In this document: positions 1-64,000 of the stretch, piece by piece | Position numbering within the stretch: position 1 is the first letter of the stretch | Layout: each line of letters begins with the position of its first letter | From: a virus | Length of the DNA: 64,000 nt | IMG/VR virus record: IMGVR_UViG_3300014325_000010 | Coordinates: 33,130-97,129 of that record | Strand: one strand, 5' to 3' | Program-made: the position numbers and the translations under genes | Notes under the pieces: model-generated | The model's database searches: none | The model's input: the letters and a program-made list of their open reading frames with translations, nothing else | Told to the model about the DNA's origin: nothing

Positions 1-2847
1 GATACCGTTTGTAATTTCGCTACCAGTTGCATCTGCTTTAGTCCCAAAACCCTTAACATTAGCATAAATTGGTGCAGCTTCATTACTTACAGCAGTCCAA
101 GTAACAGATCCATCTGTTAGTGTTACACCAGATGCTGGAACTGTCAAAGTATCACTTGATCCAGTTGTGCCAGCTGTAGTACATAACAAAAATTTACTTT
201 GACCATCAACCATATTAGATGCTGGACTTACTGCATCACCAACAGAATAAGCAGTTGTTGCAGCCCAAGAGTCTTTTTGTAATGATGATCCTCCATCTAT
301 TGCAGCAGCTCTCCAACCATCCACTAAGACCAGTGTATAATCGTTGCCACCAATTGTAACAAATTTAGCTCCTCCAGGAACAATATCTGTCCATGTAGAT
401 GAATATGGCCACCAAGTATGCGGATCTGCATCTGGGATAGCTACTCCGCCTTGAAATAGATCGAGGTCATGAACAGCATGGCCACAAACCATAAAGGCAT
501 GTTTGGTTAAGCTGTTGATTGTTACTTCACCTACATCATAGAGTAGTAACGCCCCTTCCGTTTCAATCACATCTCCAGCAATAATTGGAATACCAAATCC
601 AAGAGTTTGCGTTGGACAATTTGGAAAATCATCTTGATTAGTGATTCTTTGCGGAATCATTTTCTCATCCGCAAATAAAGAATAGTCGATACTGATAACA
701 TCATTAGCAGTCACTTCAACTGCTAAATCCTCTTTTAATGCATCCGTATAAACTGGCCCTTGAAATAATAATCGTTGATACCCTCGATTTTTTCGAGTGT
801 CATCATCTACCAAATAAGTATAGAATTGCGCAGAAACCAGATCTCCTCGAGTAAGACCACGAATGATACGATCAGTATCTGCAAAGACTGCAGTCGCGGT
901 TTGTGCTTGCCACGACCTAGTGAGCCAGTCCGATGCTACTCGAGAGATATCTGAAATAGACAGTAGTCTCGGTTCTGTGTAGCCACCATAATATCCATCT
1001 TGATTACGAAGTGCTCGAGTTGCTGCTTGCGTTACATTTCCGTTTTCATCTACTAGTGCCACCCAAAATTGAGGGTGAGAGATTGAACAAGGATCTTCAT
1101 AGACAACATTGATTGCACAAGGATCTTTAATACGTAAAACTGTTGCACTATGATGTGTTATCTTACTCGAAGGTAATTGAGCAAGAATAATACTAGCACT
1201 ATGCTGAGTAACTCTTGTTGATGCTGGCTGCGTTAAAATTACTGTAGCACTATGTTGTGTAACAGCAGTTTTTGCTGGAACAAGGGCAATATCACTAATA
1301 TTGACATTTTCGCTGAGAGAAGCTTCAATCGTTCGAGCAACTGTAACTGTATCGTGAACTTTTATATTCTCTGTACGAATAACATCATTTGGATCAATTC
1401 CAAGAATAGGAGTATCTTGTATCTTAAGAGATTCTGTTAAAGAAGTAGCAAGGCTACCTGAACTAGTGACTTGGTCCTGTACTTTTAGAGTATCAGTAAC
1501 AGAAGCGCCTAATGGATCAAGTAACTCATCAATTGACTGCGATATTTTAAGTGACTCTTGTGTACTAAGATTGAGATCATTACCAGCAGATTTGAACGTT
1601 GCTATACCAACAGCTTCGCTAACAGAAACTGCACCTTCTGTGAATCTAAAATTGTATGCTCCCGTTGAAGAAACTAATCTCCACGAAAAGATGAGACCCT
1701 CTGGACTACTGTCGGCAAGAGCAACATCATTCCACAGTCCACCTGTATTAGTTGTAGAATAAGATTGTTGGGTGCCGTGTGATTGAGAAGAACCACCTAG
1801 CAATAACTCATTTGCTTGACTAGTAGTTGCTGTTGCTCCTGAAGTTTTTGGATTAGCAGAACTAAGGCCACTTGAGACCTTATCTAGTGATGATGAAGCA
1901 TCAATACCAGAAAATTCCATAACACCAAACGAACACGCACTGGATCCGCCAGTAGGTGTTAGCGTGAATGTGTGACTTGACCCTCCTGTAATGTTTTCTC
2001 CATAAAATTGTCCGGCAAATGTACCAGCCCACGCACCAAGAAATGTATTGCCCTTATTATCTGAAACTTGAGTGCCAACCGTAGTTGAGAATGTTCGAGT
2101 AAAGCTTGTACCAAATGCAGAAATAAAGTTTCCTGAAGTAGTGGTCATCCCTGCTGTGGTAAGAGATGTGGCAGCACTACTTGTTGCACTTGCGGACTGA
2201 ACGAACGCTATCGAACTACCTTTAAACGTCGATATACCAATGCGTTCTGTGACACTCGCTTGACCATATCCTGAGAAGAAGGTATACGCACCGGTAGCTG
2301 CAACAATCGAATATGACGAGAGAAGACCCTCTGGCAAATTATCAGGTAACGAAATTTGATCGATAAAAAATCCCGGAATACTGGCAGGAGGGTCAGATCC
2401 GGTGTTAACGCCCCCAATACCAAGCAAAAGTTCGTCAGCTTGGGTCGTTGTAGCAGTATTACCAGAATCTTTTATAAAGGAAGATGAGTTAGTAAACGCA
2501 GTTTTATCGAGAGAACTTACTGTCGCAACCTGCGAAAATTCTAAAACAATAAGTGATAATGACCCAGAACCACCTCCTGGTCTAGTAAACGTGACTGTTT
2601 GACTGCCGCTTCCAGCAATATTTTCAAGATAATAGATTCCTGCTCGTCCTGACCCTGAGTTATTTAATCCGGCATTTAGCCAAGTGCCTGCTCCAGAATC
2701 GGATACTGGAGAACCTGATAGCGTAACAACATTACATCCAACACCAGCAGCTAAAAAATTTCCAGATGTAGAAACAAACGACGCCGTCGTGATAGACGAC
2801 GCCGAAGTTGTCTGGACTGTCTTAGCCTGTACAAATGCCGCGCTCAT
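1..2847 (-). CDS. Putative tail fibre / receptor-binding protein, partial (C-terminus lies beyond the window start). It has two internally repeated LamG/concanavalin-like segments.
   Basis: ATG at 2845-2847 (reverse complement ATGAGCGCG = MSAAFVQAK...). Open minus-strand frame runs to position 1 and is missing from the ORF track only because it has no stop in the window. Translation is S/T/G-rich, with two similar segments (..GSGSLSLIVLEFSQVATVSSLDKTAF.. and ..GGSSACSFGVMEFSGIDASSSLDKVSSGL..). It sits last in the tail module. Confidence 0.55.
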   Translation of the reverse strand, partial: MSAAFVQAKTVQTTSASSITTASFVSTSGNFLAAGVGCNVVTLSGSPVSDSGAGTWLNAGLNNSGSGRAGIYYLENIAGSGSQTVTFTRPGGGSGSLSLIVLEFSQVATVSSLDKTAFTNSSSFIKDSGNTATTTQADELLLGIGGVNTGSDPPASIPGFFIDQISLPDNLPEGLLSSYSIVAATGAYTFFSGYGQASVTERIGISTFKGSSIAFVQSASATSSAATSLTTAGMTTTSGNFISAFGTSFTRTFSTTVGTQVSDNKGNTFLGAWAGTFAGQFYGENITGGSSHTFTLTPTGGSSACSFGVMEFSGIDASSSLDKVSSGLSSANPKTSGATATTSQANELLLGGSSQSHGTQQSYSTTNTGGLWNDVALADSSPEGLIFSWRLVSSTGAYNFRFTEGAVSVSEAVGIATFKSAGNDLNLSTQESLKISQSIDELLDPLGASVTDTLKVQDQVTSSGSLATSLTESLKIQDTPILGIDPNDVIRTENIKVHDTVTVARTIEASLSENVNISDIALVPAKTAVTQHSATVILTQPASTRVTQHSASIILAQLPSSKITHHSATVLRIKDPCAINVVYEDPCSISHPQFWVALVDENGNVTQAATRALRNQDGYYGGYTEPRLLSISDISRVASDWLTRSWQAQTATAVFADTDRIIRGLTRGDLVSAQFYTYLVDDDTRKNRGYQRLLFQGPVYTDALKEDLAVEVTANDVISIDYSLFADEKMIPQRITNQDDFPNCPTQTLGFGIPIIAGDVIETEGALLLYDVGEVTINSLTKHAFMVCGHAVHDLDLFQGGVAIPDADPHTWWPYSSTWTDIVPGGAKFVTIGGNDYTLVLVDGWRAAAIDGGSSLQKDSWAATTAYSVGDAVSPASNMVDGQSKFLLCTTAGTTGSSDTLTVPASGVTLTDGSVTWTAVSNEAAPIYANVKGFGTKADATGSEITNGI

Positions 2848-3447
2848 TTAGTCAGTCGGAATTAATGATGTATTAAGTTGATGGCTTTTGATACCAACAA
2901 GATGTATTCGGGTATTCACTGGAGTTGAAGGACGAGTGCTAAACATCTTTGCAATACCAGGTGCAGGATGTGGAATATCTACCATTACTGTACGTTCGAG
3001 AGAGTTGAGTTCAAGTGGCATGTCATCCGAATAGGTTCCGCGTAATCTTTGCGGTGTTTCATTATCGAGAAGACTCGCCGACACTCGCATTTGATGACTA
3101 TCCCAAGTTGATGGATCAGTCGGAAGAACAGAAACAGTCCCACGCATCAATTTATGGTCAACAGGATGTTCGTGTGTACCCCACGCACTCGCTGAATAAG
3201 TTACAGGTAATCCATTTTTATCAATTTCATAGTGACCCCCGCGAAGAGTCATTTCACCAGCATGTAACCAAGTTTTACCATTATCTAATGAAGCTTCTAG
3301 CAATACGTGAATTGTTGTATTTGGGTCTTTATGCTCGGTAATATCCAGATGCATCTGATGACCTCTGGTATAACGCTGAACTTGCATTGGAATAATATGT
3401 TTTTCATTATGTCCAAGAAGCTGTTTCCGATCATGGCGAATCTTCAT
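2848..3447 (-). CDS. Hypothetical tail-associated protein
   Basis: 199-aa ORF packed tightly between the fibre gene and upstream tail genes. Start overlaps the downstream gene start region. No recognisable motif. Confidence 0.4.
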   Translation of the reverse strand: MKIRHDRKQLLGHNEKHIIPMQVQRYTRGHQMHLDITEHKDPNTTIHVLLEASLDNGKTWLHAGEMTLRGGHYEIDKNGLPVTYSASAWGTHEHPVDHKLMRGTVSVLPTDPSTWDSHQMRVSASLLDNETPQRLRGTYSDDMPLELNSLERTVMVDIPHPAPGIAKMFSTRPSTPVNTRIHLVGIKSHQLNTSLIPTD

Positions 3448-3450
3448 AGC

Positions 3451-4581
3451 TTATGCCGTTTCTGGGCCTAACTCCATCGCATTGACAAGTGATGGAGTAA
3501 TAGTGACTCCACCAAAGTCAATAAAGACTGTACGATATCTAGTGTATGTATCACTCATTACATGTGTGACATCTCCTGGAGTATCCACACCAGCCGAGCG
3601 CACAAATGGAGTTATTTCTGCTGTACCAATAGTGCTCTTTTTCATTACATCTTCAGATATCACAGCTAAGATTGTTCCACTCGATACTGGTAAAGGAGCC
3701 GTAAAATATGTATCTCTTAGCCCGGAAGTTGGACCACCCTCATTATAAGAACCATCACCATCGGGAGTAGCTTCCTTTATCATGTCTCCATGATTAACCC
3801 CACTAGATGGTGTCCATTCAGCATAATTTCCATTCGATGTAAGACCTTGTAACCAATCAACTTCGACGTCACCAATTGGATCAGTCGCACCAACTCCTCC
3901 GCCTAAAGCAAGCGAACCATCTTTCATAACAAAGTCACCAAAATCCCAGGTAACAGATGGTGTTGTCGAGAAGAGATTAGATAACCAACGTAAACCAATT
4001 GCACCAGCTGTCCATTGATTATTACCAGATGGAGCAGTATTTTGACCAGTCAAACTAATGTCGGGAACTGAAGCACCATTAAACCAAAGATCAACAGTTC
4101 CGGCACTAGCATGAGGAATCACTCGAACGCACATTTGCACATGGCTATTTGCTTGCATAACATATGTAGATGTCGCAAGCAATGTTGGTGTGCCTGATCC
4201 AAAATTACCGGTATAGATTGAAACTGTTCCATCTGAATTAATAGCAAGACTTACTTGTGCTGTCGCATTATCGAGGATTGAGAAAAAGGGTTCAGCTGCT
4301 GCAAAATGAGGACCAGAATAACGAAAAGCTAGAGCAGTGATATTGGTGCCGTCATTGGACGGCATAGTCTTTGTGAGATAGTTGTTGTAACCAATCCCAG
4401 AGTGATTGATAAGATTGAATCGTATACCAGGACGTCCACCTCGACCATATGCTCCAATGACTTGTGTGCCTGGAGAAGCTGGACTAAAAGTTTGGGATGT
4501 CCAAAATCCTAATGCTACAGCTTCTGCTGGAGTAGCATAACCACCAAATCCGTCAGCAAAAAGTTTTTGATCATTTGACAT
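3451..4581 (-). CDS. Putative tail tip / baseplate-associated structural protein
   Basis: 376 aa, G/S/T/N-rich beta-type composition, positioned 2 genes downstream of the tape measure protein. Confidence 0.45.
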   Translation of the reverse strand: MSNDQKLFADGFGGYATPAEAVALGFWTSQTFSPASPGTQVIGAYGRGGRPGIRFNLINHSGIGYNNYLTKTMPSNDGTNITALAFRYSGPHFAAAEPFFSILDNATAQVSLAINSDGTVSIYTGNFGSGTPTLLATSTYVMQANSHVQMCVRVIPHASAGTVDLWFNGASVPDISLTGQNTAPSGNNQWTAGAIGLRWLSNLFSTTPSVTWDFGDFVMKDGSLALGGGVGATDPIGDVEVDWLQGLTSNGNYAEWTPSSGVNHGDMIKEATPDGDGSYNEGGPTSGLRDTYFTAPLPVSSGTILAVISEDVMKKSTIGTAEITPFVRSAGVDTPGDVTHVMSDTYTRYRTVFIDFGGVTITPSLVNAMELGPETA

Positions 4582-4584
4582 GGT

Positions 4585-5433
4585 TTATGTCCACTCTGGC
4601 CCACCAGCAGTCATATCTTCCACGGATAATTGAATTGTGTTGTAATTCTTATCTACAGCTTGTATATCTAATGTAGAAGTAAATTGACCACTAGACAGAG
4701 CACCAGGACTTGGTCCTAGGGCAATACGTCCCAGATAAGCTTCTTGACTATCAGAATCTGGTACAAACATTATAAGAGATCTACCACCAGTAGCTTGGTG
4801 TAAAAATTGGAGTGCCTGAGCATTATCATCTGTTACAGCAAGAGTGCCAGTTCTTGTTTCAGAACCAGCCATAAAATCATAAGACCAGTGAAAACCAAAT
4901 TGTGTTGTTAAATCAATTCCGTATTGCGAATTTGGTCGATGACTATTCCATTGAAATTGCCTCCCAGACCCACCTGCATCTCCAGTAAGACTATAGATGC
5001 GATTATACCACTGAAATTTTAAACCAGGAGGAACACTATTCGTTGGAAATACAATTAAAGCATAACGATAATTTCCATTTACTAATTTCCACAGTTTAAT
5101 CGTTCTACCATCACCACGTTTTGGCAAAGCAACTATTGTTTCCTCAAAAGAGGGAGAACCCCAAGAAGGTGTATTATTTGCTTTGATTGTGAAAACTAAA
5201 TCTTCATCACCATTATGCCAGAGAAGAAGACCATGTAAAAACGTAGATACACCAAAATCACATTGAATACTTATATTGAATCCAGAAGCAAGACATGGCC
5301 TCCCAAGATTTCCTCCAGTAAAATCCACAGCATAATTAGGTCCATAACTGGATAAAGCTACACCAGATTGTACACTAACAACAGAAGGAATGATAATACT
5401 GCTTGGTAATGTGTAACAAATCACACCCGTCAT
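4585..5433 (-). CDS. Putative distal tail protein (Dit-like by position)
   Basis: 282-aa ORF immediately downstream of the tape measure gene. Its start overlaps the tape measure stop (5430-5433). Assignment is by position only. Confidence 0.4.
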   Translation of the reverse strand: MTGVICYTLPSSIIIPSVVSVQSGVALSSYGPNYAVDFTGGNLGRPCLASGFNISIQCDFGVSTFLHGLLLWHNGDEDLVFTIKANNTPSWGSPSFEETIVALPKRGDGRTIKLWKLVNGNYRYALIVFPTNSVPPGLKFQWYNRIYSLTGDAGGSGRQFQWNSHRPNSQYGIDLTTQFGFHWSYDFMAGSETRTGTLAVTDDNAQALQFLHQATGGRSLIMFVPDSDSQEAYLGRIALGPSPGALSSGQFTSTLDIQAVDKNYNTIQLSVEDMTAGGPEWT

Positions 5434-8400
5434 GATTTCCTCGCTATAGATTCGAATGCAGTGCGAATTCCACCTTCATCATTACGAATAGATTCTAATA
5501 ATTTTGGAATGAATTTCCCTCTAACATCATTAATATCAGCACCATCTACCTTTATAGAAAAAGTGACATATGTTTGCATTGGTTCTGATTTAGTTCCAGT
5601 ATTGGAACCAGTTCCAATTCCGCCAACACCATGTATTACTTGACCACTGTCAATTATAGGTGGTGAACTGGATTCTGGCGTAGAAGTCTCACCAGAAGAT
5701 CTATTCGTCACATATGGTGGAGGAGTCCAGGGATATCGAGCGAATCCCCCATTATCTGGATTGGATGTATCTATAATACTTGGGAATATTGGATTTCCAA
5801 TTTGGTCTCCTGCTAAAAACGATTCGAACATTTTATTTTGAGCTACTGTTAACACGCGTTCTCCAGGTGTTAACCAGGCAGGAACTGTGTCTGTCGAATT
5901 GAGTCCTCTAATTCCTCCGCCAGTAGCAAAATTTTTCGCTCGAACCACACCACCAAGTGCAAATCCACGTTCCTCACCACTTGTATCTGGTGGTTGAGTT
6001 TCCGGAGGACCATTAGAAACAGTATGAGTTTCATCTACATGAACATGTGTAATTGGTGGCAACCCTCGAAGAGCACGAGCCAAATCATCAATAGTATCAG
6101 TTAATGTTTGAATAGCATCTTGAATAGTTGGCGGAGGAGTAATAGCATCTTTCCAAATACCCTCGTCCTTACTTTGATCAATCATCTGTTGCGTTATTGC
6201 ATCGAGGGGGACACCAAGCTTTTTAGCTTCAATCTCTGCTTGATGTAAATAGTCTTGCATTGGTAATAATGCATCTTTTGTGGTTCCTCCCGCCCGAAAG
6301 GCTGCATCTTGCAAACGTGTGTATAATTGAAGAGCAGTTCGTTGTTGGGCACTAAACATATCAGTCGTTTCTTGACCAATACTGTCTAGACCCGTCATCA
6401 TCTTAGTTAATCCAGAAATACCATTGAATAATGTCCCAGAACCACGTAACATTGTATTCTGTGTAAATAGTTGCTTAAGCCCAACATCCTCAACTTTAAT
6501 ACCAAGATCTTCATATTCTTGTTGAAGAACTGCCAGAGCGTCACTTTCGTCTTTTAATGCATCGAGAGGACTCGCTCCCGCTGCTACTCGAGTGAGGTAA
6601 GTTCCAAGAGCTTCGGAACTCAGGTCAGCAAGTTCTCCTGCTGCATTTTTACCAGCAGTTGTTTGTTTTTCAATTGCATCTTTTAAGTCTTTAGCAGCCT
6701 TTTCTAATTGAGAACTAGAAGCAGTTCCACTTTCAACCAACTTTTTCTGTGCTTCCGTAGCATCATCAACAGCTTTTTTGATATCATCATAGCCAGCAAC
6801 AGCATCTTTCTGCGCAGCCATTACATCATTAAAACCAGACATAATCGCAGCTGTTTGCTGTGTAATAAACTCTCGAACTTCTTTAGCATTCGTGCCGTAT
6901 TTTTTATTCAGGTCAAGAACCCGAGTCCAAGCTTCTGTAATACGACCAGCAGAATCAACTGAAGCAGCAGCAAGATCTTCCGTATTCTGCTTTAATATTT
7001 GTAGAGTTTCTGCAATTGGTTTCATTGCAGCATCAAATTCTTGTGGTGTTTTAGCATCCCACAATTTATGTAATGCTGCTTCAGCTTCTGTTCCTTTATG
7101 CCCAGTTAACGCATAAGCTTCCCCAACAGATTTAATTTCATCTTCGGTGCTACCAAACATCTTGACAAGAGCAGCTTGTTTATCCTTTACTTCATCCCAA
7201 AGTTTACCAGCAGCTCGCCAACCGGCAATAGCACCAGCTATTCCTCCAACTAAAGCACCAATACCAGTGCCAAGAACAGGAACTACCGAACCAATTGCAG
7301 CACCAGCAGCAGCTCCTGCACCTGCTCCCATAGCAGCACCAAGAGGTTTGCTCTCGGTTTTGCTACCAAGCCATTGACCAAGTTGCCAACCAGCAATACC
7401 CGCACCAGCTGCAGCACCCATAGCGCCGGCAGCAGCACCCAATCCTCCCGCTCCACTGCTAGCTGCCATGCTGGATGTAACATTTGGTATCGTCGCCGCG
7501 CCAGCGATCCCGTGACTAGCTAGGGTACCGGCTACCGCCGGGGTCGCAACAGACGCGCCATAAGCCACTGCTGGGGCCGCCACAGTGGAGGCGTAGTGCG
7601 CTGCTATAGCGCCGAAGGCGTATTTAGTTCCAAGGTTTTGAGCAGTACTGACTAAATTATTGCCGATACTCCCACCGCCACCACCGCCACCACCACTATT
7701 GGAAAGATAATTTGAAACACCCGTGTATTGACTGACCCAATTAAGTAATGCTTGTTGAAGTACATTTCGGAAATAGTTCATTATTGGTGCAATGAACAAA
7801 TTTTCAAAGTCGGCCATCATTCCAGCTAAGATATTCCGGAATGGAGTCCACATCGATTGGATTAAAGTAGTTTGAAATGCATCTCCAAAAGATTTTGTGT
7901 CATCGAGGAATTCGCCCCAAGTAGAAGCATTAGTCTTACGCATGTCCTCGTTGAGAGATTGCCATGCGGTCCAGACAGGGTCCATTGCGGCGACCACCGC
8001 AAATGCTTCATCCTTGGCTAATTTAATTCGCGCATTAACAAGTCTTGTATCCGAATCCAAACCTTGTTTACGTAATTTTTCTAAATCAGCTTGTAAAGCA
8101 ATCTCGATTTTAGTAAGTTCAGTTTGTTGCTTTGTTCCAAGAAGACCGAGCATTACTTCTTGATCTTTTAAACGAAGTGCCTCTAATTCAGCATCACTTC
8201 TTTCTTGCCATTTAAAACGATCTACAGCTATTCTCGCGGCACCTTTGGCCTCGATTGCATAGACCATTTCCTGAATATGCTCAGCAGTATCACCAGCCGC
8301 TTTTTGACGTTTGGTGTATTCGTAAATCTCCGTCGTTGTAGCAAGTTGAATTTGTGCGATTTCTTTACCAAGACCTTGTTGTCCTATCTCACCACGGATA

Positions 8401-11400
8401 GCATAACCTTGCATCCACACCTTAGTAATTTCATCATCCGCCTTCTCCCACATATTTGTGAAATTGGTAGCATTTGTTCTATTCTTAACGAGTGCATCAG
8501 CTTGGGAACGAGTTAAGTCTGGAAACATTCCTTCGAGCATTGCAACGCCAGCACCTTGATCTGCCGCAGCTTTGGCGCCATCACGAATACCGGCATTAAT
8601 ACCAGCAATAGTATCTGTAACCGTTGCTCCAAGGGAACGAAAATCATCCCAAGCATCGACGATTTTTCCAATGGCTTTGTATTGTCTCTCGAGTTCCTTA
8701 TTGTAGTTTTCTGCCAGAATTGGACTCATGAATTGTTCGGCATGAGCTGTTACAGAAGCCGGAATACCCTTGGAGAAACCTTCGTTAAGTTGAGTCTTTT
8801 GTGCATCTGTTAATTCAATAACTGCATCTCGAAGTTTCTCTGTTCCCTTGACAGCCTCGATTTGGCTCTTCGTAAGATTGGGAAATTTGGCAGCTACTTT
8901 GTCGACACTATCTCCCATTTGTAGATAATAGTCAACAACTTTTATCTGCTCTGTAGAGAGAGTATCAAGAATACTGAGCCAACCACCAGAGTCTTGTGCC
9001 CAGTCGCTCCATGCTTTATTGTAGTCTTCAATTGCTTTTTTTGCTTTTGAAGTCGTTTCTGCAGATTTTTCAAAAGGATTAACTGGATTGATAATTTTAG
9101 CAACATTAGACCCAGGAGTCACTCCTGAGAAAGGCAATAAATTTCTCGAAGCTAAATCTAAATTTGTGGTGTCACTTGGTAAAAACGAACTATTTTTTAC
9201 AGATTTTTCATGGTCAATTACCCATTGTAATATTCCTTTAATTTCGTTCAGTTTTAAACGAGCTTGATCAATACCTGTTAAATCACCAAATAGTTCTTTA
9301 ATAACGCTTCCATTCGAAGCTTTACTGTCTGTCATCCAGCGCAAAATTCCTTGAATCTCAAGGAATTTTAAACGACTTTCTTCTAGTCCAGTTAGATTAT
9401 TGTACAATTCCCATAACACACTACCACTTGGAACAGGATCATTGAGTAGCCCTGATAATTCTTTAACTTGATTCTTAATATCAGTCATTAAACTCAAAAC
9501 TTCAGGACCTTTGCTATTTTCCCAAAGTTTTTCTAGATCATTCCAATGTTGATAAAGTTCATATACTGCTACACCTAATGCAACAATAATTGCTCCATAT
9601 CCTGTTAATTCGAGAGCAGTCATTCCTCCTAGAAGACCGGCTCCAGCTCCAGCCTCCGTAGCAGCAACACCCACTCCACCTGCACCAATTGCGGGAAGTG
9701 CAGCACCACTTGCTACAGTCCCACCAACTTTTAAAGCAGCTAAAGTTTCTTGAGCAGTTTCTAAAGTTTTAGTTGCAAGAGCAACTTCGGAAAGACCTCT
9801 TTCAACACCGAATAGATCAAGTATGAGTTGAGCAAAACTGATACCAGCTATTTTTTCAAATGCACTGATAAGATGTCCAGCACCAATAGTGGCTTCACCA
9901 AAGAACATTAACGCCGGACCAGCAGCAATAAGAAAGAGTCCAAACGCTGCGGTTGCCGTTTGAATAGAACTTGGTAGTTTAGCCCACCATTCGACTGCTG
10001 CCTTGATGATAGGCAACATGTCTGTCTCAAACCACTTTAATAGTCTTGTAACAATTGGAAGTAATACGGCACCAATTTCAATACCAACATTATGGAGTTG
10101 AGTTTGAAATGATGCTAATTGGAAATTGAATGTGCGAGTAGTAACTTGAAAAGAATCATTCAACGTGTTATTAGCATTTAATAGTTCGTGAGTCGTAAAT
10201 GCGTATCTTTCTTCTTGAGCTCCAGCAGTTGCGAGAACGTCAACGAAAGCTCGAACATTTGGAAAGACATCATGTAATTTATCTAATCCACCCGGTAACT
10301 CCTTCATTCGTTGCGTTAAATGAATTAATGCAACGTCTAAACCCTTGGTAACCATTTCCTCCCGAAGTTCGCTCATCGAAACGCCAAGAGCTTTTAGTCC
10401 TTTCTCAGTTTTAGAACTATCATTCAACATCGTGCTTAAAATAGCACGAATACCAGTTGCAGCAATATCAGTAGAAGCACCTAAGTGGGTAAATGTAGCA
10501 ATAGAAGCATTGATATCAGCGAACTTTAAACCAAATGCAGCAGCAATAGGATTCACACGAGCCAACGCCGTTACTAATTCGTTGACCTTCATATTACCCA
10601 ATTGGACTGTCTTTACCAATTGGTCAGCTGCTTGTTCAGCTGTTAAGTTAGTGCTTTGAAATGTAAGCATTGCGCCCACAACAGCTCGTGTTGTTTCTTC
10701 AACACTACCCATTCCAATTGCACTCATCTTAGCAGAGTGAGTCATAAGATCCATGGCAGCAGCACCACGGAATCCTGCCGATTCGACAACAAATAGACCT
10801 TTAGCTAATTCTTCTGGAGCAATAGCTGTTTCTCCAGATAATTTTAGAATTTCCCCTCGAAGATTTTTTACCTCTTCAGCAGACGCACCAGCGAGAGAAA
10901 CAACTTTTGCCATGCCGGCTTCAAAATCTCCGGCAAATTTTATAGATTCTGCACCAGCCGCAGCTAAAGGAACAGAAATAGCAGCAGACATTGTAACACC
11001 GACAGCTCGCATACCGCGACCAACTTCGGTGATTACACTTCCAACATTCTGCCATTTTGACAAAGCCTCTGCTGTTTTAACAGAAGCTTCTGCATTTTGA
11101 ACAGAAAGTTGTGCTGCTCGTTGTGTGGCTTCAGCAGACGAAGCCATTGCTTTCTTTACAGCAGCATCAGCATCTTCGGCTTGTTTCTTTTGATTAGTAA
11201 ATAGACGTTGTTGCGCGTCGGCAATTTTCGAAGCATTTGCTAGTACACCAGCCCCGGCATCCGCTGCACTTTTCTCAACTTCTTTCAGTGCAACAGAAAG
11301 TTTTTTCGTTCCTGCTTCAGCAACTAATAATTTTTCTGTAGCAACTTGTAATTTCTCAACCATTCCTTGAGAAACAGCAATACCAGCTGCTCTAATTTTT

Positions 11401-11663
11401 TCTGCAGCTTGACTTACCTCCGCACTGTATGCTTTGACTTGTGCTTGTGCAACAGACAACTGGCTGTGCATTGCAACAAATCGTTGCATCTCCACACCAG
11501 ATGCCATTGTTTCTTTGGCGTTGGATTTGATTGCCACATCGAGTTGACCCAAACTCTTTATGGCAACCTGAGTGTTGGCACCAATGGCGTATAGAGCTGG
11601 AGTATAATTGTCCTCCAGCTCTATACTACCAAACAGTGTTCCGAGATCGAGGGCTCCGGCCAT
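5430..11663 (-). CDS. Tail tape measure protein (2077 aa)
   Basis: Very long ORF with a coiled-coil Ala/Glu/Lys/Gln-rich N-terminal two thirds, a Gly run (GGGGGGGGS) and Ala/Gly-rich hydrophobic segments. Located directly downstream of the chaperone G/GT pair. Length implies a long non-contractile tail. Confidence 0.9.
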   Translation of the reverse strand: MAGALDLGTLFGSIELEDNYTPALYAIGANTQVAIKSLGQLDVAIKSNAKETMASGVEMQRFVAMHSQLSVAQAQVKAYSAEVSQAAEKIRAAGIAVSQGMVEKLQVATEKLLVAEAGTKKLSVALKEVEKSAADAGAGVLANASKIADAQQRLFTNQKKQAEDADAAVKKAMASSAEATQRAAQLSVQNAEASVKTAEALSKWQNVGSVITEVGRGMRAVGVTMSAAISVPLAAAGAESIKFAGDFEAGMAKVVSLAGASAEEVKNLRGEILKLSGETAIAPEELAKGLFVVESAGFRGAAAMDLMTHSAKMSAIGMGSVEETTRAVVGAMLTFQSTNLTAEQAADQLVKTVQLGNMKVNELVTALARVNPIAAAFGLKFADINASIATFTHLGASTDIAATGIRAILSTMLNDSSKTEKGLKALGVSMSELREEMVTKGLDVALIHLTQRMKELPGGLDKLHDVFPNVRAFVDVLATAGAQEERYAFTTHELLNANNTLNDSFQVTTRTFNFQLASFQTQLHNVGIEIGAVLLPIVTRLLKWFETDMLPIIKAAVEWWAKLPSSIQTATAAFGLFLIAAGPALMFFGEATIGAGHLISAFEKIAGISFAQLILDLFGVERGLSEVALATKTLETAQETLAALKVGGTVASGAALPAIGAGGVGVAATEAGAGAGLLGGMTALELTGYGAIIVALGVAVYELYQHWNDLEKLWENSKGPEVLSLMTDIKNQVKELSGLLNDPVPSGSVLWELYNNLTGLEESRLKFLEIQGILRWMTDSKASNGSVIKELFGDLTGIDQARLKLNEIKGILQWVIDHEKSVKNSSFLPSDTTNLDLASRNLLPFSGVTPGSNVAKIINPVNPFEKSAETTSKAKKAIEDYNKAWSDWAQDSGGWLSILDTLSTEQIKVVDYYLQMGDSVDKVAAKFPNLTKSQIEAVKGTEKLRDAVIELTDAQKTQLNEGFSKGIPASVTAHAEQFMSPILAENYNKELERQYKAIGKIVDAWDDFRSLGATVTDTIAGINAGIRDGAKAAADQGAGVAMLEGMFPDLTRSQADALVKNRTNATNFTNMWEKADDEITKVWMQGYAIRGEIGQQGLGKEIAQIQLATTTEIYEYTKRQKAAGDTAEHIQEMVYAIEAKGAARIAVDRFKWQERSDAELEALRLKDQEVMLGLLGTKQQTELTKIEIALQADLEKLRKQGLDSDTRLVNARIKLAKDEAFAVVAAMDPVWTAWQSLNEDMRKTNASTWGEFLDDTKSFGDAFQTTLIQSMWTPFRNILAGMMADFENLFIAPIMNYFRNVLQQALLNWVSQYTGVSNYLSNSGGGGGGGGSIGNNLVSTAQNLGTKYAFGAIAAHYASTVAAPAVAYGASVATPAVAGTLASHGIAGAATIPNVTSSMAASSGAGGLGAAAGAMGAAAGAGIAGWQLGQWLGSKTESKPLGAAMGAGAGAAAGAAIGSVVPVLGTGIGALVGGIAGAIAGWRAAGKLWDEVKDKQAALVKMFGSTEDEIKSVGEAYALTGHKGTEAEAALHKLWDAKTPQEFDAAMKPIAETLQILKQNTEDLAAASVDSAGRITEAWTRVLDLNKKYGTNAKEVREFITQQTAAIMSGFNDVMAAQKDAVAGYDDIKKAVDDATEAQKKLVESGTASSSQLEKAAKDLKDAIEKQTTAGKNAAGELADLSSEALGTYLTRVAAGASPLDALKDESDALAVLQQEYEDLGIKVEDVGLKQLFTQNTMLRGSGTLFNGISGLTKMMTGLDSIGQETTDMFSAQQRTALQLYTRLQDAAFRAGGTTKDALLPMQDYLHQAEIEAKKLGVPLDAITQQMIDQSKDEGIWKDAITPPPTIQDAIQTLTDTIDDLARALRGLPPITHVHVDETHTVSNGPPETQPPDTSGEERGFALGGVVRAKNFATGGGIRGLNSTDTVPAWLTPGERVLTVAQNKMFESFLAGDQIGNPIFPSIIDTSNPDNGGFARYPWTPPPYVTNRSSGETSTPESSSPPIIDSGQVIHGVGGIGTGSNTGTKSEPMQTYVTFSIKVDGADINDVRGKFIPKLLESIRNDEGGIRTAFESIARKS

Positions 11664-12438
11664 TATGATGCTCGTCTCACTTCGTCAGGAATTTCCGCTC
11701 CATACGCAGAAGCAATTAACAAAGCGATTTGTTTCTTTTCTTGCCACGTTTGTTTCGGTTTAGCGGGCTCCTGTTCGCCAAAGGGAAGTATGTAGTCTTC
11801 TAACTTCAGCGCTTGTTGGTTGACATTCTTAGTCCCGCCTAAGATTAGCATCCCTCGATAAATTTCTGCTAACCATTTAGCGAGCTGAGCATTTCGTATG
11901 TCTTCCCTCTTTTCATCAAACGGCTCTAGGTCAGCGTAGGCACGCCACTCATTAAACAGTTTGAGAGGGATTCGTTTAAGAAACGAATCCACATCCCAAA
12001 TTCCAAAGCGGAGACATAGGCGAAAAGCAAATCGCCTAGATGGGCTCCGCTTTAGCCGTTTTTTGCTGCGTCGGCCTTCACATTCAGATGATTAAGTTTG
12101 AGAACTTCATCAACCAAATGATTGATCATACCAGCACTCTTTTTCTTGAGCTGGTCAATATAACGATCCGATCCAATTCGTTCGTTATCCGCGTTCACCA
12201 TACTTCGAATGAGCAAACGAACACCAGCAGTTTTCTTTGTTCGCTCATCCGTAGCATCCTGCCACTCCGTAAGTTCATCAGTGGTCAGTGATCCAAGACG
12301 AATACACCCTGGAACTTTAGTGAACTTCTCAACATCCACATTCACAAACTGAGTGGGTGTTGGTGTGTTGAGAATTTCCTCAATCGAGAAGATATGAGGA
12401 CCCTCAACTAAATGATCTTTCGGTTCCGACATGTCCAC
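11663..12438 (-). CDS. Tail assembly chaperones G (12052-12438) and G-T fusion made by -1 programmed frameshift into the 11663-11992 frame
   Basis: The 128-aa ORF ends ...GCA GCA AAA AAC GGC TAA. The heptamer A_AAA_AAC (forward coordinates 12058-12064) is a canonical slippery site three codons before the stop. The -1 frame downstream is open (CGG CTA AAG CGG ...) and runs without stops into the 109-aa ORF (first in-frame start codon GTG, translated M in the ORF track as MDSFLKR...). Both lie immediately upstream of the tape measure gene. Confidence 0.7.
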
Positions 12439-12532
12439 ACCTCATGATACCGGGCTCTGTGTAGCGAAAAACACCTTGGTCCGCAGAGCCCGGTGTGACA
12501 CCGGACCAAGGTGCTCCTGGTGTGGAGGAGAT

Positions 12533-13033
12533 TTAACCGATGAGCGTCGTTCCAATCTTCATACGACCAATGAAACGAATGGTAACGTCAGCCGACATTA
12601 ATCCATCTTTGGGCGCATGTGGAACAAAGTTCTGCACACGACCGGACATAATCCACACAGTTCCTTCAGGAAAGGTAACTCGAAAGCCAGTCACCGTGTT
12701 ATTGATGATCAAGCTTTGCAGACCAGTGATATGGTCATGCGTGGGGTCCTGCGGAATGTAGTTAATTGGCATCGTCATCGCGCCACGGCGAAGAACGCCG
12801 AGCACGTACGAGTCAATGTTTTCATTCTGCGTAGTCGAGTCGAACTCATTACGCATGAGTGAAGGTGGGGTGATATCGCCCAGTTCGGCGACATCAGTAA
12901 AAACGGTGGGAGTTAGCACGGTCTGGTAGGCGAAGATCGTGCCATGGCCCGACAAAGAATTGACAGTCCACAGTAAACCGTCGGGACTTTGATCGAGCAG
13001 GGATCCCAGTGCGAAGAAACTTTTGCGATGCAT
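12533..13033 (-). CDS. Putative major tail (tube) protein
   Basis: 166 aa, at the position of the major tail protein (upstream of the chaperones). Beta-rich with TVTGFRVTFPEG...VTIRF segments typical of siphovirus tube proteins. Confidence 0.55.
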   Translation of the reverse strand: MHRKSFFALGSLLDQSPDGLLWTVNSLSGHGTIFAYQTVLTPTVFTDVAELGDITPPSLMRNEFDSTTQNENIDSYVLGVLRRGAMTMPINYIPQDPTHDHITGLQSLIINNTVTGFRVTFPEGTVWIMSGRVQNFVPHAPKDGLMSADVTIRFIGRMKIGTTLIG

Positions 13034-13051
13034 CTGAACTCCTTTGCAACC

Positions 13052-13459
13052 CTAGAATGGTCGCTTGAACCCAAGAACGTTGAACGTATACAACTGCCTG
13101 TTGAAATCGTCTAACGGCATTTCGAAAGGTTCTTGTAGTGGTACGATTTCAACATACCAAACACCATTAACATACGTATTTTTCACAGAAGAAAATAACG
13201 CATAGGCAAATTCAGCTTTTGACTTCGCAATTGTTGGTGATATTGCACGAACAGTAATTGAGGCTCCAGGACGTCGATAAGCAGCTTGAGGAGCCGAATT
13301 TTGTGTACGAAGCGCCCCAGTTCCTCCCGTTTCGTTGATAACAGTAAATGGCCCATTTCCCTTTGGAATAGACCACGCAGAAGATAAACCAATATTTGTA
13401 TTATAGATGCCATACCCGCCATTTACCAAAATTGTAACTAAATCGTTTCCCCAAGACAT
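13052..13459 (-). CDS. Putative tail terminator / tail completion protein
   Basis: 135-aa ORF between the head-tail joining genes and the major tail protein. Assigned by position and size. Confidence 0.4.
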   Translation of the reverse strand: MSWGNDLVTILVNGGYGIYNTNIGLSSAWSIPKGNGPFTVINETGGTGALRTQNSAPQAAYRRPGASITVRAISPTIAKSKAEFAYALFSSVKNTYVNGVWYVEIVPLQEPFEMPLDDFNRQLYTFNVLGFKRPF

Positions 13460-13463
13460 CTTC

Positions 13464-13862
13464 TTATCCGCGCTTTAGTCGAGCATTAATTCGACGTAGC
13501 ATGTAAGGAGCACTTGCAAATAGAACGGATTCGATAAATTTAGCTTGAGTTGGTGGTGCATGGTAGTTGTCTAATTTCTCATGCACGATTATGGCATAAG
13601 GAATGTCGGGGCCACCAGCAACCACACGAGTTGTAATTTTTCGCCCAATGAATGGACGTGTTGCATGAACACTATCACGTAATTGCCCAGGGTGAGGTGC
13701 ATCCGGTCTTAAATCCACTGGAGTGATTCGTGCACACTCTTCTGCTTCAATAACCGTTTCCTCAAATTGAGCTTCCGCAAACGCAGTGGGAAATCTTTGC
13801 GCAAGACTTCGTATCTTACGCTCCATTTCCACATTGCCTTTAACGGTTGCACCACTAGGCAT
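13464..13862 (-). CDS. HK97 gp10-like head-tail joining protein
   Basis: 132 aa. The N-terminal region (KGNVEMERKIRSLAQRFP...APHPGQLRDSV) matches the pattern I associate with the HK97 gp10 family. Position is consistent. Confidence 0.5.
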   Translation of the reverse strand: MPSGATVKGNVEMERKIRSLAQRFPTAFAEAQFEETVIEAEECARITPVDLRPDAPHPGQLRDSVHATRPFIGRKITTRVVAGGPDIPYAIIVHEKLDNYHAPPTQAKFIESVLFASAPYMLRRINARLKRG

Positions 13863-15087
13863 GGACTACATCCTCCAACTCAACTTTAGCAGACGGATCC
13901 AACGCCATCTCGGGATTTACTAACACCTCGTTGATCATTAATGCAAACATATTACCGAGGCTTTCCCAACGATACAGAGGATTATTCGCAAGTTTTAATC
14001 CAAGATCACGATATTTATTTCGAATTTCTTTACTGGTGTAAAAGAAATCCAGTGCTTCCAGAGTCTTCTGTTTGTCGGCAACACCACCAATAGTATTTAA
14101 CATTGGTGTCGTGTTTGTAGAAGTACACGGAATAAGATAAGCGGCATCTTTAGCCCAATCACCATACGCCGCCCAATCAGAAACAATTTGTGGAATCCCG
14201 CAAGCCATCCCCTCTATCGTAGGTAATCCAAAACCTTCACCTTGTGAAGTACTCCACATAACGTCTAACATCGAGTACATTTGAGCTATTCGTTGATCAG
14301 ACCAACCAACCCAGAAAGGTGGAATTGCTGTTAGAAGATGATTTGCAAGTACGACTCCGTATTTCTTAGAGTAGTAATTGGATAATTGTTCAATATCAAA
14401 TCCACTATCATCTGTAGGAGCTTGCTGTAAATAAAGAATTGCGTCATGAATATTTCGCGTTGCAATCCATTCAGCAAAATATTCAATATTGAGATCAAAA
14501 CGTTTTCGAGGGCCATTCCGATTCACATTGCCCACGATAAACGCGTCCAAAAGATTACCTACTAAACCAACATCTTTTCGAGCGGTAAGCCGATCTTGTG
14601 GTTTGTAGATATTTAGGTCTACTCCACAAGGTAGAATTGCGGAAGGACCCGTGTAGCCGCCATTAATTGCTTCTTGACGACCAAATTCTGTCCAAAAGAT
14701 TGCGAGAGACAATCCATTTAGTTTATCTCCTTGGCAATTCAAACTATCTACAGCAACGATTCCAATTACTGGAACGTCTTTCAGTCGCTTAAGATAAGAG
14801 GGAAAATTCCAAGGATCATTTTGGACAATAACCACATCTGGCTTAAAGGTCGCCAATAATTCAGCTATTCGAGGTTGTCCCGACCAATCTCCACCAAACA
14901 TAGCCGATTTAATTGGATATGGATATGCCGTAGGTGTATCACCATTGAAATTAATACCAAGCACCATAACGTCATACGGACCTCCAGGAGTTTCTCGGTA
15001 GTCTACACTGCGGAGAAGACCATGGGTGTTCTTAGCAAAGCCCGACGGACATCCAGCATCACCAATAAATAAAACTTTCTTTCTCAT
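13855..15087 (-). CDS. Glycosyltransferase, GT-B fold (GT1/GT4-like), inserted within the head-tail joining gene block
   Basis: 410 aa. C-terminal EGFGLPTIEGMACGIPQIVSD is the EX7E motif of retaining GT4-type enzymes. Start overlaps the upstream gene stop (15087) and its stop overlaps the next gene start (13855-13862), so it is translationally coupled to virion genes. Confidence 0.75.
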   Translation of the reverse strand: MRKKVLFIGDAGCPSGFAKNTHGLLRSVDYRETPGGPYDVMVLGINFNGDTPTAYPYPIKSAMFGGDWSGQPRIAELLATFKPDVVIVQNDPWNFPSYLKRLKDVPVIGIVAVDSLNCQGDKLNGLSLAIFWTEFGRQEAINGGYTGPSAILPCGVDLNIYKPQDRLTARKDVGLVGNLLDAFIVGNVNRNGPRKRFDLNIEYFAEWIATRNIHDAILYLQQAPTDDSGFDIEQLSNYYSKKYGVVLANHLLTAIPPFWVGWSDQRIAQMYSMLDVMWSTSQGEGFGLPTIEGMACGIPQIVSDWAAYGDWAKDAAYLIPCTSTNTTPMLNTIGGVADKQKTLEALDFFYTSKEIRNKYRDLGLKLANNPLYRWESLGNMFALMINEVLVNPEMALDPSAKVELEDVVHA

Positions 15088-15500
15088 TAACCATCTCTTA
15101 AAGTGATAAGATACTTAGTTAACCAAATTTCTCCATAGAACGGATGTGTGGTATCTGCGTCTACAAATCCTTGTGCCGCAGCCACACGACCAGTCGTACC
15201 ATCTGGACATACGATTATGTCTCGAGGATCAAATGGTTCTGTTCTGCCAGCTGCTCCATTTGGAGGAACTGGTTGGAGGAATAGGATATAAGCATTTGTT
15301 AAAACAAGTTGCCCATCCGAGTCATGTCTTTGAATTACCCGCATGTCTACGATTGCTTTATAGACAGCGGGACTACCATAATGTGGTGTACCATCTCCAT
15401 CTTGGCCAATCCATGGAGTATGTGTAACGTCACCTTGAAGAGATTTGGTAACCCCATCTACCGTCTTAACTGCCTTTTGGATAATCGTCCGAAGGCTCAT
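15087..15500 (-). CDS. Putative head closure / head-tail adaptor protein
   Basis: 137 aa, positioned between the connector-like gene and tail joining genes. Confidence 0.4.
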   Translation of the reverse strand: MSLRTIIQKAVKTVDGVTKSLQGDVTHTPWIGQDGDGTPHYGSPAVYKAIVDMRVIQRHDSDGQLVLTNAYILFLQPVPPNGAAGRTEPFDPRDIIVCPDGTTGRVAAAQGFVDADTTHPFYGEIWLTKYLITLRDG

Positions 15501-16075
15501 CGGTATACTTGAAAGATTGGTTTACGAAGAATAGCTGCTCGAGTATACCACGATGGAACAAGTAAGAGAGCCACGTATGGAGGGATTGTTGTCTTATCTA
15601 GAAAAGCGAATTCTGGATTTGACAATCGTAAGTTAGCATCAAGTAATTGGAGATTACTCGCTGATATGCTATTACGGAATTTTACAGCAACTGGACCAGC
15701 TTTGACAGACTCAATTTGATCTTGATCTTGTTGAAGATTAGATGTAAGATCGTCAACTGTTATTAATCGAGCGTATTCCGATTGAGCATCCTTTAATTCT
15801 TGAGGAATAATAGTGCTTGGTAATGCAAACCCATTTCGGGTAAACATACCAGTTCGAGGCCAAGACAAAGCCTGTATATCATCCACCGCCGAACCCGTCC
15901 ACACAAAAGAAGCATTTATAGTTCTACATGCTTCTATTAGTGCAGCTTCTTGAACATCTGTATCTAAATCTGCCCAGCCAGTTGCAAAAGTTCGGGTTAG
16001 CTGATAAGCAGTCGCTTCTGCAAGTGTAGCATACGAATTTGCGTTTGCTCCACCCACCGTTGCATCTATTGACAT
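15497..16075 (-). CDS. Putative head-tail connector protein (gp6/gp15-like)
   Basis: 192 aa. N-terminus ...YATLAEATAYQL... resembles phage head-tail connector N-terminal helices. Position is downstream of the capsid gene. Confidence 0.45.
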   Translation of the reverse strand: MSIDATVGGANANSYATLAEATAYQLTRTFATGWADLDTDVQEAALIEACRTINASFVWTGSAVDDIQALSWPRTGMFTRNGFALPSTIIPQELKDAQSEYARLITVDDLTSNLQQDQDQIESVKAGPVAVKFRNSISASNLQLLDANLRLSNPEFAFLDKTTIPPYVALLLVPSWYTRAAILRKPIFQVYR

Positions 16076-16082
16076 AAAGTTT

Positions 16083-16121
16083 TCGATTGAAATGACGAAT
16101 TTAATTCGTCATTTCAATCGA
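16083..16121. promoter_or_regulatory. Near-perfect 39-bp palindrome immediately upstream of the connector gene start
   Basis: tcgattgaaatgacgaatt-t-aattcgtcatttcaatcga. On the minus strand it ends 9 nt before the ATG of 15497-16075, and no Shine-Dalgarno lies outside it. Possible translational control or RNA processing site. Confidence 0.4.
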
Positions 16122-16128
16122 CTACGCC

Positions 16129-16551
16129 TTACTTCTTTGTAGTTGGACCAGGATCCTTCGTCAATGTACCAGCAGCAGCATCAAAGGTACTAACTGCTTC
16201 GGGACTGCTCGAACCAACTTTCGTTTCAGCCGAAAGTTTATCTTTCTGGGCTTGAGCAGCTTCGTCACCCTGCGCAACTGGCCCAATGCCAGCATCTTTA
16301 GCAGCGCGATTAGCAGCATTAGCGAAGAACTTCTTATGGACTTCAGCACCGTGATCAACGAACGGTGCATTTTCGTCCACTGCCTCAAACTTATCACGAA
16401 AGGCCACGGCCTGCCGCGCGTTGAGGTGAAGCACATCACCCGGTTGAACATCAACTCCACCGTGATTATGCGCTCGATTCGGACGTAGACGAAATTCCTT
16501 CGTCGGTTCAGTATAAACCGGAGGAACTACCACTTTAACAGAATCAGCCAT
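16129..16551 (-). CDS. Hypothetical head-associated protein
   Basis: 140-aa ORF between the major capsid and connector genes, with an Ala/Lys-rich C-terminus. Confidence 0.4.
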   Translation of the reverse strand: MADSVKVVVPPVYTEPTKEFRLRPNRAHNHGGVDVQPGDVLHLNARQAVAFRDKFEAVDENAPFVDHGAEVHKKFFANAANRAAKDAGIGPVAQGDEAAQAQKDKLSAETKVGSSSPEAVSTFDAAAGTLTKDPGPTTKK

Positions 16552-16620
16552 CTTTGCCTCACTTAGTAAATAGTTTCAAAACTTAGATCAAGGAACGGGA
16601 CAAATCTCGTTCCGGATCTA

Positions 16621-17634
16621 TTACGCCATGTGGCAAATGCCCGAACGCCCTGCAGCTGATGCCTTGATAAGAGGCACACCAATCTGCCATGTCTTGAAGT
16701 TGATTCTGAATCCGCCAAGAGTGTCCCACTGGACGTTCTGAAGTGGTTCTCCTTGCACCCATTGGACAACGTCCGAAGTAGGCATAACCATGACGAGATT
16801 TGCCGCAGGAAGTTGGTCGACAACAGTGATGCTTTGCAGCCCCTCAACAGCCAACAGACGTTCACGAATAGTCTGTGTTCCGAGAGCCTTGAAGTCGTTG
16901 TCCAGAGGAATGTTCGCATCACGGCCGGTGTACAGCCAGTAAGGGCCATACATACGGTTATTCTGCAAACGGGTAATCATGGTAAGAACGTCTGTAAGGA
17001 AATCTGCGCCAGTCTTACCAGGGGTAGCCCAATTTCCACCAGTGAAAGAGGCAGTCAAACGACTTGGGTGAGTCGTGTAACCGTAGATCGGGAAACCAGC
17101 AAACGTCTTTCCACCCTGGAAAAGCATCTGTTCAGCCATCTCAGCCACTCGTCGACCAGCCTGACGCATATTCGACGTATCGAGAGGCTCTCCGCGCTCA
17201 CGCGATGCCACTAATGTACGAAGGTCGAGGAACCAATCTTTATGAGTGAGAGGGATCGGCAAGCTCGCCATGTCGAGTTCTTGCCGGTCATTCTCAGTCT
17301 GCGTTTGTCCGTCCAACGACACGGTCGCGATTCCCATGTCGGTGATTCGCTCGTATTGTAACATCGTCTTACCGAGCGAATTTGCGAGCGGACGAACAAG
17401 GCCCGCCCCGATCAGATCTTGGACACCTTTAAGAACAGTGAGTGCTTCTTGGACGACAACCTCATCAAAGAAAACCCACTCATCTTTCTGGAGAGTATCC
17501 AAGGTTCGAAGAATAGACGAATCCATTTTCCCAGTTTTAGCCGCCTTCAAAAACTGGTCAGCAGCCCATCTTCCGGACGTAGTCCGAATTAGGCTTGCTC
17601 CTGTGTCGACACTGGCCTCATCGTGCATTGTCAA
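16621..17634 (-). CDS. Major capsid protein (HK97 fold)
   Basis: 337 aa at the canonical position after the protease/scaffold and decoration genes. Composition and length typical of HK97-type capsid proteins. A hairpin followed by a T-rich tract lies downstream on the minus strand (about 16585-16606). Confidence 0.7.
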   Translation of the reverse strand: MTMHDEASVDTGASLIRTTSGRWAADQFLKAAKTGKMDSSILRTLDTLQKDEWVFFDEVVVQEALTVLKGVQDLIGAGLVRPLANSLGKTMLQYERITDMGIATVSLDGQTQTENDRQELDMASLPIPLTHKDWFLDLRTLVASRERGEPLDTSNMRQAGRRVAEMAEQMLFQGGKTFAGFPIYGYTTHPSRLTASFTGGNWATPGKTGADFLTDVLTMITRLQNNRMYGPYWLYTGRDANIPLDNDFKALGTQTIRERLLAVEGLQSITVVDQLPAANLVMVMPTSDVVQWVQGEPLQNVQWDTLGGFRINFKTWQIGVPLIKASAAGRSGICHMA

Positions 17635-17681
17635 TCTCCTAAAATTAGTGTTGCTTTGATCTTATCTAGATAAGATCAATA

Positions 17682-18128
17682 TTACATGATCTCAACGCGA
17701 ATATTGGCGCGCACAACCGCAGTTGCATTAACGGATTCAAGAGCACGACCAATAATCACACCGGAACTATAGACCTTGAGGGTTCCGTCACCAGCGCTCT
17801 CCAAACGAGCGTTGATAGTGATATTCTGCCCCGACGCAATCCACGCCAGAACACGTTCGCCCTGCTTGAACGAACCAATTTTAACTGTGTCGCCAATTGC
17901 ATAATCAGACGAAACGGTACCAAGCACTTGGTAGGTATTATCGATACCAGCGCCAAGTTCCGATCGCTCCAATGCAAAAGTTCGAGGGCAAGCCGCACCA
18001 GCAGACGCGTGAGGTGCCACAGATAACACACCATCAACCAAATAGCCAGGCTTGATAGCTGCTGTAGCAACGCCATCCTCATTGATGAGAGGATCGCCTT
18101 TCAACGTGATAACTCTCTTTAGTGCCAT
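17682..18128 (-). CDS. Putative head decoration protein
   Basis: 148 aa, beta-rich and Gly/Val/Ala-rich, positioned between the protease/scaffold and capsid genes where DUF2190-type decoration proteins occur. Confidence 0.4.
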   Translation of the reverse strand: MALKRVITLKGDPLINEDGVATAAIKPGYLVDGVLSVAPHASAGAACPRTFALERSELGAGIDNTYQVLGTVSSDYAIGDTVKIGSFKQGERVLAWIASGQNITINARLESAGDGTLKVYSSGVIIGRALESVNATAVVRANIRVEIM

Positions 18129-18181
18129 GTCGTAATACTCCTTGGATCGATGTCTTTGTTTCTAAGGAAACAAGATTTTTG

Positions 18182-20032
18182 TTACGAAGCCTTGGCCTGA
18201 CGAGCCGCCCGAACACGCTCGTTAAAGTTCGGCGGTGCAGGAACAGTTGTTGCATCCTCGGCGGTACGAGCTGTACCTCGACCCGAGAAATCAACAACGG
18301 GAGCCGGAATCTTGGCAATACGAGACATCCTCTCTAACTGAGGAAGTTCCATAGCCTTCAATTCATCTTCCGAATATTCGGACTGAGCCGACTTCATCAA
18401 AGTTACCAGCTCATTATGACGCGCAGTCTCCTGGGCTTCCTGCCGCGCAATCATGTCCTTCAGCCGTTGCGGAAGAACGGCCATAACCTCGGCCTCAGTC
18501 AAAGGCTCGTCAGCAACAGCCTTTGCGGCAGCAACTCGAGCAGTTTCGGCATCATCAAGAGCCTTCTTCGTCGCCGCGGCAACACGAGCATCCTCTGCAA
18601 TTTTTGCATCAGCCGCATCCTGAGCAGCCTTCTCTTCAGCCGTTTTCTGCGCAGTGCAATGGGCTTCGAGAGCTGCCAAAGTCTCGTCAGATGCCACTTC
18701 AAGCGCTTTCTGGTCTTTGACCAGATTGTGCTTGTTAGCCAGTAGTGCCGCAATTCTCTCAGTCTTCGTCATGTCAATTTCTCCTTCTACGGTTGGGGTT
18801 TGGGCGGACGCCGTAACAGGCGTCTTTCCGCCACAAGAACAAGCAGATTTCATAGGCTCTTTACACGTGGCACCAAGCGCAACTGAATGGTCGTGCATGG
18901 CTTGAATCTTTTCTTTCTGTCCAGCTGCTTCACGTGAATCAACAGTTGGATCACTAGACAAATCAACGACTTCAAACGTGGTGACCGGTTCCACTTCCAC
19001 TCGATTTGCATCGACAGTGTAACCTGCTGTTTCGTCACCAGTATAACCTCGTTGATACAAGCACATGCTACCACCGCCATAGGCGGAATAGACAACCCGA
19101 TCAGAATAGACGGCAACAATACTCCAGCAATCCGGTTCCATCTCTTGGAGCGCTTCCATCAATCCATCACGTACATCTTGATCGGATTCTGTGCCACTTA
19201 CTGAACCTCGTAAAACACCACGAATCGAGGATTTCAGCATATCAAAGAATTTAGAAGTCTTATTCTTTGGTTTTTCGATTGTCTCTGCTGCTTTTGGAGG
19301 ATCAGCGACGTCACTTGTCGTTTCGTCTGCCAATGGTCCAGTTTCCATATCTTCTCCTTTTGTCACTGGAGCACGTGCAGCACGTACACCGCACCCCATA
19401 TCACAACTACATGCGCCGGTGCTACCTTCTTGTAAGATAGCTAAGTGATCAGGAACAATATTTTTCCATTCTCCCTTGTATTCTGCACCTCGATAATTTC
19501 CCGTAGCCTCTTCGTCCATGTCAACGAAAACGCCAACAGAAACTTCAATTTCCTCGTCTTTGGATTTATTAAGAGCTTGCAATCTTTTGACAATAGCGGG
19601 ATCAACTTCATCCGCTTTTTCAACGTCGACCCAAGCTTCTAAGGTAAGCTTTTTCTTTTTGGCAGCAGTATGAAAGACTGTTCCAAAAGCGGCTTTTTCG
19701 AGGAGTTCGGGAGTATTTCCTGGGGTAGGATCGCCATCTTTTAATGGATGTCCGTAGAATAACGGACGCCCATTGAATCCTAAGACAGTCTTAGGATCTG
19801 AGAAAGTTTGTGCCGCCACAAACTCCGGTTCAGGTGCATTCATTGCCTGAATCACACCTTCAACCAACGCTGTGACAGGTGCTACCAGATGTCTACGTCC
19901 CATGTATTGCTCTTCTCGAAGAAGAGGGCCGAGAAGAGCAGTAATATGACGAGCAACACGGGGTGCCACTAAAAGATCGTCATCCTCTAAAACTGAGGTT
20001 TCAGTGGAAGCGAGGTCTAGTTTCATTGGCAT
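18182..20032 (-). CDS. Prohead protease - scaffolding fusion protein
   Basis: 616 aa. N-terminal globular domain (..FYGHPLKDGD..DHLAILQEGSTGACS..) followed by a long Ala/Glu/Lys coiled-coil C-terminus typical of scaffolds. Located just upstream of the decoration and capsid genes. Confidence 0.55.
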   Translation of the reverse strand: MPMKLDLASTETSVLEDDDLLVAPRVARHITALLGPLLREEQYMGRRHLVAPVTALVEGVIQAMNAPEPEFVAAQTFSDPKTVLGFNGRPLFYGHPLKDGDPTPGNTPELLEKAAFGTVFHTAAKKKKLTLEAWVDVEKADEVDPAIVKRLQALNKSKDEEIEVSVGVFVDMDEEATGNYRGAEYKGEWKNIVPDHLAILQEGSTGACSCDMGCGVRAARAPVTKGEDMETGPLADETTSDVADPPKAAETIEKPKNKTSKFFDMLKSSIRGVLRGSVSGTESDQDVRDGLMEALQEMEPDCWSIVAVYSDRVVYSAYGGGSMCLYQRGYTGDETAGYTVDANRVEVEPVTTFEVVDLSSDPTVDSREAAGQKEKIQAMHDHSVALGATCKEPMKSACSCGGKTPVTASAQTPTVEGEIDMTKTERIAALLANKHNLVKDQKALEVASDETLAALEAHCTAQKTAEEKAAQDAADAKIAEDARVAAATKKALDDAETARVAAAKAVADEPLTEAEVMAVLPQRLKDMIARQEAQETARHNELVTLMKSAQSEYSEDELKAMELPQLERMSRIAKIPAPVVDFSGRGTARTAEDATTVPAPPNFNERVRAARQAKAS

Positions 20033-20120
20033 GATGGTGGTAAACGTATCATTACCTATTTATCATCCAGAAAGCTAGTTCAAACGGAGGTGATTTTATA
20101 AATCATTTCTTCGTAATGTT

Positions 20121-21023
20121 CTATGATGCTTCTATTCGTTCCCAAAATTCCCCAACTATGTTTGACCAATCAAAAGTTGTTCTTACCTCTTCAAATTCTC
20201 TATCTGTGACAGGCAATTCTTTCTTCAGTACTTGTTCAATTGACGCAGTCACCTTCTCCGAACATTCTTCTGGAATAAACACTGCCCACTTATCAAACCA
20301 TTTACGATAGTGTGGTGCGTCAAACATAATTGGACGTGCACCACACATTAGTCCTTCAGCAGCAGGTAATTCAAATCCTTCGTCTCTACGAAGACCAGCT
20401 ACAAATCGAGAACGTGAATAAAGACTTGCCATCTCAAAATCTGGGATATTGAGTTTAGCAGTTGAGTGTGGCCCAATATGAAAATCAGGTCCAACCTGGA
20501 AATGTTTACCTTCGACTCGACGAACAGCTTCTGCACATTCTCGAATACACTCTGCATCAGGCACATAACCTGTAGTCAACATCGTAATGTCACGATCTCG
20601 TTTTCCGTTTCTATTGAATACAGAAGAATCAACACCAAGAGGTGCATAGTAAAATGGGAAATCATATGTTGGAGCAAATTTGGTCAAATCGAGATAGCTC
20701 CAAACTAAATCTGCATTAGTCCAAAGTGGTTTCCAAAAGTCTGGAACCGCTTGTTCTGTGCTCATTAAGCAACACTGCACAATAGCATAGCGCTGATCAT
20801 GTGCCATCTCGTTTTCGATTAACTTATCGATAGGTATATCAGCAAAATTACCAACTCCAACCACAATATGGACAATCAAATCGGCCATCTGTGGGTGTTC
20901 TACAATAGCTATATGTGATGGTGCATGCGCAGCTAAAGCAGTTGAAATTCGTTGTATACTTCTTGCAGGAATATCAGATTTAACGTAAGCTCTTAACATA
21001 ATCCAGCACTCGCCATTAGCCAC
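20121..21023 (-). CDS. Glycosyltransferase-like protein (GT-B C-terminal domain)
   Basis: 300 aa. RRDEGFELPAAEGLMCGARPIMFD is an EX7E-type motif. Confidence 0.55.
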   Translation of the reverse strand: MANGECWIMLRAYVKSDIPARSIQRISTALAAHAPSHIAIVEHPQMADLIVHIVVGVGNFADIPIDKLIENEMAHDQRYAIVQCCLMSTEQAVPDFWKPLWTNADLVWSYLDLTKFAPTYDFPFYYAPLGVDSSVFNRNGKRDRDITMLTTGYVPDAECIRECAEAVRRVEGKHFQVGPDFHIGPHSTAKLNIPDFEMASLYSRSRFVAGLRRDEGFELPAAEGLMCGARPIMFDAPHYRKWFDKWAVFIPEECSEKVTASIEQVLKKELPVTDREFEEVRTTFDWSNIVGEFWERIEAS

Positions 21024-21778
21024 TTCTTAGGATTTTTCTCTTCACTCCACACAAGCGGTTTTGCTGTTTCTCTACCTGCACAAATAGTACAAGCATCTAA
21101 GGGTTTTGCTTGTGTAAGATAAGCATGTAACGCAGATTCCGTTAGCCCATCAATCTTAATACCATCTGTACCAAATTCGCGATTTTGAATAAGCATTGGA
21201 ATATGAGGCCCACAACAACATGTAAAGAAATACCCATAACTGGCACACCTACTAAAATGACGGAAGAAACAACCATCGTATTTGGTTTGTGTTGCTGCTG
21301 GACTAGTTGGAACTGGTTCGAGCATTGTCATGAAATTTGGATTAAGTCTTTCATCTCGAGGTGAGTAGACTACTCCTTCATCTGCACATTTAGCAATAAT
21401 CCATTGAATATCTTGATCTGTCAATTTACCTGGATAGATTGACACAACAAGATGATCAAAAGATTTCCAAAATTCGGGGTATTGCCTCTTTAGCAACATC
21501 CCATTAGTCCATACTTCAGTAATGTCTGCTACCTGTGAATCACGTGCAATTTTAAGAATATCTACTAATTTGGCATTCATTAGGGGTTCACCACCAAGTG
21601 CACCCCATTTATCTGCATGCAAGATAGTTGCCATATGACTGAGATCTTTTTCAACTTGCTTAGGATCTGCAGACCATGGGCCGCGTTCCCGCCATAGTGG
21701 AACACTGTGATTACAACCAATGCAGGATAATTGACAAGCTTGAGTAATATCAGTTTCGAGGTGAGGAATACGTATCAT
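20993..21778 (-). CDS. Radical SAM enzyme with C-terminal Cys cluster (SPASM/twitch-like)
   Basis: 261 aa. CQLSCIGC is a CX3CX2C radical-SAM motif near the N-terminus. Additional Cys-rich C-terminal segment (FFTCCCGPH...CTICAG). Confidence 0.7.
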   Translation of the reverse strand: MIRIPHLETDITQACQLSCIGCNHSVPLWRERGPWSADPKQVEKDLSHMATILHADKWGALGGEPLMNAKLVDILKIARDSQVADITEVWTNGMLLKRQYPEFWKSFDHLVVSIYPGKLTDQDIQWIIAKCADEGVVYSPRDERLNPNFMTMLEPVPTSPAATQTKYDGCFFRHFSRCASYGYFFTCCCGPHIPMLIQNREFGTDGIKIDGLTESALHAYLTQAKPLDACTICAGRETAKPLVWSEEKNPKKWLMASAGLC

Positions 21779-22137
21779 ACACCACTATCCGAACAAAAAG
21801 TCCACATACCGGCGGTAAGATATCCATGAAATTTACAACCATCTAATCTTCGAATAGATGGTTGAAGTGTGGGTTTTTCTCTATTTCCATCCCATTGCCA
21901 ACATCGTTCAAGTTTCTCACCTGTAGCAATAGGTAGGCTCATTAATTCACCACAGCCACAAGGACAGATATAAATAATGGAACTATATGGCCCAATTCCA
22001 TTATCTGCAAAATTATAAGCACCAGGTGTTTCATTATCCCAGATATGGTCTACTTTTGAAGCTTGGACTGGATCAATCATATTAGCTTTCTTTGATTGAA
22101 TGAAACCAACTTCGAATTTTGACCCACCATATTGCAA
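21775..22137 (-). CDS. Cys-rich small protein (zinc-ribbon-like), conserved phage hypothetical
   Basis: 120 aa with ICPCGCGE and CWQWDGNREKPTLQPSIRRLDGCKFHG motifs. Start/stop overlap with the radical SAM gene. Confidence 0.45.
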   Translation of the reverse strand: MQYGGSKFEVGFIQSKKANMIDPVQASKVDHIWDNETPGAYNFADNGIGPYSSIIYICPCGCGELMSLPIATGEKLERCWQWDGNREKPTLQPSIRRLDGCKFHGYLTAGMWTFCSDSGV

Positions 22138-22308
22138 TAAATGCTGGAATTCTAATTCTAATAAAACAAACAGCCTTCAATTTGCCTAATTCCCAAGTTT
22201 CACATAATTCGACAGGCTCTGTTTCAAAAGAGTCACGCCAAAGAAATAAGCTGCCAGTTGGCCAATCATTAGGTTCTTCTAATTCTTTTGTACCATCACG
22301 GTAATATT

Positions 22309-23535
22309 TCATGCACGTACCACTCCAATCCCACCCCAATCACCATGAACTGTAATTTCAATTTTATCCACCATATTAAGATCATGCCAGAAACGAGGCA
22401 CTCCACCAGCTTCAGCTTCCGAGAAGTGGCGAGCATCAGCATTAATATCATGGAAGGCAATAAAGCCTCCGGGTTTGACTATTGTCTTATAAAACGCATA
22501 GTCAGAAGCTACACCTTGATAAGAATGATCTCCATCAATAAAAAGAAAATCTAAGAATTTTCCTGTTAATAATTCCAAGACTTTACACCTTACAGATGTG
22601 TCTTGTGATTTACCGTAAATACTTCTAAAACGAGGGAATCGTTTTTCCAACGCATTTATTTTATCATCAATTCCAATCACGAGACCGCTACAAAGATCAT
22701 GCCATAGGGCACTAGTGCCCCCACGATGGACACCAATTTCTAATACATCCACTGGACTCTGCGCTCGAACTATTTTGGTTAAGGAGCTTATTTCTTTAGA
22801 ATGTTGCTCCATTGGAATATCCGGTGGAAATATACTAGCATTCTGTTTAATCACATCGTAATAATCTGCTCTTTCGAATACGTCTAATTCAGAATCAGGA
22901 GTGACATTAACAATACTCATTCCTTGACGACGAGCATTAAGAAATGATTTTCGCATACGTTCGGGTTGAGGTGGAAAAGATCTTGATCCTTTTGGCCAAT
23001 AATTTTTGTCAAAGTGGTTATCATCTTGACTGCCTGTAATCCATTCAATCTCTTCTTCATTATAAGAATCATCCACTAATGCTTTTCGCATAATATGAGA
23101 CTTATTCCATTTGAAATCATTACCAAGCAAATAGGCAGAACTACAACCCATATAAGCAGCAAGTTGTAGCATCATATACATAACTGTTCCACCAAAATAA
23201 AATGGTGGTTCAATAGAATATTTCTCACAAGCTAGATCACGAACAAAGGGAGTCTTACAATATTCACCTTTAAACGGAATGTCATCTGCTACAAATTTGA
23301 TTGATCCGACAAATTCTTCAAAACCTTTACCCCACTGTTCATAATCGAGGAGGTCCTCCAACGCCCAATACGTTGTAGGAAATCCAAGTTTTTCAAACAG
23401 TAAGTACCCTCGATTACACGAAAAGGTGATCTCCGATTTAAGACCACTCAAGTCCATCGAGGCGAGGCTAGGACCACTTCCTAATAGAAAGCAACGTTGT
23501 CCTAGATGGCGATTGTGAAAATCTGTAATAGTCAT
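22309..23535 (-). CDS. Two-domain protein: Maf/DUF115-like (putative nonulosonic-acid-type glycosyltransferase) N-terminal domain fused to a CmcI-family SAM methyltransferase
   Basis: 408 aa. N-terminal CFLLGSGPSL glycine loop as in DUF115/motility-accessory-factor proteins. C-terminal LEIGVHRGGTSALW...FLFIDGDHSY...GGFIAFHDI matches the CmcI/rhamnosyl-O-methyltransferase class I methyltransferase pattern. Confidence 0.65.
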   Translation of the reverse strand: MTITDFHNRHLGQRCFLLGSGPSLASMDLSGLKSEITFSCNRGYLLFEKLGFPTTYWALEDLLDYEQWGKGFEEFVGSIKFVADDIPFKGEYCKTPFVRDLACEKYSIEPPFYFGGTVMYMMLQLAAYMGCSSAYLLGNDFKWNKSHIMRKALVDDSYNEEEIEWITGSQDDNHFDKNYWPKGSRSFPPQPERMRKSFLNARRQGMSIVNVTPDSELDVFERADYYDVIKQNASIFPPDIPMEQHSKEISSLTKIVRAQSPVDVLEIGVHRGGTSALWHDLCSGLVIGIDDKINALEKRFPRFRSIYGKSQDTSVRCKVLELLTGKFLDFLFIDGDHSYQGVASDYAFYKTIVKPGGFIAFHDINADARHFSEAEAGGVPRFWHDLNMVDKIEITVHGDWGGIGVVRA

Positions 23536-23984
23536 TGGAGCCTTGCAATTGCTTTTTTAACGTGGAAGTCTGTTAAACCAACGTCCCATTTGGTTTTAAT
23601 CAAAGCTTCACGTAAGTTTCCCATGTCACTGTCGTCATCTAGAATAACAAATTTTTCGGCTCCATGCTTGGCTAGCCACTTTTGAATTTCGCTACCTCGT
23701 GGTTCATTGGTAAGAAAGGGTGTTGATCCTATAATACTCCCTCTAACACCAGCTTGTTGTAAAATTTTCTTCACGTTCCAAAATCGTCGCCATGTGGATG
23801 AAATAACAATAACGGAATCTGTCGCGTGTGTGATCTTATTAAGTCTCCTAACCGCCATAGGATCAATCCAAGTTCGGCCAGCTTTTTTGGGCCATCTACG
23901 GATATTATTCATTACGCCATCAATATCTAAAAATACAACTTTCATACACGTGCACCCATCATTGTATAAGCCGCTCGCACACAA
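23532..23984 (-). CDS. HAD-superfamily phosphatase (small, sugar-phosphate phosphatase-like)
   Basis: 150 aa. VVFLDIDGVMNN has the DxDGV HAD motif I. Downstream acidic ILDDDSD is a motif IV candidate. Confidence 0.6.
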   Translation of the reverse strand: MCASGLYNDGCTCMKVVFLDIDGVMNNIRRWPKKAGRTWIDPMAVRRLNKITHATDSVIVISSTWRRFWNVKKILQQAGVRGSIIGSTPFLTNEPRGSEIQKWLAKHGAEKFVILDDDSDMGNLREALIKTKWDVGLTDFHVKKAIARLQ

Positions 23985-25135
23985 AATTCGTCAATTTCAG
24001 CAGGAGTAACAGCTAAATTTGGTCGAAGTCGAACACACTTTTCACCTGTAGGAATCATAATAGTTGCAGATCCCCACATGGCTTCAACAAAATAGTCACG
24101 TTCCGAACGACTTTCAAAATCAATGGCTAGAAGTAAACCCACACGACGACATTTTAATCCTAGACTGATTAATCTTTCTTCGAGGAGCTGACCTTTCGTT
24201 TCCACACTTTGTAAGATTTTTTCTTTTTCGTATACTTCGAGGATTGCTCGACAACGAATCATGTCCATGACATCACCGTCCCAAGTAACTTCAAGACGTG
24301 CTGGATCATCAAAAATCTTACTAAATTGTGTCTTAACCATAATCCCAGATACTTGTGTCTTTTTACCAAAGACTACAATATCTGGTACGATACCAATTCG
24401 TTCAAAATACCACATAGAACCTGTTCCACCAAATCCTGTTTGAATTTCATCAAAGATTAGTGGAATACAATTTTCACTGCACAGCTTACGTAATTCCAGA
24501 ATTAATGCAGTATTAAATACAAGATCTCCAGATGTACATTGAATTGGTTCAATCAGAATACCTGCAATATTACCAGATTTTACATAGGTAGTACATTGTT
24601 TTAGCAAAAGTTCAATATTTTGTGCATTTGGATTAGCCACTTCACAAGAATTGCTAGAGTAAAAACCAGCAAGTCTTTTTGATGCCGGACCAGTTCTAGA
24701 AGCTAGGAATCCACCATACCCATTGATACCATGAAAATTATTTGTGAATATAAGCATTTCGCCATGGTGTCTCAAAATAGCAGTTTTAACCGCTGCTTCA
24801 ATAGCTAATGCTCCGGTACAACAGAAATGAAAATAAGCAAATTCTGCCATTGATGGATGTAATGTAAATGCTGAAATAAATTTTTCAGCTTCCAAACTAT
24901 CCATTTCACAGTTTGCCACCTTCACAGTGGAGTGTAAAAACATCTCATTGATATATTCCACTTTATGGAATATTGGATGATTATAACCAATAGGTAAAGA
25001 AGAATACATACCAAAGAAATCTAAAATCTCTCGCTGTGTATTAACATCATATACATAGGAGCCATGACTTTTAGATAAGTCAGCTTTAATATTGAATTTA
25101 GATGAACGATGAGATTGTTTAATCATGATACACAT
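23942..25135 (-). CDS. PLP-dependent aminotransferase, class III-like
   Basis: 397 aa. IFDEIQTGFGGTGSMW and VVFGKK (candidate Schiff-base Lys) are hallmarks of class III aminotransferases. Confidence 0.7.
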   Translation of the reverse strand: MCIMIKQSHRSSKFNIKADLSKSHGSYVYDVNTQREILDFFGMYSSLPIGYNHPIFHKVEYINEMFLHSTVKVANCEMDSLEAEKFISAFTLHPSMAEFAYFHFCCTGALAIEAAVKTAILRHHGEMLIFTNNFHGINGYGGFLASRTGPASKRLAGFYSSNSCEVANPNAQNIELLLKQCTTYVKSGNIAGILIEPIQCTSGDLVFNTALILELRKLCSENCIPLIFDEIQTGFGGTGSMWYFERIGIVPDIVVFGKKTQVSGIMVKTQFSKIFDDPARLEVTWDGDVMDMIRCRAILEVYEKEKILQSVETKGQLLEERLISLGLKCRRVGLLLAIDFESRSERDYFVEAMWGSATIMIPTGEKCVRLRPNLAVTPAEIDEFCVRAAYTMMGARV

Positions 25136-26195
25136 GTATTACTTTGTCTCGACTAACTGCGAGACGGGTTGCTCGACTATCTCCAGTAACTGTGATTTGA
25201 TGCCATGTACCTCGAGGGATAGAAATGATATCTCCTTTATTTGCGATTATCTTTTTATCTTCAATTACGTACTCATATTGACCTTCGAGAATTAACCACC
25301 ATTCATCCCAGTCTGGATGATAATGACGTCGATTACCTTCTTTTGGTAATTGGCTAATAACTGTCGCCGAATTACTTGGTTTCTGTATTACACGTCTTGC
25401 TCCACCATTTACAGGCAAATCGGCAAGTAGTTGGTCTAGATTAATAGAATTCTGTACTGATAAGTCAATGTCTCCAACACCATCATGATACAATACTTCT
25501 ACCGCGTTAGATTCAGAGTGTTCTGTTGGGGACCAATAGCGATTGATTGCGCGTGATTTACGTCTTTCGAGAATAGCTTCTGCCAGTTCAAAATCTCCCT
25601 GTGTGTCAATGTCTAATGCAGAATCTCCATCTAAAACTAGATGAGAAACTCTACCAGAACTATAACCATAGGTACTTGTAAAATCCTTCCACGCAAAAAT
25701 CCCATTACACATAATGTCTATAGGACGTAGTTGTTGCGATGGTAACATTGGTTTGAATGGATTAAAGTTGGTAGGGGTTCCTTGAATAAAAGCTTCTGCA
25801 TAGAGACGTTTTACTGATAAAACTGTATTAGCACCATCAAGGATTAGATCTCTGGCACGATGTAGATCAATTCGAGAAAGAAATGGGGAGGTTGGTGTGA
25901 TCTGGAATAAAACATCACACGGAACATCTTCTAAAAAACTTGGGATAAAATGTTCACTTGTAGCAGAGTCCACAGCTAATTCTGGTTGACGATGATAAAA
26001 CTTGACACCCAAAGATTTAGCAAGATCTCCTAAGATATCTGCTTCAGAATTAATATAAACCTCATCAAATATTTTAGAATCTCTAGCTGTTTCAACTACC
26101 CAAGAAATTAGAGGTTTATCTCCTAAGAATCGAAGATTCTTAAGTGGAATTCTTGTACTACCAAGACGTGCAGGAATCATAGCCACATATTTCAT
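25119..26195 (-). CDS. CMP-sugar cytidylyltransferase (CTP_transf_3: KdsB/NeuA/PseF-like) fused to a C-terminal cupin domain
   Basis: 358 aa. N-terminal MKYVAMIPARLGSTRIPLKNL is the acylneuraminate/CMP-Kdo cytidylyltransferase signature. C-terminal HYHPDWDEWWLILEGQYEY...GDIISIPRGTWHQI is a cupin two-motif pattern. Confidence 0.7.
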   Translation of the reverse strand: MKYVAMIPARLGSTRIPLKNLRFLGDKPLISWVVETARDSKIFDEVYINSEADILGDLAKSLGVKFYHRQPELAVDSATSEHFIPSFLEDVPCDVLFQITPTSPFLSRIDLHRARDLILDGANTVLSVKRLYAEAFIQGTPTNFNPFKPMLPSQQLRPIDIMCNGIFAWKDFTSTYGYSSGRVSHLVLDGDSALDIDTQGDFELAEAILERRKSRAINRYWSPTEHSESNAVEVLYHDGVGDIDLSVQNSINLDQLLADLPVNGGARRVIQKPSNSATVISQLPKEGNRRHYHPDWDEWWLILEGQYEYVIEDKKIIANKGDIISIPRGTWHQITVTGDSRATRLAVSRDKVIHVYHD

Positions 26196-26839
26196 TCGAG
26201 TACCACCCGACCTTGTTGTGATCCTTCTAGAAAAATTTCGTAACCAGATTTGTAAAGAAGTTCTACCGTTTGAATACGCATTAACTCATGAGTTGGAGGA
26301 TGCCATTCAATAAACAACTTTGGTTTATTCTTTAGTGCTTTAGTCATTCCTTTGAACGCTAAATCCTCAGCTCCCTCGATATCCATTTTTAGAATGTCAA
26401 CTTTAGTGTCTTGTAGAATTTCATCTAGTGTAGTTGTATCAACTGTAAATCGAAAACCTACACTGTGATAACAGCCTTCAAACGAAAGTGATACACCAAC
26501 ATCTGGTTTAATCGCTTCACGTTTTACAGAACTATCAGATACTGCTAATGGGTAAATTTTCACATTTGGATAGGATTTCATCCAATTTTGCAGTAGTTCA
26601 AATCGTATTCGTTCGGGTTCAAAAGCAATTATTTGAATATCAGGTGGGCCATATTTTAATGCAAGACTGATGTAAAATCCGTATTCCGCACCACAATCTA
26701 CATAAACTTTAGCCGTTTTAATTCTATGGATAAATTGAGAAGTAAATGATTCCCATCTAATATTTGATTGTTCACGACCAGTTACCATTGATGAAAGAAT
26801 ATCATCAATAGCTGCTAACCCAAATTCTCGTTCAGTCAT
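26192..26839 (-). CDS. FkbM-family SAM methyltransferase
   Basis: 215 aa. VYVDCGAEYGFY and DILKMDIEGAE motifs. Confidence 0.65.
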   Translation of the reverse strand: MTEREFGLAAIDDILSSMVTGREQSNIRWESFTSQFIHRIKTAKVYVDCGAEYGFYISLALKYGPPDIQIIAFEPERIRFELLQNWMKSYPNVKIYPLAVSDSSVKREAIKPDVGVSLSFEGCYHSVGFRFTVDTTTLDEILQDTKVDILKMDIEGAEDLAFKGMTKALKNKPKLFIEWHPPTHELMRIQTVELLYKSGYEIFLEGSQQGRVVLE

Positions 26840-26842
26840 AAA

Positions 26843-27301
26843 TTACAGTGGTTGCTTAACCCACACCCAATGACCTTCACCAAATCCAACTCGATAGTAA
26901 TTTTGATAATCTGGTGGTTTTACCTTAACACGTTCACCTGTTTCATTAGCTTCTATTAGAGTCCAACCATTAGCATTTAACACAGGTTCGAGGGATAATA
27001 GTGTGTTTTGCCCAAAGGGCATACCGACAGTTATTTGTCGAAACCATGTTTCTGGATTTATTTCTCCTGGCACATAAATTGGAATAGCAGAATTTGCAGA
27101 CGCACCTGCAGTTGATTCAACTTCTGAAGTTTCTGGTTTAGACGATTCTTTTTCCGCTTGTGGTTTAGAAGGCACGATTCCTCCAAAATCTAATTTTGTT
27201 AATTCACCATTTTCTTCAGACCATAACGTGAATGGTGCTTCTTCACTATCTGTCCAAGAAGCAATAGTAACACCATTAGAATTTTTTAACATGATCTTCA
27301 T
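26843..27301 (-). CDS. Hypothetical protein
   Basis: 152-aa ORF within the sugar-gene block. Acidic/Ser-rich middle. Confidence 0.4.
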   Translation of the reverse strand: MKIMLKNSNGVTIASWTDSEEAPFTLWSEENGELTKLDFGGIVPSKPQAEKESSKPETSEVESTAGASANSAIPIYVPGEINPETWFRQITVGMPFGQNTLLSLEPVLNANGWTLIEANETGERVKVKPPDYQNYYRVGFGEGHWVWVKQPL

Positions 27302-27908
27302 CGTAGCTCCTTACCATAAATGAGCAGTAAACCCAGTGTAACATCATCATACTAACATCTTCAGCTAACGCCGGATTATCAGTACCCAACACTATTTTCA
27401 AATGTGCATACTCTGAGACAGATCCTTTATTACCAACAATTGCAACAGATCTCATTCCACGTTCGTTAGCCCGTCGAATAGCCTTGGCTAGATTTTTACT
27501 ACACCCTGAAGCAGATACTGCAATAAAGAGATCATATTCTTTTGCTAAAGCAGATAATTGTATCGCAAACATATCTTCATAACCAAAATCATTTACAGCC
27601 GCTGATAGCATCATACCTGCATTAAGCGAATAAGCTCTATTACAATATCCAGTTTCACGCAAAATATTTAAAGACATCCCTAGTGCAAAATGATCTGCTA
27701 CTGTAGCTCCGCCACCATTTCCAGCAATAAATATTGTATTCTGTTTTTCGTGGGTTTCCTTCACAATTTGCCGAAGTTTTTCGGCATCTGCAGATGGAAA
27801 CCGTTTTGTAATTTCTGCGATAGCAGCAAAATAGTCATCACAGGTTTCGTTAATTACCATTGCTGTAAGGCCTCCCAATCTGGCGTCCACGGAATACCTC
27901 CGTCCCAC
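27276..27908 (-). CDS. SIS-domain sugar-phosphate isomerase (GmhA/KdsD-like)
   Basis: 210 aa. IFIAGNGGGATVADHFALGM and DLFIAVSASGCS match phosphoheptose-isomerase-type SIS motifs. Confidence 0.7.
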   Translation of the reverse strand: MGRRYSVDARLGGLTAMVINETCDDYFAAIAEITKRFPSADAEKLRQIVKETHEKQNTIFIAGNGGGATVADHFALGMSLNILRETGYCNRAYSLNAGMMLSAAVNDFGYEDMFAIQLSALAKEYDLFIAVSASGCSKNLAKAIRRANERGMRSVAIVGNKGSVSEYAHLKIVLGTDNPALAEDVSMMMLHWVYCSFMVRSYDEDHVKKF

Positions 27909-28567
27909 GGTGCTACTAATTTTACCATATGACCTTTATAAGCATCTTCTGGTAATGAAAACGGTTTCATATTCCCGGTACCATATCCTGGGCTGTAATT
28001 GTCATACACAGCAGCAATAGCACTTCTGGTTTCATAATCCTTAATCACAAATTTGTGATGTTCAATAGTAACCGGTGCTCGTTCACCACCTCCAAAAGGA
28101 GATCCAGCGTGAACACCAAAACGGTCACCAGATTTTGCTTTAATTGACAAACGGGTTTGATAATCTGGGAATAATTGTGGAGTCATAAGCACGGACTTAC
28201 AATGATCCCACATATGCGCTCGAGGAAATTCCCAATGATCCTGTTCTAGCCAACAATTATTAATTAGCCATTTTTCCATTGCAGGAGAAAGAGCCTCGTC
28301 ATCATCTATTCGCAGAATATAGTCTCCCTCACAATAAGCTAACGCTGAATTTAGGGAACTTTCAAGATATCCCTTAGATTTAACACATGCTATTTTCAGA
28401 TCAGCATTTGGTATATTAAGGGAGACTGCTTGATCAAATGCCATCGTTCCATCAGTGATCAAGACAAATTCTGTTGACTCTAATTTATCTGCTAATTGAG
28501 CAAGTTTTAAAATGAATGGTCTTGCACACCATTCCATTTTAGATATGCACAGAATGCTTAATTTCAT
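27854..28567 (-). CDS. Glycosyltransferase, GT-A fold (GT2-like)
   Basis: 237 aa. N-terminal Rossmann-like segment and DxD-type YILRIDDDE. Confidence 0.55.
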   Translation of the reverse strand: MKLSILCISKMEWCARPFILKLAQLADKLESTEFVLITDGTMAFDQAVSLNIPNADLKIACVKSKGYLESSLNSALAYCEGDYILRIDDDEALSPAMEKWLINNCWLEQDHWEFPRAHMWDHCKSVLMTPQLFPDYQTRLSIKAKSGDRFGVHAGSPFGGGERAPVTIEHHKFVIKDYETRSAIAAVYDNYSPGYGTGNMKPFSLPEDAYKGHMVKLVAPWDGGIPWTPDWEALQQW

Positions 28568-28648
28568 TTCTTATCTCATATGGTATTACGGTTATTCTAC
28601 CTCAAAATAGATACGAAAACCCGCCCGATGATAAATATCCTGAAGCAA

Positions 28649-29017
28649 TTACGGAGCAGTTGCCTTCTGTGTTATAAAATTTCCCCAAGCAAGAACTGTT
28701 TCACTGCCGTCATCCATTCGTTTCCAGCTATGTCGATAAGTCCCTGCTTTGAATTTATTCATATCCTCATCAGTAACAACGACGATTGCCCGTTGTGTAT
28801 TTGCACTGCGAGTTGCACTGTAAGTACCAGTGATTGTTGGAGTAAAACTTAAAATTGGTGGTGAAGGTGAAGCATCTAATTTACGTACATCAAATCTGAG
28901 TACCCACCCCGTCATATTGATAGGCACTAAATTTAAATCAATAAGTTCCAATCGAAACGTCTTATCTTCTCCAACAAACAGAACTCCATCTCCGCCAATA
29001 GGTGCATCTAGAGCCAT
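28649..29017 (-). CDS. Hypothetical protein, translationally coupled to the giant repeat protein
   Basis: 122 aa. Start codon overlaps the stop of 29017-33588. Confidence 0.45.
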   Translation of the reverse strand: MALDAPIGGDGVLFVGEDKTFRLELIDLNLVPINMTGWVLRFDVRKLDASPSPPILSFTPTITGTYSATRSANTQRAIVVVTDEDMNKFKAGTYRHSWKRMDDGSETVLAWGNFITQKATAP

Positions 29018-32000
29018 TAGACTTCCTCCCCTCCTACGATATCGATCGTTTCTACCACAGTTCCAATTGCATCTATCACAGTTTGTGAACTACCAACCAC
29101 ATCGATAATGCCTGATTGATACTGACCTAAAATATCAATCGTAGTTATATAGCTCCCAACCACATCGATTATTGTTTGATAAGAACCAATTACATCAATC
29201 GTAATTGGTGTTCCTGCACCAACAGGACCATCCTTAATCCGTAAAGATTCAATGAGTATAACTTCAAGATCTCGAGAAGCTTGAACCGAATCACTAATCT
29301 TTATTGTTTCAGAAGTAATTTCAGTTACAATACTATCGATGTATATGACAACAATATCAGCTATCGCAACATTTTCTATAGCAAGAACACTAAGATCAAT
29401 TCCAACAATTACTGTGTCATGAACTTGAAGATTTTCATCTTGCACCCGAAGTTCAAGTGGATTGATCTCTGTGGTAACAGTATCTTGAATCTTAACTGCT
29501 TCCGTCAGTAAACTCGAAATATCCGCAGTAATTAGTGCTGAAACTGAATCAACAACTTTAACAGTTTCATTTATTGATGCAATTTCGGGATTTAAGACAA
29601 CCGTAATATCGTCAGAGATTTTTAAAGATTCTGTGACACTAGTTATTTCACCAAGAGAAGGTGTAAGTGAATCAGATACTTTAACCGATTCACTAAGATT
29701 AGCAGAAAGATCAATACTGACTAAAATTGTATCAGCGACTTTAAGTGATTCAGTCTGCGTTACTGAAATGTAATCAACAGCAGCTTGAACCGAATCAGCT
29801 ACTTTGACTGATTCAGAAATATTAGCTGTAAGATTAACAGTTATTGAAGCAGTAACCGTGTCAACAACTTTAACAGATTCCGTTAATGTTGTCTGCTCTG
29901 GATTGATCAGAGTAGAAACTGTATCAGCAACTTTAACTGATTCAGATTGACTTGTTTCCTCCGGATTAAGAATAACACTAATCGTATCTGCGATTTTAAC
30001 AGATTCGATTTGTGTTATCTGTTCTGGATCTAAAGTTACCGAAACACTGTCTGCAACTTTTAGCGACTCACTTTGAGTTGTTTGTTCAGGATTAAGAACT
30101 GTAGAAACAACATCTGTAATCGAAAGTGGTTCTGTAAGTGAAGTCTGCTCAGGATTTATGAAAGCCAATACAGTGTCTACGACTTTAACCGAGTCGATTA
30201 AGAGAACTGATTGCGAATCAATCAGAGCCGTAATCGTATCAACAACTTTAAGATTCTCAGATTGAGTCGTTTGTTCTGGATCTAAAGTCGTTGAAATAGT
30301 ATCAGCAACTTTTATCGAGTCAGATTGTGAGGTTTCCTCGGGATTTAACGTTGTCGCGGCAAGGTCAACAACTTTGAGAGATTCTGTAAGCGAAATCTCT
30401 TCTGGATTTAATGTGGCAGCTACAGAATCAGAAACTTTCAAGGTTTCTGTTTGTGCAGCTTGTTCCGGATCTAAGGTTGTGAAGACGCTATCAACAACCT
30501 TTAGAGCTTCTGATTGTGAAGCTTGTTCTGGATTTAAGAGTGTGCTAACATTATCAGAAATTTTTACATTTTCAATTACGGAAGTCTGTTCGGGGTCTAA
30601 CGTAACCGAAACACTGTCCGCAACTTTAAGTGATTCCGTTAGTGAAACAATTTCATCGAGGATAGCAGTGACACTGTCCGCAACCTTGATCGTTTCAGTA
30701 CTAGACGCTTGTTCTGGATCTAATGTTGTTGTGACAGTGTCAACAACTTTAATTGGCTCTGTTTGTGAAGTCTGCTCCGGATCTAAAACAGTATTAACAC
30801 TGTCTACGACTTTGAGCGATTCAATAACTAATGTTTGTTCAGGATTTAGTGTAGTTGCAACCGTATCACTTACACTAAGATTTTCTTCGAGATAAATAAA
30901 GTCTGGATTTAGACGAGCATTAACTGGACCATCAGCAATTTGAATCGATTCGTTAGAAATTAAAGTGCCGGCACCTATAGAAGCCGCAATACTATCAACA
31001 ACTGAAAGTGATTCAGCAGGAACAGCTACCGGCCGCGGATTTTCGTCCGCAATTGGTGTATCTTGAACAATTACGTTTTCAGTAAGGGATACGTCAATAT
31101 CTCTCGAAACAGTGACCGTGTCACTAATTACAAGTGCTTCCTGAACAGAAGTCTGTTCGGGATTCAAGCTTGTCGAAGGAGTGTCAACTACCCTGAGCGA
31201 TTCTGTTTGTGTGGTTTGCTCTGGATTAAGTGTTGTTGATACGCTATCTGCAACTTTTAACGACTCTGTCAGTGAAACGAGTTTGTCAAGAATCGCAGTA
31301 ACAGTATCTGCGACTTTTAAGGATTCAGTCTGTGTGGTCTGTTCGGGATCTAAAGTCGTGATTACAGTATCAACGACTTTAAGCGATTCTGTCTGTGAAG
31401 CCTGCTCTGGATCTAATATTGTGAATACGGAGTCAGCAACTTTTACTGATTCAGATAGAGAAACAATTTTGTCGAGATCAGCAGTAACAGTGTCTGCAAC
31501 TTTTAATGATTCTGTTTGTGTGGCTTGCTCTGGATCTAAAGTAGTGAAAACGGAATCAACAACTTTGAGAGAATCACTCTGTGACGTCTGTTCGGGATTA
31601 AGAAGTGTTAAAACACTATCGGCAACTTTGACTGGTTCCGTTAGTGAAACAACTTCATCTGTGATAGCAGTAACAGTGTCAACAACTTTTAATGAATCAC
31701 TTAACGAACTTTGTTCTGGATCTAAAGTAGTTGTTACAGTGTCAACAACTTTAAGAGAATCTGTAGCAGAAGTTTCCTCCGGATTAAGGAATGCGAGAAC
31801 AGTATCTGCTACTTTAACTGGTTCTGTTAACGAAGTTTGCTCGGGATTTAAAGTTGTAAGAACAGTATCAGCAACTTTGAGAGCTTCTGTTACAGTAGCT
31901 TGCTCTGGATCTAAAGTCGTCGAAACGGTATCAACGACCTTTAAAGAATCCGAAGTTGAAGTCTGTTCAGGATCTAAAGTAGTTGAAACTGAGTCTACAA

Positions 32001-33588
32001 CTTTTAACGATTCACTTACAGAAGTCTGCTCGGGATTAAGAGTGGTGAAAACAGTGTCAGCAACTTTAAGAACTTCTGTTATCGAAGCATTTAAATCTAT
32101 GCTGGCAGTAAGAGTATCAACAACTTTAAGAGATTCAGTTTGTGTTGTCTGTTCAGGATCTAACGAAATAGTAGGAGTGTCAACTATTTTAAGTGATTCT
32201 GTTTGTGACGTCTGTTCTGGATCTAAAGTTGTGAGTGGTGCGTCCGCAACCTTAACATTTTCCGTTAACGAATTCTGTAGAGGATCTAAAGTTGCAAAAA
32301 CTGTATCAGCAACCTTTAACGTTTCAGTTCGAGAGGATTCCTCTGGATTAAGATTTGTTGTGACATTATCCGCAATCTTAAGTGGTTCGCTTAAAGAAGT
32401 TTGTTCTGGATCAAGAGTAGTAAGCGGAGTATCTATAACTTTGAGTGGTTCAGTGAGTATGGTCTCTTCAGGATTTAGAAAAGTAGTAACAGTGTCTGCT
32501 ACCTTGATAATCTCAGATACAGACGCATTTATATCTATAGAAGCAAATACTGTATCAGCAACTTTAAGCGAATCCGTTAAAGATGTCTGTTCTGGATTTA
32601 AAGTTGTAAACGGAGTATCAACAACTTTTAATGATTCAGTTGGACTTGCTTGTTCTGGATCAATAAAGGTAGATACAGTATCTGCAATTTTCAATGACTC
32701 AGATACAGAAGTTTGCTCTGGATCTAAAGTAGCAGTTACAGTATCAGCAACTTTTAAGGAATCGGATACTGAGATTTGTTCAGGATCTAAAGTTGTTAGA
32801 ACAGTGTCAACAACTTTAAGCGATTCGGTAATTGACGACTGTTCGGGGTCTAACTTGGTAAGAACAGTATCAACAACCTTTAAAGAATCCGAAACAGATA
32901 CTTGCTCCGGATCTAAAATAGCAAATACACTATCTACCACCTTTAAAGATTCAGATACAGAAGTCTGTTCTGGATCTAAGGCAGGAGTTACTGTATCAAC
33001 GACCTTTAAAGATTCTGTCTGTAATACTAATTCAGGGTCTATCTTAGCAAGAACAGTATCAGAAATTTTTATAGATTCGGTTAATATCGTTTCTTCTGGG
33101 TTTAGAAGAATCGTAACCGTATCAGAAACTTTTACATTTTCTTGTAAACTTGTTTGTTCTGGATTTAAAGAAGCAGTAACAGTATCTACTACTTTAAGAG
33201 ATTCAGGTCCTGCTGTTTGAGAAAGATCAGTACCTGTTATAAGAGCTGCAATAACAGGACCATCAGTTACGTGTACGACACCAAGTAATTGTGCTATTCC
33301 TTGGTGAAAATCAACGATTTTTAAAGATTCCGATAAAGATACACCAAGGATGAAATCATCCTTGATTTCGATATTTTCTGTCAGAACAGACGTGGGTTGT
33401 AGCGGCGTCAACTCTGCCGTTACAGTATCTGTAATTTTTAAATTTTCAGTGGAGGATGCCGAAGGACCAGAAGTAGTGACAGACGCCGTCACCGTATCAG
33501 TAAGGCGTATGCCTTCTGAATAGTAACGGCCGTCGTCTATTCTTATTGTTTCTGGAGTAACTACTATGGAGAGATCAGCCATGCGCAA
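29017..33588 (-). CDS. Giant repetitive fibre-like protein (1523 aa, about 65 tandem 21-aa repeats with consensus xSLKVVDTVxTxLDPEQTSxx)
   Basis: A single minus-strand ORF spans 4.5 kb. Translation shows 21-aa periodicity (63-bp diverged DNA tandem repeats), each unit carrying conserved L-K-V-x-D and D/N-P-E-Q-T/S. The C-terminus has a distinct approximately 10-aa IDVVGSYxTI repeat. The opposite-strand ORFs in this span are repeat artefacts. Confidence 0.8.
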   Translation of the reverse strand: MRMADLSIVVTPETIRIDDGRYYSEGIRLTDTVTASVTTSGPSASSTENLKITDTVTAELTPLQPTSVLTENIEIKDDFILGVSLSESLKIVDFHQGIAQLLGVVHVTDGPVIAALITGTDLSQTAGPESLKVVDTVTASLNPEQTSLQENVKVSDTVTILLNPEETILTESIKISDTVLAKIDPELVLQTESLKVVDTVTPALDPEQTSVSESLKVVDSVFAILDPEQVSVSDSLKVVDTVLTKLDPEQSSITESLKVVDTVLTTLDPEQISVSDSLKVADTVTATLDPEQTSVSESLKIADTVSTFIDPEQASPTESLKVVDTPFTTLNPEQTSLTDSLKVADTVFASIDINASVSEIIKVADTVTTFLNPEETILTEPLKVIDTPLTTLDPEQTSLSEPLKIADNVTTNLNPEESSRTETLKVADTVFATLDPLQNSLTENVKVADAPLTTLDPEQTSQTESLKIVDTPTISLDPEQTTQTESLKVVDTLTASIDLNASITEVLKVADTVFTTLNPEQTSVSESLKVVDSVSTTLDPEQTSTSDSLKVVDTVSTTLDPEQATVTEALKVADTVLTTLNPEQTSLTEPVKVADTVLAFLNPEETSATDSLKVVDTVTTTLDPEQSSLSDSLKVVDTVTAITDEVVSLTEPVKVADSVLTLLNPEQTSQSDSLKVVDSVFTTLDPEQATQTESLKVADTVTADLDKIVSLSESVKVADSVFTILDPEQASQTESLKVVDTVITTLDPEQTTQTESLKVADTVTAILDKLVSLTESLKVADSVSTTLNPEQTTQTESLRVVDTPSTSLNPEQTSVQEALVISDTVTVSRDIDVSLTENVIVQDTPIADENPRPVAVPAESLSVVDSIAASIGAGTLISNESIQIADGPVNARLNPDFIYLEENLSVSDTVATTLNPEQTLVIESLKVVDSVNTVLDPEQTSQTEPIKVVDTVTTTLDPEQASSTETIKVADSVTAILDEIVSLTESLKVADSVSVTLDPEQTSVIENVKISDNVSTLLNPEQASQSEALKVVDSVFTTLDPEQAAQTETLKVSDSVAATLNPEEISLTESLKVVDLAATTLNPEETSQSDSIKVADTISTTLDPEQTTQSENLKVVDTITALIDSQSVLLIDSVKVVDTVLAFINPEQTSLTEPLSITDVVSTVLNPEQTTQSESLKVADSVSVTLDPEQITQIESVKIADTISVILNPEETSQSESVKVADTVSTLINPEQTTLTESVKVVDTVTASITVNLTANISESVKVADSVQAAVDYISVTQTESLKVADTILVSIDLSANLSESVKVSDSLTPSLGEITSVTESLKISDDITVVLNPEIASINETVKVVDSVSALITADISSLLTEAVKIQDTVTTEINPLELRVQDENLQVHDTVIVGIDLSVLAIENVAIADIVVIYIDSIVTEITSETIKISDSVQASRDLEVILIESLRIKDGPVGAGTPITIDVIGSYQTIIDVVGSYITTIDILGQYQSGIIDVVGSSQTVIDAIGTVVETIDIVGGEEV

Positions 33589-33778
33589 TCACTCCTGCGG
33601 GCGGAGGGTCAGCCCCAGTTTGCCCTATAGTTGCTTTTTGCGCTTCCTGAACCGGAGTAGAATCGGGAGATTCCGGCAAAGGAATTGTTACTTTCACAGG
33701 TTCTGGAGGTGCACATTCAATAAGTTGTGCACTTACAATATCTGAGACACCAACTGGTCGTTCATCCAATGGCATAAA

Positions 33779-34984
33779 CTAACTCAACCTAGCAAAGATT
33801 CCAGCACCAACTTGTGGACTTGAGCTCATGTTAACATTTTCATTAGCTGGAGTATAATCCACATAAATGCCCATAAAACAAACACAGGCTACTCTAGTAG
33901 TAACATCTGTTTTTATCACTTTCATAACTGGTGAAGAACCAATTACAACAGATGGGTTATCAATAAATTGGCCAGCAACAGTTTCACTCGACCAATGATT
34001 ACTAGAACTATTAGTATTTGCATATAAACCATGAGCTCCGGCATCACTCCCAACACCATTACCAGCTGCGCCCAAAGTTAATGCGTTTACTATTGGATTA
34101 CTAGTAAGTTCTACAGTTCCAGTTTTTGTTCCAGTTTGAATATCTTCACCATGTAGAAGTACAATCTGAATAGCATTGATTTTATCCGAAGCTTGTATAC
34201 CACCGCTAGAATAAGCCGCAATTGTCGCAGCATAAGCTGCAGATCCACTAGAAGATGCTGACTCAATATTAGTTGAATCCGTTTCATTTGCACTTGCTAC
34301 ACCTGGAGGTGGTAATGCACTTACTGATTGCCATAACCCTGTGTTAGTCGAACCTCCACCGCGTGTCCAATTAGTAACTAAACTGTCTCCAGTTGCAGTT
34401 AATAAGATAACTTTTCCAGGATCAGGAAATTGCGAATTATTAACAATTAAGTCATCAAAATAAACAGTGCATGCATCAGCTTCTGTTCCTGAAGCACCAA
34501 TCGCTGATGGAGCAGGCCATGTGGAAGGAGATCCGACCACTTCAGTAGAACCGTCTATTCTAAGAACAGGTACACTAGAGCCGTTAGCTTGACGAACTTC
34601 AATACGATAGAATCTTGTTGTGTCTGTTAAGCGTGTTGTAGATGTTCCAATACTAGTTGTAGCATTATAGTATTCAATGGAACCATTTGGGTTAAGACGC
34701 AAGTTAATTGTAGTAGTGCTACCAAAAATAACACGCTGAACACTAGAAGGTAAAACAGTTACACAAATATAGAATCGTATATATCCTGGTATAGCAATGA
34801 CTAGATTAGCCCAGGCTGCTACACCACTAGTCGCATTAATCTTTAACGAATGCGCACCACTGCGTACAATAGTTGACTCTATCGTAGCACCAGCAGTTAC
34901 TAGCACACACGAGTCAATTGATTGTCCAGTTGCTCTGGACAATGACTCATTTCCTTCCCAGCCACAAATAAGTGTTGTTGACAT
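33779..34984 (-). CDS. Putative structural (fibre/appendage) protein
   Basis: 401 aa, S/T/G/N/A-rich with low-complexity SSSGSAAYAATIAAYSSGG. Sits upstream of the giant repeat gene. Confidence 0.45.
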   Translation of the reverse strand: MSTTLICGWEGNESLSRATGQSIDSCVLVTAGATIESTIVRSGAHSLKINATSGVAAWANLVIAIPGYIRFYICVTVLPSSVQRVIFGSTTTINLRLNPNGSIEYYNATTSIGTSTTRLTDTTRFYRIEVRQANGSSVPVLRIDGSTEVVGSPSTWPAPSAIGASGTEADACTVYFDDLIVNNSQFPDPGKVILLTATGDSLVTNWTRGGGSTNTGLWQSVSALPPPGVASANETDSTNIESASSSGSAAYAATIAAYSSGGIQASDKINAIQIVLLHGEDIQTGTKTGTVELTSNPIVNALTLGAAGNGVGSDAGAHGLYANTNSSSNHWSSETVAGQFIDNPSVVIGSSPVMKVIKTDVTTRVACVCFMGIYVDYTPANENVNMSSSPQVGAGIFARLS

Positions 34985-34990
34985 TTATAT

Positions 34991-35362
34991 TTATGTAGGA
35001 GGCCAAGGCTCGATTGCACCGCTTACACCGCCCATATCATCAGCCAGTGCTTTAATGTATTGTACTTCTGGTCCATTTCCAAAATTTGCCGCAATAGCAT
35101 ATAATAGATCACGAAATTGCTGCAGTGTAACTGCCGGAGTAGTATCAATTACTAATCGACGACATAAATTACAAGAACCTGGTGGATCAGCTGGAGACTG
35201 ACCAACTGGAGCAGTTTGCCAACCACTTAAACCGCCATTCCAACAACGTTGGGCAATCTGTCGTTGCTGAGGAGTAAGACTTGCTAAAATTGCTGAACCT
35301 TGTCCAGCGTTAGCAACAATACTACTTAAATCAGACAACTCATAAAAAATTGCAAATGCCAT
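34991..35362 (-). CDS. Hypothetical protein
   Basis: 123-aa ORF in the same operon. Confidence 0.4.
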   Translation of the reverse strand: MAFAIFYELSDLSSIVANAGQGSAILASLTPQQRQIAQRCWNGGLSGWQTAPVGQSPADPPGSCNLCRRLVIDTTPAVTLQQFRDLLYAIAANFGNGPEVQYIKALADDMGGVSGAIEPWPPT

Positions 35363-35371
35363 GATTTCTCC

Positions 35372-36016
35372 TTAAAAAACGCTTGATCCTATTGTTGGCT
35401 CACCAAGAGCAGCGGTCAAACTATTGACTAAAACAGTCCCACCACCAAAATCATCTAATACTGCCCCTGGACGATCAATACTCATGCCAATAAAACCAGT
35501 ATTATATGTTCCATCTTGGCGTTGCATTAAACTATTCCATCCACTTCCTGTGTTTAAATATGCAGTTAATTGATCACCTATCTGTTCAAACCCTAGCTTA
35601 TCGCCATCGTTAAATGTTTGAAGTAAAGAAGCACCAAGCATAGTTGTTACATTATTATCAATTCGGTATATTTCACAATGTTGTACACCGCTAAAGATAT
35701 AAGCAACAACAAAGTATCCATCTACACCTGAAGTATCTGGAGAAACTACTGCAAGGTAAAGTGCAACTCCTTGATCAGTAAAACAGGTTGTCATTGTAAG
35801 CCAAACTTCAGCATTTGGCCCAAAAGAGCTTGTATTCCAATAAGATTCACTTGTAACCGAAGAACTAGTAGTAATAACTGCGTTCGATTGAAGAACTAAT
35901 GAAAGATCTGGGGGAACACTCAAAAATAACGGGCCTAGCCAATTACCACCATCCAGTGGATTTTCGTTCGCTCGGTTAAACCGATCTAAGATCGTAAGAT
36001 TTGTTGGAAATGACAT
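35372..36016 (-). CDS. Hypothetical structural-module protein
   Basis: 214 aa, beta-rich. Start overlaps the upstream gene stop (36016). Confidence 0.4.
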   Translation of the reverse strand: MSFPTNLTILDRFNRANENPLDGGNWLGPLFLSVPPDLSLVLQSNAVITTSSSVTSESYWNTSSFGPNAEVWLTMTTCFTDQGVALYLAVVSPDTSGVDGYFVVAYIFSGVQHCEIYRIDNNVTTMLGASLLQTFNDGDKLGFEQIGDQLTAYLNTGSGWNSLMQRQDGTYNTGFIGMSIDRPGAVLDDFGGGTVLVNSLTAALGEPTIGSSVF

Positions 36017-36501
36017 TAGCTAACTCTAGCGTCTAACCTATCAACAGATTCGCAAGCTTGGACATCCCCATCAAGAATAATTGTATCACTACCAGCATCA
36101 TATCGAGGCTTTAACCGACGTGTAGCAAGAAACCGCAACGCATCTCCAATTGTCACTTGTGCTAGATTAGGAAACCTCGTATCGACTTCTGTAGCTGTGT
36201 ATCCTGCATTGATAATCAACGTTCTTATGGCAGAACGTTGACCAGCGGTTAGAGAAGAAAGCGGGTCATCTAATCGAGAAAGTGGCACACGTGTTACACC
36301 AGTTAATGCATTAATTAGAGTAAGTGTCGCTGACGAAGCATTAACCTTAACAATGGCTTGATTTCCTAAAACTTCAACTTCAGACCAATTACCTCCATCG
36401 GCCAGAATTTGTGAAGTTAGATCATCAACGATAACATAACGAGCCACACGATTACTAAGAGTTTTTCTCGCATACGGTGCGATAAAATATGCTATTGGCA
36501 T
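36016..36501 (-). CDS. Hypothetical protein
   Basis: 161 aa. ATG overlaps the stop of 36501-37409 (ATGA-type junction). Confidence 0.4.
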   Translation of the reverse strand: MPIAYFIAPYARKTLSNRVARYVIVDDLTSQILADGGNWSEVEVLGNQAIVKVNASSATLTLINALTGVTRVPLSRLDDPLSSLTAGQRSAIRTLIINAGYTATEVDTRFPNLAQVTIGDALRFLATRRLKPRYDAGSDTIILDGDVQACESVDRLDARVS

Positions 36502-37409
36502 TAGTACATTACTCCAGTTCCGCGATCTACATGCTTAAATACCAGCGAAGTATCAATAATATAAGGATATTCTTTAGCGGCAAACTTTCCCCAACCTGCC
36601 TTTTTCAATAGTCCGCGTTTAATTGTTTCGCCACTCCACCAAAGATCAGATGTGCCGGAAGCAACGTGGACGCCACCATTTTCAATCCAAACCCTAGCAG
36701 GCTGCTGAAAAATCTTTTTCAACGGAAATGGGTATCCAGGAAGCGTATACATTTCAACGTCTTCTTCCTGAGCCCAGGCTTCGAGGATAGACCGATGAAG
36801 GAGCAATGCACCTGTTGGCACGCCGTCCACCCAGATTACGTCGCCGTATTTCCAATCACGGTAAGCTCGAGTTCCGCCACCTCGGTATGCAAGAGGTTCC
36901 GGACCAAGTAGTTCAATACCACCTTTCTTGCCATTTCGAATTTCGGCGGAACCCTTGATATGGTACAAACCACTCACAACGGGAGGAGCCTTTTTACGTT
37001 CCATCTTCCAGAACCACCTGTCGAAAACAAGCAGCGTTTCCGGAGGTGGACATGTATCATCTTCGATAAGAATTAATGCTCTAAATGGACCACGAAGTAT
37101 CGTGTCTACAAGCAGATTTTGAGCATCAGCGACATTATAACCCATAGGCGTGGATCGCACCACACTGAAGTTTGGTGGTGTGACCATACCTACCATCATA
37201 TTGTACCATTCGATGCGTACAGTCCCTAGTGTTGGTGTGCCAATCAATACTTGGACACTGGTATTTGAAGCTTTTGGATTAACTGGATTCAAGGCAATAT
37301 TAGATTGTTTACGTGCAAGTTTGGCCTGTTTTCTCATAAAGGGTGTTGTAACTCCCGACCATCCACTTGCAGCAACTTGCGAAACTGAACTAATTGACTT
37401 TTCACTCAT
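36501..37409 (-). CDS. Putative glycosyltransferase (GT-A-like)
   Basis: 302 aa. VQVLIGTPTLGTV followed by LILIEDDTCPP (DxD-like acidic motif). Confidence 0.4.
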   Translation of the reverse strand: MSEKSISSVSQVAASGWSGVTTPFMRKQAKLARKQSNIALNPVNPKASNTSVQVLIGTPTLGTVRIEWYNMMVGMVTPPNFSVVRSTPMGYNVADAQNLLVDTILRGPFRALILIEDDTCPPPETLLVFDRWFWKMERKKAPPVVSGLYHIKGSAEIRNGKKGGIELLGPEPLAYRGGGTRAYRDWKYGDVIWVDGVPTGALLLHRSILEAWAQEEDVEMYTLPGYPFPLKKIFQQPARVWIENGGVHVASGTSDLWWSGETIKRGLLKKAGWGKFAAKEYPYIIDTSLVFKHVDRGTGVMY

Positions 37410-37633
37410 AATTTGTCTTCGTCCGCTAGTACAACTTTATTTTCTTTTAACACAGCATATACATGTTGATAAATGTCTGCTATGCTCGTACAACCTAGAA
37501 TTGCTGCTCGACGGTATCCTTCTTCTTTTAATGGAGCACATCTTTCACATGCCCAAAACATACTAGCGGTCCATTCATTGCACCACCAGCATCTATGCAT
37601 GTTTGTATTCCCCGATGCGCTCGAGCCAACCAC
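37406..37633 (-). CDS. Small zinc-ribbon protein
   Basis: 75 aa, CWWCNEW...CERC. Confidence 0.35.
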   Translation of the reverse strand: MVGSSASGNTNMHRCWWCNEWTASMFWACERCAPLKEEGYRRAAILGCTSIADIYQHVYAVLKENKVVLADEDKL

Positions 37634-38357
37634 CTGGATTCATTGTTAGCAAATATCGTTCACACACTGGATCCTGTCGCCATTCATTTGGATGCAAATT
37701 CAAATAATCTTCAACACCACCTCTTGCACCGCGGTCACCATAACGACCTTCTTCATCAGGCACCCAAGCAATATTTGTGTCTTCAACCACAAGACGATCA
37801 CCTACGCGGCACATAGGTGCGTAGAGTTCAAGTTCTTTGAGGACATGAGCTGCAGAGTGATCTGCATCAAGGCTAACTAAGAGAGGGTACTGGATCTCCT
37901 CTCGAATAGCATCAGCTAACCGTGGATCAGTAGAATCACCAGCTAAGAATACAATTCGAGGGTGATTACACTTAACACGGTCTTCAAAGTCAATTGTGAA
38001 GATTTTACCATCTTCAATTTGCAAAGAGTCCATCAAAAACGCAAACCACAGTGCGGAAGCACCAGCATAAGTTCCCGTTTCAATAATGGTTTTCGGTTTG
38101 TGATCATTAATCAAAGCTTGGTAAATCCAAAGGTCATTTGGACACTTCATCATACCAATACCAAGAAAATGAGTATAATGCCAGGTATGTGGTGCGTTAT
38201 ACCACACCTCATGGTATTGCTGAAGAAGTTTACCGTGTTCTTCACGTGTTCGTAGAATTCGTTGTTCTAATTCAGCAATAGAAATAGAAGCATCTTCATC
38301 CACTATGGTAAGTGGCTGTACGCCCGGAATTTTAGGATTAATTGTTGATGTGCTCAT
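37593..38357 (-). CDS. CmcI-family (cephalosporin hydroxylase / rhamnosyl O-methyltransferase-like) SAM methyltransferase
   Basis: 254 aa. IIETGTYAGASALWFA ... LVSLDADHSAAHVLKELELYAPMCRVGDRLVVEDTNI. Confidence 0.65.
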   Translation of the reverse strand: MSTSTINPKIPGVQPLTIVDEDASISIAELEQRILRTREEHGKLLQQYHEVWYNAPHTWHYTHFLGIGMMKCPNDLWIYQALINDHKPKTIIETGTYAGASALWFAFLMDSLQIEDGKIFTIDFEDRVKCNHPRIVFLAGDSTDPRLADAIREEIQYPLLVSLDADHSAAHVLKELELYAPMCRVGDRLVVEDTNIAWVPDEEGRYGDRGARGGVEDYLNLHPNEWRQDPVCERYLLTMNPGGWLERIGEYKHA

Positions 38358-38857
38358 TGTTTAATAGCTTGAAGTGTCACATTATAGCTGATGCTACCCT
38401 GAGTTCCAGGAACTCTAGCAGTAGCCAATGGATGCCATGGTTTAGGTTGAGGTCTACCTAATGATTCATGTAAACTGTACAATGGACCACGAGGATCTAG
38501 CCACAGAAAGCTGGCTTCGACGATACGTGTGACATGCTGTGGATCACTTACCCACCCATGTGAATCATCACCACCATATGGACCACTAATATACACAATA
38601 CCAGAAGGTTGCACTACACGATGTAGCTCATCCCACCAAGCAAAGAATAACGGTGGTGGAACATATTCGATGACATGAGTCACTACTGCGGTATTCACAC
38701 AATTATCGGGCAGAGGGAACGGGAGTGTTCGAGGATCATGAGGGACATCTCCCTGCGGTCCCAACGTAACACTCCTTGGTTGCGGGGTTCCTCCCAACGA
38801 AACGTCAAGAAAAATTCCCTTCTTACTCTCGATAAGCTTTTTGATTTTTGAAGTCAT
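38354..38857 (-). CDS. Methyltransferase-like protein (Methyltransf_11-like core, divergent SAM loop)
   Basis: 167 aa. GIFLDVSLGG ... LPFPLPDNCVNTAVVTHVIEYVPPP...WWDELHRVVQPSGIVYIS resembles the post-motif-I region of class I methyltransferases. The glycine loop is degenerate. Confidence 0.4.
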   Translation of the reverse strand: MTSKIKKLIESKKGIFLDVSLGGTPQPRSVTLGPQGDVPHDPRTLPFPLPDNCVNTAVVTHVIEYVPPPLFFAWWDELHRVVQPSGIVYISGPYGGDDSHGWVSDPQHVTRIVEASFLWLDPRGPLYSLHESLGRPQPKPWHPLATARVPGTQGSISYNVTLQAIKQ

Positions 38858-38874
38858 ATTTAAGAGAGTGAAAC

Positions 38875-39114
38875 TTACATCACTTTCTTTCCTTCGGCCA
38901 TTAACGCATAATGATTTAACTTAGATGCGACGTCACGAGCCTCTTCCGGTGAAAAGATTAGTCGTTCTGCGGCTACACCAAATTGCATCAGAACTTTACG
39001 AATTTCCGTATTGTGACCAAATAGGATTTGGCAGGGTTGCCCATCCATACCTTGTGGTAGATTAAATTTTGGTGCCGGGCCACTAGCTTTCTTTGAATTC
39101 AGAGGTTTAGCCAT
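38875..39114 (-). CDS. Hypothetical protein
   Basis: 79-aa ORF. A strong hairpin lies just upstream (39131-39162). Confidence 0.4.
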   Translation of the reverse strand: MAKPLNSKKASGPAPKFNLPQGMDGQPCQILFGHNTEIRKVLMQFGVAAERLIFSPEEARDVASKLNHYALMAEGKKVM

Positions 39115-39130
39115 ATAATTCCTAACAGGA

Positions 39131-39162
39131 TGAAACCCAACGGTCCGTAAAGACCGTTGGGT
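39131..39162. other. Intergenic perfect hairpin (13-bp stem)
   Basis: aaacccaacggtc-cgtaaa-gaccgttgggttt, between consecutive minus-strand genes. No clean U-tract on the minus strand. Confidence 0.4.
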
Positions 39163-39169
39163 TTCACCG

Positions 39170-39526
39170 TTATTTCTTCGTTACTTCGCCACCTGACAAT
39201 TCCAAAGTAGCCGCCGCGTTCGAGGCAAACCGGGCCATTGCCGCTTCGATAGTCATAGTGTTGTCTTGCAGGTCTGCAAAAGCAACAGGGCTGATTTCTC
39301 GAACCGGAATATCCGGATGTCCATCTGCCATAAGAGCCTCTAGTTTGGCTAGAGCATCTTCCAGCAGTGCTTTACGGCGATCGTAAAGCGCAAGTGACGC
39401 CTCGATTTCCGCCTTAGTCGCGTCTTTGAGATCAAGTCGATCAAAATCTCGAAGACCTTCGTGCTGAGGAGCGAAGGCTGCCAAGAGGTTTTGAATCTCT
39501 ACGATAGCCTGTTGAACTGCAGTCAT
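39170..39526 (-). CDS. Hypothetical protein
   Basis: 118 aa. Strong Shine-Dalgarno (reverse complement of 39527-39541 gives TTAGGAGGTAGCCAATG). Confidence 0.45.
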   Translation of the reverse strand: MTAVQQAIVEIQNLLAAFAPQHEGLRDFDRLDLKDATKAEIEASLALYDRRKALLEDALAKLEALMADGHPDIPVREISPVAFADLQDNTMTIEAAMARFASNAAATLELSGGEVTKK

Positions 39527-39541
39527 TGGCTACCTCCTAAA

Positions 39542-39889
39542 TTAGACGGGAGGAGCCGGAGCCTTTGGTTGGACCACACCTGCCGAGAAACCAAAGTTCT
39601 TTGCGTGAGCACTTGTCACGGTCAAAGTAACGGTGTCTTGAATCGTTTCAACACCAGCACCCAGATCCGCATCTGCCTCCACCAGATAAACTGTGTCAGC
39701 AATAGCGTCACCAGAAATCAGATCAAAGTTCAAAGGCGAAGCGGGATCCTGAGCAAAAGTCCCGTCACCACTCTGCACTGTGATCTTTAGTGCGCCATCA
39801 ATCTGTGCCGGCTTACCACCAGAAGTAAGAGGGGTAGCAGCACAACCAACGACCATCTCCTCATTCGAACAAGCAACAGCCAAGCCCAT
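39542..39889 (-). CDS. Ig-like domain protein (possible capsid/fibre accessory)
   Basis: 115 aa. Beta-sandwich-like composition (ITVQSGDGTF...TVTLTVTSAHA), Pro-rich C-terminal tail. Confidence 0.4.
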   Translation of the reverse strand: MGLAVACSNEEMVVGCAATPLTSGGKPAQIDGALKITVQSGDGTFAQDPASPLNFDLISGDAIADTVYLVEADADLGAGVETIQDTVTLTVTSAHAKNFGFSAGVVQPKAPAPPV

Positions 39890-39997
39890 GTTAGACTCCT
39901 TTGTTTACGAACGTGACCAAGAATAGATACGTGAGAAAATTACTCTACTACAGGAACCGTCTGAAGTAAAGATCTTTAGATCATCTTTAATGGTCCT

Positions 39998-40720
39998 TTA
40001 CACTATCTTAACACTACCATATTCTTCCTTACTTGGTAGATCTTGAAATTGATTTGCTTTTCTTAAATTGCTTGGAATTCGAGAGGCTCTAGCTTTAGCA
40101 GATTCGCTCATTTTCTCGTGATTCATGCCAGCCATGTGTCTCGCACGTTCTTCTTCAGTCCAGGGTCGCCGCTTTTTACCAGCTTGAGCTGCGGCTATTT
40201 TCGCGTTCCATTCTGGAGTTCGTTGTCGTGCATGCGGTTTGCCTAATTTGGCTAGACGCATTTTCTCTTTAGCTTCGTCAGAACGCTTGAGACCAGTTTG
40301 GATACGTTTATTTGTTTCTATGATAACTTCACGATGAGCTTGTCCTGCTTCAGAAGCCCAATAATCTAACATAATCCTACTCTGGTGTTCACGACGTTCG
40401 TCTGTTCTTTCAAAATTACCATCACCACCAAGAGTTCCATTAACCAATAGATGACCATTTTCTTTATATTCTTTAATAAATTCTCTTTCCAGAAGTGCAG
40501 CATCATCCATTGTCTCTACAATTGCTAATATCCGCCAATCAGGAAGTATATTTTATGCAACTAATTCCTTTAACCAATTACATTTATTTGTGTGACCCTT
40601 ACCCTTTTTTGCCACGGAAATATGGTGACGAACTCTACTTTCTGCTTTTCTGGAAAACCCAATGTATCTTACATGAATAGGGTCTCGTGGATCAAAGAGA
40701 GCATAAACCGTATAAGACAT
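39998..40720 (-). pseudogene. GIY-YIG homing endonuclease gene interrupted by an in-frame TAA (forward 40553-40555)
   Basis: Reverse complement of 40556-40720 reads MSYTVYALFDPRDPIHVRYIGFS...NWLKELVA (GIY...YIG motif), then TAA. The same frame continues NILPDWRILAIVET-MDDAALLEREFIKEYKENGHLLVN (rest of the GIY-YIG core) and a C-terminal Lys/Arg-rich NUMOD-like DNA-binding region (39998-40510 ORF). Flanked by an AT-rich spacer containing a 19-bp inverted repeat (40758-40777 / 40808-40825). Confidence 0.6.
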
Positions 40721-40843
40721 GTTAACTCCTTTACGGTTTATACTACTCTAAGAACGTCTAGAAATAAAGTTCTTTATTTCGTCTTAAAATTATCTTTAAG
40801 AAATCTAAAGAACTTTATTCTAGTAACATCCAACTTGAATTTT

Positions 40844-41476
40844 CTAAGTACTGAAAACGAAGTTGTACGTAATGTTCAGAGCCTGTGTGGTTCCTTTCGT
40901 TGAACTTGCAAACGTAGCCAAGCTATGTGCCGTTCCCGCACCAACCGAACTATTGTGATACTGCGCAATGCAATTCACAGTCTGGGCGTGCGAAATGTAA
41001 GACGACACGTATTGGAACGATTGCGACAGTGTCCAAGTTCCAGACAATAGCTGAGAACCCACCGAAACAGTCGCGCGGCTCACGCCACCGGTGGACGCTA
41101 ACGGCCATTCAGTCGAGTCGATAGCAGACATAGTCGAGAAGTTGGAAGATTGTGCCTGAGTCTGGTAGCCAATACCCCAGAATCGAGCAAAACCCATGTC
41201 GCTGATGACGGTTGCAGCAACAGACGAGGCGCTGGAAGCCAACCCCGCATAGTTACGAACCACCATACCATGCCCGTAGGTGGTGATTACGTTCTCGTGG
41301 TAATCACCAATCTGTTCCTCACCGGTAATGCAGTCAACCAGTGCACCCCGAATGAAGCCCCGAATACGAGGCATTTCGCCAGGACGGCTACGTCCCATCT
41401 TAGGCACAACGCCGGTCTTTCGAACGACGTGAACCTTTCCGTCGTGTGTATGAATCTTGTCACCCTTCTGAAACAT
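40844..41476 (-). CDS. Hypothetical protein (Ser/Thr/Ala-rich C-terminal half)
   Basis: 210-aa ORF. Confidence 0.4.
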   Translation of the reverse strand: MFQKGDKIHTHDGKVHVVRKTGVVPKMGRSRPGEMPRIRGFIRGALVDCITGEEQIGDYHENVITTYGHGMVVRNYAGLASSASSVAATVISDMGFARFWGIGYQTQAQSSNFSTMSAIDSTEWPLASTGGVSRATVSVGSQLLSGTWTLSQSFQYVSSYISHAQTVNCIAQYHNSSVGAGTAHSLATFASSTKGTTQALNITYNFVFST

Positions 41477-41516
41477 TCGGATCTCCTTTAACGGTTAACT
41501 GCATTATTCGAGACGA

Positions 41517-42620
41517 TTACTTTGGAGCTACATCCAAACTGATTGTAGGAGCAAGAGCAGGTGCCGGTGCATTTGGTACATTTGGAACATTAGCACCTAG
41601 ATCAATATCAGCTATATGGTCATCGTAAATAGTGCTCGTATTATCGGTAAGAATACTCACTAATTTCAATTGGGTCCCACCAGAAGTTGTACGATACAAT
41701 TTTCTTGCTATCGTTCCAGTTGGACCTACTGCGATCCCAGCAACTTGCGCATAAAACGGACCTCCAGTAAGTGGTCCTGGTACAGTAGCACTTGCACTTG
41801 GCGCTGATTCAGTAGCCGTTGAAACCCAAGTATATGCCCAAGAACGAACACTATCCCCAGACTTAAAAGGAAACGACAGCACTTGTATATTCGAGGTGGA
41901 TGTAAGAATTCTCCCACTCTCATCTCGAAGAGACAAAGTTACTGTGTATCTACCAACTTTCAAGCCATTTACTACTCCTGGTACAGACATTCTACCAGTT
42001 GCAGCCGTTCCATCCGTTAATCCAGTTGTAACCGTTTCGGGTGATGGACTCGAATCAAAAACAATATCACGAAAATAGTTGTCGGAATTTCTAGTCGCTG
42101 GGTATCTACCGGAAGCAGCATATACACCAATTGATCCAGTAAGTGTATTATTCACGATTGCTTTCGAATAGCCATTTTTGATAGTTGCGTAATGCGCTCC
42201 GCTTGGGTTATTGACACTAGCCACAAAGACCACATTAGCATCTATGGCTACTGGAGTAATTGCCTGTTCTTGCCATCCAGAAGGGGTTTCATTAACAAAG
42301 GTAGCAGTTGCAAGCAAAGTACCAGAAGTATTCCACAAATGACCAATATGTGGACCAAGATCACCAAGCATTTTGTAGAACCGAATAGCTGTGACTCTTC
42401 CAGCAACAGAACTTTTTGCTTGAAGTCCTAATTCGTTTGAACTTGTACCACCAGAAGACACAGGAACTTGGGTGGTCAAAACAGTATTTAATACTGGTCC
42501 TGCTCCGGCGTCTTGCGCTCTCGGATTTTGCACCAATAGAAATAATACGAATGCTAGACTCAATTTATGTATCACTTGGTTTCTCTGGTTTTTTGGAAAG
42601 TCCATCTCTTGGAATTCCAT
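41517..42620 (-). CDS. Secreted beta-rich protein with N-terminal signal peptide
   Basis: 367 aa. N-terminal charged n-region then LSLAFVLFLLV and AQDA cleavage-like site. S/T/G/N-rich body. 5' end overlaps the preceding gene by about 50 nt, so the true start may be an internal Met. Confidence 0.45.
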   Translation of the reverse strand: MEFQEMDFPKNQRNQVIHKLSLAFVLFLLVQNPRAQDAGAGPVLNTVLTTQVPVSSGGTSSNELGLQAKSSVAGRVTAIRFYKMLGDLGPHIGHLWNTSGTLLATATFVNETPSGWQEQAITPVAIDANVVFVASVNNPSGAHYATIKNGYSKAIVNNTLTGSIGVYAASGRYPATRNSDNYFRDIVFDSSPSPETVTTGLTDGTAATGRMSVPGVVNGLKVGRYTVTLSLRDESGRILTSTSNIQVLSFPFKSGDSVRSWAYTWVSTATESAPSASATVPGPLTGGPFYAQVAGIAVGPTGTIARKLYRTTSGGTQLKLVSILTDNTSTIYDDHIADIDLGANVPNVPNAPAPALAPTISLDVAPK

Positions 42621-42801
42621 ATCGCTTCATTTTATGATTCATCATACGCGGACTAATACCCAACACCTCTGCTGCCTTTTTTTGATTACCACCAGAAAAT
42701 GCTAGCGATTCGAGTAAAACACTTCTAATAACAGACTTTAACGTTGGTGGTTTCTTTACAGGAACCCATTCACCATTTTCGTCTTCATAATATTGTTTCA
42801 T
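42565..42801 (-). CDS. Fis-family helix-turn-helix DNA-binding protein
   Basis: 78 aa. C-terminal GNQKKAAEVLGISPRMMNHKMKRYGI matches Fis/NtrC-type HTH_8. Confidence 0.5.
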   Translation of the reverse strand: MKQYYEDENGEWVPVKKPPTLKSVIRSVLLESLAFSGGNQKKAAEVLGISPRMMNHKMKRYGIPRDGLSKKPEKPSDT

Positions 42802-42962
42802 ATTACTCCTTTGGTATTACATACACACAGGATTCGGAATAAGCAAAAGATTCTTCATCCGTCGTATCCATAAGCAAAAAGTCAGAATGAAAAATTCGTT
42901 CGCCCCAAAGCACAATATCCGGAGGATTAGGGAATTCTGGTATTTGAGCCGCCGCAATAAAT

Positions 42963-44432
42963 TCACCGGACCGCGTGTATAACTCGATCTTCATGGTAAG
43001 GTGTCTTCTGTGTCATACGATTCAAAATTTCCTTACGACGTTCTAAAGAAAGCACAGCCCACTTACGAGCAAAGACAGTTGCAGCTGCGGGAAGCTGTTT
43101 TTGTCTTTGGGTCTTAGCCGGCAGGTTCTTTGTTTCTTGTACAGGTTGCACATCCATCTGTACAGGAAATTCCCGATATGGTAATCCGAGAAGGCGATCT
43201 CGAATTTCGTTTGCGTCCACAACCTTTTCTTTAGCATCCGTATTCAATTGCGCCCAAAGAGTAGCAACTTGTGCTCTTTGCAAGACGTCAAGGTTTTGAA
43301 TTTCGGGCCATCTAACCTCATATTTTTTCGGTTCCGGTAAAGCTCCATGGTCAATTAAGCGATCGACCAACTGCTTTACGACTAAAGGTCCGGCAAAAGC
43401 ATTCCGCCTGTCTGTGACCCGCTCAGCCCAATTATCTCTATCCTGATTGCTTGCTAATTCACCGCGCTCGCTACCCATTAAGATTCGTTGAGGAATACCC
43501 GTTCCGGCTGAGATTTGAGAAATAATGGCATCCATTGGTCCTTTAAAGTTAGCGACCTGGGAACCAAGATTCTTCATCTCGATACCACGTGTCAAGATAC
43601 TCCGTCGATATTTATGTAAATAATCTTCTAACTGCTGCTCAGTTTTTTCTTGATCTTTTTCGTCAAAATCCAATTCGGAATCCACATTGAGTTGAATTCC
43701 AGCATCAGCCCTCTTCCAAAATGCCTCAGATCCTCCTCCTGTCACCTTTTCCAGGTCATCGAGGAGGTTCCACACCCGTTCAAGACGAGGGGTTGCGTAT
43801 ACGTTATCGTCAAGAAGACCGTCGGCAATATGGATACAACGTGTCCAATGCGCTTTTCGTCCAACAGTGGAAAACGCTGTTGTCTGTCCACTAGCTCCAG
43901 AAGGGGGCACCCTTCTCAACATGTAATACAGAGGAAGACCCCAACGAGGATTAGTAGCATCTCGTTCAAATTCGTTAATAACCGCATCTTCTTCGGCAAA
44001 TACTTGTAGATAACCAATTGATTCTGGGTCAGATAGTTCTGGAAGTGGTGTCGTAAGCTCGCCAGGTGCGCCAATAAGAATCACACCATATTGTCCAAGC
44101 CCAGAGACAATATCTGCTCGTTGTAAAACAGACCAGATTTTGAGCCGCGTTTCGAGGAGTTCCCATTCCTGCTCAAATTCCGTGAAGGTATCTGGGTCTT
44201 CATCCTCGATAACTTCGGCTCCACCTCGCCAGGTAGCTTGTGGCTTTGCTTCCACAATTCGTCCGGCAACTGCATTACGGCGATAACGATCACGGTACAT
44301 TTGTGGCACAAGAACACGATCATAGCCACAAACAGCAAAAATGTCCCGTTTACCACCGTATGTAAGTCCAGCAAGAGAAGCTAGTCGTGCTCGCGACGAA
44401 ATTACCGAAGCGACAAGAGACCTCAGATTCAT
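42963..44432 (-). CDS. Putative portal protein
   Basis: 489 aa, acidic, located downstream of the large terminase in the late operon and upstream of head genes. Assignment mainly by position and size. Confidence 0.55.
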   Translation of the reverse strand: MNLRSLVASVISSRARLASLAGLTYGGKRDIFAVCGYDRVLVPQMYRDRYRRNAVAGRIVEAKPQATWRGGAEVIEDEDPDTFTEFEQEWELLETRLKIWSVLQRADIVSGLGQYGVILIGAPGELTTPLPELSDPESIGYLQVFAEEDAVINEFERDATNPRWGLPLYYMLRRVPPSGASGQTTAFSTVGRKAHWTRCIHIADGLLDDNVYATPRLERVWNLLDDLEKVTGGGSEAFWKRADAGIQLNVDSELDFDEKDQEKTEQQLEDYLHKYRRSILTRGIEMKNLGSQVANFKGPMDAIISQISAGTGIPQRILMGSERGELASNQDRDNWAERVTDRRNAFAGPLVVKQLVDRLIDHGALPEPKKYEVRWPEIQNLDVLQRAQVATLWAQLNTDAKEKVVDANEIRDRLLGLPYREFPVQMDVQPVQETKNLPAKTQRQKQLPAAATVFARKWAVLSLERRKEILNRMTQKTPYHEDRVIHAVR

Positions 44433-44446
44433 CTTGATTTCCTAAT

Positions 44447-45052
44447 TTACTTTTGGTTCTGTACTGCCGATGAAATCATAAGCCATTGTGCTACAGCTAA
44501 AAGTAATTCGGTTCCCTCACCACTTTTAGGGACCATGGCGTTACATCCGGAGTCCAGAGCTTTTTTACGTCCTGCATAACGTTCGGATAAGCTGGGCCCA
44601 ACAGATCCACTATGAGCAATAATTGGAACCTGCCATCCCGTTAAACGAACTTGTCGTGCGAACTCATAACCATCCATCATACCCAATCGTATATCGAGAA
44701 CGATTAAGTCTGGTAGTCCTTCGTTCACTAAAGAAGCTAATGCGGTTTCTGCATTAGAACAAGTTCGAACTTTATATCCGGTCGTTTTAAGGATCGTAGT
44801 GGTTAATCGTAAAGTAACCGGATCATCCTCGACTACCAAAATTTCTTTTTCACTGGGAACCACTTCTTTGGGAACAATCCGCGCGTTTCCAAATGTAGCA
44901 ACCACAGTACGATTGGTATCGATAGCATCCAATGTTGCTCGGGAGTGAGTAGTGATTACAGACGATAGATGTTTTGTCTGTTGTGTCAAAACGAACAAAA
45001 TTGCAAGAATGCCAAGAACGATGAGCCCTATAAAAATGGCTAAGTAATTCAT
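44447..45052 (-). CDS. Membrane-anchored response-regulator receiver (CheY-like REC) domain protein
   Basis: 201 aa. N-terminal TM helix MNYLAIFIGLIVLGILAILFVL. The REC domain has all conserved positions: ILVVEDDP (acidic pair), LIVLDIRLG (phospho-acceptor Asp), IIAHSGS (Thr/Ser), AMVPK (Lys). Confidence 0.65.
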   Translation of the reverse strand: MNYLAIFIGLIVLGILAILFVLTQQTKHLSSVITTHSRATLDAIDTNRTVVATFGNARIVPKEVVPSEKEILVVEDDPVTLRLTTTILKTTGYKVRTCSNAETALASLVNEGLPDLIVLDIRLGMMDGYEFARQVRLTGWQVPIIAHSGSVGPSLSERYAGRKKALDSGCNAMVPKSGEGTELLLAVAQWLMISSAVQNQK

Positions 45053-45678
45053 GGTTTCTGTTCTTTGTCTAGTTGAGGTGCCTGTTTTTGGAATGATAAC
45101 TGTTGCTGTTGTACAATTTCAAATAATTTTTGCAATAATTCTCCTTGTTTTAAGTTTGCTTGACTCAATGCTTTAAGTTTTTCATTCACACCATTCGCTT
45201 CATGATAAGCAGCATCAGCTTTATCTGCCACATAATTCTTTGATTGTTCAATAGCTTGCGTTAAAACGTTTGTTTGATCATTAGCAATTCGTTGTGTATC
45301 TTCTCGTACTTCTATTTTATGTATATCCGTTTTCATTGCAAGGGCGTCAGTTCGGTCGCGTAAAGAATTAGCAGCAGCATGTAATTGATTTTGTACATTA
45401 CTTGCTTCAGTTACAACTTGTGTTTGAAGTTTTGCTGCTACTTCAATTCGTTCTGCTTTTTCGAGAGCCGCCTTTTCGCGTCGATCAGCAGCATCCATAT
45501 CATGCTGCAATTTTATCATTTCCATCGCGTATTTTTGATCTCGACTTGTCTTCCATAGCATTGCCAAAGTGGAAATTAGAGATACAAGTACGAGGACAAT
45601 TTGTCCACTATAAGTCGCTAGAACAGAACTAGCTGTCGCAGCAGCCGTTGCAGCAGCTGTAGCAGTTGTTGGATCCAT
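45049..45678 (-). CDS. Single-pass membrane protein with long coiled-coil ectodomain/cytoplasmic domain
   Basis: 209 aa. TM IVLVLVSLISTLAML, then heptad-like Gln/Ala/Glu/Lys-rich sequence. Start overlaps the upstream stop (45678) and stop overlaps the downstream start (45049-45052). Confidence 0.5.
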   Translation of the reverse strand: MDPTTATAAATAAATASSVLATYSGQIVLVLVSLISTLAMLWKTSRDQKYAMEMIKLQHDMDAADRREKAALEKAERIEVAAKLQTQVVTEASNVQNQLHAAANSLRDRTDALAMKTDIHKIEVREDTQRIANDQTNVLTQAIEQSKNYVADKADAAYHEANGVNEKLKALSQANLKQGELLQKLFEIVQQQQLSFQKQAPQLDKEQKP

Positions 45679-46226
45679 TAACTTGCCGACTTATTTAATC
45701 CTTCGACGATACGGTTAGCAGCAGCTGTCATTAGTTTTTCTGCAGCAACTGCTGCTGCATTTAATCTATCAGCCGCAGCAATAGCGGCATCATCAATAAC
45801 TTTCTTTGCTGCCATTGCTGCAATCCCTGGATCTGTAGAAGCAGCCGCAATATTAGAACTATCGAGGGCACCTTCAGCATGACTCGCTTTGGCAGTAAGA
45901 GCCACCAATTGACTCAATCTACTGTTAACCGCTAAATGTACTTGTTGCACACTAGCTGCCAAAAATGCCATAATAACGGGAACCAAAAATCCTAACACAA
46001 CTGTGATCAAAGATGAGTTATCTTTATCAGGCCGTATCAGAAAAATAATTAGAATCGCGATAACCGCCACGACGGAAAGACCAATTACAGCCCAAACATA
46101 GATACTCGCATTAGAAGATTGTGTTGGATCAGTAGTTGTGGGGCTATGTGTTTGTATCAAATCATACACCGAACTTTCTCTTAATTTATCGGAGTATCGT
46201 GTCCCGGCGTCGTCTTTATTTTCCAT
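45678..46226 (-). CDS. Two-TM membrane protein (holin-like topology) with Ala-rich C-terminus
   Basis: 182 aa. TM1 IYVWAVIGLSVVAVIAILIIFLI, TM2 LITVVLGFLVPVIMAFLAASV. Start abuts the terminase stop (46226/46227). Confidence 0.5.
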   Translation of the reverse strand: MENKDDAGTRYSDKLRESSVYDLIQTHSPTTTDPTQSSNASIYVWAVIGLSVVAVIAILIIFLIRPDKDNSSLITVVLGFLVPVIMAFLAASVQQVHLAVNSRLSQLVALTAKASHAEGALDSSNIAAASTDPGIAAMAAKKVIDDAAIAAADRLNAAAVAAEKLMTAAANRIVEGLNKSAS

Positions 46227-47783
46227 TTAGAGGTCACCCCTTTTACCCCATACGCCGCCGTGTTTTTTCGGTGTTTCCGAGATGGGCTTACAAAATGCTA
46301 ACATCAAAGCATCTGCGCGGTTAGGAGAAGGGATTCCACGTCGTTTCGCTTCGTCTTTACTTTCAATAAGAATTTTTCCACTGGAACTACGTTTATAGCG
46401 TAGTTCTACAAGTTCGGCAGCAAGATCATCATCATTAGGATCAAGATCGATTTGACCAGACTCAAATAAATCTCGAACTCGCCACCAAGATTCCGCTCGA
46501 AAATTACCAAAATCCTCTTCGCCGGCTTCGCTTGGGCTGGACGATACGTTGATACCAATAACATTTTTCTTCAGTTCGAGTGCACGATCAGTCACACCAC
46601 GGCCAATACCAATCACGTCAATTTTAGCGAGAGTAGCACCAGTTTTGTTCATGTCGGCAATAACGTTACCACATGTTTCCATGGTGTCTGGATTATGGTC
46701 TTCGCGTATGACGCGAACTACGCCACCTCGCCGATGCGCGATACAGGATGTATCGCCACCACCACCAACGTCGACTCCTAATTCGTTTTTCAATCCAGGC
46801 GAGAGAGTTCTCGCCTGGGCTGCTAAAATCCAAGAGATTGGTATAAGTCCGCCAGCATCGGCAAATTCGGGAAACTTCCCTAATATTTTCGATTGCCAAA
46901 GTGGATTTGTGTCGGTTGGGCTATCTCCCTCAGGTGGAATACACCGAACACCATCCTGGGGTAGACAAGGATCTCCATTTCTGTCAATCCAAAACCATTT
47001 TGGAGCCCATTTTCGACGCTTGTCTTCGACGTAGGTGTGTCCAATCAGCTGGCCACGGATAAAGGCAGGAATATCTTCGCCAGTGAAATTTGGTGTTTCG
47101 AAAGCACCAATTTCGATTACATGCCATCCTGATCCCGGTTTGTTGTTTTCAAAGAATTCGCCATTTGGATCATCGGGATTACCAATAACAACCATCTTAC
47201 TCTGGTCATTTGCAATCAACGAATCCGCGGCCTCCCATAGAGGGCCGCGAATTCCGTTCCCCTCATCAAAGATGACCAGGACTCGTGGAGCATGAATTCC
47301 TTGGAACGCGTCAGGGTTAAAATCATCAGGCTTACGACCATAAGCAACAAGTTCTTCTTTACCACCTTCAACCGGTAACAGCCATTCTGTTTGGTTCATT
47401 CTACCACCAAGCTTACCTTTGGTATGAACCCGGTTGATTTCGCGCCACAAAATGGTTCGAACTTGGTGAGCGCTGGGTGCGCTCGTAATCGCAAATGCTT
47501 CGCCAGGTGGGCTTGTGTCAATCCACCAACCCGCGATTCGGCTAGCAATGAAAGATTTCCCTACGTCGTGGCAACTACGAATCAAGGTTTTGCGATGTGT
47601 AGCAACCGCTTCTAATATTCGTTTCTGTGCACTCCACAAAGTATCGCGTAATTTGATTTCGTTCCACGCCACTGGGTCGAGGAGGAAATGGCGACGTGCC
47701 ATCTCCTCTTCTAGCGCCGCCAGTTCGGCGATAGGGTCTTCGATCTCGTAGTCGTCGTCGTTAGAAAATTGGGAAGCTTCCAT
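46227..47783 (-). CDS. Terminase large subunit
   Basis: 518 aa. Walker A IRSCHDVGKS, Walker B VLVIFDEG, C-terminal RNaseH-like nuclease segment (GVDVGGGGD...IGIGRGV...SPNRADALM). Confidence 0.85.
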   Translation of the reverse strand: MEASQFSNDDDYEIEDPIAELAALEEEMARRHFLLDPVAWNEIKLRDTLWSAQKRILEAVATHRKTLIRSCHDVGKSFIASRIAGWWIDTSPPGEAFAITSAPSAHQVRTILWREINRVHTKGKLGGRMNQTEWLLPVEGGKEELVAYGRKPDDFNPDAFQGIHAPRVLVIFDEGNGIRGPLWEAADSLIANDQSKMVVIGNPDDPNGEFFENNKPGSGWHVIEIGAFETPNFTGEDIPAFIRGQLIGHTYVEDKRRKWAPKWFWIDRNGDPCLPQDGVRCIPPEGDSPTDTNPLWQSKILGKFPEFADAGGLIPISWILAAQARTLSPGLKNELGVDVGGGGDTSCIAHRRGGVVRVIREDHNPDTMETCGNVIADMNKTGATLAKIDVIGIGRGVTDRALELKKNVIGINVSSSPSEAGEEDFGNFRAESWWRVRDLFESGQIDLDPNDDDLAAELVELRYKRSSSGKILIESKDEAKRRGIPSPNRADALMLAFCKPISETPKKHGGVWGKRGDL

Positions 47784-47830
47784 GTTTGGAACTCAATCTA
47801 CGATTTCGTTCCCTTCGTTTCGTTCCCCTC

Positions 47831-48220
47831 TTAGTGTATCGACCTAGGAGTAAAGTCCGTTACGTTGCTTCGCTTTTCTTCCTCTATCGATTCCGTTGAT
47901 ACAATGGCTTTCGCATCCAGATACTGCTTCAGCTTGGTAGCCCGCTTCTGCAGCTCTTCTTGCGACAACTTACTGTAGTCCAGCTTGTCGTCAACCGTAA
48001 TCGTCGAGTGAGTACCAAAACCCGTTCTATCAAGGATAGCACAGGCTGCTTTCACGGAGATGTAGTCGTCTTTATCGCCAGTAGCGATTGCTCGCTGTAA
48101 GGCTTCGATGGATGGTTCGACGAGTTCCAGTAATTTTCTCTTTCCGAGCCTGCGAACCTCGGAAAGAGAAAGACTCGCCTTCGGCGGATTATTCGGTGGA
48201 TTATCTTTGAATAGACTCAT
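47831..48220 (-). CDS. Putative terminase small subunit
   Basis: 129-aa ORF immediately upstream of the large terminase and first gene of the leftward operon. Basic N-terminus with helix-rich region. Confidence 0.45.
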   Translation of the reverse strand: MSLFKDNPPNNPPKASLSLSEVRRLGKRKLLELVEPSIEALQRAIATGDKDDYISVKAACAILDRTGFGTHSTITVDDKLDYSKLSQEELQKRATKLKQYLDAKAIVSTESIEEEKRSNVTDFTPRSIH

Positions 48221-48397
48221 GCTCGTTACACCTAGAAGTTATTGTAGCTGATCGGCAGGGTAATCACAAGACCTTTTTTTGGGCCGGGTTTTCATTTCAC
48301 CAAAAAAGTCCAATAAAATTCACCAAGATAAGTTTGAACGAGCTTTGGAAGAAAGATTTAACTTTACATTTAAGTAAGATCTATAATAACTTAAGGC

Positions 48398-48955
48398 ATG
48401 AAATATCCTATGTTACGTGACCAAGAAATAATTACTATGTATTTAGCCGGAAAAACACAAGATACAATAGGAAAACATTTTGGTATTACTAAAATGAGAG
48501 TTAGTCAGATTCTTAAGTTTTGGAGTGTACCACGAAAAGAAAATAAAATAAAAGATTCTATAGAAAAACGCAGTAACAAATATATAAAACGGTATAGATA
48601 TGCTAAAACAGCGGAATACGAAGAACTTGTTAAAATTGGCGAACTAATGATACAGAATGGAAGTAATCCGGCACAAACACCAATAGGAGCTTTTTATCAA
48701 CACCGTGCAAATGCACGTTATCGGGGTATCGAATGGAATTTAACTTTGTGGGATTGGTGGAAAATATGGAATGATTCTGGAAAATGGGAACTTCGAGGTA
48801 GACGACACAATGAATATCAGATGTGTCGTTGTGGAGATGAAGGACCTTATCAAAAAGATAATGTGTATATTGATTTTTCTCATAATAATGCAGCACTTGG
48901 TGGAGCTAAAGGAGGAAAAATACCCAAGATCAAGCCACTTCCTTCTTCCGATTAA
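48398..48955 (+). CDS. HTH (sigma-70 region-4/LuxR-like) domain protein in an AT-rich island (possible homing-endonuclease-like or regulatory moron)
   Basis: 185 aa. IITMYLAGKTQDTIGKHFGITKMRVSQIL HTH. Local base composition is visibly AT-rich (about 30% GC in the first 60 nt) against neighbours. RBS AAGG 4 nt before ATG. Divergent from the late operon. Confidence 0.5.
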   Translation: MKYPMLRDQEIITMYLAGKTQDTIGKHFGITKMRVSQILKFWSVPRKENKIKDSIEKRSNKYIKRYRYAKTAEYEELVKIGELMIQNGSNPAQTPIGAFYQHRANARYRGIEWNLTLWDWWKIWNDSGKWELRGRRHNEYQMCRCGDEGPYQKDNVYIDFSHNNAALGGAKGGKIPKIKPLPSSD

Positions 48956-49568
48956 CTACAAGCCACCAGTCGCGGTTTAAAGCCGAGTTCAACCCGGCTT
49001 TAGGCTAGTATGAGCCTAAACTTTCGTAGAGCCCTGGGCTCGACCAGTGGCCGGTAAGTAAGCATACCGGGCGGATGTGGACTCGGCGGTTAGCTGGATT
49101 TCCGCGATTAAAAATTCTGAGCCATAAATTTTGGAATAGAAGGGATAGTTTATCAAAGGAGGTAGAATACAATTCAAAAATTGGAATCGTTGCGAAGCCA
49201 AAAACCAGGAGTTCTAAAGGAGGGCCTAGGGTTTCGAGCTTGTTGATGGAAAATAGAAGTTGGAGGTTGGAAGTTGAGGGTTGCGAATTCCGGGTTTAGA
49301 GTTTCGCGGTTCGAGAGGGAGGAGGCGGGTTTAGGGATTCTGATTGGTTTAGGGATTCTGATTGGATTAGAGAAATGGAATTTGGATGAGGATTCCTACG
49401 AGCGCGCATATAAATTTAAGATGACTGATTTCGGGACAAAAAATTTTTACCGTCGTGCGTGCGCCGGGAGTTTTGAGGGAGTTTTGTAACGTGGTAAGTA
49501 ACGCGACAGCGTTACCGTTACGGTCTAAGTAACAGTAACGCTATACCGCGCGTAGCGTGCGGGTGTTA

Positions 49569-49643
49569 CTAGCGGATACGTCGTCCAAGTAACCCGATGA
49601 TGGTAACAAACCAGATGACGAAAGGAACCATATCTAGAGTCAT
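49569..49643 (-). CDS. Candidate 24-aa hydrophobic micro-protein
   Basis: Reverse complement gives AACGAGGTTACACA-ATG ACT CTA GAT ATG GTT CCT TTC GTC ATC TGG TTT GTT ACC ATC ATC GGG TTA CTT GGA CGA CGT ATC CGC TAG (MTLDMVPFVIWFVTIIGLLGRRIR). Strong Shine-Dalgarno with 7-nt spacing, within the conserved ACGAGGTT motif. Too short to be in the ORF track. Confidence 0.3.
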   Translation of the reverse strand: MTLDMVPFVIWFVTIIGLLGRRIR

Positions 49644-49655
49644 TGTGTAACCTCG

Positions 49656-50048
49656 TTACTCGGCAGGGTTGCAGTATGAGATAGCAACGACGATACCGCC
49701 GTCAGGTATCGGCAGTGTTACCGATTGCAGGACACCTTTACCGTAGACGCCTTGTCCTGGGATTGCAGGATACGCAACGCATACCTCGTTAACGTGTGCA
49801 AGGGCGTATGCAGCCATTCCGTTTACGGGTGTAGGTCCGTTAGGTGAACTGCAAGCGGATACTACGACCATACAGAGCAGGGTAATACCTGCCGTAGCTA
49901 CTCTGACAAGGTGTAGAAGCATCGTAGCTGGTTTCACTGGTACAGACTGCGAAGCGCCAAGTTTGATAAGCTTCGCGTAGTCTTCTACGTTCATGCGGCA
50001 GGTAACGCAAAGCTTGTTAGTGTCGGTTTCGGTTTTCTTTTTAGCCAC
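49656..50048 (-). CDS. Small membrane/lipoprotein-like protein
   Basis: GTG start preceded by AACCGAGGTTAAACC (good Shine-Dalgarno). Internal segment MLLHLVRVATAGITLLCMVVVSAC-SSPNG has a lipobox-like VVSAC. Either a type-II membrane anchor or a lipoprotein if translation starts at the internal ATG (49922). Confidence 0.4.
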   Translation of the reverse strand: MAKKKTETDTNKLCVTCRMNVEDYAKLIKLGASQSVPVKPATMLLHLVRVATAGITLLCMVVVSACSSPNGPTPVNGMAAYALAHVNEVCVAYPAIPGQGVYGKGVLQSVTLPIPDGGIVVAISYCNPAE

Positions 50049-50141
50049 GGTTTAACCTCGGTTTAAGACGTTACCAAACGACTAACGGTCGTTACCCCCT
50101 AGACTAGCAGGTAACGACCGTTAGGGTGTTACTACGCGGTG

Positions 50142-50840
50142 TTACCGACGGTTGCCACGGTTGCCACGGTTGCCGCTACCGGCTCCCACGGTTTCGCGTT
50201 CGACCGTTGCGCTCGGCTCGACCGTTGCGCTCGGCTCGACCGTTGCGCTCGGCTCGACCGTTGCGCTCGGCTCGACCGTTGCGCTCGGCTCGACCGTTGC
50301 GCTCGTCGCACTGGCGGCAGACATACCCGCGATAATGTCCACCGTTGGCGCTGCGGTCGTTGCGGTCGTTGCGTCCACCGTTGGCGCTGCGGTCGTTGCG
50401 AACGGGTTGGACGTTGCATTGCGGCGCGCGCGTCCTTTGCCGCCCCTACGCACCCACAGCGTTACGTCACTGTCCAGCGAGCCGAAACCAGAAACCGCGA
50501 ACCCGGTTGTCTGCGCCTTGCTATCCCAGTCGTTAGCAAGCGCAATCGCCTTTGCCGCGTTCTCCGGTGTCGCGTTACCGATGTGCTGATACGCGGTAAC
50601 GCGGGTGCCGCTACCCTCGATACGGCCCGGTGCAACGTTGATACGAACGGCGATACCGTCCTTTGTGCAATACGCGGTGATACGCGCGCGCCGCATGTCG
50701 CTGGTGTCGGCTGGAACCAGAAGCGAGAAGTAGCCGTTCTTCCAGTCGTTGAGCACAAGTAGAATCGACGCAACGGCGATACCCGTTGCTTTGCTCACCG
50801 TCTCGCACGCCGCTTGCAATGCCGTTTGAACTGCGTTCAT
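50142..50840 (-). CDS. Hypothetical protein with C-terminal SATVEP x6 repeats (coding status uncertain)
   Basis: 232-aa ORF. N-terminal 150 aa look globular, with codon third positions GC-biased. Start preceded by AACGAGGTTTAAGGTA. C-terminus is encoded by an 18-bp tandem repeat x6 (50200-50307). The region is GC-rich, so several overlapping ORFs on both strands also exist. Confidence 0.35.
   Translation of the reverse strand: MNAVQTALQAACETVSKATGIAVASILLVLNDWKNGYFSLLVPADTSDMRRARITAYCTKDGIAVRINVAPGRIEGSGTRVTAYQHIGNATPENAAKAIALANDWDSKAQTTGFAVSGFGSLDSDVTLWVRRGGKGRARRNATSNPFATTAAPTVDATTATTAAPTVDIIAGMSAASATSATVEPSATVEPSATVEPSATVEPSATVEPSATVERETVGAGSGNRGNRGNRR
50200..50307. repeat. 18-bp tandem repeat x6 (tcgaccgttgcgctcggc), plus nearby 9-bp x3 (ggttgccac, 50150-50177) and 10-bp x3 (gtaggaaacc, 50934-50963)
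   Basis: Direct reading of the sequence. Head-to-tail identical units. Confidence 0.9.
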
Positions 50841-51979
50841 TACCTTAAACCTCGTTACTGCCGTATCGTTTCGCGTTATTGCGTTACGACCGACAGCAAC
50901 TACTGTAGCACGCTACGTGCCAACGTAGGGACTGTAGGAAACCGTAGGAAACCGTAGGAAACAAAACCGCTATAGCAACGTAGTCTGCCTGTAAGCAGAC
51001 AAAAGGTTACTTTTTAACCCTAATACGGTATTACCTCGTTAGCAGGCTAACGACCGTTATATACACACAGTATTATATGTACGTTGCTACCTCGGTAACG
51101 TTAGCTCTGCCATATCGCCGTAACTGACGCAAACGTAAGCGTAACGCGATAGGGTCTAGAACGTGCGAGGTTTCGATATGAGCGGCGCGCAACGTCACCC
51201 GCTACTTACCTATTACCGGGTTCCCGTTCGTTAAACCTCGTCAAATTTACGTGTAACGTAACTCAGTAACTTACAGGCTTTTGGCGTAACGCCCTAATAC
51301 CGCGTTATTACAATCTGCAATACCGTTATTACAATCTGTAATGTGCTTACGTTACTAGCAGGCTGCTACTTTTGTAACACCTTGCGGGGTAACGCCCTAA
51401 TACGAGGTAACGCCCTAATACCGCGTGGCAAAGACCGTGCCATCCGCCTATCGTTCAGCTTCAAGCTCGGCCGTGGTCCGGGTCCATTTTCACCTTCCAA
51501 GTCTGGTTTCGGCCAGCTCTCCTTTTCGCCGTACTTCCATGGTCCTTCGTACTGTTCCAAATCCTACTGGGTTGGTCGGTATCCCTCGGTTCCTTCGGCG
51601 GAGACTCACAAGCTGCCGGCCGGCGGCTCGTTGATTTTCAATCCTGATTTCAGATTGGATGGGCGACCGACTGATCCGACCGACTGATCCGACCGACTAA
51701 CATCATCCGGATTCCATCGCGATGGATGATCAGAGGGAAACCAGGACTGGTGCTGCGGACGAACCCATAATACATCGGATGGTTCTTAACCCATCTGACC
51801 CCGCGAAAATAGATGCTAGCATTTGGCATCCGCAGCAATCCGACCCTCACCCAAGGGTATACCCGATATAACCCGAGTTTATACCTTTTACGCCCCGCGC
51901 CGCTGGATTCCAGCGATGCGTTCTGGATCAGGATAGACGCGTTCTCGACGCTATCTAAACGTATAGAAACCGCGCGAAC

Positions 51980-52002
51980 GCGGTAAAATAGCGTACCGGG
52001 CG
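51980..52002 (+). promoter_or_regulatory. Conserved promoter-like element copy A (GCGGTAAAATAGCGTACCGGGCG), about 60 nt upstream of the 52061 gene
   Basis: Shares G-TAAAATA-(G/C)CG(T)TA..GGCG core with four other sites (52980-53006, 55048-55075, 61936-61954, 62664-62688), each upstream of a plus-strand gene start. Confidence 0.5.
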
Positions 52003-52060
52003 CCCCGCGTTTGAAACCGCGCGGTTTAGCTCCAATTGATAATCAGAACGGGAGGTAATA

Positions 52061-52345
52061 ATGACAACGACAAGAATAGTCAAGCTACGTGCAGATCGTG
52101 AGTTAACCAAACGTGGTGGGTATGGCGTGGATCGGCTGCTCCCAAGCAGAAATTCCAATGAAGCAGTGTATTGGAAGGACGGAGACAGCTACGTTGCTTC
52201 CAAGGATTCTCACGGTGACTACGTGATCTTCTCGATAACCGGCGTCGGTGAGATCCGTTGGGATGTACGACCCCTGGAGTGGCATCCCAGAAACCTCGAC
52301 GTCATTGACTACTTCTTCGAGCGAGGCACCGAAGAGCGGGCGTAA
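52061..52345 (+). CDS. Hypothetical early protein
   Basis: 94 aa. Strong RBS GGGAGGTAATA-ATG. Confidence 0.55.
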   Translation: MTTTRIVKLRADRELTKRGGYGVDRLLPSRNSNEAVYWKDGDSYVASKDSHGDYVIFSITGVGEIRWDVRPLEWHPRNLDVIDYFFERGTEERA

Positions 52346-52420
52346 GACGTTGCGTGGTGGATAGGTGCAGACTCCTATCTATCACGGAGCAATCTTGCTC
52401 CCTCACCGAAAGGTTCTGGT

Positions 52421-52711
52421 ATGATCAAGGTCTACCATGGCAAAAACTTTGGGCAGATGGCGCTGAAACAGACTCAGTGGCCAGCCGATTACGAGCTGGT
52501 CGCGACAGTGAAAACCGACGATCTCGAGAAAGCGTTCGAGCTCACGAACCACATCAACAGTATCTGGATGCAGAATCCAGATGTGACCGCCGAGCCCGGA
52601 CAGCACCGATCCACCTCAGTCGGCGACGTGATGGTGGACGAAAGCGCCAGAACGTGGCAGTGCGGGGATTTTGGATGGCGGGAGATCGCCTCCGTACAAG
52701 GAGATGCTTAG
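52421..52711 (+). CDS. Hypothetical early protein
   Basis: 96 aa. RBS AAAGG upstream. An alternative overlapping frame (52354-52851) looks like Arg-rich GC artefact. Confidence 0.45.
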   Translation: MIKVYHGKNFGQMALKQTQWPADYELVATVKTDDLEKAFELTNHINSIWMQNPDVTAEPGQHRSTSVGDVMVDESARTWQCGDFGWREIASVQGDA

Positions 52712-52979
52712 CCGTCAAGGATGTGGTGGATGCCAATCCTCTTGTGCCAAGGTCGGCTGCCGACGGAAGAAGCAGTGCAAGCGTTGCGAGAAGCCATACA
52801 GCTTTGATAACCATTCGGGGTTTTGCTGGTGGTGTTGGTTCCGATTTGTAAGGAGAAGTTAGATCCGAGGGATGCTGGATGGCCTGGATCTCGGGCCATC
52901 TGGTGTCCGTTAAACGACGCCCACCCAGGCTACATTTTTATTTTGCCGAGCGTAGTTCGCCGTTAGGAAAACGCCGAAG

Positions 52980-53006
52980 GCGCGGTAAAATAGCGTTACC
53001 GGGCGG
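52980..53006 (+). promoter_or_regulatory. Conserved promoter-like element copy B (GCGCGGTAAAATAGCGTTACCGGGCGG)
   Basis: 43 nt upstream of the 53049 gene. Followed by a partial second copy CGCCCGGTAAAAGGCG. Confidence 0.5.
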
Positions 53007-53048
53007 CGCTTAAGTCGCCCGGTAAAAGGCGTAAAGGGTGGTTAAATC

Positions 53049-53489
53049 ATGGTCGTAAAATTTATGGGTATCCCCGCCCCTCATTTCACGGCTAGGCTCA
53101 GCGTCGAGGAATACCGAGCTTATAAAGAAGACGAGCTCTTCCTCCAGCGCCAGGCAGCGTGGAACGCGAAGGCGGCAATTGAACTCAAGGAAAAACGGGA
53201 GCCTGAGTTCTGGTGGTGGCAAGATGAGAAGGGCGAGTGGGTAGGCAAATGCTCGGGTAAGAAGAACCCGACAACAGGCCTGCCGTGCGAGGCTACGATT
53301 AAGGCTGTTGGACTGGTCCACGTGGAAGGAAAGCGCGTGCGGAGTTCCGACGGCGTGATCAAGGTGAGCGACGAAGCCCACTACTGCATGGAATGTCGAC
53401 CGCGGATCTTTGGACGGGTGAGCGGGCGACCGAGTCGCGGGATTCCAATGTGGGGTTCCGATAACGCCGATTACGAAGGCGAGGTTTAA
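53049..53489 (+). CDS. Hypothetical early protein (Trp/Cys-containing)
   Basis: 146 aa. RBS AAAGGGTGG. Confidence 0.55.
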   Translation: MVVKFMGIPAPHFTARLSVEEYRAYKEDELFLQRQAAWNAKAAIELKEKREPEFWWWQDEKGEWVGKCSGKKNPTTGLPCEATIKAVGLVHVEGKRVRSSDGVIKVSDEAHYCMECRPRIFGRVSGRPSRGIPMWGSDNADYEGEV

Positions 53490-53490
53490 A

Positions 53491-54030
53491 ATGGATGTTC
53501 GAAAATTGAAAGCCTCGGGGCTGTACGTCGAGGCACATCAGAGTAGCGTCGCGAAAGAGCCGACGAACCTGGTGTGTGAGGCGTGCAATAAGACCCTCAT
53601 GCAAATCCCGACCGGCGGGATGCTCTTCACCCAAACCCACGGCCGCTGCACCTGCAGCTGGGGCTGCTGCGAGACGGCCAAGCCGACGAATCGCCCGCAT
53701 CCCCGACACCTCGGCCATCGTGTCGCTGCCCCGAAACTCCAGCCGGGCAAAATCCTGACCCGCAACCATGGGTTCGCGGACGACAAGAAGCACAATGCTG
53801 TGAGGAGTAGCGACTCCGGCATCAACTACATGTTCTTCACGAACTACGAATCGGTGAGTCTGACCGACCGTGAAATTCGCGCTCGCTGGTCCATCGCTGG
53901 TGGTGATCCCTATCGCCATCGTTGTTCTCACGAACACGATTGCTGCGCGTGCCACTTTCATTCCGAGATTCACATCGAGCGTCGTCGGCGATTCGTGGTT
54001 GTTACCCAATTCTGGGGCATTAACATTTAA
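53491..54030 (+). CDS. Hypothetical Cys/His-rich protein
   Basis: 179 aa. CEACNK...CTCSWGCCE...CSHEHDCCACHFHSEIH, likely metal-binding. ATG 2 nt after the previous stop. Confidence 0.5.
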   Translation: MDVRKLKASGLYVEAHQSSVAKEPTNLVCEACNKTLMQIPTGGMLFTQTHGRCTCSWGCCETAKPTNRPHPRHLGHRVAAPKLQPGKILTRNHGFADDKKHNAVRSSDSGINYMFFTNYESVSLTDREIRARWSIAGGDPYRHRCSHEHDCCACHFHSEIHIERRRRFVVVTQFWGINI

Positions 54031-54044
54031 TTCGAGGTGGGCAA

Positions 54045-54533
54045 ATGAAAATCCTGGTTGCACGATTCTGGAACAACGAACCAAGCAAGTGGCACGAGAC
54101 TTATCGCGACGTCATTGGTCTTCGTCGTCTGTCTTCTCATCGTTGGGAAGTTCGTCGTAAGTCCACGACTTCATTAGGATTCGACGACACCATAGTTAGC
54201 GCCGACGAATGCGAGTTCGAGATGGTGGATGAGACCGCCAAGTGCTTCGTGTTCGATTCCACTGAAGAAGCATACGGTGCCTGCCAAACTCGCGACGACA
54301 TCAAAAACGGCGACATGCTTGTCATCCCCTCCGAGCAGGTTGTTGGTCTCGCCGGAACATGGCCAGTGGCTGTGACGGATGAACACGGAGAATTGCACTT
54401 CGTCAATGGGGATGCAAATATTCGTCGATTGATGACCGACGTTAAGTGCTCGAAAGAGCAGGTCAATGCCGCCGTGCGCTTCGCCCAAAAGCACAACTGG
54501 ATCGTTTCGTACCCGTTCCGCCAGGAGATTTGA
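54045..54533 (+). CDS. Hypothetical early protein
   Basis: 162 aa. RBS TCGAGGTGGG. Confidence 0.55.
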   Translation: MKILVARFWNNEPSKWHETYRDVIGLRRLSSHRWEVRRKSTTSLGFDDTIVSADECEFEMVDETAKCFVFDSTEEAYGACQTRDDIKNGDMLVIPSEQVVGLAGTWPVAVTDEHGELHFVNGDANIRRLMTDVKCSKEQVNAAVRFAQKHNWIVSYPFRQEI

Positions 54534-54536
54534 TCA

Positions 54537-54709
54537 TGAGCCGAGCTATTGTCGCTCGATGCATCATTTGTGGGGACGTATACATGTTGACCATCCCCAC
54601 CGGAATGACAAAACCGAATCCGTTCGTCTGCAAATCATGTAAGTCCAACCAGGGAGTTCAAAATGAAGAAACAAGTTCAGCGCACAACCAAGACGGTTGG
54701 CGTAGCTGA
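54537..54709 (+). CDS. Small zinc-ribbon protein
   Basis: 57 aa from ATG 54537 (TGATCATGA overlap with the previous stop). CIICGD...CKSCKS. The ORF-track entry 54446-54709 is the same frame extended upstream. Confidence 0.45.
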
Positions 54710-54995
54710 TCCGACCGAAGTGATCAGCTACGTTGTCCGAGGGAATCTTCCCTTCAACGGACCATGGTACGAGCTCAAGCTTAGTGAGTTCCAGCAGATC
54801 GTCAGTGGGAGCTTTATATACAAGACGATAGAAGGTGAGATCATCAATGGCAGGACGCTGGACGAATTCGTCGCGAATCTCATCTTCGACGGGCTGGAAG
54901 CCGAGCACGAGCTCAAGGAGATCGAGCGGCGGGAGAACGATCCGACCGGCGAGTTTGCGGCGGCTGATCGGAAGATGGGGGATGCGACACCATAA
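54663..54995 (+). CDS. Hypothetical early protein
   Basis: 110-aa ORF. Confidence 0.5.
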   Translation: MKKQVQRTTKTVGVADPTEVISYVVRGNLPFNGPWYELKLSEFQQIVSGSFIYKTIEGEIINGRTLDEFVANLIFDGLEAEHELKEIERRENDPTGEFAAADRKMGDATP

Positions 54996-55047
54996 GAGAT
55001 GTCTGACGGCCGATTGACCGTAAATAGACCGCTAGAAAACCCCGCCC

Positions 55048-55075
55048 GCGTAGTAAAATACGCTTAAGGCGTAGC
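55048..55075 (+). promoter_or_regulatory. Conserved promoter-like element copy C (GCGTAGTAAAATACGCTTAAGGCGTAGC)
   Basis: 63 nt upstream of the 55138 start. Contains dyad TACGC-TTAAG-GCGTA after the TAAAATA box. Confidence 0.5.
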
Positions 55076-55137
55076 CTACCCTTGGAAAAAGCCGAATGTT
55101 CCTGAAAAGAGTGAGCAATAATAGACAAGGAGGTCAC

Positions 55138-55356
55138 ATGTCGGATGAATGGATCGGAAAACGCGTGAAGGTATTCGAGTTGGACGACGAGGGAGATCCA
55201 ACCGAAGTGGTCGCGGCCATCGGAACGGTTCGCGACGCAGATGAGCACCACGGCTTGGGTATTGAGCCCGATGCCGAGTGGCTGAACAACGTTGTGGTCT
55301 ACGGCGACGGACTTATGAGCGCCGAAACTCGAAGTGTTGAGGTGATTGACGAATAA
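55138..55356 (+). CDS. Hypothetical early protein
   Basis: 72 aa. Perfect RBS CAAGGAGGTCAC-ATG. The ORF-track start at 55096 is less likely. Confidence 0.55.
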   Translation: MSDEWIGKRVKVFELDDEGDPTEVVAAIGTVRDADEHHGLGIEPDAEWLNNVVVYGDGLMSAETRSVEVIDE

Positions 55357-55643
55357 TGGACAAACAAGCGATCGCTTTTACATGGGTTCCTACTGCAAAA
55401 ATCGCGCAGATTCAGGAGTTAATTTCGAATGCTTTAGTAGCAAATCCAGAACCATTGCAGGAAGGTGATGTAGTCGCGGCGCTGTTCTTTTTGATCCTTG
55501 GTACGTTGATGATGAGAACGATGGATGAGCAAACAAGGATAGCAGGAGCAACATTCCTCGAGCTCATATCTGATGTGTTTGAGCAGACCGGGTGTCACCA
55601 TCAAGTACACGCAGGGCAGGAAAATCCCGAAACGAAGCATTGA
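55356..55643 (+). CDS. Hypothetical protein
   Basis: 95 aa. TAATG stop-start overlap. Confidence 0.4.
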   Translation: MDKQAIAFTWVPTAKIAQIQELISNALVANPEPLQEGDVVAALFFLILGTLMMRTMDEQTRIAGATFLELISDVFEQTGCHHQVHAGQENPETKH

Positions 55644-55644
55644 T

Positions 55645-55860
55645 ATGAGAAAGATTGAACGTACATCGGACGGGTATTACCATCTCGCATTGACAAACAG
55701 GGAACTCGGCGCGCTGATACAACAGATCGACATCGAGCCAGAAGAACCAACTTCGGCTATGTACAGCAACGCAATTATTGCGGCTGAAATCATAGACGCC
55801 ATCGCGGAAGCATACAAACCAAACGAGGAGGCCGTTGACGATGACGATCAACCCGCCTGA
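55645..55860 (+). CDS. Hypothetical acidic protein
   Basis: 71 aa (MRKIERTSDGYYHLALTNRELGA...). Start chosen at the internal ATG after the previous stop. Weak RBS. Confidence 0.35.
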   Translation: MRKIERTSDGYYHLALTNRELGALIQQIDIEPEEPTSAMYSNAIIAAEIIDAIAEAYKPNEEAVDDDDQPA

Positions 55861-56206
55861 TTGGTACTTCATCTACCTCAATCCAACCTTCGAGGAGGTT
55901 CAGAAACTCGCCGAGAGCATGTGGGATACATGCCGCATCATCAAACATGAGGATGATATCGTCATCGCATCTGGATTAGGGAACACACACGAATCAATGC
56001 TGAAGGCATACCGCACACATACACAGAATTTGCGAGCGATGCCGGAAGCTTACATTTTGTACCATCGTGGTGGGATCGCGTTCTTCAACCTCGAGGATTT
56101 GGGAGGGAGCAGAGCTGCTCGAGCCGCACGATGGGAGAGGTTCTTCTGCGACTTGCACATAAAAATGTTGAAAGATTTAATACGGGAGTCCGGGTACGCA
56201 TTGTGA
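55835..56206 (+). CDS. Hypothetical early protein
   Basis: 123 aa. RBS GAGGAGG upstream. Confidence 0.5.
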   Translation: MTMTINPPDWYFIYLNPTFEEVQKLAESMWDTCRIIKHEDDIVIASGLGNTHESMLKAYRTHTQNLRAMPEAYILYHRGGIAFFNLEDLGGSRAARAARWERFFCDLHIKMLKDLIRESGYAL

Positions 56207-56212
56207 GGGTTT

Positions 56213-56572
56213 ATGGGAGTTTGGGATGAAGGCGGTAAGTCGTGGGCTCGTCCAAAACCTGTTGCCGATCTGAGTAAAAGTGAGGGAACAGTTTTTGAAA
56301 ACCAAAAAACTCTGAGTAAAAGTGAGGGGGAAGGTAGCAAAACCCAAAAAACTCTGAGTAAAAGTGAGGGGCAAAACCCGTTTCCAGCCTCGCCACTCAC
56401 TTCCCCTCAGAAAGACTTACATATTTGTCAGCGATGTAAGCATATCTGGAGCTCCGATTTACACCCTAAACAGTGTCCAAAATGTCGTACCAGGCAGTGG
56501 AGTAAAGTCCTAAACGCCGAAGAATTGTTCCCTTCGCGTATCATTAATTTCAATAATGACGAGGATAATTAG
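56213..56572 (+). CDS. Zinc-ribbon protein with three KTLSKSEG repeats
   Basis: 119 aa. DNA repeat ctgagtaaaagtgaggg x3 (56269, 56312, 56353). C-terminal CQRCKHIW...CPKCRTRQWS. Confidence 0.5.
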   Translation: MGVWDEGGKSWARPKPVADLSKSEGTVFENQKTLSKSEGEGSKTQKTLSKSEGQNPFPASPLTSPQKDLHICQRCKHIWSSDLHPKQCPKCRTRQWSKVLNAEELFPSRIINFNNDEDN

Positions 56573-56581
56573 GGAGTAGTT

Positions 56582-56818
56582 ATGCGAATTGATCGTTCAT
56601 ATCTGTCCGCTACAAAACCACCCAAACACTTTTACATAGAGGCAAAATCTGTTGGCCTCGCTCGTGGGGACTGGCCAATGACTCTCGAAATCATTGAAAA
56701 TGGCAAAGAAATCATGGTGTTCACTCGAGGTGAACCACATTATTGGCAAGAAGCATCGTTCCTTGGATACAATTACGCATCCGAAAAAGATGGCCAATTA
56801 GTGGTTCTTGCATACTGA
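56582..56818 (+). CDS. Hypothetical protein
   Basis: 78 aa. RBS TAGGGAGTAG. Confidence 0.5.
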   Translation: MRIDRSYLSATKPPKHFYIEAKSVGLARGDWPMTLEIIENGKEIMVFTRGEPHYWQEASFLGYNYASEKDGQLVVLAY

Positions 56819-56829
56819 TTGGAGGTCTA

Positions 56830-64000: not shown

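Follow-up and report, generated by a model that had tools for sequence, protein, structure and literature searches.

The 64,000-nucleotide stretch of viral DNA analysed here (the window) encodes a GT4-type GT-B glycosyltransferase (the focal GT) within a run of head-tail neck genes (Table 1), as part of a conserved GT cassette that keeps one fixed place in the neck operon of 241 viral contigs. The analysis suggests, without proving, that phages with this cassette coat their own particles with sugars. Virion glycosylation is the most plausible role for the enzyme as judged from its sequence and context; the best explanation of the whole, a neck-operon GT cassette that glycosylates a phage-encoded protein during assembly, is one that we hold with belief and doubt about evenly balanced.

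Table 1. Genes of the neck operon, head module and sugar island, in window coordinates.
Feature	Position	Strand	Length	Basis or remark
Major tail tube protein	12533..13033	minus		Pfam Phage_TTP_12 E=1.9e-10; PHROG 158
Tail terminator	13052..13459	minus		Weak PF12691 match, 22.6 bits, under cut-off 23.8; conserved synteny
p132, HK97-gp10-like neck/tail-completion protein	13464..13862	minus	132 aa	Homologs
Focal glycosyltransferase	13855..15087	minus	410 aa	ATG start; GT4-type GT-B
p137, stopper/head-closure-type neck protein	15087..15500	minus	137 aa	Position and fold
Head-tail adaptor Ad1	15497..16075	minus		PHROG 477 E=9e-34; Pfam DnaT_2 E=5e-30
Major capsid protein, DUF6260/HK97-like	16621..17634	minus		Candidate acceptor only
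Head decoration protein	17682..18128	minus		Candidate acceptor only
GT300, GT1-like protein	20121..21023	minus	300 aa	Own EX7E (EGFELPAAE)
Rest of sugar island	20993..28567	minus		Radical SAM, DUF6527, MptE-like plus methyltransferase, HAD, class-III aminotransferase, PseF/KdsB-like cytidylyltransferase plus cupin, FkbM methyltransferase, GmhA-like SIS, GT2

The ORF of the focal GT, which contains EGFGLPTIEGMACGIPQIVSD, is present exactly as claimed in the preliminary description, and its identity as a GT4-type GT-B glycosyltransferase is confirmed by the agreement of Pfam, PHROG, the EX7E motif and an AF2 model searched with Foldseek; its chemistry, described as retaining, is probably so by family membership. 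Residues 258-321 alone account for the Pfam matches, to Glycos_transf_1 (PF00534; 37.1 bits, cut-off 26.4) and Glyco_trans_1_4 (PF13692; 33 bits, cut-off 27), and PHROG 2170 ('glycosyltransferase') matches at E=5.6e-26. The EX7E motif of the C-terminal domain is intact (E284-GFGLPTI-E292), with both glutamates invariant in 48 homologs, as are R190, N191, R194, K195 and R196, four of which (R190, R194, K195 and R196) are candidate binders of the donor diphosphate. Since the catalytic residues do not vary among these homologs, which are about 50% identical, and the protein is conserved throughout, selection appears to act on enzyme activity. A defence or anti-defence (GT4-conflict) identity was rejected: PF20706 reaches 17.7 bits where its cut-off is 26, and no PADLOC model matches the focal GT, GT300, p137 or p132.

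The AF2 model of the focal GT (pLDDT 90.5, pTM 0.89) has the GT-B fold expected of it, with two Rossmann-like halves, each of alternating beta and alpha elements, split by a cleft. Foldseek returns many GT-B structures of family GT4 at E below 1e-13, headed by chlorovirus B736L (3oy2; E=6e-25, TM 0.79/0.83), after which come MshA, BshA, PimA, PimB', HepE and sucrose-phosphate synthase. B736L/A546L (chlorovirus NY-2A / PBCV-1; PDB 3OY2, 3OY7) is also the best sequence match among solved structures (E=5e-14) and is likewise virus-encoded, about 400 aa long and GT-B, with a long C-terminal helix across both domains, but it is only 22% identical to the focal GT and comes from a eukaryotic giant virus. 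Chlorovirus glycosylates its own capsid protein with its own enzymes, and B736L binds GDP-mannose but has no known acceptor or role (PMC9614988), so that nothing firm about the function of the focal GT follows from the match. The six cellular retaining GT4 enzymes named above have the GT-B fold, EX7E and Glycos_transf_1 in common with the focal GT but are 12-16% identical to it, and differ from it in context, the focal GT lying in a phage neck operon; NCBIfam profiles score it far below every equivalog cut-off (27 bits versus 462 for MshA).

The genes from Ad1 through p137, the focal GT, p132 and the terminator to the tube form an unbroken run with gaps of -4, -1, -8, +4 and +18 nt, in which promoter- and terminator-like sites are no more frequent than chance predicts and are absent from the boundaries between these genes. 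The p137 stop overlaps the GT start by 1 nt (TAATG, in ggtTAATGaga at 15087), the GT stop overlaps the p132 start by 8 nt (ATGCCTAG at 13862-13855), and the p132 Shine-Dalgarno sequence GGAGGA lies within the 3' end of the GT. The overlaps at both ends that the preliminary description noted are thus real and fit co-transcription and probable translational coupling of the GT with neck genes; the stoichiometric co-expression read from them is not something that overlaps show. Its account of the flanks holds downstream, where p132 is gp10-like by way of its homologs (17 of 22 match PF04883; the window copy itself has no match), and fails upstream, where the neighbour is p137 and the adaptor lies one gene further up. 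The model of p137 (pLDDT 75) finds its best fold matches among phage neck and connector chains at a moderate TM of 0.35-0.49, and no Pfam, PHROG or PDB sequence matches it. Recent horizontal insertion of the GT was rejected because its GC and GC3 are the same as those of the neck genes (GC3 of 0.31 versus 0.28-0.32).

The location of the GT had been called atypical, yet a large clade of uncultured phages conserves it. Among 83 related loci, which were selected by the GT, it directly precedes gp10-like or terminator genes in 79 (a gp10-like homolog in 70, a terminator in 9), and its junction with the gp10-like gene overlaps in 63 of 68 relatives. In a second sample, chosen by the adaptor and not by the GT, the GT occupies the slot at 28 of 30 loci that have a homologous scaffold/decoration/capsid module and at none of 21 that have a different head module, the neck genes being homologous in both groups. 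GTs also occur inside the structural modules of Corndog, S-CBS4, Mae-JY09 and phiPsal1; against textbook phages the placement is atypical. The phages with the cassette span 43-69% GC and are found in at least six bacterial phyla, and the cassette is found as well in Acidobacteriota prophages and in contigs binned to Sulfuricaulis, Saccharibacteria and other genomes. No cultured phage shows this arrangement; the nearest cultured match to the capsid is in Brevundimonas phages (36% identity), whose neck slot lacks a GT.

The preliminary description held the GT to be independent of the main sugar island, and comparison with relatives contradicts it. In this window GT300 lies about 5 kb upstream; in many relatives it adjoins the focal GT, of which it is the usual partner, and fusion of the two in nine ORFs ties them together. 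Homologs of the island radical-SAM, methyltransferase and GT2 genes also adjoin the GT in relatives, where the cargo beside it further includes DegT aminotransferases, hexapeptide acetyltransferases and NTP-transferases. Across 231 cargo ORFs the predicted transmembrane segments number two per ORF at most, and no multi-pass protein of flippase, polymerase, GtrA or WecA/WbaP type is encoded; two ORFs contain a short flippase-like (Polysacc_synt_C) fragment. The 25 commonest of the 48 cargo families include no polyprenyl-phosphate transferase. The MptE-like domain of the island was considered as a Maf-like protein glycosyltransferase and rejected, with a Pfam score of 25.9 against a cut-off of 34.6 and no support from PDB sequences or NCBIfam.

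The leading candidate acceptors are head proteins. The GT co-occurs with the head module of the DUF6260/HK97-like capsid, and the decoration protein conserves an N-A-T motif close to its C-terminus. Pairwise identity across relatives is 58% for the acceptor-side N-domain of the GT and 56% for the donor-side C-domain, and conservation of the N-domain at loci of such different GC argues for a phage-borne rather than a host-specific acceptor. The association with the head module was downgraded from proof of a head acceptor to a suggestive link: in a neighbour-joining tree of the adaptor, p137 and p132 the loci with an empty slot fall into about 2-3 groups and deep nodes are unresolved, so that the association rests on roughly 2-3 independent events and could be plain shared ancestry. 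Acceptor tails of the mycobacteriophage kind were rejected, as in no GT-bearing locus does the capsid, decoration or tube protein end in a Ser/Thr-rich extension, and in most of these loci the three proteins run 0-5 residues beyond the profile end. The conserved capsid 'RSG/NSG' near the C-terminus was likewise rejected as a glycosylation site: the only GT-less phage of this capsid type has Ala there, but several phages that do have the GT show Cys, Val or Thr.

[quoted passage not shown] The mycobacteriophage systems (Che8 gp110; Corndog gp35-38; Myrna) place GTs and a sugar O-methyltransferase inside the virion structural block, and share with the focal cassette GT genes embedded in or next to a structural operon and a proposed role in glycosylation of the phage's own particle. 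Corndog gp35-38 lie between portal and protease, the gap that in this window holds the sugar island, whereas the focal GT occupies the boundary between stopper and gp10-like genes. Corndog gp37 is GT2-like and gp38 GT25-like (GT-A, validated), and thus neither is homologous to the GT4-type GT-B focal enzyme, although the window's island does hold a GT2. The phages described here differ further in that their hosts are non-actinobacterial and in having no visible counterpart of the C-terminal attachment on mycobacteriophage capsid and tail tube. Distant homologs of the focal GT (26-30% identity) are encoded by Synechococcus phage S-CBS4 (gp14), Microcystis phage Mae-JY09 and Pontimonas phage phiPsal1 (gp10); these annotated GTs lie among portal, capsid and neck genes with methyltransferase and GT2 genes nearby, but in other slots (portal-protease or capsid-adaptor) and with no conserved coupling to a gp10-like gene.

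These observations are consistent with the following scheme. The focal GT is a predicted active, soluble, nucleotide-sugar-dependent GT4-type enzyme, retaining by family, and would close a glycosylation cassette, as its fixed last gene, in the late structural operon of a large uncultured siphophage clade. It would share a transcript with the neck genes, and translational coupling would run from the stopper-like protein through the GT to the gp10-like protein. Together with GT300 and the phage sugar-tailoring enzymes, it most likely puts a modified glycan, in the cytoplasm, onto a phage-encoded protein, the leading candidate being a head protein (capsid or decoration), in which case released virions would be sugar-coated. 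The best reading, given soluble tailoring cargo without multi-pass membrane proteins and the conserved acceptor-side domain, is that a phage-encoded protein, probably one on the virion, is glycosylated in the cytoplasm. We infer a protein acceptor, its identity, and a benefit such as shielding or stability. Counting against a virion target are the lack of Ser/Thr-rich C-terminal tails, the possible shared ancestry behind the link to the head module, the GT-B fold of the focal GT as against the validated GT-A genes of Corndog, cellular homologs in Verrucomicrobiaceae, the lack of a known acceptor for B736L and the lack of a cultured phage with the arrangement.

Alternatively, what the GT and its cassette modify late in infection may be a glycan of the host surface (LPS, capsule, teichoic acid or S-layer), which could, for instance, keep progeny from re-adsorbing to debris or exclude superinfecting phages. 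Lipid-linked or polysaccharide acceptors are typical of GT4 enzymes, and PimA, PimB', HepE and WaaG-type enzymes are among the structural neighbours of the focal GT. Its cellular homologs, in about 40 Verrucomicrobiaceae genomes (34-40% identity), have no phage neighbours, and in the one genome examined the homolog (L185, Prosthecobacter) adjoins another GT4 and a polysaccharide pyruvyl transferase, which indicates that the family can serve non-virion glycoconjugates. The two Polysacc_synt_C fragments point the same way, as does the usual interpretation of phage GTs in cyanophage papers (PMC12801897). We nevertheless consider modification of the host envelope unlikely: the cargo includes no multi-pass membrane protein and its commonest families no initiating transferase, the acceptor domain is conserved across phages of 43-69% GC from at least six phyla whereas surface glycans are host-specific, and the GT is fixed within the neck operon and not near lysogeny genes. 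Seroconversion of the GtrABC type (flippase, bactoprenol-linked GT2 and GT-C) does not describe a soluble GT with such cargo.

A metabolic or other non-virion target, in which a small glycoconjugate or a non-structural phage or host protein is glycosylated, is less probable again; sucrose-phosphate synthase, MshA and BshA are the nearest cellular structural relatives after B736L and there are weak NCBIfam matches, but these are far below their cut-offs, and a GT so strictly linked to neck genes, and accompanied by enzymes that tailor amino sugars and methyl sugars, is more in keeping with glycan decoration than with a metabolite. It is very improbable that the GT decorates modified bases during packaging and so protects phage DNA from restriction. 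In its favour, the DNA glucosyltransferases of phages have the GT-B fold, hypermodification of DNA is the work of diverse virus GTs (Pyle 2024, cited in PMC12619734), and expression late in infection would fall at the time of packaging; yet no T4 alpha- or beta-glucosyltransferase structure is among the top 50 fold matches, no hydroxymethyl-pyrimidine synthesis gene is among the window ORFs scanned (64 kb of a 161-kb contig), and the GT lies in the neck operon, not in a replication module. Least credible of all is a long-resident moron, selfish or neutral and with no virion role, that is kept only for the translational coupling of the gp10-like gene. The slot is a hotspot of variable cargo (-36 to 6514 bp) and the overlap of the GT stop with the gp10-like start is highly conserved, but invariance of the catalytic residues and conservation of the whole protein speak for more than passive retention.

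An extended form of the virion-glycosylation reading, which we regard as rather doubtful, is that the cassette is an ancient, clade-wide virion-glycosylation machine in the neck operon of environmental siphophages with hosts in at least six bacterial phyla, the first outside actinobacteriophages, whose GT4 enzyme gives a hint of a virus-specific GT-B lineage that glycosylates proteins in bacterial and eukaryotic viruses alike. The hint of such a lineage derives from chlorovirus B736L/A546L being the nearest solved relative of the focal GT. Glycosylation of actinobacteriophage virions blunts antibody recognition. The analysis yields a concrete enzyme pair, the focal GT and GT300, and a short list of candidate acceptors, which comprises the capsid, decoration, tube and gp10-like proteins and the product of a 140-aa ORF at 16129-16551. 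If virions are indeed what the cassette glycosylates, phages with sugar coats would be widespread in both soil and water, with consequences for adsorption, particle stability, grazing, immune recognition and phage engineering.

The 410-residue product of the glycosyltransferase gene (GT) scores above the curated cut-offs of both Pfam Glycos_transf_1 and Glyco_trans_1_4 and matches PHROG 2170 'glycosyltransferase' (E = 5.6e-26). Its AF2 model (pLDDT 90.5, pTM 0.89) has two Rossmann-like halves; the best Foldseek match in the PDB is B736L of chlorovirus NY-2A (E = 6e-25, TM 0.79/0.83), followed by the retaining GT4 enzymes sucrose-phosphate synthase, MshA, BshA, HepE, PimB' and PimA. B736L, a GDP-mannose binder without known acceptor (PMC9614988), is also the best sequence match among solved structures (E = 5e-14). 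The EX7E glutamates (E284, E292) and a basic cluster (R190, R194, K195, R196) are invariant among 48 aligned homologs; PADLOC returned no match. A GT-B fold and membership of a GT4-like family are thereby confirmed, and that membership suggests retaining chemistry.

The preliminary description of an enzyme of this type overlapping its neighbours at both ends also holds. The GT start codon shares one base with the stop codon of the upstream 137-aa ORF, p137 (TAATG at 15087), and the GT reading frame, which ends in TAG, extends 8 nt into the downstream 132-aa ORF, p132 (ATGCCTAG, 13862-13855), whose GGAGGA Shine-Dalgarno sequence is located within the 3' end of GT. From adaptor to tail tube the gene run is unbroken, with gaps of -4, -1, -8, +4 and +18 nt; neither promoter-like sites (32 versus 43±6 in shuffles) nor terminator-like sites (15 versus 14±4) exceed chance expectation, and these gene boundaries contain none. 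The junctions fit co-transcription with translational coupling; they do not demonstrate the stoichiometric co-expression with assembly proteins that had been proposed.

Features of the window discussed in the text, with the head and neck genes in transcription order
Feature	Coordinates	Strand	Remark
Protease/scaffold	18182-20032
Decoration protein	17682-18128
Capsid	16621-17634
140-aa ORF	16129-16551		between capsid and adaptor
Adaptor Ad1	15497-16075
p137	15087-15500
GT, 410 aa	13855-15087	minus	ATG start
p132	13464-13862
Terminator	13052-13459
Tail tube	12533-13033
Chaperones, then tape measure			2077-aa tape measure; downstream of tube
GT300	20121-21023	minus	300 aa, GT1-like; last gene of sugar island
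Remainder of sugar island	20993-28567	minus
1523-aa ORF	29017-33588	minus	no Pfam match
Rhamnosyl O-methyltransferase/CmcI-like gene	37593-38357	minus
DUF4082 protein	41517-42620	minus
Portal	42963-44432
Receiver-domain protein	44447-45052
Putative large terminase	46227-47783		no Pfam match
ORF with 18-nt repeat	50142-50840		about 7 copies, 50182-50323
Pam3-like segment	54271-54377		107 nt
Direct-repeat clusters	56269-56370; 57310-58500		42-nt units x3; 63-nt units x4
Palindromes	58156-58182; 58465-58491
Prim-Pol/VapE primase	59328-61649	plus

Although p132 by itself has no match, 17 of its 22 homologs match HK97-gp10_like (PF04883; best E = 1.4e-8). No sequence family matches p137; modelled from database homologs (pLDDT 75), it resembles almost exclusively phage neck/connector cryo-EM chains (Pam3, phiCD508, Douge, XM1, Chi, GTA, lambda, Bxb1, T1 stopper-terminator and SPP1) at moderate TM of 0.35-0.49. 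These assignments place GT between the last head-completion and the first tail-completion gene; of the two flanks first ascribed to it, the gp10-like gene stands by virtue of the p132 homologs, whereas the adaptor is separated from GT by p137.

Database homologs of GT number more than 400, nearly all metagenomic and many on contigs of 40-160 kb; the best 120 are each at least 45% identical, and 241 relatives are in IMG/VR. GT occupies the same slot, between p137 and the gp10-like gene, in four of four contexts inspected gene by gene. Of the 83 loci analysed for synteny, 70 have a gp10-like homolog as the next detectable downstream gene and nine have the terminator, and the GT stop overlaps the gp10-like start in 63 of 68 (mostly by 1, 4 or 8 nt), so that a location thought atypical is in fact conserved. 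The length of cargo between p137 and GT ranges between -36 and 6514 bp (median 2.4 kb) and is minimal in the window and a 73%-identical relative, L004. The stopper/GT/gp10-like arrangement was found in no cultured phage; the closest capsid relatives, Brevundimonas phages (36% identity), have no GT at that place.

In a second sample, selected by adaptor independently of GT, GT fills the slot in 28 of the 30 loci in which scaffold, decoration and capsid proteins are homologous to those of the window and in 0 of the 21 with a different head module, while adaptor, p137, gp10-like protein and terminator are homologous across both groups. Empty-slot loci form about two to three groups in a neighbour-joining tree of the common neck proteins, with deep nodes unresolved; the association, reflecting few independent events, is only suggestive of a head-protein acceptor. 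Of 56 relatives sharing the head module of the window, 15 differ from it in carrying a tail-tube-like ORF (Pfam Phage_TTP_12) between scaffold and decoration genes (L005 1308-1718; L090-L098, L102, L106, L110, L149) and no tube gene after the terminator; it is either a moved tube gene or a tube-fold protein working on the head.

GT had been considered independent of the main sugar island, which relatives do not support. GT300, which has its own EX7E motif (EGFELPAAE), is represented by homologs at 37 of the 83 loci, and most of these end 4 nt within the GT ortholog; in nine loci the two are fused into one ORF of about 700 aa (GT300 N-terminal, GT C-terminal), and homologs of the radical-SAM, methyltransferase and GT2 island genes also adjoin GT (e.g. 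L006, L159, L164). GT is thus functionally linked to the island, and the window phage carries the cassette in two parts, at separate cargo sites of one operon. The island enzymes, all scoring below equivalog cut-offs, point to an unusual activated sugar (candidates: a heptose, ulosonic or nonulosonic acid); they include a PseF/KdsB-like cytidylyltransferase-cupin fusion, a GmhA-like SIS isomerase, a class-III (LAT-family) aminotransferase, an FkbM methyltransferase and a HAD_SAK_2 phosphatase. Its radical-SAM protein is weakly similar to prokaryotic viperins (PADLOC pVip, 4e-8). The island belongs to about 23 kb of same-strand cargo (20121-42962) separating portal from scaffold/protease, genes that are adjacent or nearly so in relatives; the 1523-aa ORF, the DUF4082 protein and the rhamnosyl O-methyltransferase/CmcI-like gene of the table are part of this cargo too.

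A scan of 149 of 175 non-redundant slot cargo ORFs from 47 loci identified mostly SAM methyltransferases, GT2 enzymes (11), DegT-type sugar aminotransferases (10) and hexapeptide acetyltransferases (7), as well as radical-SAM proteins, NTP-transferases and cupins. None of the full set of 231 slot ORFs has more than two predicted TM segments, only two cargo ORFs contain a short flippase-like fragment, and a polyprenyl-phosphate initiating transferase is absent among the 25 commonest of 48 cargo families; the machinery is predicted to be soluble and cytoplasmic.

Elsewhere in the window, a response-regulator receiver-domain protein (E = 3.7e-18) between portal and putative large terminase is an unusual neighbour of packaging genes. 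Positions 50000-56000 have short ORFs on both strands and 51-56% GC (about 40-46% elsewhere), and include a perfect 18-nt tandem repeat, TCGACCGTTGCGCTCGGC, and a segment that shares 77.6% identity with the Pam3 (Pseudanabaena phage) 'penicillinase repressor' gene. The Prim-Pol/VapE primase gene is preceded by direct-repeat clusters and near-perfect palindromes (TGTGATTTGGATCCCATCCAAATCACA), which could represent an operator array or an origin.

Mycobacteriophages Che8, Corndog and Myrna are described, in PMC12363180 and PMC12619734 (both citing Freeman 2023), as glycosylating capsid and tail-tube subunits with their own glycosyltransferases. The validated Corndog system (gp34 portal, gp35 TylF-type O-methyltransferase, gp37 GT2-like, gp38 GT25-like, gp39 protease) occupies the portal-protease gap, as does the island of the window, but its enzymes are GT-A rather than GT4. 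Distant GT homologs (26-30% identity) lie in structural modules of S-CBS4, Mae-JY09 and phiPsal1.

Glycosylation of virion proteins is the best-supported mechanism for GT, and we give it roughly an even chance. Loci bearing GT range from 43 to 69% GC. The genomic copies with phage context include Acidobacteriota prophages on Mb-scale contigs, and others sit on contigs assigned by binning to Sulfuricaulis and Saccharibacteria genomes. Throughout all these loci, conservation of the N-domain, on the acceptor side, is no lower than that of the C-domain, on the donor side (58% versus 56% pairwise identity), which argues for a phage-carried acceptor rather than a host-specific surface glycan. Modification of the host envelope by the cassette is an unlikely reading, though the next most probable. 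A non-virion or small-molecule acceptor is somewhat less probable still. About 40 Verrucomicrobiaceae genomes (L172-L214) encode homologs (34-40% identity) without phage neighbours, so the family is not confined to virions; in the one such locus inspected (L185, Prosthecobacter fluviatilis, 4900-10202) the homolog accompanies an RseP-like protease, a GT4, a Ser/Thr kinase and a polysaccharide pyruvyl transferase, and this cellular branch of the family may have given the gene to the phages or received it from them. Glycosylation of DNA, considered with 64 kb of the 161-kb contig visible, is improbable, as T4 alpha- and beta-glucosyltransferase structures are absent from the best 50 fold matches; that GT is neutral cargo we regard as very improbable.

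Counting against virion glycosylation, Ser/Thr-rich C-terminal extensions are absent from the capsid, decoration and tube proteins of phages that carry GT. The decoration protein of the window has the motif ESV-NAT-AV near its C-terminus, and 18 of 44 non-redundant homologs have N-x-S/T at a conserved spot about 15 residues before the C-terminus (5.9±2.1 in shuffled tails); the motif is inherited by homology, is present in GT-less L151 and gives way to D, T or G in many of the phages that carry GT, and is a lead only. The 140-aa ORF, with few detectable homologs and a Ser/Thr/Pro-rich, probably disordered C-terminal third (…KVGSSSPEAVSTFDAAAGTLTKDPGPTTKK), is another conceivable acceptor. GT itself is no oddity of the window genome; at its fixed position it anchors a glycosylation cassette that a large clade of uncultured siphophages has conserved.

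Follow-up and report, generated by a model that had tools for sequence, protein, structure and literature searches.

Glycosylation of virion proteins by the phage's own enzymes has been described in mycobacteriophages, in which phage glycosyltransferases modify the capsid and the tail tube (Freeman 2023, as cited in PMC12619734). In the cultured cyanophage S-CBS4, two glycosyltransferase genes and a methyltransferase gene lie between those for the portal and the protease. The locus described here lies in a stretch of 64,000 nucleotides (the window) of the IMG/VR record IMGVR_UViG_3300014325_000010, which comes from an uncultured large tailed phage. It most likely represents a more elaborate version of mycobacteriophage virion glycosylation, with an unusual capped glycan. 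One of its glycosyltransferases (the GT-B protein encoded at 13855-15087) shares 29% identity with gp014 of S-CBS4. In contrast to the S/T-rich acceptor sites of mycobacteriophages, the C-terminus of the window's MCP is not S/T-rich, which counts against a virion target. Genes were assigned with HMM and structure searches, the Pfam gathering score being the acceptance line for domain calls.

An insertion in the head operon

All ORFs between 2.8 and 48.2 kb of the window are encoded on the minus strand, and they include the following:

46227-47783, minus: TerL (phrog_2, 2e-28)
42963-44432, minus: portal protein, upstream boundary of the insertion (PF06381 4.8e-27; phrog_146 9e-62)
18182-20032, minus: prohead protease/scaffold, downstream boundary (PF09979, DUF2213, 2.5e-8; phrog_530, weak)
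17682-18128, minus: head decoration protein
16621-17634, minus: HK97-type MCP
13855-15087, minus: conserved GT-B (GT4-type) among head-tail joining genes (PF00534 3e-9; phrog_2170 5.6e-26)

The portal is 47-58% identical to those of IMG/VR relatives (L002-L014), and the protease/scaffold is homologous (30-37% identity) to the gene that follows the portal in them. The distance between the two genes is 22.9 kb in the window versus 0.26-3.4 kb in nine relatives with portals in that identity range, which bears out the insertion at the portal/protease junction, a variable site, recognised in the first-pass annotation. GC content is 37-40% within the insertion, compared to 43-49% in the head genes on either side. 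The genes had also been described as co-directional and tightly packed, and indeed, besides sharing a strand, those in 20121-38857 are mostly separated by -56 to +9 nt, apart from three wider gaps (81-183 nt). Given these overlapping start and stop codons, together with the lack of any excess of promoter or terminator signals inside the cassette, its genes are predicted to be co-expressed with the late genes. The further GT-B noticed among the head-tail joining genes is confirmed; it occupies the same position, with 37-45% identity, in L003, L005-L007, L011 and L013, and, judging from these sequences, it would be a family-wide partner of the cassette.

A modular core cassette

The enzyme-dense part of the insertion is restricted to 20121-28567, plus a methyltransferase pair at 37593-38857, while 28.6-37.4 kb holds mostly ORFans and a 1521-aa repeat protein, and not sugar enzymes. 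The single pathway of about 18 kb originally proposed gives way to a modular 8.4-kb core cassette (20121-28567), which is the real unit and consists of a widespread base and a rare CMP-sugar/Maf add-on. The base trio comprises:

27854-28567, minus: GT2-like protein, 237 aa, opens both the core cassette and the trio (PF00535 7e-4)
20993-21778, minus: twitch radical SAM enzyme, SpeY/BtrN-like, of the sugar dehydrogenase/epimerase class (PDB 7wzv and fold)
20121-21023, minus: GT1/GT4-like glycosyltransferase, about 293-300 aa, last cassette gene (PF00534 0.0036)

The core cassette is collinear in four further independent phage contigs (L017-L020; 50-85% amino acid identity), each time adjoining portal, MuF, protease or MCP genes, and the same gene order appears with 100% identity in a separate Logan assembly, so the arrangement is more than chance. 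Contigs of 112-161 kb from JGI, ENA and Logan also carry the cassette proteins, and in other assemblies the regions flanking the window contain nothing but phage genes. The metagenomic origin of the sequence and the many ORFans in 28.6-42.6 kb could suggest an assembly chimera or decaying, functionless cargo. Nevertheless, the identical independent assembly, the long contigs with the same proteins, the four collinear contigs, and the intact ORFs with catalytic residues invariant across homologues make this barely credible.

Other contigs reveal the modularity. L101 (TerL 77% identical) encodes the GT2-like, radical SAM and GT1-like proteins after the portal, without the CMP branch. L102 holds GT2-like, methyltransferase, radical SAM, GT1-like and GT-B genes contiguously among the head-tail joining genes, at the exact site where the window keeps its GT-B, and L103 combines a separate MptE-like gene with FkbM, GT2-like and radical SAM genes. 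Radical SAM homologues fall into at least 197 clusters, versus about 11 for the Maf fusion and for close relatives of the cytidylyltransferase-cupin. From this distribution, the base trio (plus methyltransferase and GT-B) appears to be widespread, and the rare CMP-sugar/Maf branch would be a later gain.

In the HMM check, the earlier calls of cytidylyltransferase, SIS, HAD, aminotransferase, FkbM, CmcI and the GT-B at 13855-15087 were upheld (SIS_2, FkbM, CTP_transf_3, Cupin_2, Aminotran_3, HAD_SAK_2, CmcI, Methyltransf_24/CmcI and GT-B above their gathering scores), whereas those of MptE-like/DUF115, Radical_SAM and the two cassette glycosyltransferases fell below. The GT2-like protein stays weak (20 bits versus 23.3), with a marginal PDB profile search, an invariant DDDE, and PF00535 matched by three of four homologues; it is 49-62% identical to its counterparts in L017, L018, L020, L101 and L102. 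The GT1-like call (17.3 bits versus 26.4; EX7E motif; weak PDB GT-B matches) is rescued by its hhalign match to the solid GT-B at 13855-15087 (93%, E 2.5e-7). The radical SAM protein (23.8 bits versus 29.5) was correctly identified, as indicated by its CX3CX2C motif, a GGEP motif, an extra invariant Cys, a PDB profile match to 7wzv (2.8e-27), and an AF2 model (pLDDT 95.9) that Foldseek matches to SpeY (E 8e-22, TM 0.84) and BtrN (6e-7). SpeY and BtrN are solved members of this radical SAM class, with sugar or aminocyclitol substrates, and several twitch enzymes of this type act on already glycosidically linked residues. This assignment makes the chemistry likely to differ from that of the pathway first proposed.

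The CMP-sugar/Maf branch and the predicted glycan

In this phage, the second branch would be an insertion that separates the gene for the GT2-like protein from that for the radical SAM enzyme. Its genes and the methyltransferase pair are the following:

38354-38857, minus: 167-aa protein with a weak Methyltransf_11 match (PF08241 0.0026, below cut-off)
37593-38357, minus: CmcI/rhamnosyl O-methyltransferase family protein (PF04989 5.2e-38)
27276-27860, minus: GmhA-like SIS protein (SIS_2 PF13580 1.7e-12)
26192-26839, minus: FkbM-family methyltransferase (PF05050 3.6e-15; TIGR01444 2.7e-21)
25119-26195, minus: CTP_transf_3 cytidylyltransferase fused to a metal-site cupin (PF02348 9e-25; Cupin_2 PF07883 3e-14)
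23942-25135, minus: class-III aminotransferase, nearest lysine epsilon-aminotransferase (Aminotran_3 PF00202 1.2e-52)
23532-23984, minus: small cap-less HAD phosphatase, DIDGV motif (PF18143 HAD_SAK_2 5.9e-31)
22309-23535, minus: Maf-like (MptE/DUF115) domain fused to a CmcI/YrrM-type O-methyltransferase (Methyltransf_24/CmcI above gathering score)

The cytidylyltransferase-cupin matches the CMP-Neu5Ac synthetase 1qwj (1.3e-20) and conserves R10, S13, R15, K19, R22, Q98, D195 and D197 invariantly, as well as H291, H293, E298 and H332 in the cupin domain. Its CTP domain scores far under the PseF and KdsB equivalog cut-offs and below every other one, so the molecule that it activates might be something other than an ulosonic acid. 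Among bacterial and archaeal loci with this fusion, 30 of 41 lack NeuB within 10 kb. One cytidylyltransferase-cupin lies in a flagellin glycosylation island with Maf (Alteromonas) and another beside a complete legionaminic-acid gene set (a Terriglobia genome), which speaks for a role in glycosylation. The SIS protein matches C. jejuni GmhA (1tk9, 1.4e-17) but reaches only 86 bits versus the 209 of the gmhA cut-off (TIGR00441), and replaces the catalytic Glu65 of GmhA with Gly while keeping His180. The nonulosonic, Kdo-like or heptose-like product initially suggested is unproven in view of these data. As already noticed in the first pass, no NeuB- or KdsA-type synthase is recognisable, with no PF03102 or PF00793 (KdsA/DAHP) match in ORFs of at least 115 aa at 20-43 kb. 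This lack of an ulosonic acid synthase, the missing SIS glutamate and the sub-threshold GT2-like call count against virion glycosylation.

The aminotransferase reaches 247 bits versus the 521 of the LAT_fam cut-off and matches M. tuberculosis LAT (2cin, 2e-49). No PDB sequence relative was found for the HAD phosphatase, whose family was first described in RNA-repair contexts, an observation that also counts against virion glycosylation. The MptE-like/DUF115 domain scores 25.9 bits versus 34.6, and its nearest structural neighbour is the flagellin glycosyltransferase Maf, which likewise supports glycosylation. The CmcI and 167-aa proteins are 68% and 77% identical to those of L018.

In the proposed mechanism, the base module (the GT2-like, GT1/GT4-like and GT-B proteins, the SpeY-like twitch enzyme and O-methyltransferases) would use host nucleotide sugars to build and tailor a short glycan attached to a virion protein, with the radical SAM enzyme oxidising or epimerising a sugar hydroxyl carbon. 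In the second branch, the divergent SIS isomerase and the HAD phosphatase would process a host sugar phosphate, and the LAT-like aminotransferase would aminate an aldehyde or keto carbon, plausibly the one generated by the radical SAM enzyme, by analogy with BtrN and its aminotransferase. The cytidylyltransferase-cupin might then activate, and perhaps isomerise, the product as a CMP-sugar, which the FkbM/CmcI enzymes would methylate and the Maf-like domain would transfer as a cap. The gene content, the folds with their conserved catalytic motifs, the modular synteny, the solubility of the enzymes and the phage-only context are directly established, whereas we infer what the substrates are, in which order the steps run, that CMP-sugar chemistry proceeds without a NeuB/KdsA synthase, and that the acceptor is the virion.

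The same enzymes might synthesise a free aminoglycoside-like pseudo-oligosaccharide, since the radical SAM enzyme is structurally most similar to SpeY (spectinomycin) and BtrN (butirosin), aminoglycoside pathways typically include class-III aminotransferases, GT4 enzymes and methyltransferases, and a DHQ-synthase-like cyclase and GFO/IDH dehydrogenases are frequent in bacterial cytidylyltransferase-cupin loci. We consider this very improbable, as neither a cyclitol synthase nor an exporter or resistance gene occurs in the phage cassette, both the Maf-like domain and CTP_transf_3 indicate transfer onto a macromolecule, and a diffusible product would hardly account for a location inside the structural operon.

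Probable target of the predicted glycan, and neighbouring genes

TM-like segments are missing from all cassette enzymes, and a search for Gtr, Wzx, Wzy, O-acetyltransferase or polyprenol-P glycosyltransferase partners found none, so a cytoplasmic rather than a membrane target is likely. We give roughly even odds to a phage-encoded, late-expressed cytoplasmic system of glycan building and transfer whose most likely substrates are the phage's own particle proteins. The virion target, already proposed in the first pass, is favoured by the recurrent placement in structural operons of several phage lineages and by the mycobacteriophage precedent.

Alternatively, the cassette might remodel the host LPS core, capsule, S-layer or flagellin, blocking superinfection or adsorption of progeny to debris, with soluble glycosyltransferases that would use lipid-linked or cytoplasmic host acceptors. 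Soluble GT2/GT4 enzymes can indeed use lipid-linked or LPS-core acceptors at the inner membrane face, which counts against a virion target. LPS and capsule are common substrates of GT4/GT2 enzymes, and a homologue in the Microcystis phage Mae-JY09 is annotated as RfaG. Moreover, for the cytidylyltransferase-cupin, the SIS protein and the aminotransferase, the nearest homologues in cells are encoded in loci for cell-surface or flagellin glycans, and flagellin glycosylation is a known role of Maf enzymes. However, this appears unlikely considering the missing membrane components, the translational coupling to late structural genes without a promoter/terminator signature of its own, the structural-operon position conserved in several lineages at two different sites, and the fact that no integrase or lysogeny genes were seen in the window or its flanks.

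The glycosyltransferases, aminotransferase, radical SAM enzyme and methyltransferases could also decorate modified phage bases to evade restriction (on phage DNA base hypermodification, see Pyle 2024, as cited in PMC12619734). The enzymes are soluble throughout, which speaks for this reading, but no hydroxymethylase, thymidylate-synthase-like gene or DNA-kinase partner occurs among the scanned window ORFs, and the cassette is linked to head/tail rather than replication genes in every contig examined. Phage glycosyltransferases, PLP enzymes and radical SAM enzymes do take part in such hypermodification; to our knowledge, Maf-like and CTP_transf_3 enzymes have no role in it, and we regard DNA as an improbable target.

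The remaining genes of the insertion are the following:

41517-42620, minus: DUF4082 protein, 367 aa, S/T-rich (PF13313 2.9e-29)
40844-41476, minus: 210-aa S/T-rich (23%) ORFan, without Pfam/PHROG match (89.5% identity in L018)
39998-40510, minus: homing-endonuclease-like protein (phrog_314 1.1e-9)
39170-39889, minus: pair of small proteins (115 and 118 aa) travelling with the cassette (homologues with 66-79% identity)
39131-39166, no strand: 15-bp perfect hairpin just past the 118-aa gene, the strongest in 37.9-49 kb
33779-37409, minus: five ORFans (302, 161, 214, 123 and 401 aa), several S/T-rich
29017-33582, minus: 1521-aa protein with about 60 tandem 21-aa repeats (ESLKVVDTVTTTLDPEQTS; 63-nt period), candidate fibre
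28649-29017, minus: 122-aa ORFan (phrog_1084 0.0024, function unknown)
26843-27301, minus: 152-aa ORFan, only in the window and L019
21775-22137, minus: DUF6527/BubE-like small protein inside the cassette (PF20137 3.6e-18)

The giant Ser/Thr-repeat protein (S+T 26%; PHROG matches of repeat type only, function unknown) had been taken as a pointer to glycosylation of the phage particle. It is missing from L017-L020 and has no homologue in isolated phages, so it cannot be a conserved acceptor; it appears specific to the window phage and outside the conserved module. No other giant protein is obviously rich in S/T, and its lack of conservation alongside the cassette counts against virion glycosylation.

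Homologues of the DUF4082 protein (38-40% identity) adjoin the cassette in L017, L018 and L020 and are absent from cassette-negative relatives, which suggests co-inheritance. The 115-aa/118-aa pair, without family matches, is absent from L002-L014 and lies immediately downstream of the cassette in L017, L018 and L020; for the hairpin past it, the T-tract on the coding (minus) strand is weak. The five ORFans have no Pfam/PHROG match even at E <= 5; GT-A support was sought for the 302-aa protein and none was found, and this protein is 86% identical in L018. The DUF6527/BubE-like protein belongs to the family of the serine protease of Bub operons (10.1101/2024.11.21.623953) and retains the CPCGC...CxxH motif and the Ser.

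Layout of the head operon and the inserted block

Every gene from 2.8 to 48.2 kb of the window lies on the minus strand, and the structural genes are arranged as listed below.

Structural genes of the head operon, in order of transcription (coordinates, strand, product, position)
46227-47783, minus, TerL, first in transcription order
44447-46226, minus, three small membrane or receiver-domain proteins, interval between TerL and portal
42963-44432, minus, portal, upstream of the accessory block
18182-20032, minus, prohead protease/scaffold, downstream of the accessory block
17682-18128, minus, head decoration protein, after the protease/scaffold
16621-17634, minus, HK97-type major capsid protein (MCP), after the decoration protein
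13855-15087, minus, GT-B, among the head-tail joining genes
after the head-tail joining genes, minus, tail tube, chaperone and 2077-aa tape measure

The distance between the portal and the protease/scaffold is 22.9 kb, versus 0.26-3.4 kb in the IMG/VR relatives with 47-58% identical portals, and the inserted DNA has a GC content of 37-40%, versus 43-49% in the flanking head genes. The accessory block is an insertion at a variable site. Between 20.1 and 38.9 kb most neighbouring genes overlap or stand 10 nt apart or less, and no enrichment of promoter-like or terminator-like sites was detected in the cassette region. The proposal of the first-pass annotation that a sugar gene set, co-directional and tightly packed, separates the portal from the protease/scaffold has thus been borne out.

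The other assemblies that carry this phage (L105 and L106) are contigs of 112-161 kb without bacterial flanks, which indicates a large siphovirus-like genome. The phage encodes the tape measure protein at 5430-11663, a 1452-aa HYR/fn3 protein downstream of it, and a Prim-Pol/VapE primase (59328-61649); neither tRNA genes nor Rfam families were found in the window. All three genes between TerL and the portal (44447-46226, minus strand) encode membrane-type proteins, one of which (44447-45052, minus strand) joins a response-regulator receiver domain (PF00072, 3.7e-18) to an N-terminal transmembrane helix, unusual in a packaging/head operon. The tail-tube-like 166-aa protein (12533-13033, Phage_TTP_12) has a paralogue between the protease/scaffold and decoration genes of several IMG/VR portal relatives (L003, at 14770-15147, L005, L006, L007, L010, L011 and L014), a head-module copy that is absent from the window.

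The core cassette and its modular build

The single gene set of about 18 kb that had been envisaged gives way to a smaller conserved unit, a modular 8.4-kb core cassette (20121-28567) with the order GT2-like, SIS, 152-aa ORFan, FkbM, cytidylyltransferase-cupin, aminotransferase, HAD, Maf-like/methyltransferase fusion, BubE-like, radical SAM, and GT1-like. This order is conserved, at 50-85% amino acid identity, in four phage-like contigs (L017-L020), and an independent assembly contains the cassette at 100% identity. In L019 it adjoins the protease/scaffold, MCP (91% identity), and GT-B genes, as in the window; in L020 it lies downstream of a portal with only 41% identity, and in L018 downstream of a MuF-like gene. 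The cassette is accompanied, in permuted order, by a 115-aa/118-aa gene pair and by DUF4082 proteins, to which L018 adds 210-aa, MT167, CmcI, and 302-aa genes.

Homologues of the radical SAM protein form at least 197 clusters. The best 120 of these show 56-84% identity and measure 243-301 aa, with almost all at 260-271 aa; the contigs that carry them reach 138 kb. The Maf fusion and the close relatives of the cytidylyltransferase-cupin are found in about 11 clusters each. This difference is explained by the contexts of three contigs with a radical SAM homologue. In L101 (TerL 77% and portal 72% identical to those of the window), the portal is followed only by GT2-like, an 86-aa gene, radical SAM, and GT1-like. 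In L102 (portal 49%, MCP 56%), the portal and the protease are adjacent, and contiguous GT2-like, MT24, radical SAM, GT1-like, and GT-B genes are held among the head-tail joining genes, in the same place as the GT-B of the window. In the third, L103, MptE-like is a gene of its own, accompanied by FkbM, GT2-like, and radical SAM. These contexts indicate a base module (GT2-like, radical SAM, and GT1-like, with a methyltransferase and a GT-B) that recurs widely in this phage group, always in the structural operon. The cassette of the window is this base module, into which a CMP-sugar/Maf branch has been inserted after GT2-like and before radical SAM. The Maf-like domain, in turn, has been joined to a pre-existing methyltransferase, as the standalone MT24 of L102 is 38% identical to the C-terminal domain of the fusion.

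A homing-endonuclease-like gene (39998-40510, minus strand, phrog_314) lies within the insertion, and the cassette of L020 has an HNH/AP2 gene close by, as well as a MuF-like gene with an intein; module shuffling may be driven by mobile endonucleases. Directly after the 118-aa gene, a perfect 15-bp GC-rich hairpin (39131-39166), the strongest between 37.9 and 49 kb, could signal a transcript boundary within the insertion or a junction at which the permuted modules recombined.

The cassette also includes a standalone DUF6527/BubE homologue (21775-22137, minus strand), found as well in L018 (14091-14393), L020 (14497-14769), and L102 (198-509), which retains the zinc-finger cysteines (CPCGC...CxxH) and the Ser/His pair. 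In bacterial Bub operons, BubE is a serine protease that cleaves off ubiquitin-like conjugates (10.1101/2024.11.21.623953). The phage copy could act in counter-defence against the conjugation of ubiquitin-like proteins to virion proteins.

Enzymes of the cassette and the proposed CMP-sugar branch

Profile searches placed SIS_2, FkbM, CTP_transf_3 with Cupin_2, Aminotran_3, HAD_SAK_2, and two copies of CmcI, the second being the C-terminal domain of the protein encoded at 22309-23535, above the Pfam gathering score, in agreement with the identities first read from the sequence. The calls of radical SAM, GT1-like, GT2-like, and MptE-like/DUF115 scored below threshold, and three of these four were checked by other means. 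The radical SAM call stood, through its match to SpeY. The GT1-like call also held, since this 300-aa protein aligns to the GT-B at 13855-15087 across the EX7E nucleotide-sugar region (hhalign 93%). The PDB profile matches of the GT2-like and GT1-like proteins are marginal, and the assignment of GT2-like from its sequence is weak. A 302-aa ORF (36501-37409, "LILIEDD") was rejected as a GT-A, as hhalign gave it 0.1% probability against the GT2-like profile and it had no PDB or Pfam match. For the HAD phosphatase, no sequence relative was found in the PDB.

The radical SAM protein (20993-21778) holds a CX3CX2C motif (C15, C19, and C22), a GGEP motif, and extra cysteines (C170, C187-189, C230, and C233), all invariant among homologues. 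Its sequence profile matches 7wzv (2.8e-27), which was identified as SpeY via Foldseek, and its predicted structure finds SpeY first (E 8e-22, TM 0.84) and BtrN (4m7t) next. The cluster motif, the auxiliary-cluster cysteines, and the modelled fold identify it as a twitch radical SAM enzyme of the SpeY/BtrN type, with a predicted C-H activity on carbohydrates. Like BtrN, it is paired with an aminotransferase. Its identity to the known enzymes is only 26%, its substrate is putative, and it is encoded in a phage structural operon, not in an antibiotic gene cluster. A free aminoglycoside-like product is one of the rivals to a protein-linked glycan.

The class-III aminotransferase is a fold-type I PLP enzyme (PF00202, 179 bits) related to LAT (2cin, 2e-49), and as its score of 247 falls below the LAT equivalog cut-off of 521, no substrate is assignable. 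The SIS protein has the expected fold (PF13580, 1.7e-12; 1tk9, 1.4e-17) and scores 86 against the GmhA model TIGR00441 (cut-off 209). The catalytic Glu65 of GmhA is replaced by Gly in every phage copy and by Asp in the bacterial partners, with His180 retained, so the name GmhA is not warranted for the SIS proteins of the phage and cellular sets. In the Maf-like fusion, the central MptE-like/DUF115 Rossmann domain (about 230 aa) is present and followed by the methyltransferase, and the N-terminal (Maf_flag10_N) and C-terminal domains of Maf are absent. The protein is not a member of the Maf family, and at most a Maf-like mode of action may be proposed for it.

The cytidylyltransferase domain of the cupin fusion (25119-26195) scores above the Pfam threshold (PF02348, 88 bits, cut-off 22.6) and matches 1qwj (1.3e-20), and R10, R15, K19, R22, D195, and D197 are invariant across 33 homologues. 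This Arg/Lys loop and DxD probably correspond to the catalytic residues of CMP-ulosonic acid synthetases; the fusion retains a CMP-Neu5Ac-synthetase-type loop and DxD, together with a complete cupin metal site (H291, H293, E298, and H332). Its equivalog scores are too low for PseF (TIGR03584, 78 against 205.7) and for the KdsB models (25-47 against 155-281). As noticed at the outset, no NeuB/KdsA-type synthase is recognisable: among the ORFs of 115 aa or longer in the 20-43 kb interval, none matched NeuB (PF03102) or DAHP_synth_1 (PF00793). The ORFans of 401, 214, 161, 123, 122, 152, 210, 115, and 118 aa have nothing in Pfam (searched to E <= 5) or PHROGs, and most of them are missing from L017-L020, which makes a cryptic synthase among them less likely.

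Relatives of the fusion are widespread, with 771 clusters (E <= 1e-5) in a metagenome protein collection and 363 tblastn-confirmed relatives in GTDB species genomes, the best 80 of which cover many phyla. They include Terriglobia/Acidobacteria (the best, 48-51% identity), Nitrospirota, Omnitrophota, SAR11, SAR86, Marinimicrobia, Bacteroidota, Thaumarchaeota, and Thermoplasmatales. In a Terriglobia genome, the fusion adjoins a complete set of legionaminic-acid genes, with a LegF of its own.

Genes within a 10 kb range of a full-length cytidylyltransferase-cupin at 41 cellular loci
GFO/IDH oxidoreductase, 29/41
SDR, 27/41
2-hydroxyacid dehydrogenase, 24/41
DHQ-synthase-like, 23/41
class-III aminotransferase, 23/41
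SIS_2, 20-22/41
NeuB, 11/41 (absent from 30/41)
flagellin, 1/41
radical SAM, FkbM, HAD_SAK_2, 0/41

According to these counts, the phage has only SIS, cytidylyltransferase-cupin, and aminotransferase in common with a largely NeuB-independent, uncharacterised cellular pathway. The nonulosonic or heptose identity initially suggested for the sugar is therefore not sustained, given the missed equivalog cut-offs, the absence of NeuB from 30 of the 41 loci, and the loss of Glu65. None of the GmhA/GmhB heptose, KdsD/KdsC/KdsB Kdo or Kdo8N, DAHP-derived heptulosonate, and Leg/Pse routes is assignable from the data. The cellular set (L015, L016, and L021-L100) consists of cytidylyltransferase(-cupin), SIS_2, GFO/IDH, two SDRs, DHQ-synthase-like, 2-hydroxyacid dehydrogenase, and class-III aminotransferase, mostly without NeuB nearby. 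Apparently uncharacterised, this set is found not only in flagellated bacteria but also in SAR11, SAR86, Thaumarchaeota, and Thermoplasmatales. In 2-deoxystreptamine synthesis, BtrN takes the place of NeoA, and the phage radical SAM may by analogy stand in for the NAD-dependent dehydrogenases of the cellular pathway.

Probable target and comparison with known systems

The cassette is a probable phage glycosylation system acting on the virion, as first proposed. No TM-like 19-mer (Kyte-Doolittle > 1.6) was found in the enzymes of 20.1-28.6 and 36.5-38.9 kb, no Gtr/Wzx/Wzy-type partner was found, and the cassette occupies two positions in different phages, both within structural operons. Together with the lack of transcription signals of its own and with the precedents, this favours a cytoplasmic target late in infection, the virion especially. 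Capsid or tail proteins would be the candidate carriers of the glycan. DNA hypermodification, which soluble enzymes would also suit, is a rival to this reading; the two structural-operon sites and the precedents point to the virion.

The giant repeat protein can no longer be regarded as the acceptor. This 1521-aa protein (29017-33582, minus strand), with about 60 near-perfect 21-aa repeats, 26% S+T, and a C-terminal IDVVGSYQT-type repeat, is not a cassette companion and has no homologue in L017-L020 or in isolated phages. Its gene flips the local GC skew, which is positive at 30-34 kb.

Modification of the host envelope or of flagellin is another rival. The flagellin O-glycosylation islands of Campylobacter, Aeromonas, and Magnetospirillum (Maf 5mu5) likewise combine a CTP_transf_3 activating enzyme with soluble cytoplasmic protein glycosylation, and in Alteromonas the same cytidylyltransferase-cupin fusion lies in such an island, with Maf. 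In contrast to these islands, the phage lacks NeuB/PseI/LegI synthases, PseB/C, and LegB/C, no flagellin or NeuB was found in the window, and its Maf-like domain, without the flanking Maf domains, is fused to an O-methyltransferase. The serotype-converting (Gtr/Oac/Wzy) type is not matched either, as the cassette has no Pfam families of integral-membrane flippases, GT-C, acyltransferases, or polymerases.

A virion target has its closest parallel in mycobacteriophages. GTs, in some cases with a methyltransferase, are reportedly encoded in or adjoining the structural genes, and capsid and tail-tube subunits are said to be glycosylated in the cytoplasm (Freeman et al. 2023, Cell Host Microbe, cited in PMC12619734). 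Demonstrations of phage enzymes glycosylating the virion are known essentially only from these phages, whose GT sets are simple. The window shares the embedding of GT genes in a virion structural operon. Whereas those systems use a few GTs on host nucleotide sugars, the window has about 10 enzymes, adding a sugar-phosphate isomerase, a phosphatase, an aminotransferase, a CMP-type activating enzyme-cupin, a twitch radical SAM, and a Maf-like transferase; unlike in the mycobacteriophage system, its MCP has no S/T-rich C-terminus. Virus-encoded sugar activation or modification and GTs also decorate the virion in giant viruses (Mimivirus fibril sugars, CroV Kdo genes, and chlorovirus MCP glycosylation), but these eukaryotic viruses use UDP- or Kdo-type pathways with their own synthases, while the CMP branch of this tailed phage is synthase-less.

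Phage-encoded virion glycosylation is already known; the extended enzymology and the modular CMP-sugar/Maf add-on are new. No paper on this cassette was found in a literature search, and none of 50,697 records of isolated phages matched 20-43 kb at the nucleotide level. The fusion had no relative in a scan of IMG/VR viral contigs and none in isolated phages (INPHARED, tblastn), where the sole match was the CTP domain of a Moritella record. The Maf-like domain has only weak relatives in INPHARED, "sialyltransferase-like" proteins of Caulobacter phages CcrColossus and CcrPW; DUF115 proteins are present in uncultured Caudovirales and ChoanoV1.

The cassette suggests that the head operon of an environmental phage can house a complete glycan-tailoring pathway, in which sugar activation and radical chemistry are combined with a Maf-like transferase, and that such pathways evolve through modular insertion. 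Possible roles of these glycans are the tuning of adsorption or the protection of the virion against antibodies, proteases, or conjugation-type defences of the host. A more specific scheme is advanced very tentatively and is on balance doubtful: the phage would make a new CMP-activated, aminated, and O-methylated sugar without a NeuB/KdsA-type aldolase, through SpeY-like twitch radical SAM oxidation, an omega-type aminotransferase, and the cytidylyltransferase-cupin, and would then use it for Maf-type capping of the glycans of its own virion proteins. If true, the scheme would be the first case of Maf-type protein glycosylation in a virus and would provide a handle on the uncharacterised cytidylyltransferase-cupin pathway of bacteria and archaea, including SAR11 and Thaumarchaeota. 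Being compact (about 10 genes, all soluble), the phage version offers an experimentally tractable entry to the uncharacterised cytidylyltransferase-cupin/SIS/aminotransferase set.

The same insertion site, from the portal to the head maturation protease, is occupied in Synechococcus phage S-CBS4 by gp014-gp016 (GT-GT-methyltransferase), where gp014 is 29% identical to the GT-B of the window. That block has three genes only, without radical SAM, CMP-sugar branch, or Maf-like domain, and its role in glycosylation is putative. In the record of this cultured cyanosiphovirus (NC_016766.1, 9916-12282), a glycosyltransferase, a galactosyltransferase, and a SAM-methyltransferase are encoded with an HNH gene between the portal and the head protease, which makes S-CBS4 a tractable model for virion glycosylation at the portal-protease locus.

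Follow-up and report, generated by a model that had tools for sequence, protein, structure and literature searches.

A SpeY-like twitch radical SAM protein probably tailors a sugar in a glycan module of uncultured phages and is flanked by a BubE-like accessory gene

The window, i.e. the whole stretch of 64,000 nucleotides analysed from the virus record IMGVR_UViG_3300014325_000010, encodes on its minus strand (20993..21778) a radical SAM (rSAM) protein of 261 aa with a SpeY-like twitch domain, as judged from motifs, profiles, alignment and fold. On balance it is probable that this protein is a twitch rSAM enzyme of the SpeY/HygY/BtrN kind acting in sugar dehydrogenation within a virion-decorating glycan module, and that the adjacent BubE-like gene is an accessory one. 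The most likely role of the rSAM is the tailoring of a glycan. The main outcome is a corrective one: the combination of an enzyme with a Cys-rich substrate, proposed earlier for these two genes, is the wrong reading.

The radical SAM gene and its conserved residues

The SAM-cleaving CX3CX2C motif of the rSAM reads CQLSCIGC (C15-x3-C19-x2-C22) and is followed by the SAM-binding GGEP at residues 62-65 (G62-G63-E64-P65). The C-terminal motifs are CCCGPH, comprising C187-C189, and CTIC, comprising C230 and C233. The residues C170/C187/C230/C233 form the auxiliary set, C188/C189 are specific to the family and S176 occupies the position discussed below as a putative switch. All of 115 homologues have C15, C19, C22, C187, C188, C230 and C233, and each of C170 and C189 is kept in 114, hence the Cys motifs are not a product of chance; the GGEP motif is also invariant in the family. 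The original prediction of a radical SAM protein with the CQLSCIGC cluster was thus borne out, the open reading frame being real, 261 aa long and located on the minus strand. C170, a fourth auxiliary Cys of the ligand type, had been overlooked in that prediction.

The Pfam model PF04055 scored 23.8 bits against the rSAM, below the gathering cut-off of 29.5, and covered residues 11-113 only; a precomputed PF04055 match is present on several members of the family. The window rSAM is a divergent member of the superfamily that is under-detected by PF04055. Searching for the exact sequence of the window rSAM gave no match, yet an identical protein is encoded on contig L052.

The auxiliary cluster site is of the twitch type

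The best sequence match of the rSAM was PDB 7wzv (SpeY), with an E-value of 5.7e-23; the alignment spans residues 7-236 and with them all four C-terminal Cys. In the AF2 model (pLDDT 97) the partial TIM-barrel core can be superposed on those of rSAM enzymes, and Foldseek placed the same entry, entitled 'Twitch Radical SAM Dehydrogenase SpeY', at the top (TM 0.84, rmsd 2.4 Å, E 5e-22), with BtrN (PDB 4M7T) as the second-best structural match at TM ~0.53 and 13 % identity. A search of a viral fold library gave no close relative, the best TM being 0.71 at 14 % identity. Two other names were considered and discarded. The similarity to Viperin-like rSAM proteins comprised generic N-terminal core matches only (NCBIfam, PADLOC) with a structural TM of ~0.45, and the label 'cyclic pyranopterin phosphate synthase' (MoaA), given to some family members by some sources, is an annotation artefact (TM ~0.4).

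Twitch enzymes have three or four conserved Cys past the barrel and one auxiliary [4Fe-4S] cluster, whereas SPASM enzymes have seven or eight conserved C-terminal Cys and two auxiliary clusters (PMC9477430). In a profile alignment of 152 rows (150 library representatives, SpeY and the window rSAM) C170, C187, C230 and C233 were each present in 146-150 rows and aligned with Cys of SpeY, and no more than four C-terminal Cys were conserved across the relatives. The domain was assigned as twitch and not SPASM because none of the SPASM models of Pfam and NCBIfam (TIGR04085-type) matched the rSAM at E <= 0.1. By sequence, then, the C-terminal Cys constitute a putative auxiliary Fe-S cluster site of the twitch rather than the SPASM type, and of the SPASM/twitch resemblance noticed initially the twitch half stands, given the four Cys aligned with SpeY, and the SPASM half falls with the lack of an HMM match. 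Nor do such clusters point to peptide- or protein-modifying maturases, as had been assumed, since the closest twitch enzymes act on small molecules according to their PDB titles (SpeY; BtrN with 2-DOIA). Bigger relatives of the rSAM carry fused methyltransferase, GT28 or chorismatase domains; peptide-binding domains are not among the fusions.

Dehydrogenation or epimerisation of a sugar

By analogy with these enzymes, the likeliest reaction of the rSAM is the oxidation or epimerisation of a sugar; we infer the substrate and the choice between the two outcomes. A sugar had already been mentioned as a conceivable target, and this option agrees with the closest solved relatives (SpeY, BtrN) as well as with the conserved glycosyltransferase and methyltransferase neighbours described below. 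In the reaction envisaged, the N-terminal [4Fe-4S] cluster (C15/C19/C22) would cleave SAM held by GGEP, the 5'-deoxyadenosyl radical would take a hydrogen off a carbinol carbon of the sugar, and a second [4Fe-4S] cluster, predicted to be fully Cys-ligated (C170/C187/C230/C233), would accept an electron to yield a keto-sugar. The ketone could next be aminated in phages with a class III aminotransferase, the window phage included.

The dehydrogenase outcome is favoured because Ser, not Cys, sits in the column in which SpeY has Ser. This column, numbered 176 and presumably equivalent to Ser183 of SpeY and Cys183 of HygY, holds Cys in 99 of the 152 rows and Ser in 12 (SpeY among them), and Ser in 107 of the 115 members of the phage family; posterior support for it in the pairwise alignment with SpeY is low (~0.4), and the profile alignment agrees.

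The alternative that the rSAM is a sugar epimerase of the HygY/NeoN kind, in which a Cys thiol (C188, C189 or C178 of a sub-lineage) returns the hydrogen to the opposite face, is somewhat unlikely. The title of the paper on HygY describes an epimerase of the twitch radical SAM type that has a single-Cys switch, and Cys is the residue of most relatives at column 176. Moreover, C188 and C189 are (near-)invariant and specific to the phage family and could donate a hydrogen atom, the window sub-lineage has C178 only two residues off column 176, and in NeoN the hydrogen donor, Cys249, lies elsewhere in the protein (PMC10991966). A ketone-using enzyme is also absent from most of the rSAM loci, the aminotransferase being found in just 2 of 25. 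Against epimerisation stands the Ser that nearly all family members have in common with SpeY, which its PDB title names a dehydrogenase. C178 lacks conservation (Val in 80 of 115), and C188 is unlikely to be the switch, since it is retained irrespective of the residue, Ser or Cys, at column 176. A simple rule that Cys means epimerase does not fit the sister locus L053, in which a Cys-176 variant is paired with an aminotransferase: the genes for a cupin, a 186-aa protein, the aminotransferase, the rSAM and the GT-B glycosyltransferase are consecutive there, and the end of the aminotransferase gene overlaps the rSAM start.

The rSAM gene within a glycan-building module

The rSAM family comprises about 200 clusters and is almost confined to uncultured phages. 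In a tblastn search of 50,697 phage records no cultured phage carried a member, the only match to the rSAM being an N-terminal one of 30 % identity in Cronobacter phage CR5, and megablast of 20000-27500 against the same records returned no match. In every locus examined the rSAM gene is part of the head-tail block, where it shares the strand of the capsid and tail genes and is tightly packed with them. A GT-A-like glycosyltransferase gene neighbours the rSAM in 23 of 25 loci, a GT-B glycosyltransferase gene in 21 of 26 and a CmcI-type methyltransferase gene in 15 of 25.

All of these partners are encoded in the window on the minus strand. The conserved downstream partner is a compact GT-B (GT4-like) glycosyltransferase of 292 aa (20121..20999), whose start overlaps the rSAM stop (ATGTTAA, 20993-20999) and whose GT-B fold was confirmed by a model with pLDDT 96, the top structural matches all being GT4-type transferases. 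The small Cys-rich gene had been placed at the rSAM stop, but the order is the reverse: it lies upstream of the rSAM on the coding strand, with its TGA overlapping the rSAM ATG (ATGA, 21775-21778), so that both genes flanking the rSAM overlap it. Further upstream, a gene at 22309..23535 encodes an MptE/Maf-like N-terminal domain (a weak match) fused to a CmcI/Methyltransf_24 methyltransferase, and this methyltransferase half matches a methyltransferase of ~198 aa that most loci have upstream of the rSAM. Between this gene and the BubE-like one lies a small gene for 76 aa (22082..22312, minus strand) with no Pfam match, the counterpart of which in L001 has a weak match to DUF7427.

No gene neighbours the rSAM more consistently across the family than that for the GT-A/GT2-like protein (27854..28567, 237 aa), in which an R-x-DDDE motif is invariant; in the window the two are separated by an inserted sugar-activation cassette (23532..27908, minus strand). 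From its downstream end the cassette encodes a HAD phosphatase (23532-23984), a class III aminotransferase resembling lysine-epsilon-aminotransferase (23942-25135), a cytidylyltransferase similar to CMP-sialic-acid synthetase and fused to a cupin (25119-26195), an FkbM methyltransferase (26192-26839), a 152-aa protein of unknown kind (26843-27301) and a SIS-domain isomerase (27276-27908). A GT4-family glycosyltransferase of 410 aa (13855..15087, minus strand) is encoded between the head-completion and tail genes. It has a ~400-aa counterpart with a weak Glyco_trans_1_4 match after the GT-B-like gene of L003, and the gene at the matching position of L004 encodes 400 aa and lacks a Pfam match.

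The rSAM may accordingly be viewed as one step of a phage glycan module made up of the GT-A-like protein, the CmcI-type methyltransferase, the rSAM, the GT-B protein and the GT4 protein, which in the window is expanded by the CMP-sugar cassette. A promoter and terminator scan of the window gave counts at or below those of shuffled sequences, and Rfam and tRNA scans found nothing.

The probable target of the glycan

The glycan tailored by the rSAM is possibly attached to virion proteins. Directly downstream of the glycan genes and on the shared minus strand are virion genes (16621..20032) encoding a protease/scaffold-like protein of 616 aa (18182-20032), a head protein of 148 aa (17682-18128) and the HK97-type major capsid protein (16621-17634), and the GT-A-like, GT-B-like and GT4 glycosyltransferases together with CmcI-type methyltransferases are found within the head-tail block.

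It is unlikely that the module, the rSAM included, serves instead to modify the phage DNA by way of glycosylated hypermodified bases, or the host envelope. Some phage glycosyltransferases are known to glycosylate DNA or to alter the host serotype (PMC12619734), and the window is only part of a phage genome, so base-modification genes could lie elsewhere. However, the module is co-oriented and tightly packed within the head-tail block in every locus examined, and no gene of the hydroxymethylase or DNA-kinase type was found among the window ORFs scanned. The window also has a Maf/MptE-like domain and a CMP-sugar synthetase, a combination that serves the O-glycosylation of flagellin, i.e. of a protein. 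In addition, the account of mycobacteriophages contained in PMC11600133 has sets of glycosyltransferases and an O-methyltransferase modifying capsid and tail tube proteins. Decoration of the virion thus remains the preferred target.

The small Cys-rich protein is a BubE/DUF6527 domain

The ORF upstream of the rSAM is open to a TTG at 22137 (21775..22137, 120 aa) and contains the motifs CPCGCGE, CWQWDGN and GCKFHG. Its close homologues have 98-102 aa and start at the residue matching an ATG at 22080, and the genes called independently for a near-identical contig include one of 101 aa preceded by the 76-aa gene, which the extended 120-aa reading overlaps in another frame. Because of the homologue starts and the independent call the TTG start is probably wrong and the gene is probably 21775..22080 (minus strand, 101 aa). 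The minus-strand ORF and its motifs, as originally described, were confirmed, but its length of 120 aa was not.

PF20137 (BubE/DUF6527) matched residues 53-115 at full profile length with 65.6 bits, against a cut-off of 23.6. In the 120-aa numbering the zinc-site Cys are C58/C60/C62/C101 and the dyad is Ser94 and His104; Citrobacter BubE has zinc ligands C57/C59/C61/C99 and catalytic S92/H102, with the same spacing (CxCxC...C; Ser-x6-Cys-x2-His). The Ser and His of the dyad are invariant among 14 homologues. A match to ATG4 (E 0.16) was set aside as a chance Cys/Trp pattern. By its sequence the small protein is a stand-alone zinc-finger Ser-His peptidase domain of the BubE/DUF6527 type, with the C4 site and the dyad intact, and presumably it functions as such.

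It is highly improbable that this protein serves the rSAM as substrate or obligate partner, be it as the precursor of a RiPP-like maturase or as the client of a protein maturase. That notion draws on the ATGA overlap that joins both genes in the window and on the recurrence of the pair in three related contigs (L001, L052 and a 1912-bp contig with P0002 and P0121), but it was rejected because the protein is a folded BubE/DUF6527 enzyme domain, the Cys of which are predicted to form a structural C4 zinc site, because the gene is found with the rSAM in no more than 2 of 25 informative loci, and because unrelated phages have homologues at loci that lack an rSAM (L047, L048, Thiobacimonas phage vB_ThpS-P1 and Caulobacter phage Sansa). 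Such an occurrence of the small protein away from rSAM partners had been named at the outset as speaking against the pairing. Moreover, in L046 a homing-endonuclease-type gene lies between the two genes, and the nearest solved rSAM relatives act on sugars or cyclitols. Given the overlap of the BubE-like stop with the rSAM start, the two may still be functionally linked in the window lineage. In the reading preferred here, the BubE-like gene would have entered that lineage as an accessory, its product being neither modified nor required by the rSAM.

A more speculative proposal, which we regard as rather improbable, is that lone phage BubE/DUF6527 proteases, the window one among them, act in counter-defence by stripping ubiquitin-like tags of the host Bub/Bil type off virion proteins. 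It would account for their repeated presence as small inserts in packaging and structural operons, with the dyad intact and without Ubl, E1 or E2.

Significance

If the favoured reading is true, a sizeable clade of uncultured phages tailors by radical chemistry a sugar of a glycan that most likely sits on its own particles, while the sets of phage glycosylation genes described in PMC11600133 consist, in that account, of glycosyltransferases and an O-methyltransferase only. The rSAM family, compact at 261 aa and confidently modelled as a SpeY relative, varies naturally between Ser, Cys and Asn at the putative dehydrogenase-epimerase switch and so lends itself to testing the switch rule. Genes for BubE-type proteases, the study of which has so far been confined to bacterial Bub operons, also circulate singly among phages, and these raise a testable anti-defence hypothesis.

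Comparison with known systems

Unlike BubE of the bacterial Bub operons, the window protein is phage-encoded and stands alone. The Bub operon, a ubiquitination-like system, co-encodes Ubl, E1 and E2, none of which was matched among the window ORFs scanned or is listed for L047-L049. The N-terminal stretch of the window protein (MIDPVQASKVDHIWDNETPG...) does not resemble the hydrophobic extension of BubE when judged by eye.

The module has gene kinds in common with the virion glycosylation system of mycobacteriophages, in which tandem glycosyltransferases are combined with an O-methyltransferase (Freeman et al. 2023, cited in PMC11600133); the description given in PMC11600133 names no radical SAM enzyme. 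The window module is interspersed among the head and tail genes of uncultured phages, and virion glycosylation is deduced here from the genes, unlike in the mycobacteriophages.

HygY and NeoN of aminoglycoside pathways are enzymes of the same kind as the window rSAM, using radical SAM chemistry on a sugar carbon, but a hydrogen-donating Cys sets them apart from dehydrogenases, whereas the phage family predominantly has Ser at the putative switch column.

SpeY of spectinomycin biosynthesis (PDB 7WZV/7WZX/7X0B), the target of which is an aminoglycoside sugar, shares with the window rSAM the CX3CX2C motif, the four Cys positions of the auxiliary cluster and the Ser (S176 in the window rSAM) in a column that is Cys in most other relatives. 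The two are ~26 % identical, with a chain of 322 aa in SpeY and 261 aa in the rSAM. SpeY has C-P-Q where the window rSAM has CCC, and the latter has, unlike SpeY, an additional conserved C-terminal tail (W244, W253, S257). SpeY comes from an actinomycete antibiotic cluster, whereas the phage rSAM is encoded beside glycosyltransferases, and their substrates cannot be the same. BtrN, the 2-deoxy-scyllo-inosamine dehydrogenase of butirosin biosynthesis, acts on a cyclitol, and its ketone product is then used by an aminotransferase, a pathway paralleled by the rSAM and class III aminotransferase of the window and of L053.

A twitch radical SAM protein

The radical SAM protein (20993..21778, minus strand, 261 aa) carries CQLSCIGC at residues 15-22, CCC at 187-189 and C-T-I-C at 230-233. 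Generic models see only its N-terminal core: PF04055 scored 23.8 bits, under the 29.5 cut-off, and NCBIfam matches were confined to residues 5-125. A Protein Data Bank search gave a single strong match, 7wzv (E 5.7e-23, residues 7-236), entitled 'Twitch Radical SAM Dehydrogenase SpeY'. The same entry was the top structural match (TM 0.84, rmsd 2.4 A, 26% identity) of an AlphaFold2 model built from 115 homologues (pLDDT 97.1); BtrN came next, and MoaA, BlsE and viperins were far lower.

Searching 1.84 billion representatives with a profile revealed a large superfamily: 4899 proteins reached E <= 1e-3, and 164 of them E <= 1e-30. The best 150 matches were aligned to the family profile together with the window protein and the SpeY fragment, and besides CX3CX2C, residues C170, C187, C230 and C233 were Cys in 146-150 of these 152 rows. 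The same four align with Cys of SpeY in the 7wzv alignment, while C188 and C189 are additional and specific to the phage family. Three or four Cys binding one additional [4Fe-4S] cluster define a twitch domain, and seven or eight binding two clusters define a SPASM domain (PMC9477430). By this definition the four near-universal Cys mark CCCGPH...CTIC as a twitch-type auxiliary-cluster site, and the data show a twitch radical SAM protein whose SAM site is intact and whose auxiliary site has four Cys. The original prediction of a SPASM/twitch-like second cluster thus stands for twitch but not for SPASM, since no SPASM model of Pfam or NCBIfam matched; its auxiliary motif was real but overlooked the fourth ligand, C170.

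Almost entirely confined to uncultured phages, the family accounts for 197 clusters of the metagenome protein collection. A search of 185,579 species genomes gave one match, on a MAG contig of 37 kb with the same capsid genes, and neither 50,697 phage records nor the viral structure library contained a full-length relative.

Glycan module around the radical SAM gene

Radical SAM loci were collected from metagenome look-ups, viral contigs, metagenome contigs and genome contigs, and their ORFs were searched with the window proteins and family profiles. The census comprised 36 distinct loci, a neighbour being counted if within 4 kb. In this sample, retrieved through the radical SAM protein and hence biased to close relatives, the GT-B-like family (292 aa, window 20121..20999) was found at 21 of 26 loci with enough downstream sequence, the GT-A-like family (237 aa, window 27854..28567) at 23 of 25 with enough upstream sequence, the CmcI-type methyltransferase at 15/25 informative loci and a class III aminotransferase at 2/25. 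Two loci seemed to have no GT-A-like gene; they are the two that carry an inserted cassette, and there the gene lies farther off. The radical SAM gene is thus constantly associated with two glycosyltransferase types and often with an O-methyltransferase.

The GT-B-like protein was modelled as a compact GT-B fold (pLDDT 96), best matched by GT4-type transferases, among them a mycobacterial mannosyltransferase, BshA, MshA and PglA. The GT-A-like proteins have an invariant R-x-D-D-D-E aligned to the GT2 DXD region, and 8/19 members match PF00535, weakly but recurrently. The order in other phages is capsid genes, GT-A-like, methyltransferase, radical SAM, GT-B-like, a gene of ~400 aa (with a weak GT4-type match in locus L003) and tail genes. 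At four loci (L008, L010, L021, L045) the GT-B-like match lies inside a ~700-750-aa ORF (~2.1-2.3 kb) directly after the radical SAM gene, which suggests a fusion to a second domain, possibly a GT4 enzyme.

In the window (23532-27908, minus strand) a cassette is inserted in this otherwise conserved module, between the GT-A-like and methyltransferase genes; only loci L001, L046 and L052 share it. It encodes a SIS isomerase, an FkbM methyltransferase, a HAD phosphatase, a CMP-sialic-acid-synthetase-like cytidylyltransferase fused to a cupin, a lysine-epsilon-aminotransferase-like class III aminotransferase and a Maf/MptE-like domain fused to the methyltransferase (22309..23535). The cassette resembles a CMP-activated ulosonic-acid pathway, with no sugar-acid synthase gene recognised in 23532-27908. 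In locus L053 (1152-5103) a cupin, a 186-aa gene, an aminotransferase, a radical SAM and a GT-B-like gene are consecutive, and the end of the class III aminotransferase gene overlaps the radical SAM start. Since this radical SAM protein is a sister of that of the window, with Cys at column 176, the link to an aminotransferase recurs independently, outside the window lineage.

The head module of the window also contains a second CmcI-type rhamnosyl O-methyltransferase (37593-38357, minus strand) and a DUF4082 protein (41517-42620, minus strand), so there are more glycan-related genes among the structural genes. A response-regulator receiver (REC) domain protein (44447-45052, minus strand) is encoded directly upstream of the portal gene (42963-44432). 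Elsewhere, a 1523-aa ORF without Pfam match (29017-33588, minus strand) has a 679-aa ORF antisense to it (31181-33220, plus strand), and GC skew flips sign across 30-34 kb, unlike the remaining minus-strand operon. A GC-rich island at 50000-54000 (0.55 versus 0.37-0.47 elsewhere in the window) has overlapping ORFs on both strands without Pfam or Rfam match.

Dehydrogenase or epimerase

At alignment column 176, Cys occupies 99/152 rows and Ser 12/152, SpeY being among the latter; in the phage family this residue is Ser in 107/115, Asn in 6/115 and Cys in 2/115. The Ser of the 7wzv chain at this column is residue 203, which we take to be SpeY Ser183, assuming a 20-residue tag. As reportedly described by Zhang et al. 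in JACS 2022, Ser183 faces SAM across the substrate carbon and S183C makes SpeY an epimerase. Besandre et al., in JACS 2021, are said to have found Cys at the switch position of HygY, its removal unmasking dehydrogenase activity; the title of that paper states the single-Cys switch. C188 is kept whether residue 176 is Ser or Cys and is therefore not the switch. With Ser-176 shared by SpeY and the phage family, the sequences favour a dehydrogenase converting sugar CH-OH to C=O. A sugar epimerase is a serious rival, as posterior support is low around column 176 in the pairwise SpeY alignment and the hydrogen-donating Cys of NeoN sits elsewhere in the protein (PMC10991966).

As a dehydrogenase, the enzyme would take hydrogen from a sugar carbinol carbon and the auxiliary cluster would draw off an electron to give a ketone, which would be aminated in loci with an aminotransferase; the methyltransferases and glycosyltransferases would finish and attach the glycan. 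The ketone product of BtrN is likewise aminated by its aminotransferase. Action on a sugar, the alternative in the original prediction, is supported by the SpeY match and the glycosyltransferase and methyltransferase neighbours.

The module lies within virion genes, co-oriented and tightly packed, with the radical SAM gene overlapped on both sides. Maf-type domains and CMP-sugars serve protein O-glycosylation of flagellin. Mycobacteriophage sets of glycosyltransferases and an O-methyltransferase act on capsid and tail tube proteins (PMC11600133; PMC12619734). Given these precedents and the position in the head-tail block, the glycan target is probably a virion protein; DNA or the host envelope would be a less probable target.

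The small Cys-rich protein

Every gene of this region is read from the minus strand. The small ORF as first read (21775..22137) does carry the predicted CPCGCGE, CWQWDGN and GCKFHG, just as the radical SAM ORF has its own motifs. It had been thought to overlap the radical SAM stop; instead it lies upstream, its TGA overlapping the radical SAM ATG (ATGA, 21775-21778), and the stop is overlapped by the 292-aa gene (ATGTTAA, 20993-20999). Its length also needs correction from 120 aa: the nearest homologues have 98-102 aa and a start matching ATG 22080, and the independent gene call of L052, a near-identical contig (radical SAM protein 261/261 identical), gives 408, 76, 101, 261 and 292 aa consecutively, so the true start is most likely ATG 22080, giving 101 aa. 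The longer reading overlaps, in another frame, a 76-aa gene (22082-22312, minus strand), which lies with the small gene between the methyltransferase and radical SAM genes.

The protein matches PF20137 (DUF6527; 65.6 bits, whole profile covered) and PHROG families of unknown function. BubE, the DUF6527 protein of bacterial Bub operons, has been described as a new serine protease that cuts Ubl fusions as well as conjugates of Ubl with its targets; it has a C4 zinc finger (C57, C59, C61, C99) and a Ser92-His102 dyad (bioRxiv 10.1101/2024.11.21.623953). The counterparts in the window protein are C58, C60, C62, C101, S94 and H104 (120-aa numbering), and the S-x6-C-x2-H spacing is shared; C-P-C-G-C, P-S-I and H-G are invariant among 14 homologues. 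From the profile match and this spacing, its Cys are predicted to form a structural zinc site in a small enzyme rather than to belong to a core peptide open to modification.

The proposed pairing of radical SAM enzyme and small-protein substrate is rejected, given this zinc-site domain, the presence of the BubE-like gene at only 2/25 informative loci, and its occurrence in other phages without a radical SAM gene at the locus. Such loci place it between the portal gene and a GIY-YIG gene (L047), between the small and large terminase genes (L048, L049 and Thiobacimonas phage vB_ThpS-P1) or in the early region (Caulobacter phage Sansa); Rhizobium and Rhodovulum phages provide further cases. The original prediction had itself named such an occurrence as evidence against the pair. 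In L046 an HNH_3/AP2 homing-endonuclease-type gene (8288-9013) immediately 3' of the BubE-like gene separates it from the radical SAM gene, and the GIY-YIG gene of L047 (5947-6474), of homing-endonuclease type, is also immediately 3'. The BubE-like gene has repeatedly entered packaging and structural operons, in two cases next to such genes, which suggests that it is mobile. Acb2/Tad1-hairpin and Tad2-like anti-defence genes lie 4-6 kb downstream of it in L048 (8458-10156). Most simply, the protein would be an accessory peptidase, acquired independently, with a possible role in stripping host ubiquitin-like tags off virion proteins.

Comparison with known systems

Both proteins are members of known families, SpeY-type twitch radical SAM and BubE/DUF6527, and therefore represent known kinds in an unusual setting and not a new kind of system. 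What deserves attention is a phage-restricted, well-conserved radical SAM family within a probable virion glycosylation module, and the carriage by phages of lone, predicted BubE-type proteases.

Follow-up and report, generated by a model that had tools for sequence, protein, structure and literature searches.

The window analyzed here, a stretch of 64,000 nucleotides from a virus record of IMG/VR (IMGVR_UViG_3300014325_000010), encodes a protein of 1521 residues built largely from tandem copies of a 21-residue unit, and comparison with its homologs places this protein in an existing repeat family, of which it is an expanded outlier lacking a head. Our preferred interpretation, held with moderate confidence, is that the protein forms the shaft of a virion fiber, probably at the neck, and that this shaft is an exchangeable part, here doubled in length and without its head. 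The window is a structural region in which all genes are co-oriented, including those for TerL, portal, capsid (DUF6260/HK97-like), the head-tail adaptor Ad1, the major tail protein and a 2077-aa tape measure; the source is an uncultured long-tailed siphophage, whose portal shares only 34% identity with its nearest cultured counterpart. Phage fibers set the first contact, and host-range engineering draws chiefly on them; the present case defines an unannotated fiber family.

The repeat array, its gene and its family

The 1523-residue repeat ORF described in an earlier note on this DNA is real: the frame opens at a TTG at 33588 (29017..33588, minus strand). The ATG at 33582 (MADLS...), which defines the gene as 29017..33582 (minus strand), is the likely start codon; it yields 1521 residues, the same length as in the metagenome gene call, and overlaps the stop of an upstream 66-aa ORF (ATGGCTGA; 33575..33775, minus strand). 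An ORF of 52–66 aa occupies the same position in most relatives. At the other end, the ATG of a gene for a 122-aa Ig-like protein of collar/adaptor type (28649..29017, minus strand) overlaps the fiber stop codon (TAATG), with its Shine-Dalgarno sequence (GGAGGGGAGGA) inside the last codons of the fiber gene, so that translation of the fiber gene is coupled to that of both neighbors. The earlier note had placed the gene beside a GT-A glycosyltransferase; the direct downstream neighbor is instead the Ig-like gene, and a GT2-like gene comes second, with a sub-threshold Pfam match (20 bits vs the 23.3 cut-off). The long plus-strand ORFs inside the fiber gene (30374..30895 and 31181..33220) are shadows that the repeat casts on the antisense strand, and a promoter/terminator scan around the gene gave nothing above the shuffle expectation.

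The repeat array (29278..33441, minus strand) comprises about 60 units by a unit HMM, spanning aa 50–1437, and a looser regular expression finds 64 anchors; thus the tandem array stands as first described, while the original count of about 65 units was slightly high. The proposed period of 21 residues is confirmed: residue identity at lag 21 is 0.377, compared with 0.092±0.007 in 1000 shuffles (z = 40), and 21 is the commonest spacing between units (42 times, with 20 found six times and 19 and 22 twice each). The regular blocks cover aa 131–818 and 904–1238, and units degenerate towards both ends. An irregular middle segment (30880..31134, minus strand; aa 819–903), which splits the two regular halves, carries the second of two DGPV-type elements; the other is a 42-aa variant double unit (LKIVDFHQGIAQLLGVVHVTDGPVIAAL...; 33199..33324, minus strand) of a kind that recurs in homologs (..DDGGFVELxGLGNPIxxxDGPVxAxL..). 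Forty-one clean units give the consensus L K V [AV] D [TS] V x T T L [DN] P E Q T S x [TS] [ED] S, in which K2 and D5 never vary and P13 occurs in 39/41; the positions conserved across the window protein and 183 units of homologs are K2, D5, L11, [DN]12-P13-E14-[QE]15 and E20. Divergence between copies at the DNA level, also claimed previously, is borne out by a mean pairwise unit identity of 61.4% (maximum 82.5%; protein mean 55.5%) and by a longest exact direct repeat of 20 nt. The arrays detected by TRF match at only 62–76% and include a higher-order repeat of 186 nt (21+21+20 aa) at 31202–31829.

The comparative search that had been suggested for the 21-aa consensus found the repeat in 659 cluster representatives among 1.84e9 metagenomic proteins (E≤1e-3), from which a family of rare, unannotated phage proteins emerges, recognizable by LKVxD...L[DN]PEQ and having no Pfam, PDB or cultured representative. 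Neither megablast nor tblastn against 50,697 deposited phages returned a match for the flank, the whole fiber protein, a 209-aa fragment of it or the 122-aa partner. Scans of the fiber protein against Pfam, NCBIfam and PHROG yielded no named family (none of any kind in Pfam); it matches phrog_33488 (E 4.8e-19), and the repeat-family groups PHROGs 33488, 17957 and 17702 are all labelled 'unknown function'.

The 37 homologs that we collected show the architecture of the family: a variable N-terminal head, a repeat shaft, three short C-terminal repeats resembling β-strands, and an Ig-like module, which some members carry as a fusion (Pfam Gp77) and others, as here, encode in the translationally coupled gene that follows. 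Typical members have 850–1250 residues, up to 26 irregular units, three short C-terminal repeats and a globular or lectin/β-helix head at the N terminus; recognizable domains are Laminin_G_3, Beta_helix/Pel9A-like, Gly_rich_2 and the C-terminal PF23148 (Gp77). The window protein is the longest member seen, with about twice the usual number of units (60 vs ≤26) and twice the usual anchor (six repeats vs three). Its N-terminal globular domain of ∼200–250 residues is absent: the first 135 residues align to shaft regions of homologs only, and the unit HMM finds units from aa 50 onward. On the idea that the missing head might have a gene of its own, BLASTP revealed no resemblance between the homologs' N-terminal heads and the stand-alone proteins encoded upstream (401, 123, 214, 161 and 302 aa, and a DUF4082 protein). 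Because it is the longest, is head-less and has a net charge of about −181, this protein lends itself well to the question of what a shaft can do on its own.

The reported switch to a different repeat of about 10 residues at the C terminus was found as six tandem copies of 10 or 11 residues (IDVVGSYxTx; aa 1462–1523; 29020..29205, minus strand) that follow the pattern (I/V)D(V/I)(V/I)G(S/Q)Y.T.; most relatives have three. That this segment might be an anchor module is strongly supported by comparison of loci (L012, L014, L016, L017, L020 and L022, whose upstream genes were miscalled by an ATG-only ORF finder, were left out). In sister phages the shaft is replaced by unrelated repeats of 20–24 residues, while both the triple repeat of GxY type and the 122-aa gene persist; one sister shaft (L005) is mucin-like and rich in Gly, Ser and Thr. 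The comparison thus shows that unrelated repeat families with similar periods can replace one another as the shaft, with a conserved anchor and Ig-like partner. For design and annotation this suggests a modular rule, in which a conserved strand anchor and a small Ig-like collar partner carry swappable shafts and heads. Anchor type may also vary with the partner, GxY going with the 122-aa family, RxIxIP with Gp77 and the FGDE/YRVRA types with others.

Sugar genes around the probable fiber cassette

It is possible, with the balance tilting against it, that the shaft serves mainly as an O-glycosylation scaffold, the Ser and Thr residues of each unit being modified by a sugar pathway of the phage; this would be compatible with any placement of the fiber. 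Ser and Thr make up 25.9% of the protein, a share that no more than matches the family's upper extreme (median 19%). An adjacent 8.5-kb island (20121–28567) encodes a PseF-like cytidylyltransferase with cupin, a GmhA-like SIS protein, a class-III aminotransferase, FkbM and Methyltransf_24 methyltransferases, a radical SAM protein, a weak MptE-like (Maf-type) domain and a weak GT2. Maf proteins O-glycosylate Ser and Thr residues of flagellin with pseudaminic acid (PMC3426422, PMC4065374). A CmcI-type O-methyltransferase lies within the fiber cassette of all relatives, the window has a GT1 gene at 13855–15087, a GT1/GT4 gene is found among the connector genes of sister phages, and the mucin-like composition of the L005 shaft points the same way. 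However, the MptE-like and GT2 matches fall below Pfam thresholds, searches of the PDB with these two proteins were empty, and the NCBIfam matches of the island, except for the FkbM methyltransferase domain, are far below cut-off. The family does not conserve the Ser/Thr residues that follow the Pro turn: homologs often have Ala and Pro at positions 16 and 18. Moreover, sugar genes accompany every type of shaft and could target the capsid, the tail tube, DNA or host polysaccharide; since they recur whatever the shaft type, they are no specific pointer to the fiber protein. Glycosylation of the shaft is plausible from its gene neighborhood, which is circumstantial evidence. Since it belongs to a clade whose structural operons carry unusually many sugar-modifying genes, the protein is a natural case in which to test virion glycosylation beyond the actinobacteriophages.

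A more ambitious reading, which we regard as quite unlikely in its entirety, would join all of these elements in an undescribed modular fiber system, probably at the neck, consisting of a conserved Ig-like collar, an equally conserved C-terminal triple-strand anchor and freely exchangeable shafts of unrelated 20–24-aa repeats that share one new fold; in the window, the shaft would have grown to ∼60 units, lost its head and become a polyanionic scaffold, coated with acidic glycans by the phage's CMP-sugar pathway and a Maf-like transferase. If true, the fiber would act in adhesion or shielding as a whisker that bears glycans. If it is merely an ordinary accessory fiber, several hundred 'hypothetical' proteins and the family of the 122-aa partner gain an annotation.

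The Ig-like partner and proposed placement on the virion

The 122-aa protein has 143 homologs (50–80% identity), and its gene directly follows a large repeat-protein gene in 5/5 sister or source loci examined. Its AF2 model is a β-sandwich (pLDDT 93.2, pTM 0.85) whose best structural matches are the P74-26 collar, T5 p132 and BppU, all Ig modules of phage collars or fiber anchors; matches in BFVD include many phage proteins of ∼110 residues and the N termini of 'minor tail proteins'. These observations fit the original proposal of a long fiber, as do the late structural operon and the lectin-like, β-helix and adaptor domains of the homologs.

The Gp77 domain (PF23148) of the family provides an instructive comparison. 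It is found in the locus L001 and in the family members P0007 and P0032 (E 1e-17 to 2e-23): in P0007 and P0032 this 'fiber-tail adaptor' domain is fused to the C terminus (E 1e-22 to 2e-23), and in L001 a separate Gp77 gene stands right after the fiber gene, in the same position as the 122-aa gene of the window. L001, like L007, comes from a soil sample. In phage GP4, the gp77 adaptor forms a ring around the head-to-tail adaptor, by which the fibers are held (PMC11445570). Both systems pair a fiber protein with an Ig-like module of ∼90–120 residues, and a small Ig-like β-sandwich beside, or fused to, the C terminus of a fiber is a GP4-type feature that the window displays. However, GP4 is a podophage with a Gp77 adaptor, whereas the window comes from a long-tailed siphophage whose 122-aa protein has no match to Pfam Gp77 even at E≤1, aligns poorly with Gp77 sequences and showed no link to Gp77 in a sequence search of the PDB, so that only the fold comparison is informative; GP4 gp77 is not among the top structural matches of the model, and the shaft repeat of the window has no counterpart among the solved structures searched. 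We therefore link the 122-aa protein to the GP4 adaptor tentatively, through its position and through Ig-like collar folds that are general and common. The neck collar of P74-26 (Oshimavirus), considered alongside the GP4 adaptor (PMC11445570, PMC12407722), is formed by gp112, which has two Ig domains and 9% sequence identity to the 122-aa protein; the available part of its description mentions no fiber on the collar.

Placement of the fiber at the neck is probable from gene order. The ortholog of Ad1 (15497..16075, minus strand) directly follows the 122-aa gene in three sister phages (L003, L006 and L007), giving the order fiber, 122-aa gene, Ad1; in the window and in L005, protease/scaffold and capsid genes separate the fiber pair from Ad1. 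We propose that the C-terminal repeats dock the fiber on a ring of the 122-aa protein, which by analogy with GP4 gp77 and the P74-26 collar would most probably surround the head-tail adaptor at the neck, with the C terminus proximal and the N terminus pointing outward. The fiber would then be a long, strongly polyanionic, Ser/Thr-rich whisker, perhaps glycosylated by the phage's own sugar genes, that could make the first, reversible contacts with polymers of the host surface or serve as a spacer or sensor. A role in adsorption is speculative, because no receptor-binding head is present.

Placement on the tail is unlikely, although several observations would suit it. In such a virion the fiber would be a side fiber of the tail, and the 122-aa protein either a collar of the tail tube or tip comparable to T5 p132, the anchor of the L-shaped fibers, or a baseplate module like the N domain of BppU. 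T5 p132, BppU of Douge and TP901-1 and the 80α baseplate fiber proteins are among the best structural matches, the BFVD matches include 'minor tail proteins', and the same 21-aa unit is used by a tail-tip protein (1..2847, minus strand). The gene of the latter, in tail-tip position after the tape measure, runs off the window; the protein has two N-terminal globular repeats, three to five 21-aa units at aa ∼440–520 and a large C-terminal domain; its N-terminal 440 residues share 71% identity with P0034. T5 pb1/p132 and the BppU N domains (TP901-1, 80α, Douge) sit on the distal part of the tail or on the baseplate, and their genes lie in the company of tail genes; the pair in the window is encoded beside head and neck genes and has no sequence similarity to them.

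We consider it improbable that the protein is a head fiber or capsid decoration (like φ29 gp8.5 or Hoc) held to the capsid surface by the Ig-like protein. Ig-like domains are common as capsid decorations, and the cassette lies within the block of head genes, both in the window and L005, where portal and protease/capsid flank it, and in L003, where it comes right after the capsid gene; nevertheless, the top structural matches are collar, adaptor and baseplate-anchor modules, not decorations of the Hoc, pb10 or Dec type, and family members carry fused Gp77 fiber-tail adaptor domains. Still less credible is a protein foreign to the virion, such as a moron-type cell-surface adhesin or an internal/ejection protein: highly acidic repeat proteins do occur as bacterial adhesins, but inspection of its N terminus revealed no signal-like hydrophobic segment, its gene is coupled on both sides within a late structural operon, family members possess a fiber-tail adaptor domain, and all contexts examined look phage.

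Fold of the shaft repeat

The assertion that the repeat belongs to no known fold family holds at the level of sequence: no Pfam or PDB family matches it, and PDB searches with the single protein or with a 10-unit profile returned nothing beyond a marginal match to a myosin rod. A collagen-like fiber, a Big/Ig repeat and a classical β-helix were rejected on the Gly content (1.6%), the period of 21 residues and the lack of a Pfam match. The AF2 monomer model of 10 shaft units, whose input alignment was built from non-overlapping self-segments, contains only strands but is unreliable (pLDDT 46.7), and we therefore infer the fold, oligomeric state and length of the shaft.

A β-rich structure is most likely. 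Conserved hydrophobic residues alternate along the unit, which we envisage as two β-strands with tight turns at V4-D5 and D12-P13-E14-Q15 and a core of L1, V3, V7 and L11. The trimeric shafts of adenovirus and reovirus are triple β-spirals, and curli CsgA and the RTX β-roll are two-sheet β-solenoids; they share with the structure envisaged for this shaft short strand-turn-strand repeats, turns with Pro, Gly or Asp and alternating hydrophobic residues, and one solenoid coil or one spiral repeat would fit a period of ∼20 residues. However, β-spirals have repeats of 15–17 residues with a G/P turn and a different consensus, neither the Q/N/G motifs of curli nor the GGxGxD of RTX is the consensus found here, and with no sequence match and an AF2 model that is not confident, membership in these families cannot be claimed.

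A coiled coil of three heptads per unit, like T4 fibritin or a myosin-rod-like fiber, is scarcely credible: 21 is 3×7, hydrophobic residues at 1, 4, 8, 11 and 18 could pass for the a/d positions, DPEQ is reminiscent of a helix N-cap and the sole PDB sequence match is the myosin rod fragment (E 0.13 with the single sequence, 1.2e-3 with the profile), but we reject this reading because of the distribution of Pro, which occurs at four positions of the 183 homolog units (13 in 98%, 18 in 35%, 9 in 13% and 7 in 10%) and breaks the heptads, and Thr, Val, Ser and Ile supply ∼47% of residues, AF2 gives strands only, and the myosin match, marginal and spanning about three units, is judged compositional. 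T4 fibritin whiskers and the φ29 head fiber gp8.5 are accessory fibers of neck and head, not primary receptor-binding devices, and like this shaft they are long and repetitive; fibritin is a coiled coil, however, and gp8.5 a helix-turn-helix supercoil, whereas this shaft appears to be of β type and is rich in Pro.

The 21-aa repeat may be a new fibrous fold. Its units would stack into a long rod, probably a homo-oligomer, measuring ∼30 nm if each unit adds 4.8 Å as in a solenoid and up to ∼80 nm if the rod is a trimer resembling a β-spiral.

The late region and the repeat gene

The window corresponds to the late region of a tailed phage, whose structural genes, from ∼48 kb to the left edge, all lie on the minus strand. 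These are the large terminase (46227–47783), the portal (42963–44432), a block of unknown proteins (about 33.8–42.6 kb) that includes a CmcI-type O-methyltransferase (37593–38357), the 66-aa ORF, repeat gene and 122-aa gene (28649–33775), a sugar-metabolism island (20121–28567), a DUF2213 protease/scaffold (18182–20032), an HK97/encapsulin-like capsid protein (16621–17634), the head-tail adaptor Ad1 (15497–16075; phrog_477, E = 9e-34), a GT1 glycosyltransferase (13855–15087), the major tail protein (12533–13033), the tail assembly chaperone (12052–12438), a 2077-aa tape measure (5430–11663) and distal tail genes (1–5433). No sheath gene was seen among them, which makes this a long-tailed siphophage; its sequence was recovered in metagenomic contigs of 112 and 161 kb. 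Megablast and tblastn against 50,697 deposited phages returned no close cultured relative, and the best cultured portal match is 34% identical.

The repeat in the 1523-aa ORF is real and striking. We recovered the reading frame exactly where the earlier note had placed it (29017–33588, minus strand, 1523 aa from a TTG), but translation more probably begins at an ATG two codons further in, at 33582 (MADLSIVV...), which overlaps the stop of the upstream 66-aa ORF (ATGGCTGA) and gives 1521 aa, the length of the gene predicted on the metagenomic source contig. The 21-residue period is clear: lag-21 identity is 0.377, whereas shuffles give 0.092±0.007 (z = 40). With a unit HMM, 60 units were located across residues 50–1437, spaced by exactly 21 in 42 cases, with the consensus L-K-V-[AV]-D-[TS]-V-x-T-T-L-[DN]-P-E-Q-T-S-x-[TS]-[ED]-S; some units are 20-aa variants without this Pro turn (..LDKIVSLTES), and a 62-aa (21+21+20) higher-order repeat accounts for one part of the array. 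The DNA divergence between copies remarked on earlier is borne out, since units are only ∼61% identical at that level and exact internal repeats reach 20 nt at most. As proposed, the C-terminal 62 residues form a distinct repeat: six copies of a 10/11-aa IDVVGSYxTx. Cys and Trp are absent from the protein, Ser and Thr together account for 26% of it, and acidic residues outnumber basic ones by 255 to 74; the gene is 38.3% GC, compared with 43.7% for the whole window. Two long plus-strand ORFs within the gene (30374–30895, 173 aa; 31181–33220, 679 aa), both with CSGSKVV...-type repeats, are antisense shadows of the repeat. They even match homologous genes by tblastn, on the antisense strand, and could be mis-called as genes.

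We modeled ten units with AF2, from 14 non-overlapping segments aligned in register. The model (pLDDT only 46.7) is all-beta with two strands per unit, at positions 16–21 plus 1–3 and at 6–11, and turns at V4-D5 and D12-P13-E14-Q15. A coiled coil, suggested by 21 = 3×7 and a marginal myosin-rod match, was rejected because Pro occupies position 13 in 98% of 183 homolog units (and 18 in 35%, 9 in 13% and 7 in 10%), about 47% of the protein consists of Thr, Val, Ser and Ile, and the best-conserved hydrophobic positions (1, 3, 7 and 11) alternate in a strand-like manner. Idealised monomeric solenoids are usually predicted with confidence, so the low AF2 confidence weakly favors an intertwined homo-oligomeric shaft, the usual state of phage fibres. 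The expected length of the shaft is about 30 nm as a solenoid with 4.8 Å per unit, and at most about 80 nm if it is beta-spiral-like.

Relatives and the conserved C-terminal pair

A word-seeded search gave 37 homologs, and an exhaustive profile search among 1.84 billion proteins gave 659 cluster representatives passing E≤1e-3, of which 68 also pass E≤1e-30; none of the homologs has an informative name, the few source names being "hypothetical protein". Family members are typically 850–1250 aa, with a globular N-terminal domain (head) of ∼200–250 aa and at least three types, a rather irregular shaft of ≤26 units, and a C-terminal set of three tandem ∼10-aa repeats. Inserted domains occur in some of them, either Laminin_G_3 (a ConA-like lectin), pectate-lyase-type beta-helix or Gly-rich. 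The Pfam family PF23148 (Podophage GP4 fiber-tail adaptor protein gp77) forms the C-terminal end of two homologs (E about 1e-23), and in L001, the metagenomic locus of a relative, Gp77 is encoded separately, by the gene after that of the fibre. These inserts and Gp77 links are hallmarks of host-recognition fibres, and they support the earlier reading of the protein as a fibre.

The window protein is the outlier of this family, with 60 regular units, six anchor repeats and no head: residues 1–135 align with nothing but shaft segments of the homologs. It is also the longest protein seen upstream of a 122-aa gene, the next being 1244 aa. The window fibre is a doubled, head-less, extremely acidic variant. 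A second protein with the same unit occupies the tail-tip position after the tape measure (1–2847, minus strand, running off the left end of the window); there 3–5 units, at residues ∼440–520, form a short linker that joins two ∼210-aa N-terminal globular repeats to a large C-terminal domain. This protein is orthologous to the metagenomic protein P0034 (71% identity over the N-terminal 440 aa), and its linker indicates that the 21-aa unit can be reused as a spacer module.

The fibre stop overlaps the ATG of the 122-aa gene (28649–29017; TAATG), whose Shine-Dalgarno, GGAGGGGAGGA, falls within the last fibre codons. The 122-aa protein has 143 homologs at 50–80% identity, a conservation much above that of the fibre, and at every sister locus examined its gene comes directly after one for a large repetitive protein. 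The shaft of that protein can be entirely different: PIPAGSLDLTGRAPTLAFVL-type 20–22-aa repeats in L006, L013, L015 and L019, a 24-aa repeat in L021, a 22/45-aa repeat in L009, and a mucin-like, G/S/T-rich sequence in L005. Wherever the full upstream gene is readable, it ends in GxY-type repeats; other flavors of the C-terminal triple repeat within the LKVVD family are FGDE..F, YRVRA, and RxIxIP followed by Gp77. Because these strand endings and the Ig-type partner are kept while shafts vary, we take those two to be the conserved functional pair and the shaft to be exchangeable. The same pattern, GxY endings beside the Ig-type partner across unrelated shafts, strongly supports the suggestion that the C-terminus is an anchor.

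Placement on the virion

The 122-aa protein resembles the Ig-like modules that phages use for collars and fibre hanging. T5 p132 is a collar carrying L-shaped fibres. The P74-26 collar surrounds the terminator at the neck (PMC12407722), and in GP4 the adaptor is described as a 93-aa Ig-like protein, 15 copies of which ring the head-to-tail adaptor and hold three sets of fibres (PMC11445570). Pfam Gp77 fails to detect the 122-aa protein of the window and Gp77 sequences align poorly with it, so we regard it as a positional and fold-level analogue of Gp77, not a member.

In L003, L006 and L007, gene order runs fibre, 122-aa gene, Ad1, other connector genes, GT1, then terminator and tail tube. Both the window and L005 have protease/scaffold and capsid genes inserted between the 122-aa gene and Ad1; the window, unlike L005, has the sugar island there too. 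In Gp77-fused relatives, the cassette comes straight after the terminase and portal genes. In all loci examined, the fibre/122-aa pair is distant from the genes after the tape measure. This distance, the best structural match and the Gp77 link favor a neck collar with fibres, to which we give roughly an even chance. A T5-like fibre collar on the tail tube or tip is unlikely, and attachment of the pair to the capsid is less likely still. We describe a fibre with its C-terminus proximal, an Ig-like collar partner and an exchangeable shaft, probably at the neck. Its kind is already known, namely phage accessory fibres with Ig-like adaptors; the repeat family from which it is built has no description in Pfam or the PDB and does not occur in cultured phages (50,697 deposited phages searched).

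Sugar genes and cassette neighbors

The 8.5-kb sugar island (20121–28567, minus strand), which separates the fibre/Ig pair from the protease/scaffold gene, encodes a weak GT1, a radical SAM enzyme, DUF6527, an MptE-like (weak, Maf-type) plus Methyltransf_24 protein, a 150-aa ORF, a class-III aminotransferase (LAT-family-like), a PseF-like cytidylyltransferase fused to a cupin, an FkbM methyltransferase, a 152-aa ORF, a GmhA-like SIS isomerase and a weak GT2. The CmcI-type methyltransferase lies inside the fibre cassette itself. Among the connector genes, between those on the Ad1 side and those for terminator and tail tube, the GT1/GT4 gene of the window (13855–15087, minus strand) is kept in L005 (15760–17616), L006 (17850–19052) and L007 (17014–18255), which suggests that virion glycosylation may be a trait of the clade. 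Maf proteins are candidate transferases placing pseudaminic acid on flagellin Ser/Thr (PMC3426422, PMC4065374). Such a sugar-gene-rich neighborhood makes glycosylation of the clade's virions plausible and the Ser/Thr-rich shaft a reasonable substrate. Glycosylation of the shaft, also proposed in the earlier note, is however a hypothesis that we hold doubtful: several key sugar-gene matches fall under family thresholds, the repeat family as a whole does not conserve the Ser/Thr positions, and sugar genes are present with every shaft type.

Directly upstream of the fibre gene is a 52–66-aa ORF in the window (33575–33775, minus strand, overlapping the fibre ATG), L001 (9804–9995), L003 (9795–9986), L007 (6910–7068), L023 (9826–10008) and L024 (7651–7821). 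Only L002 shows sequence similarity to the 66-aa ORF of the window; such ORFs could encode a fibre chaperone or small linker protein. Three minus-strand cassette proteins (36501–37409, 40844–41476 and 38354–38857) are 63–91% identical to proteins of L001, L003 and L007, far more conserved than the fibre (about 35–40%), and are probably core structural parts of the fibre module. Three further stand-alone proteins (33779–34984, 35372–36016 and 41517–42620, minus strand; 401, 214 and 367 aa) are specific to the window phage and might supply the head absent from the fibre, a role for which BLAST gave no support, nor did Pfam for the 401-aa and 214-aa proteins; DUF4082 is found in the third, of 367 aa. 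By eye, the endings of the 401-aa and 214-aa proteins (..YFDDLIV, ..LDDFGGG) recall ConA/LamG-like jelly rolls.

Upstream of the fibre gene, the cassettes of L003 (5806–8366 region) and L007 (3697–6278 region) include a GH5 cellulase-family protein, and that of L003 also a protein with a faint BNR (sialidase-repeat) match; these are possible virion-borne polysaccharide depolymerases. In L023 (13568–16000) and L024 (11623–14334), the gene after the Gp77-fused fibre encodes an 810–903-aa protein with a precomputed PI3_PI4_kinase Pfam match, which is odd within a phage structural region.
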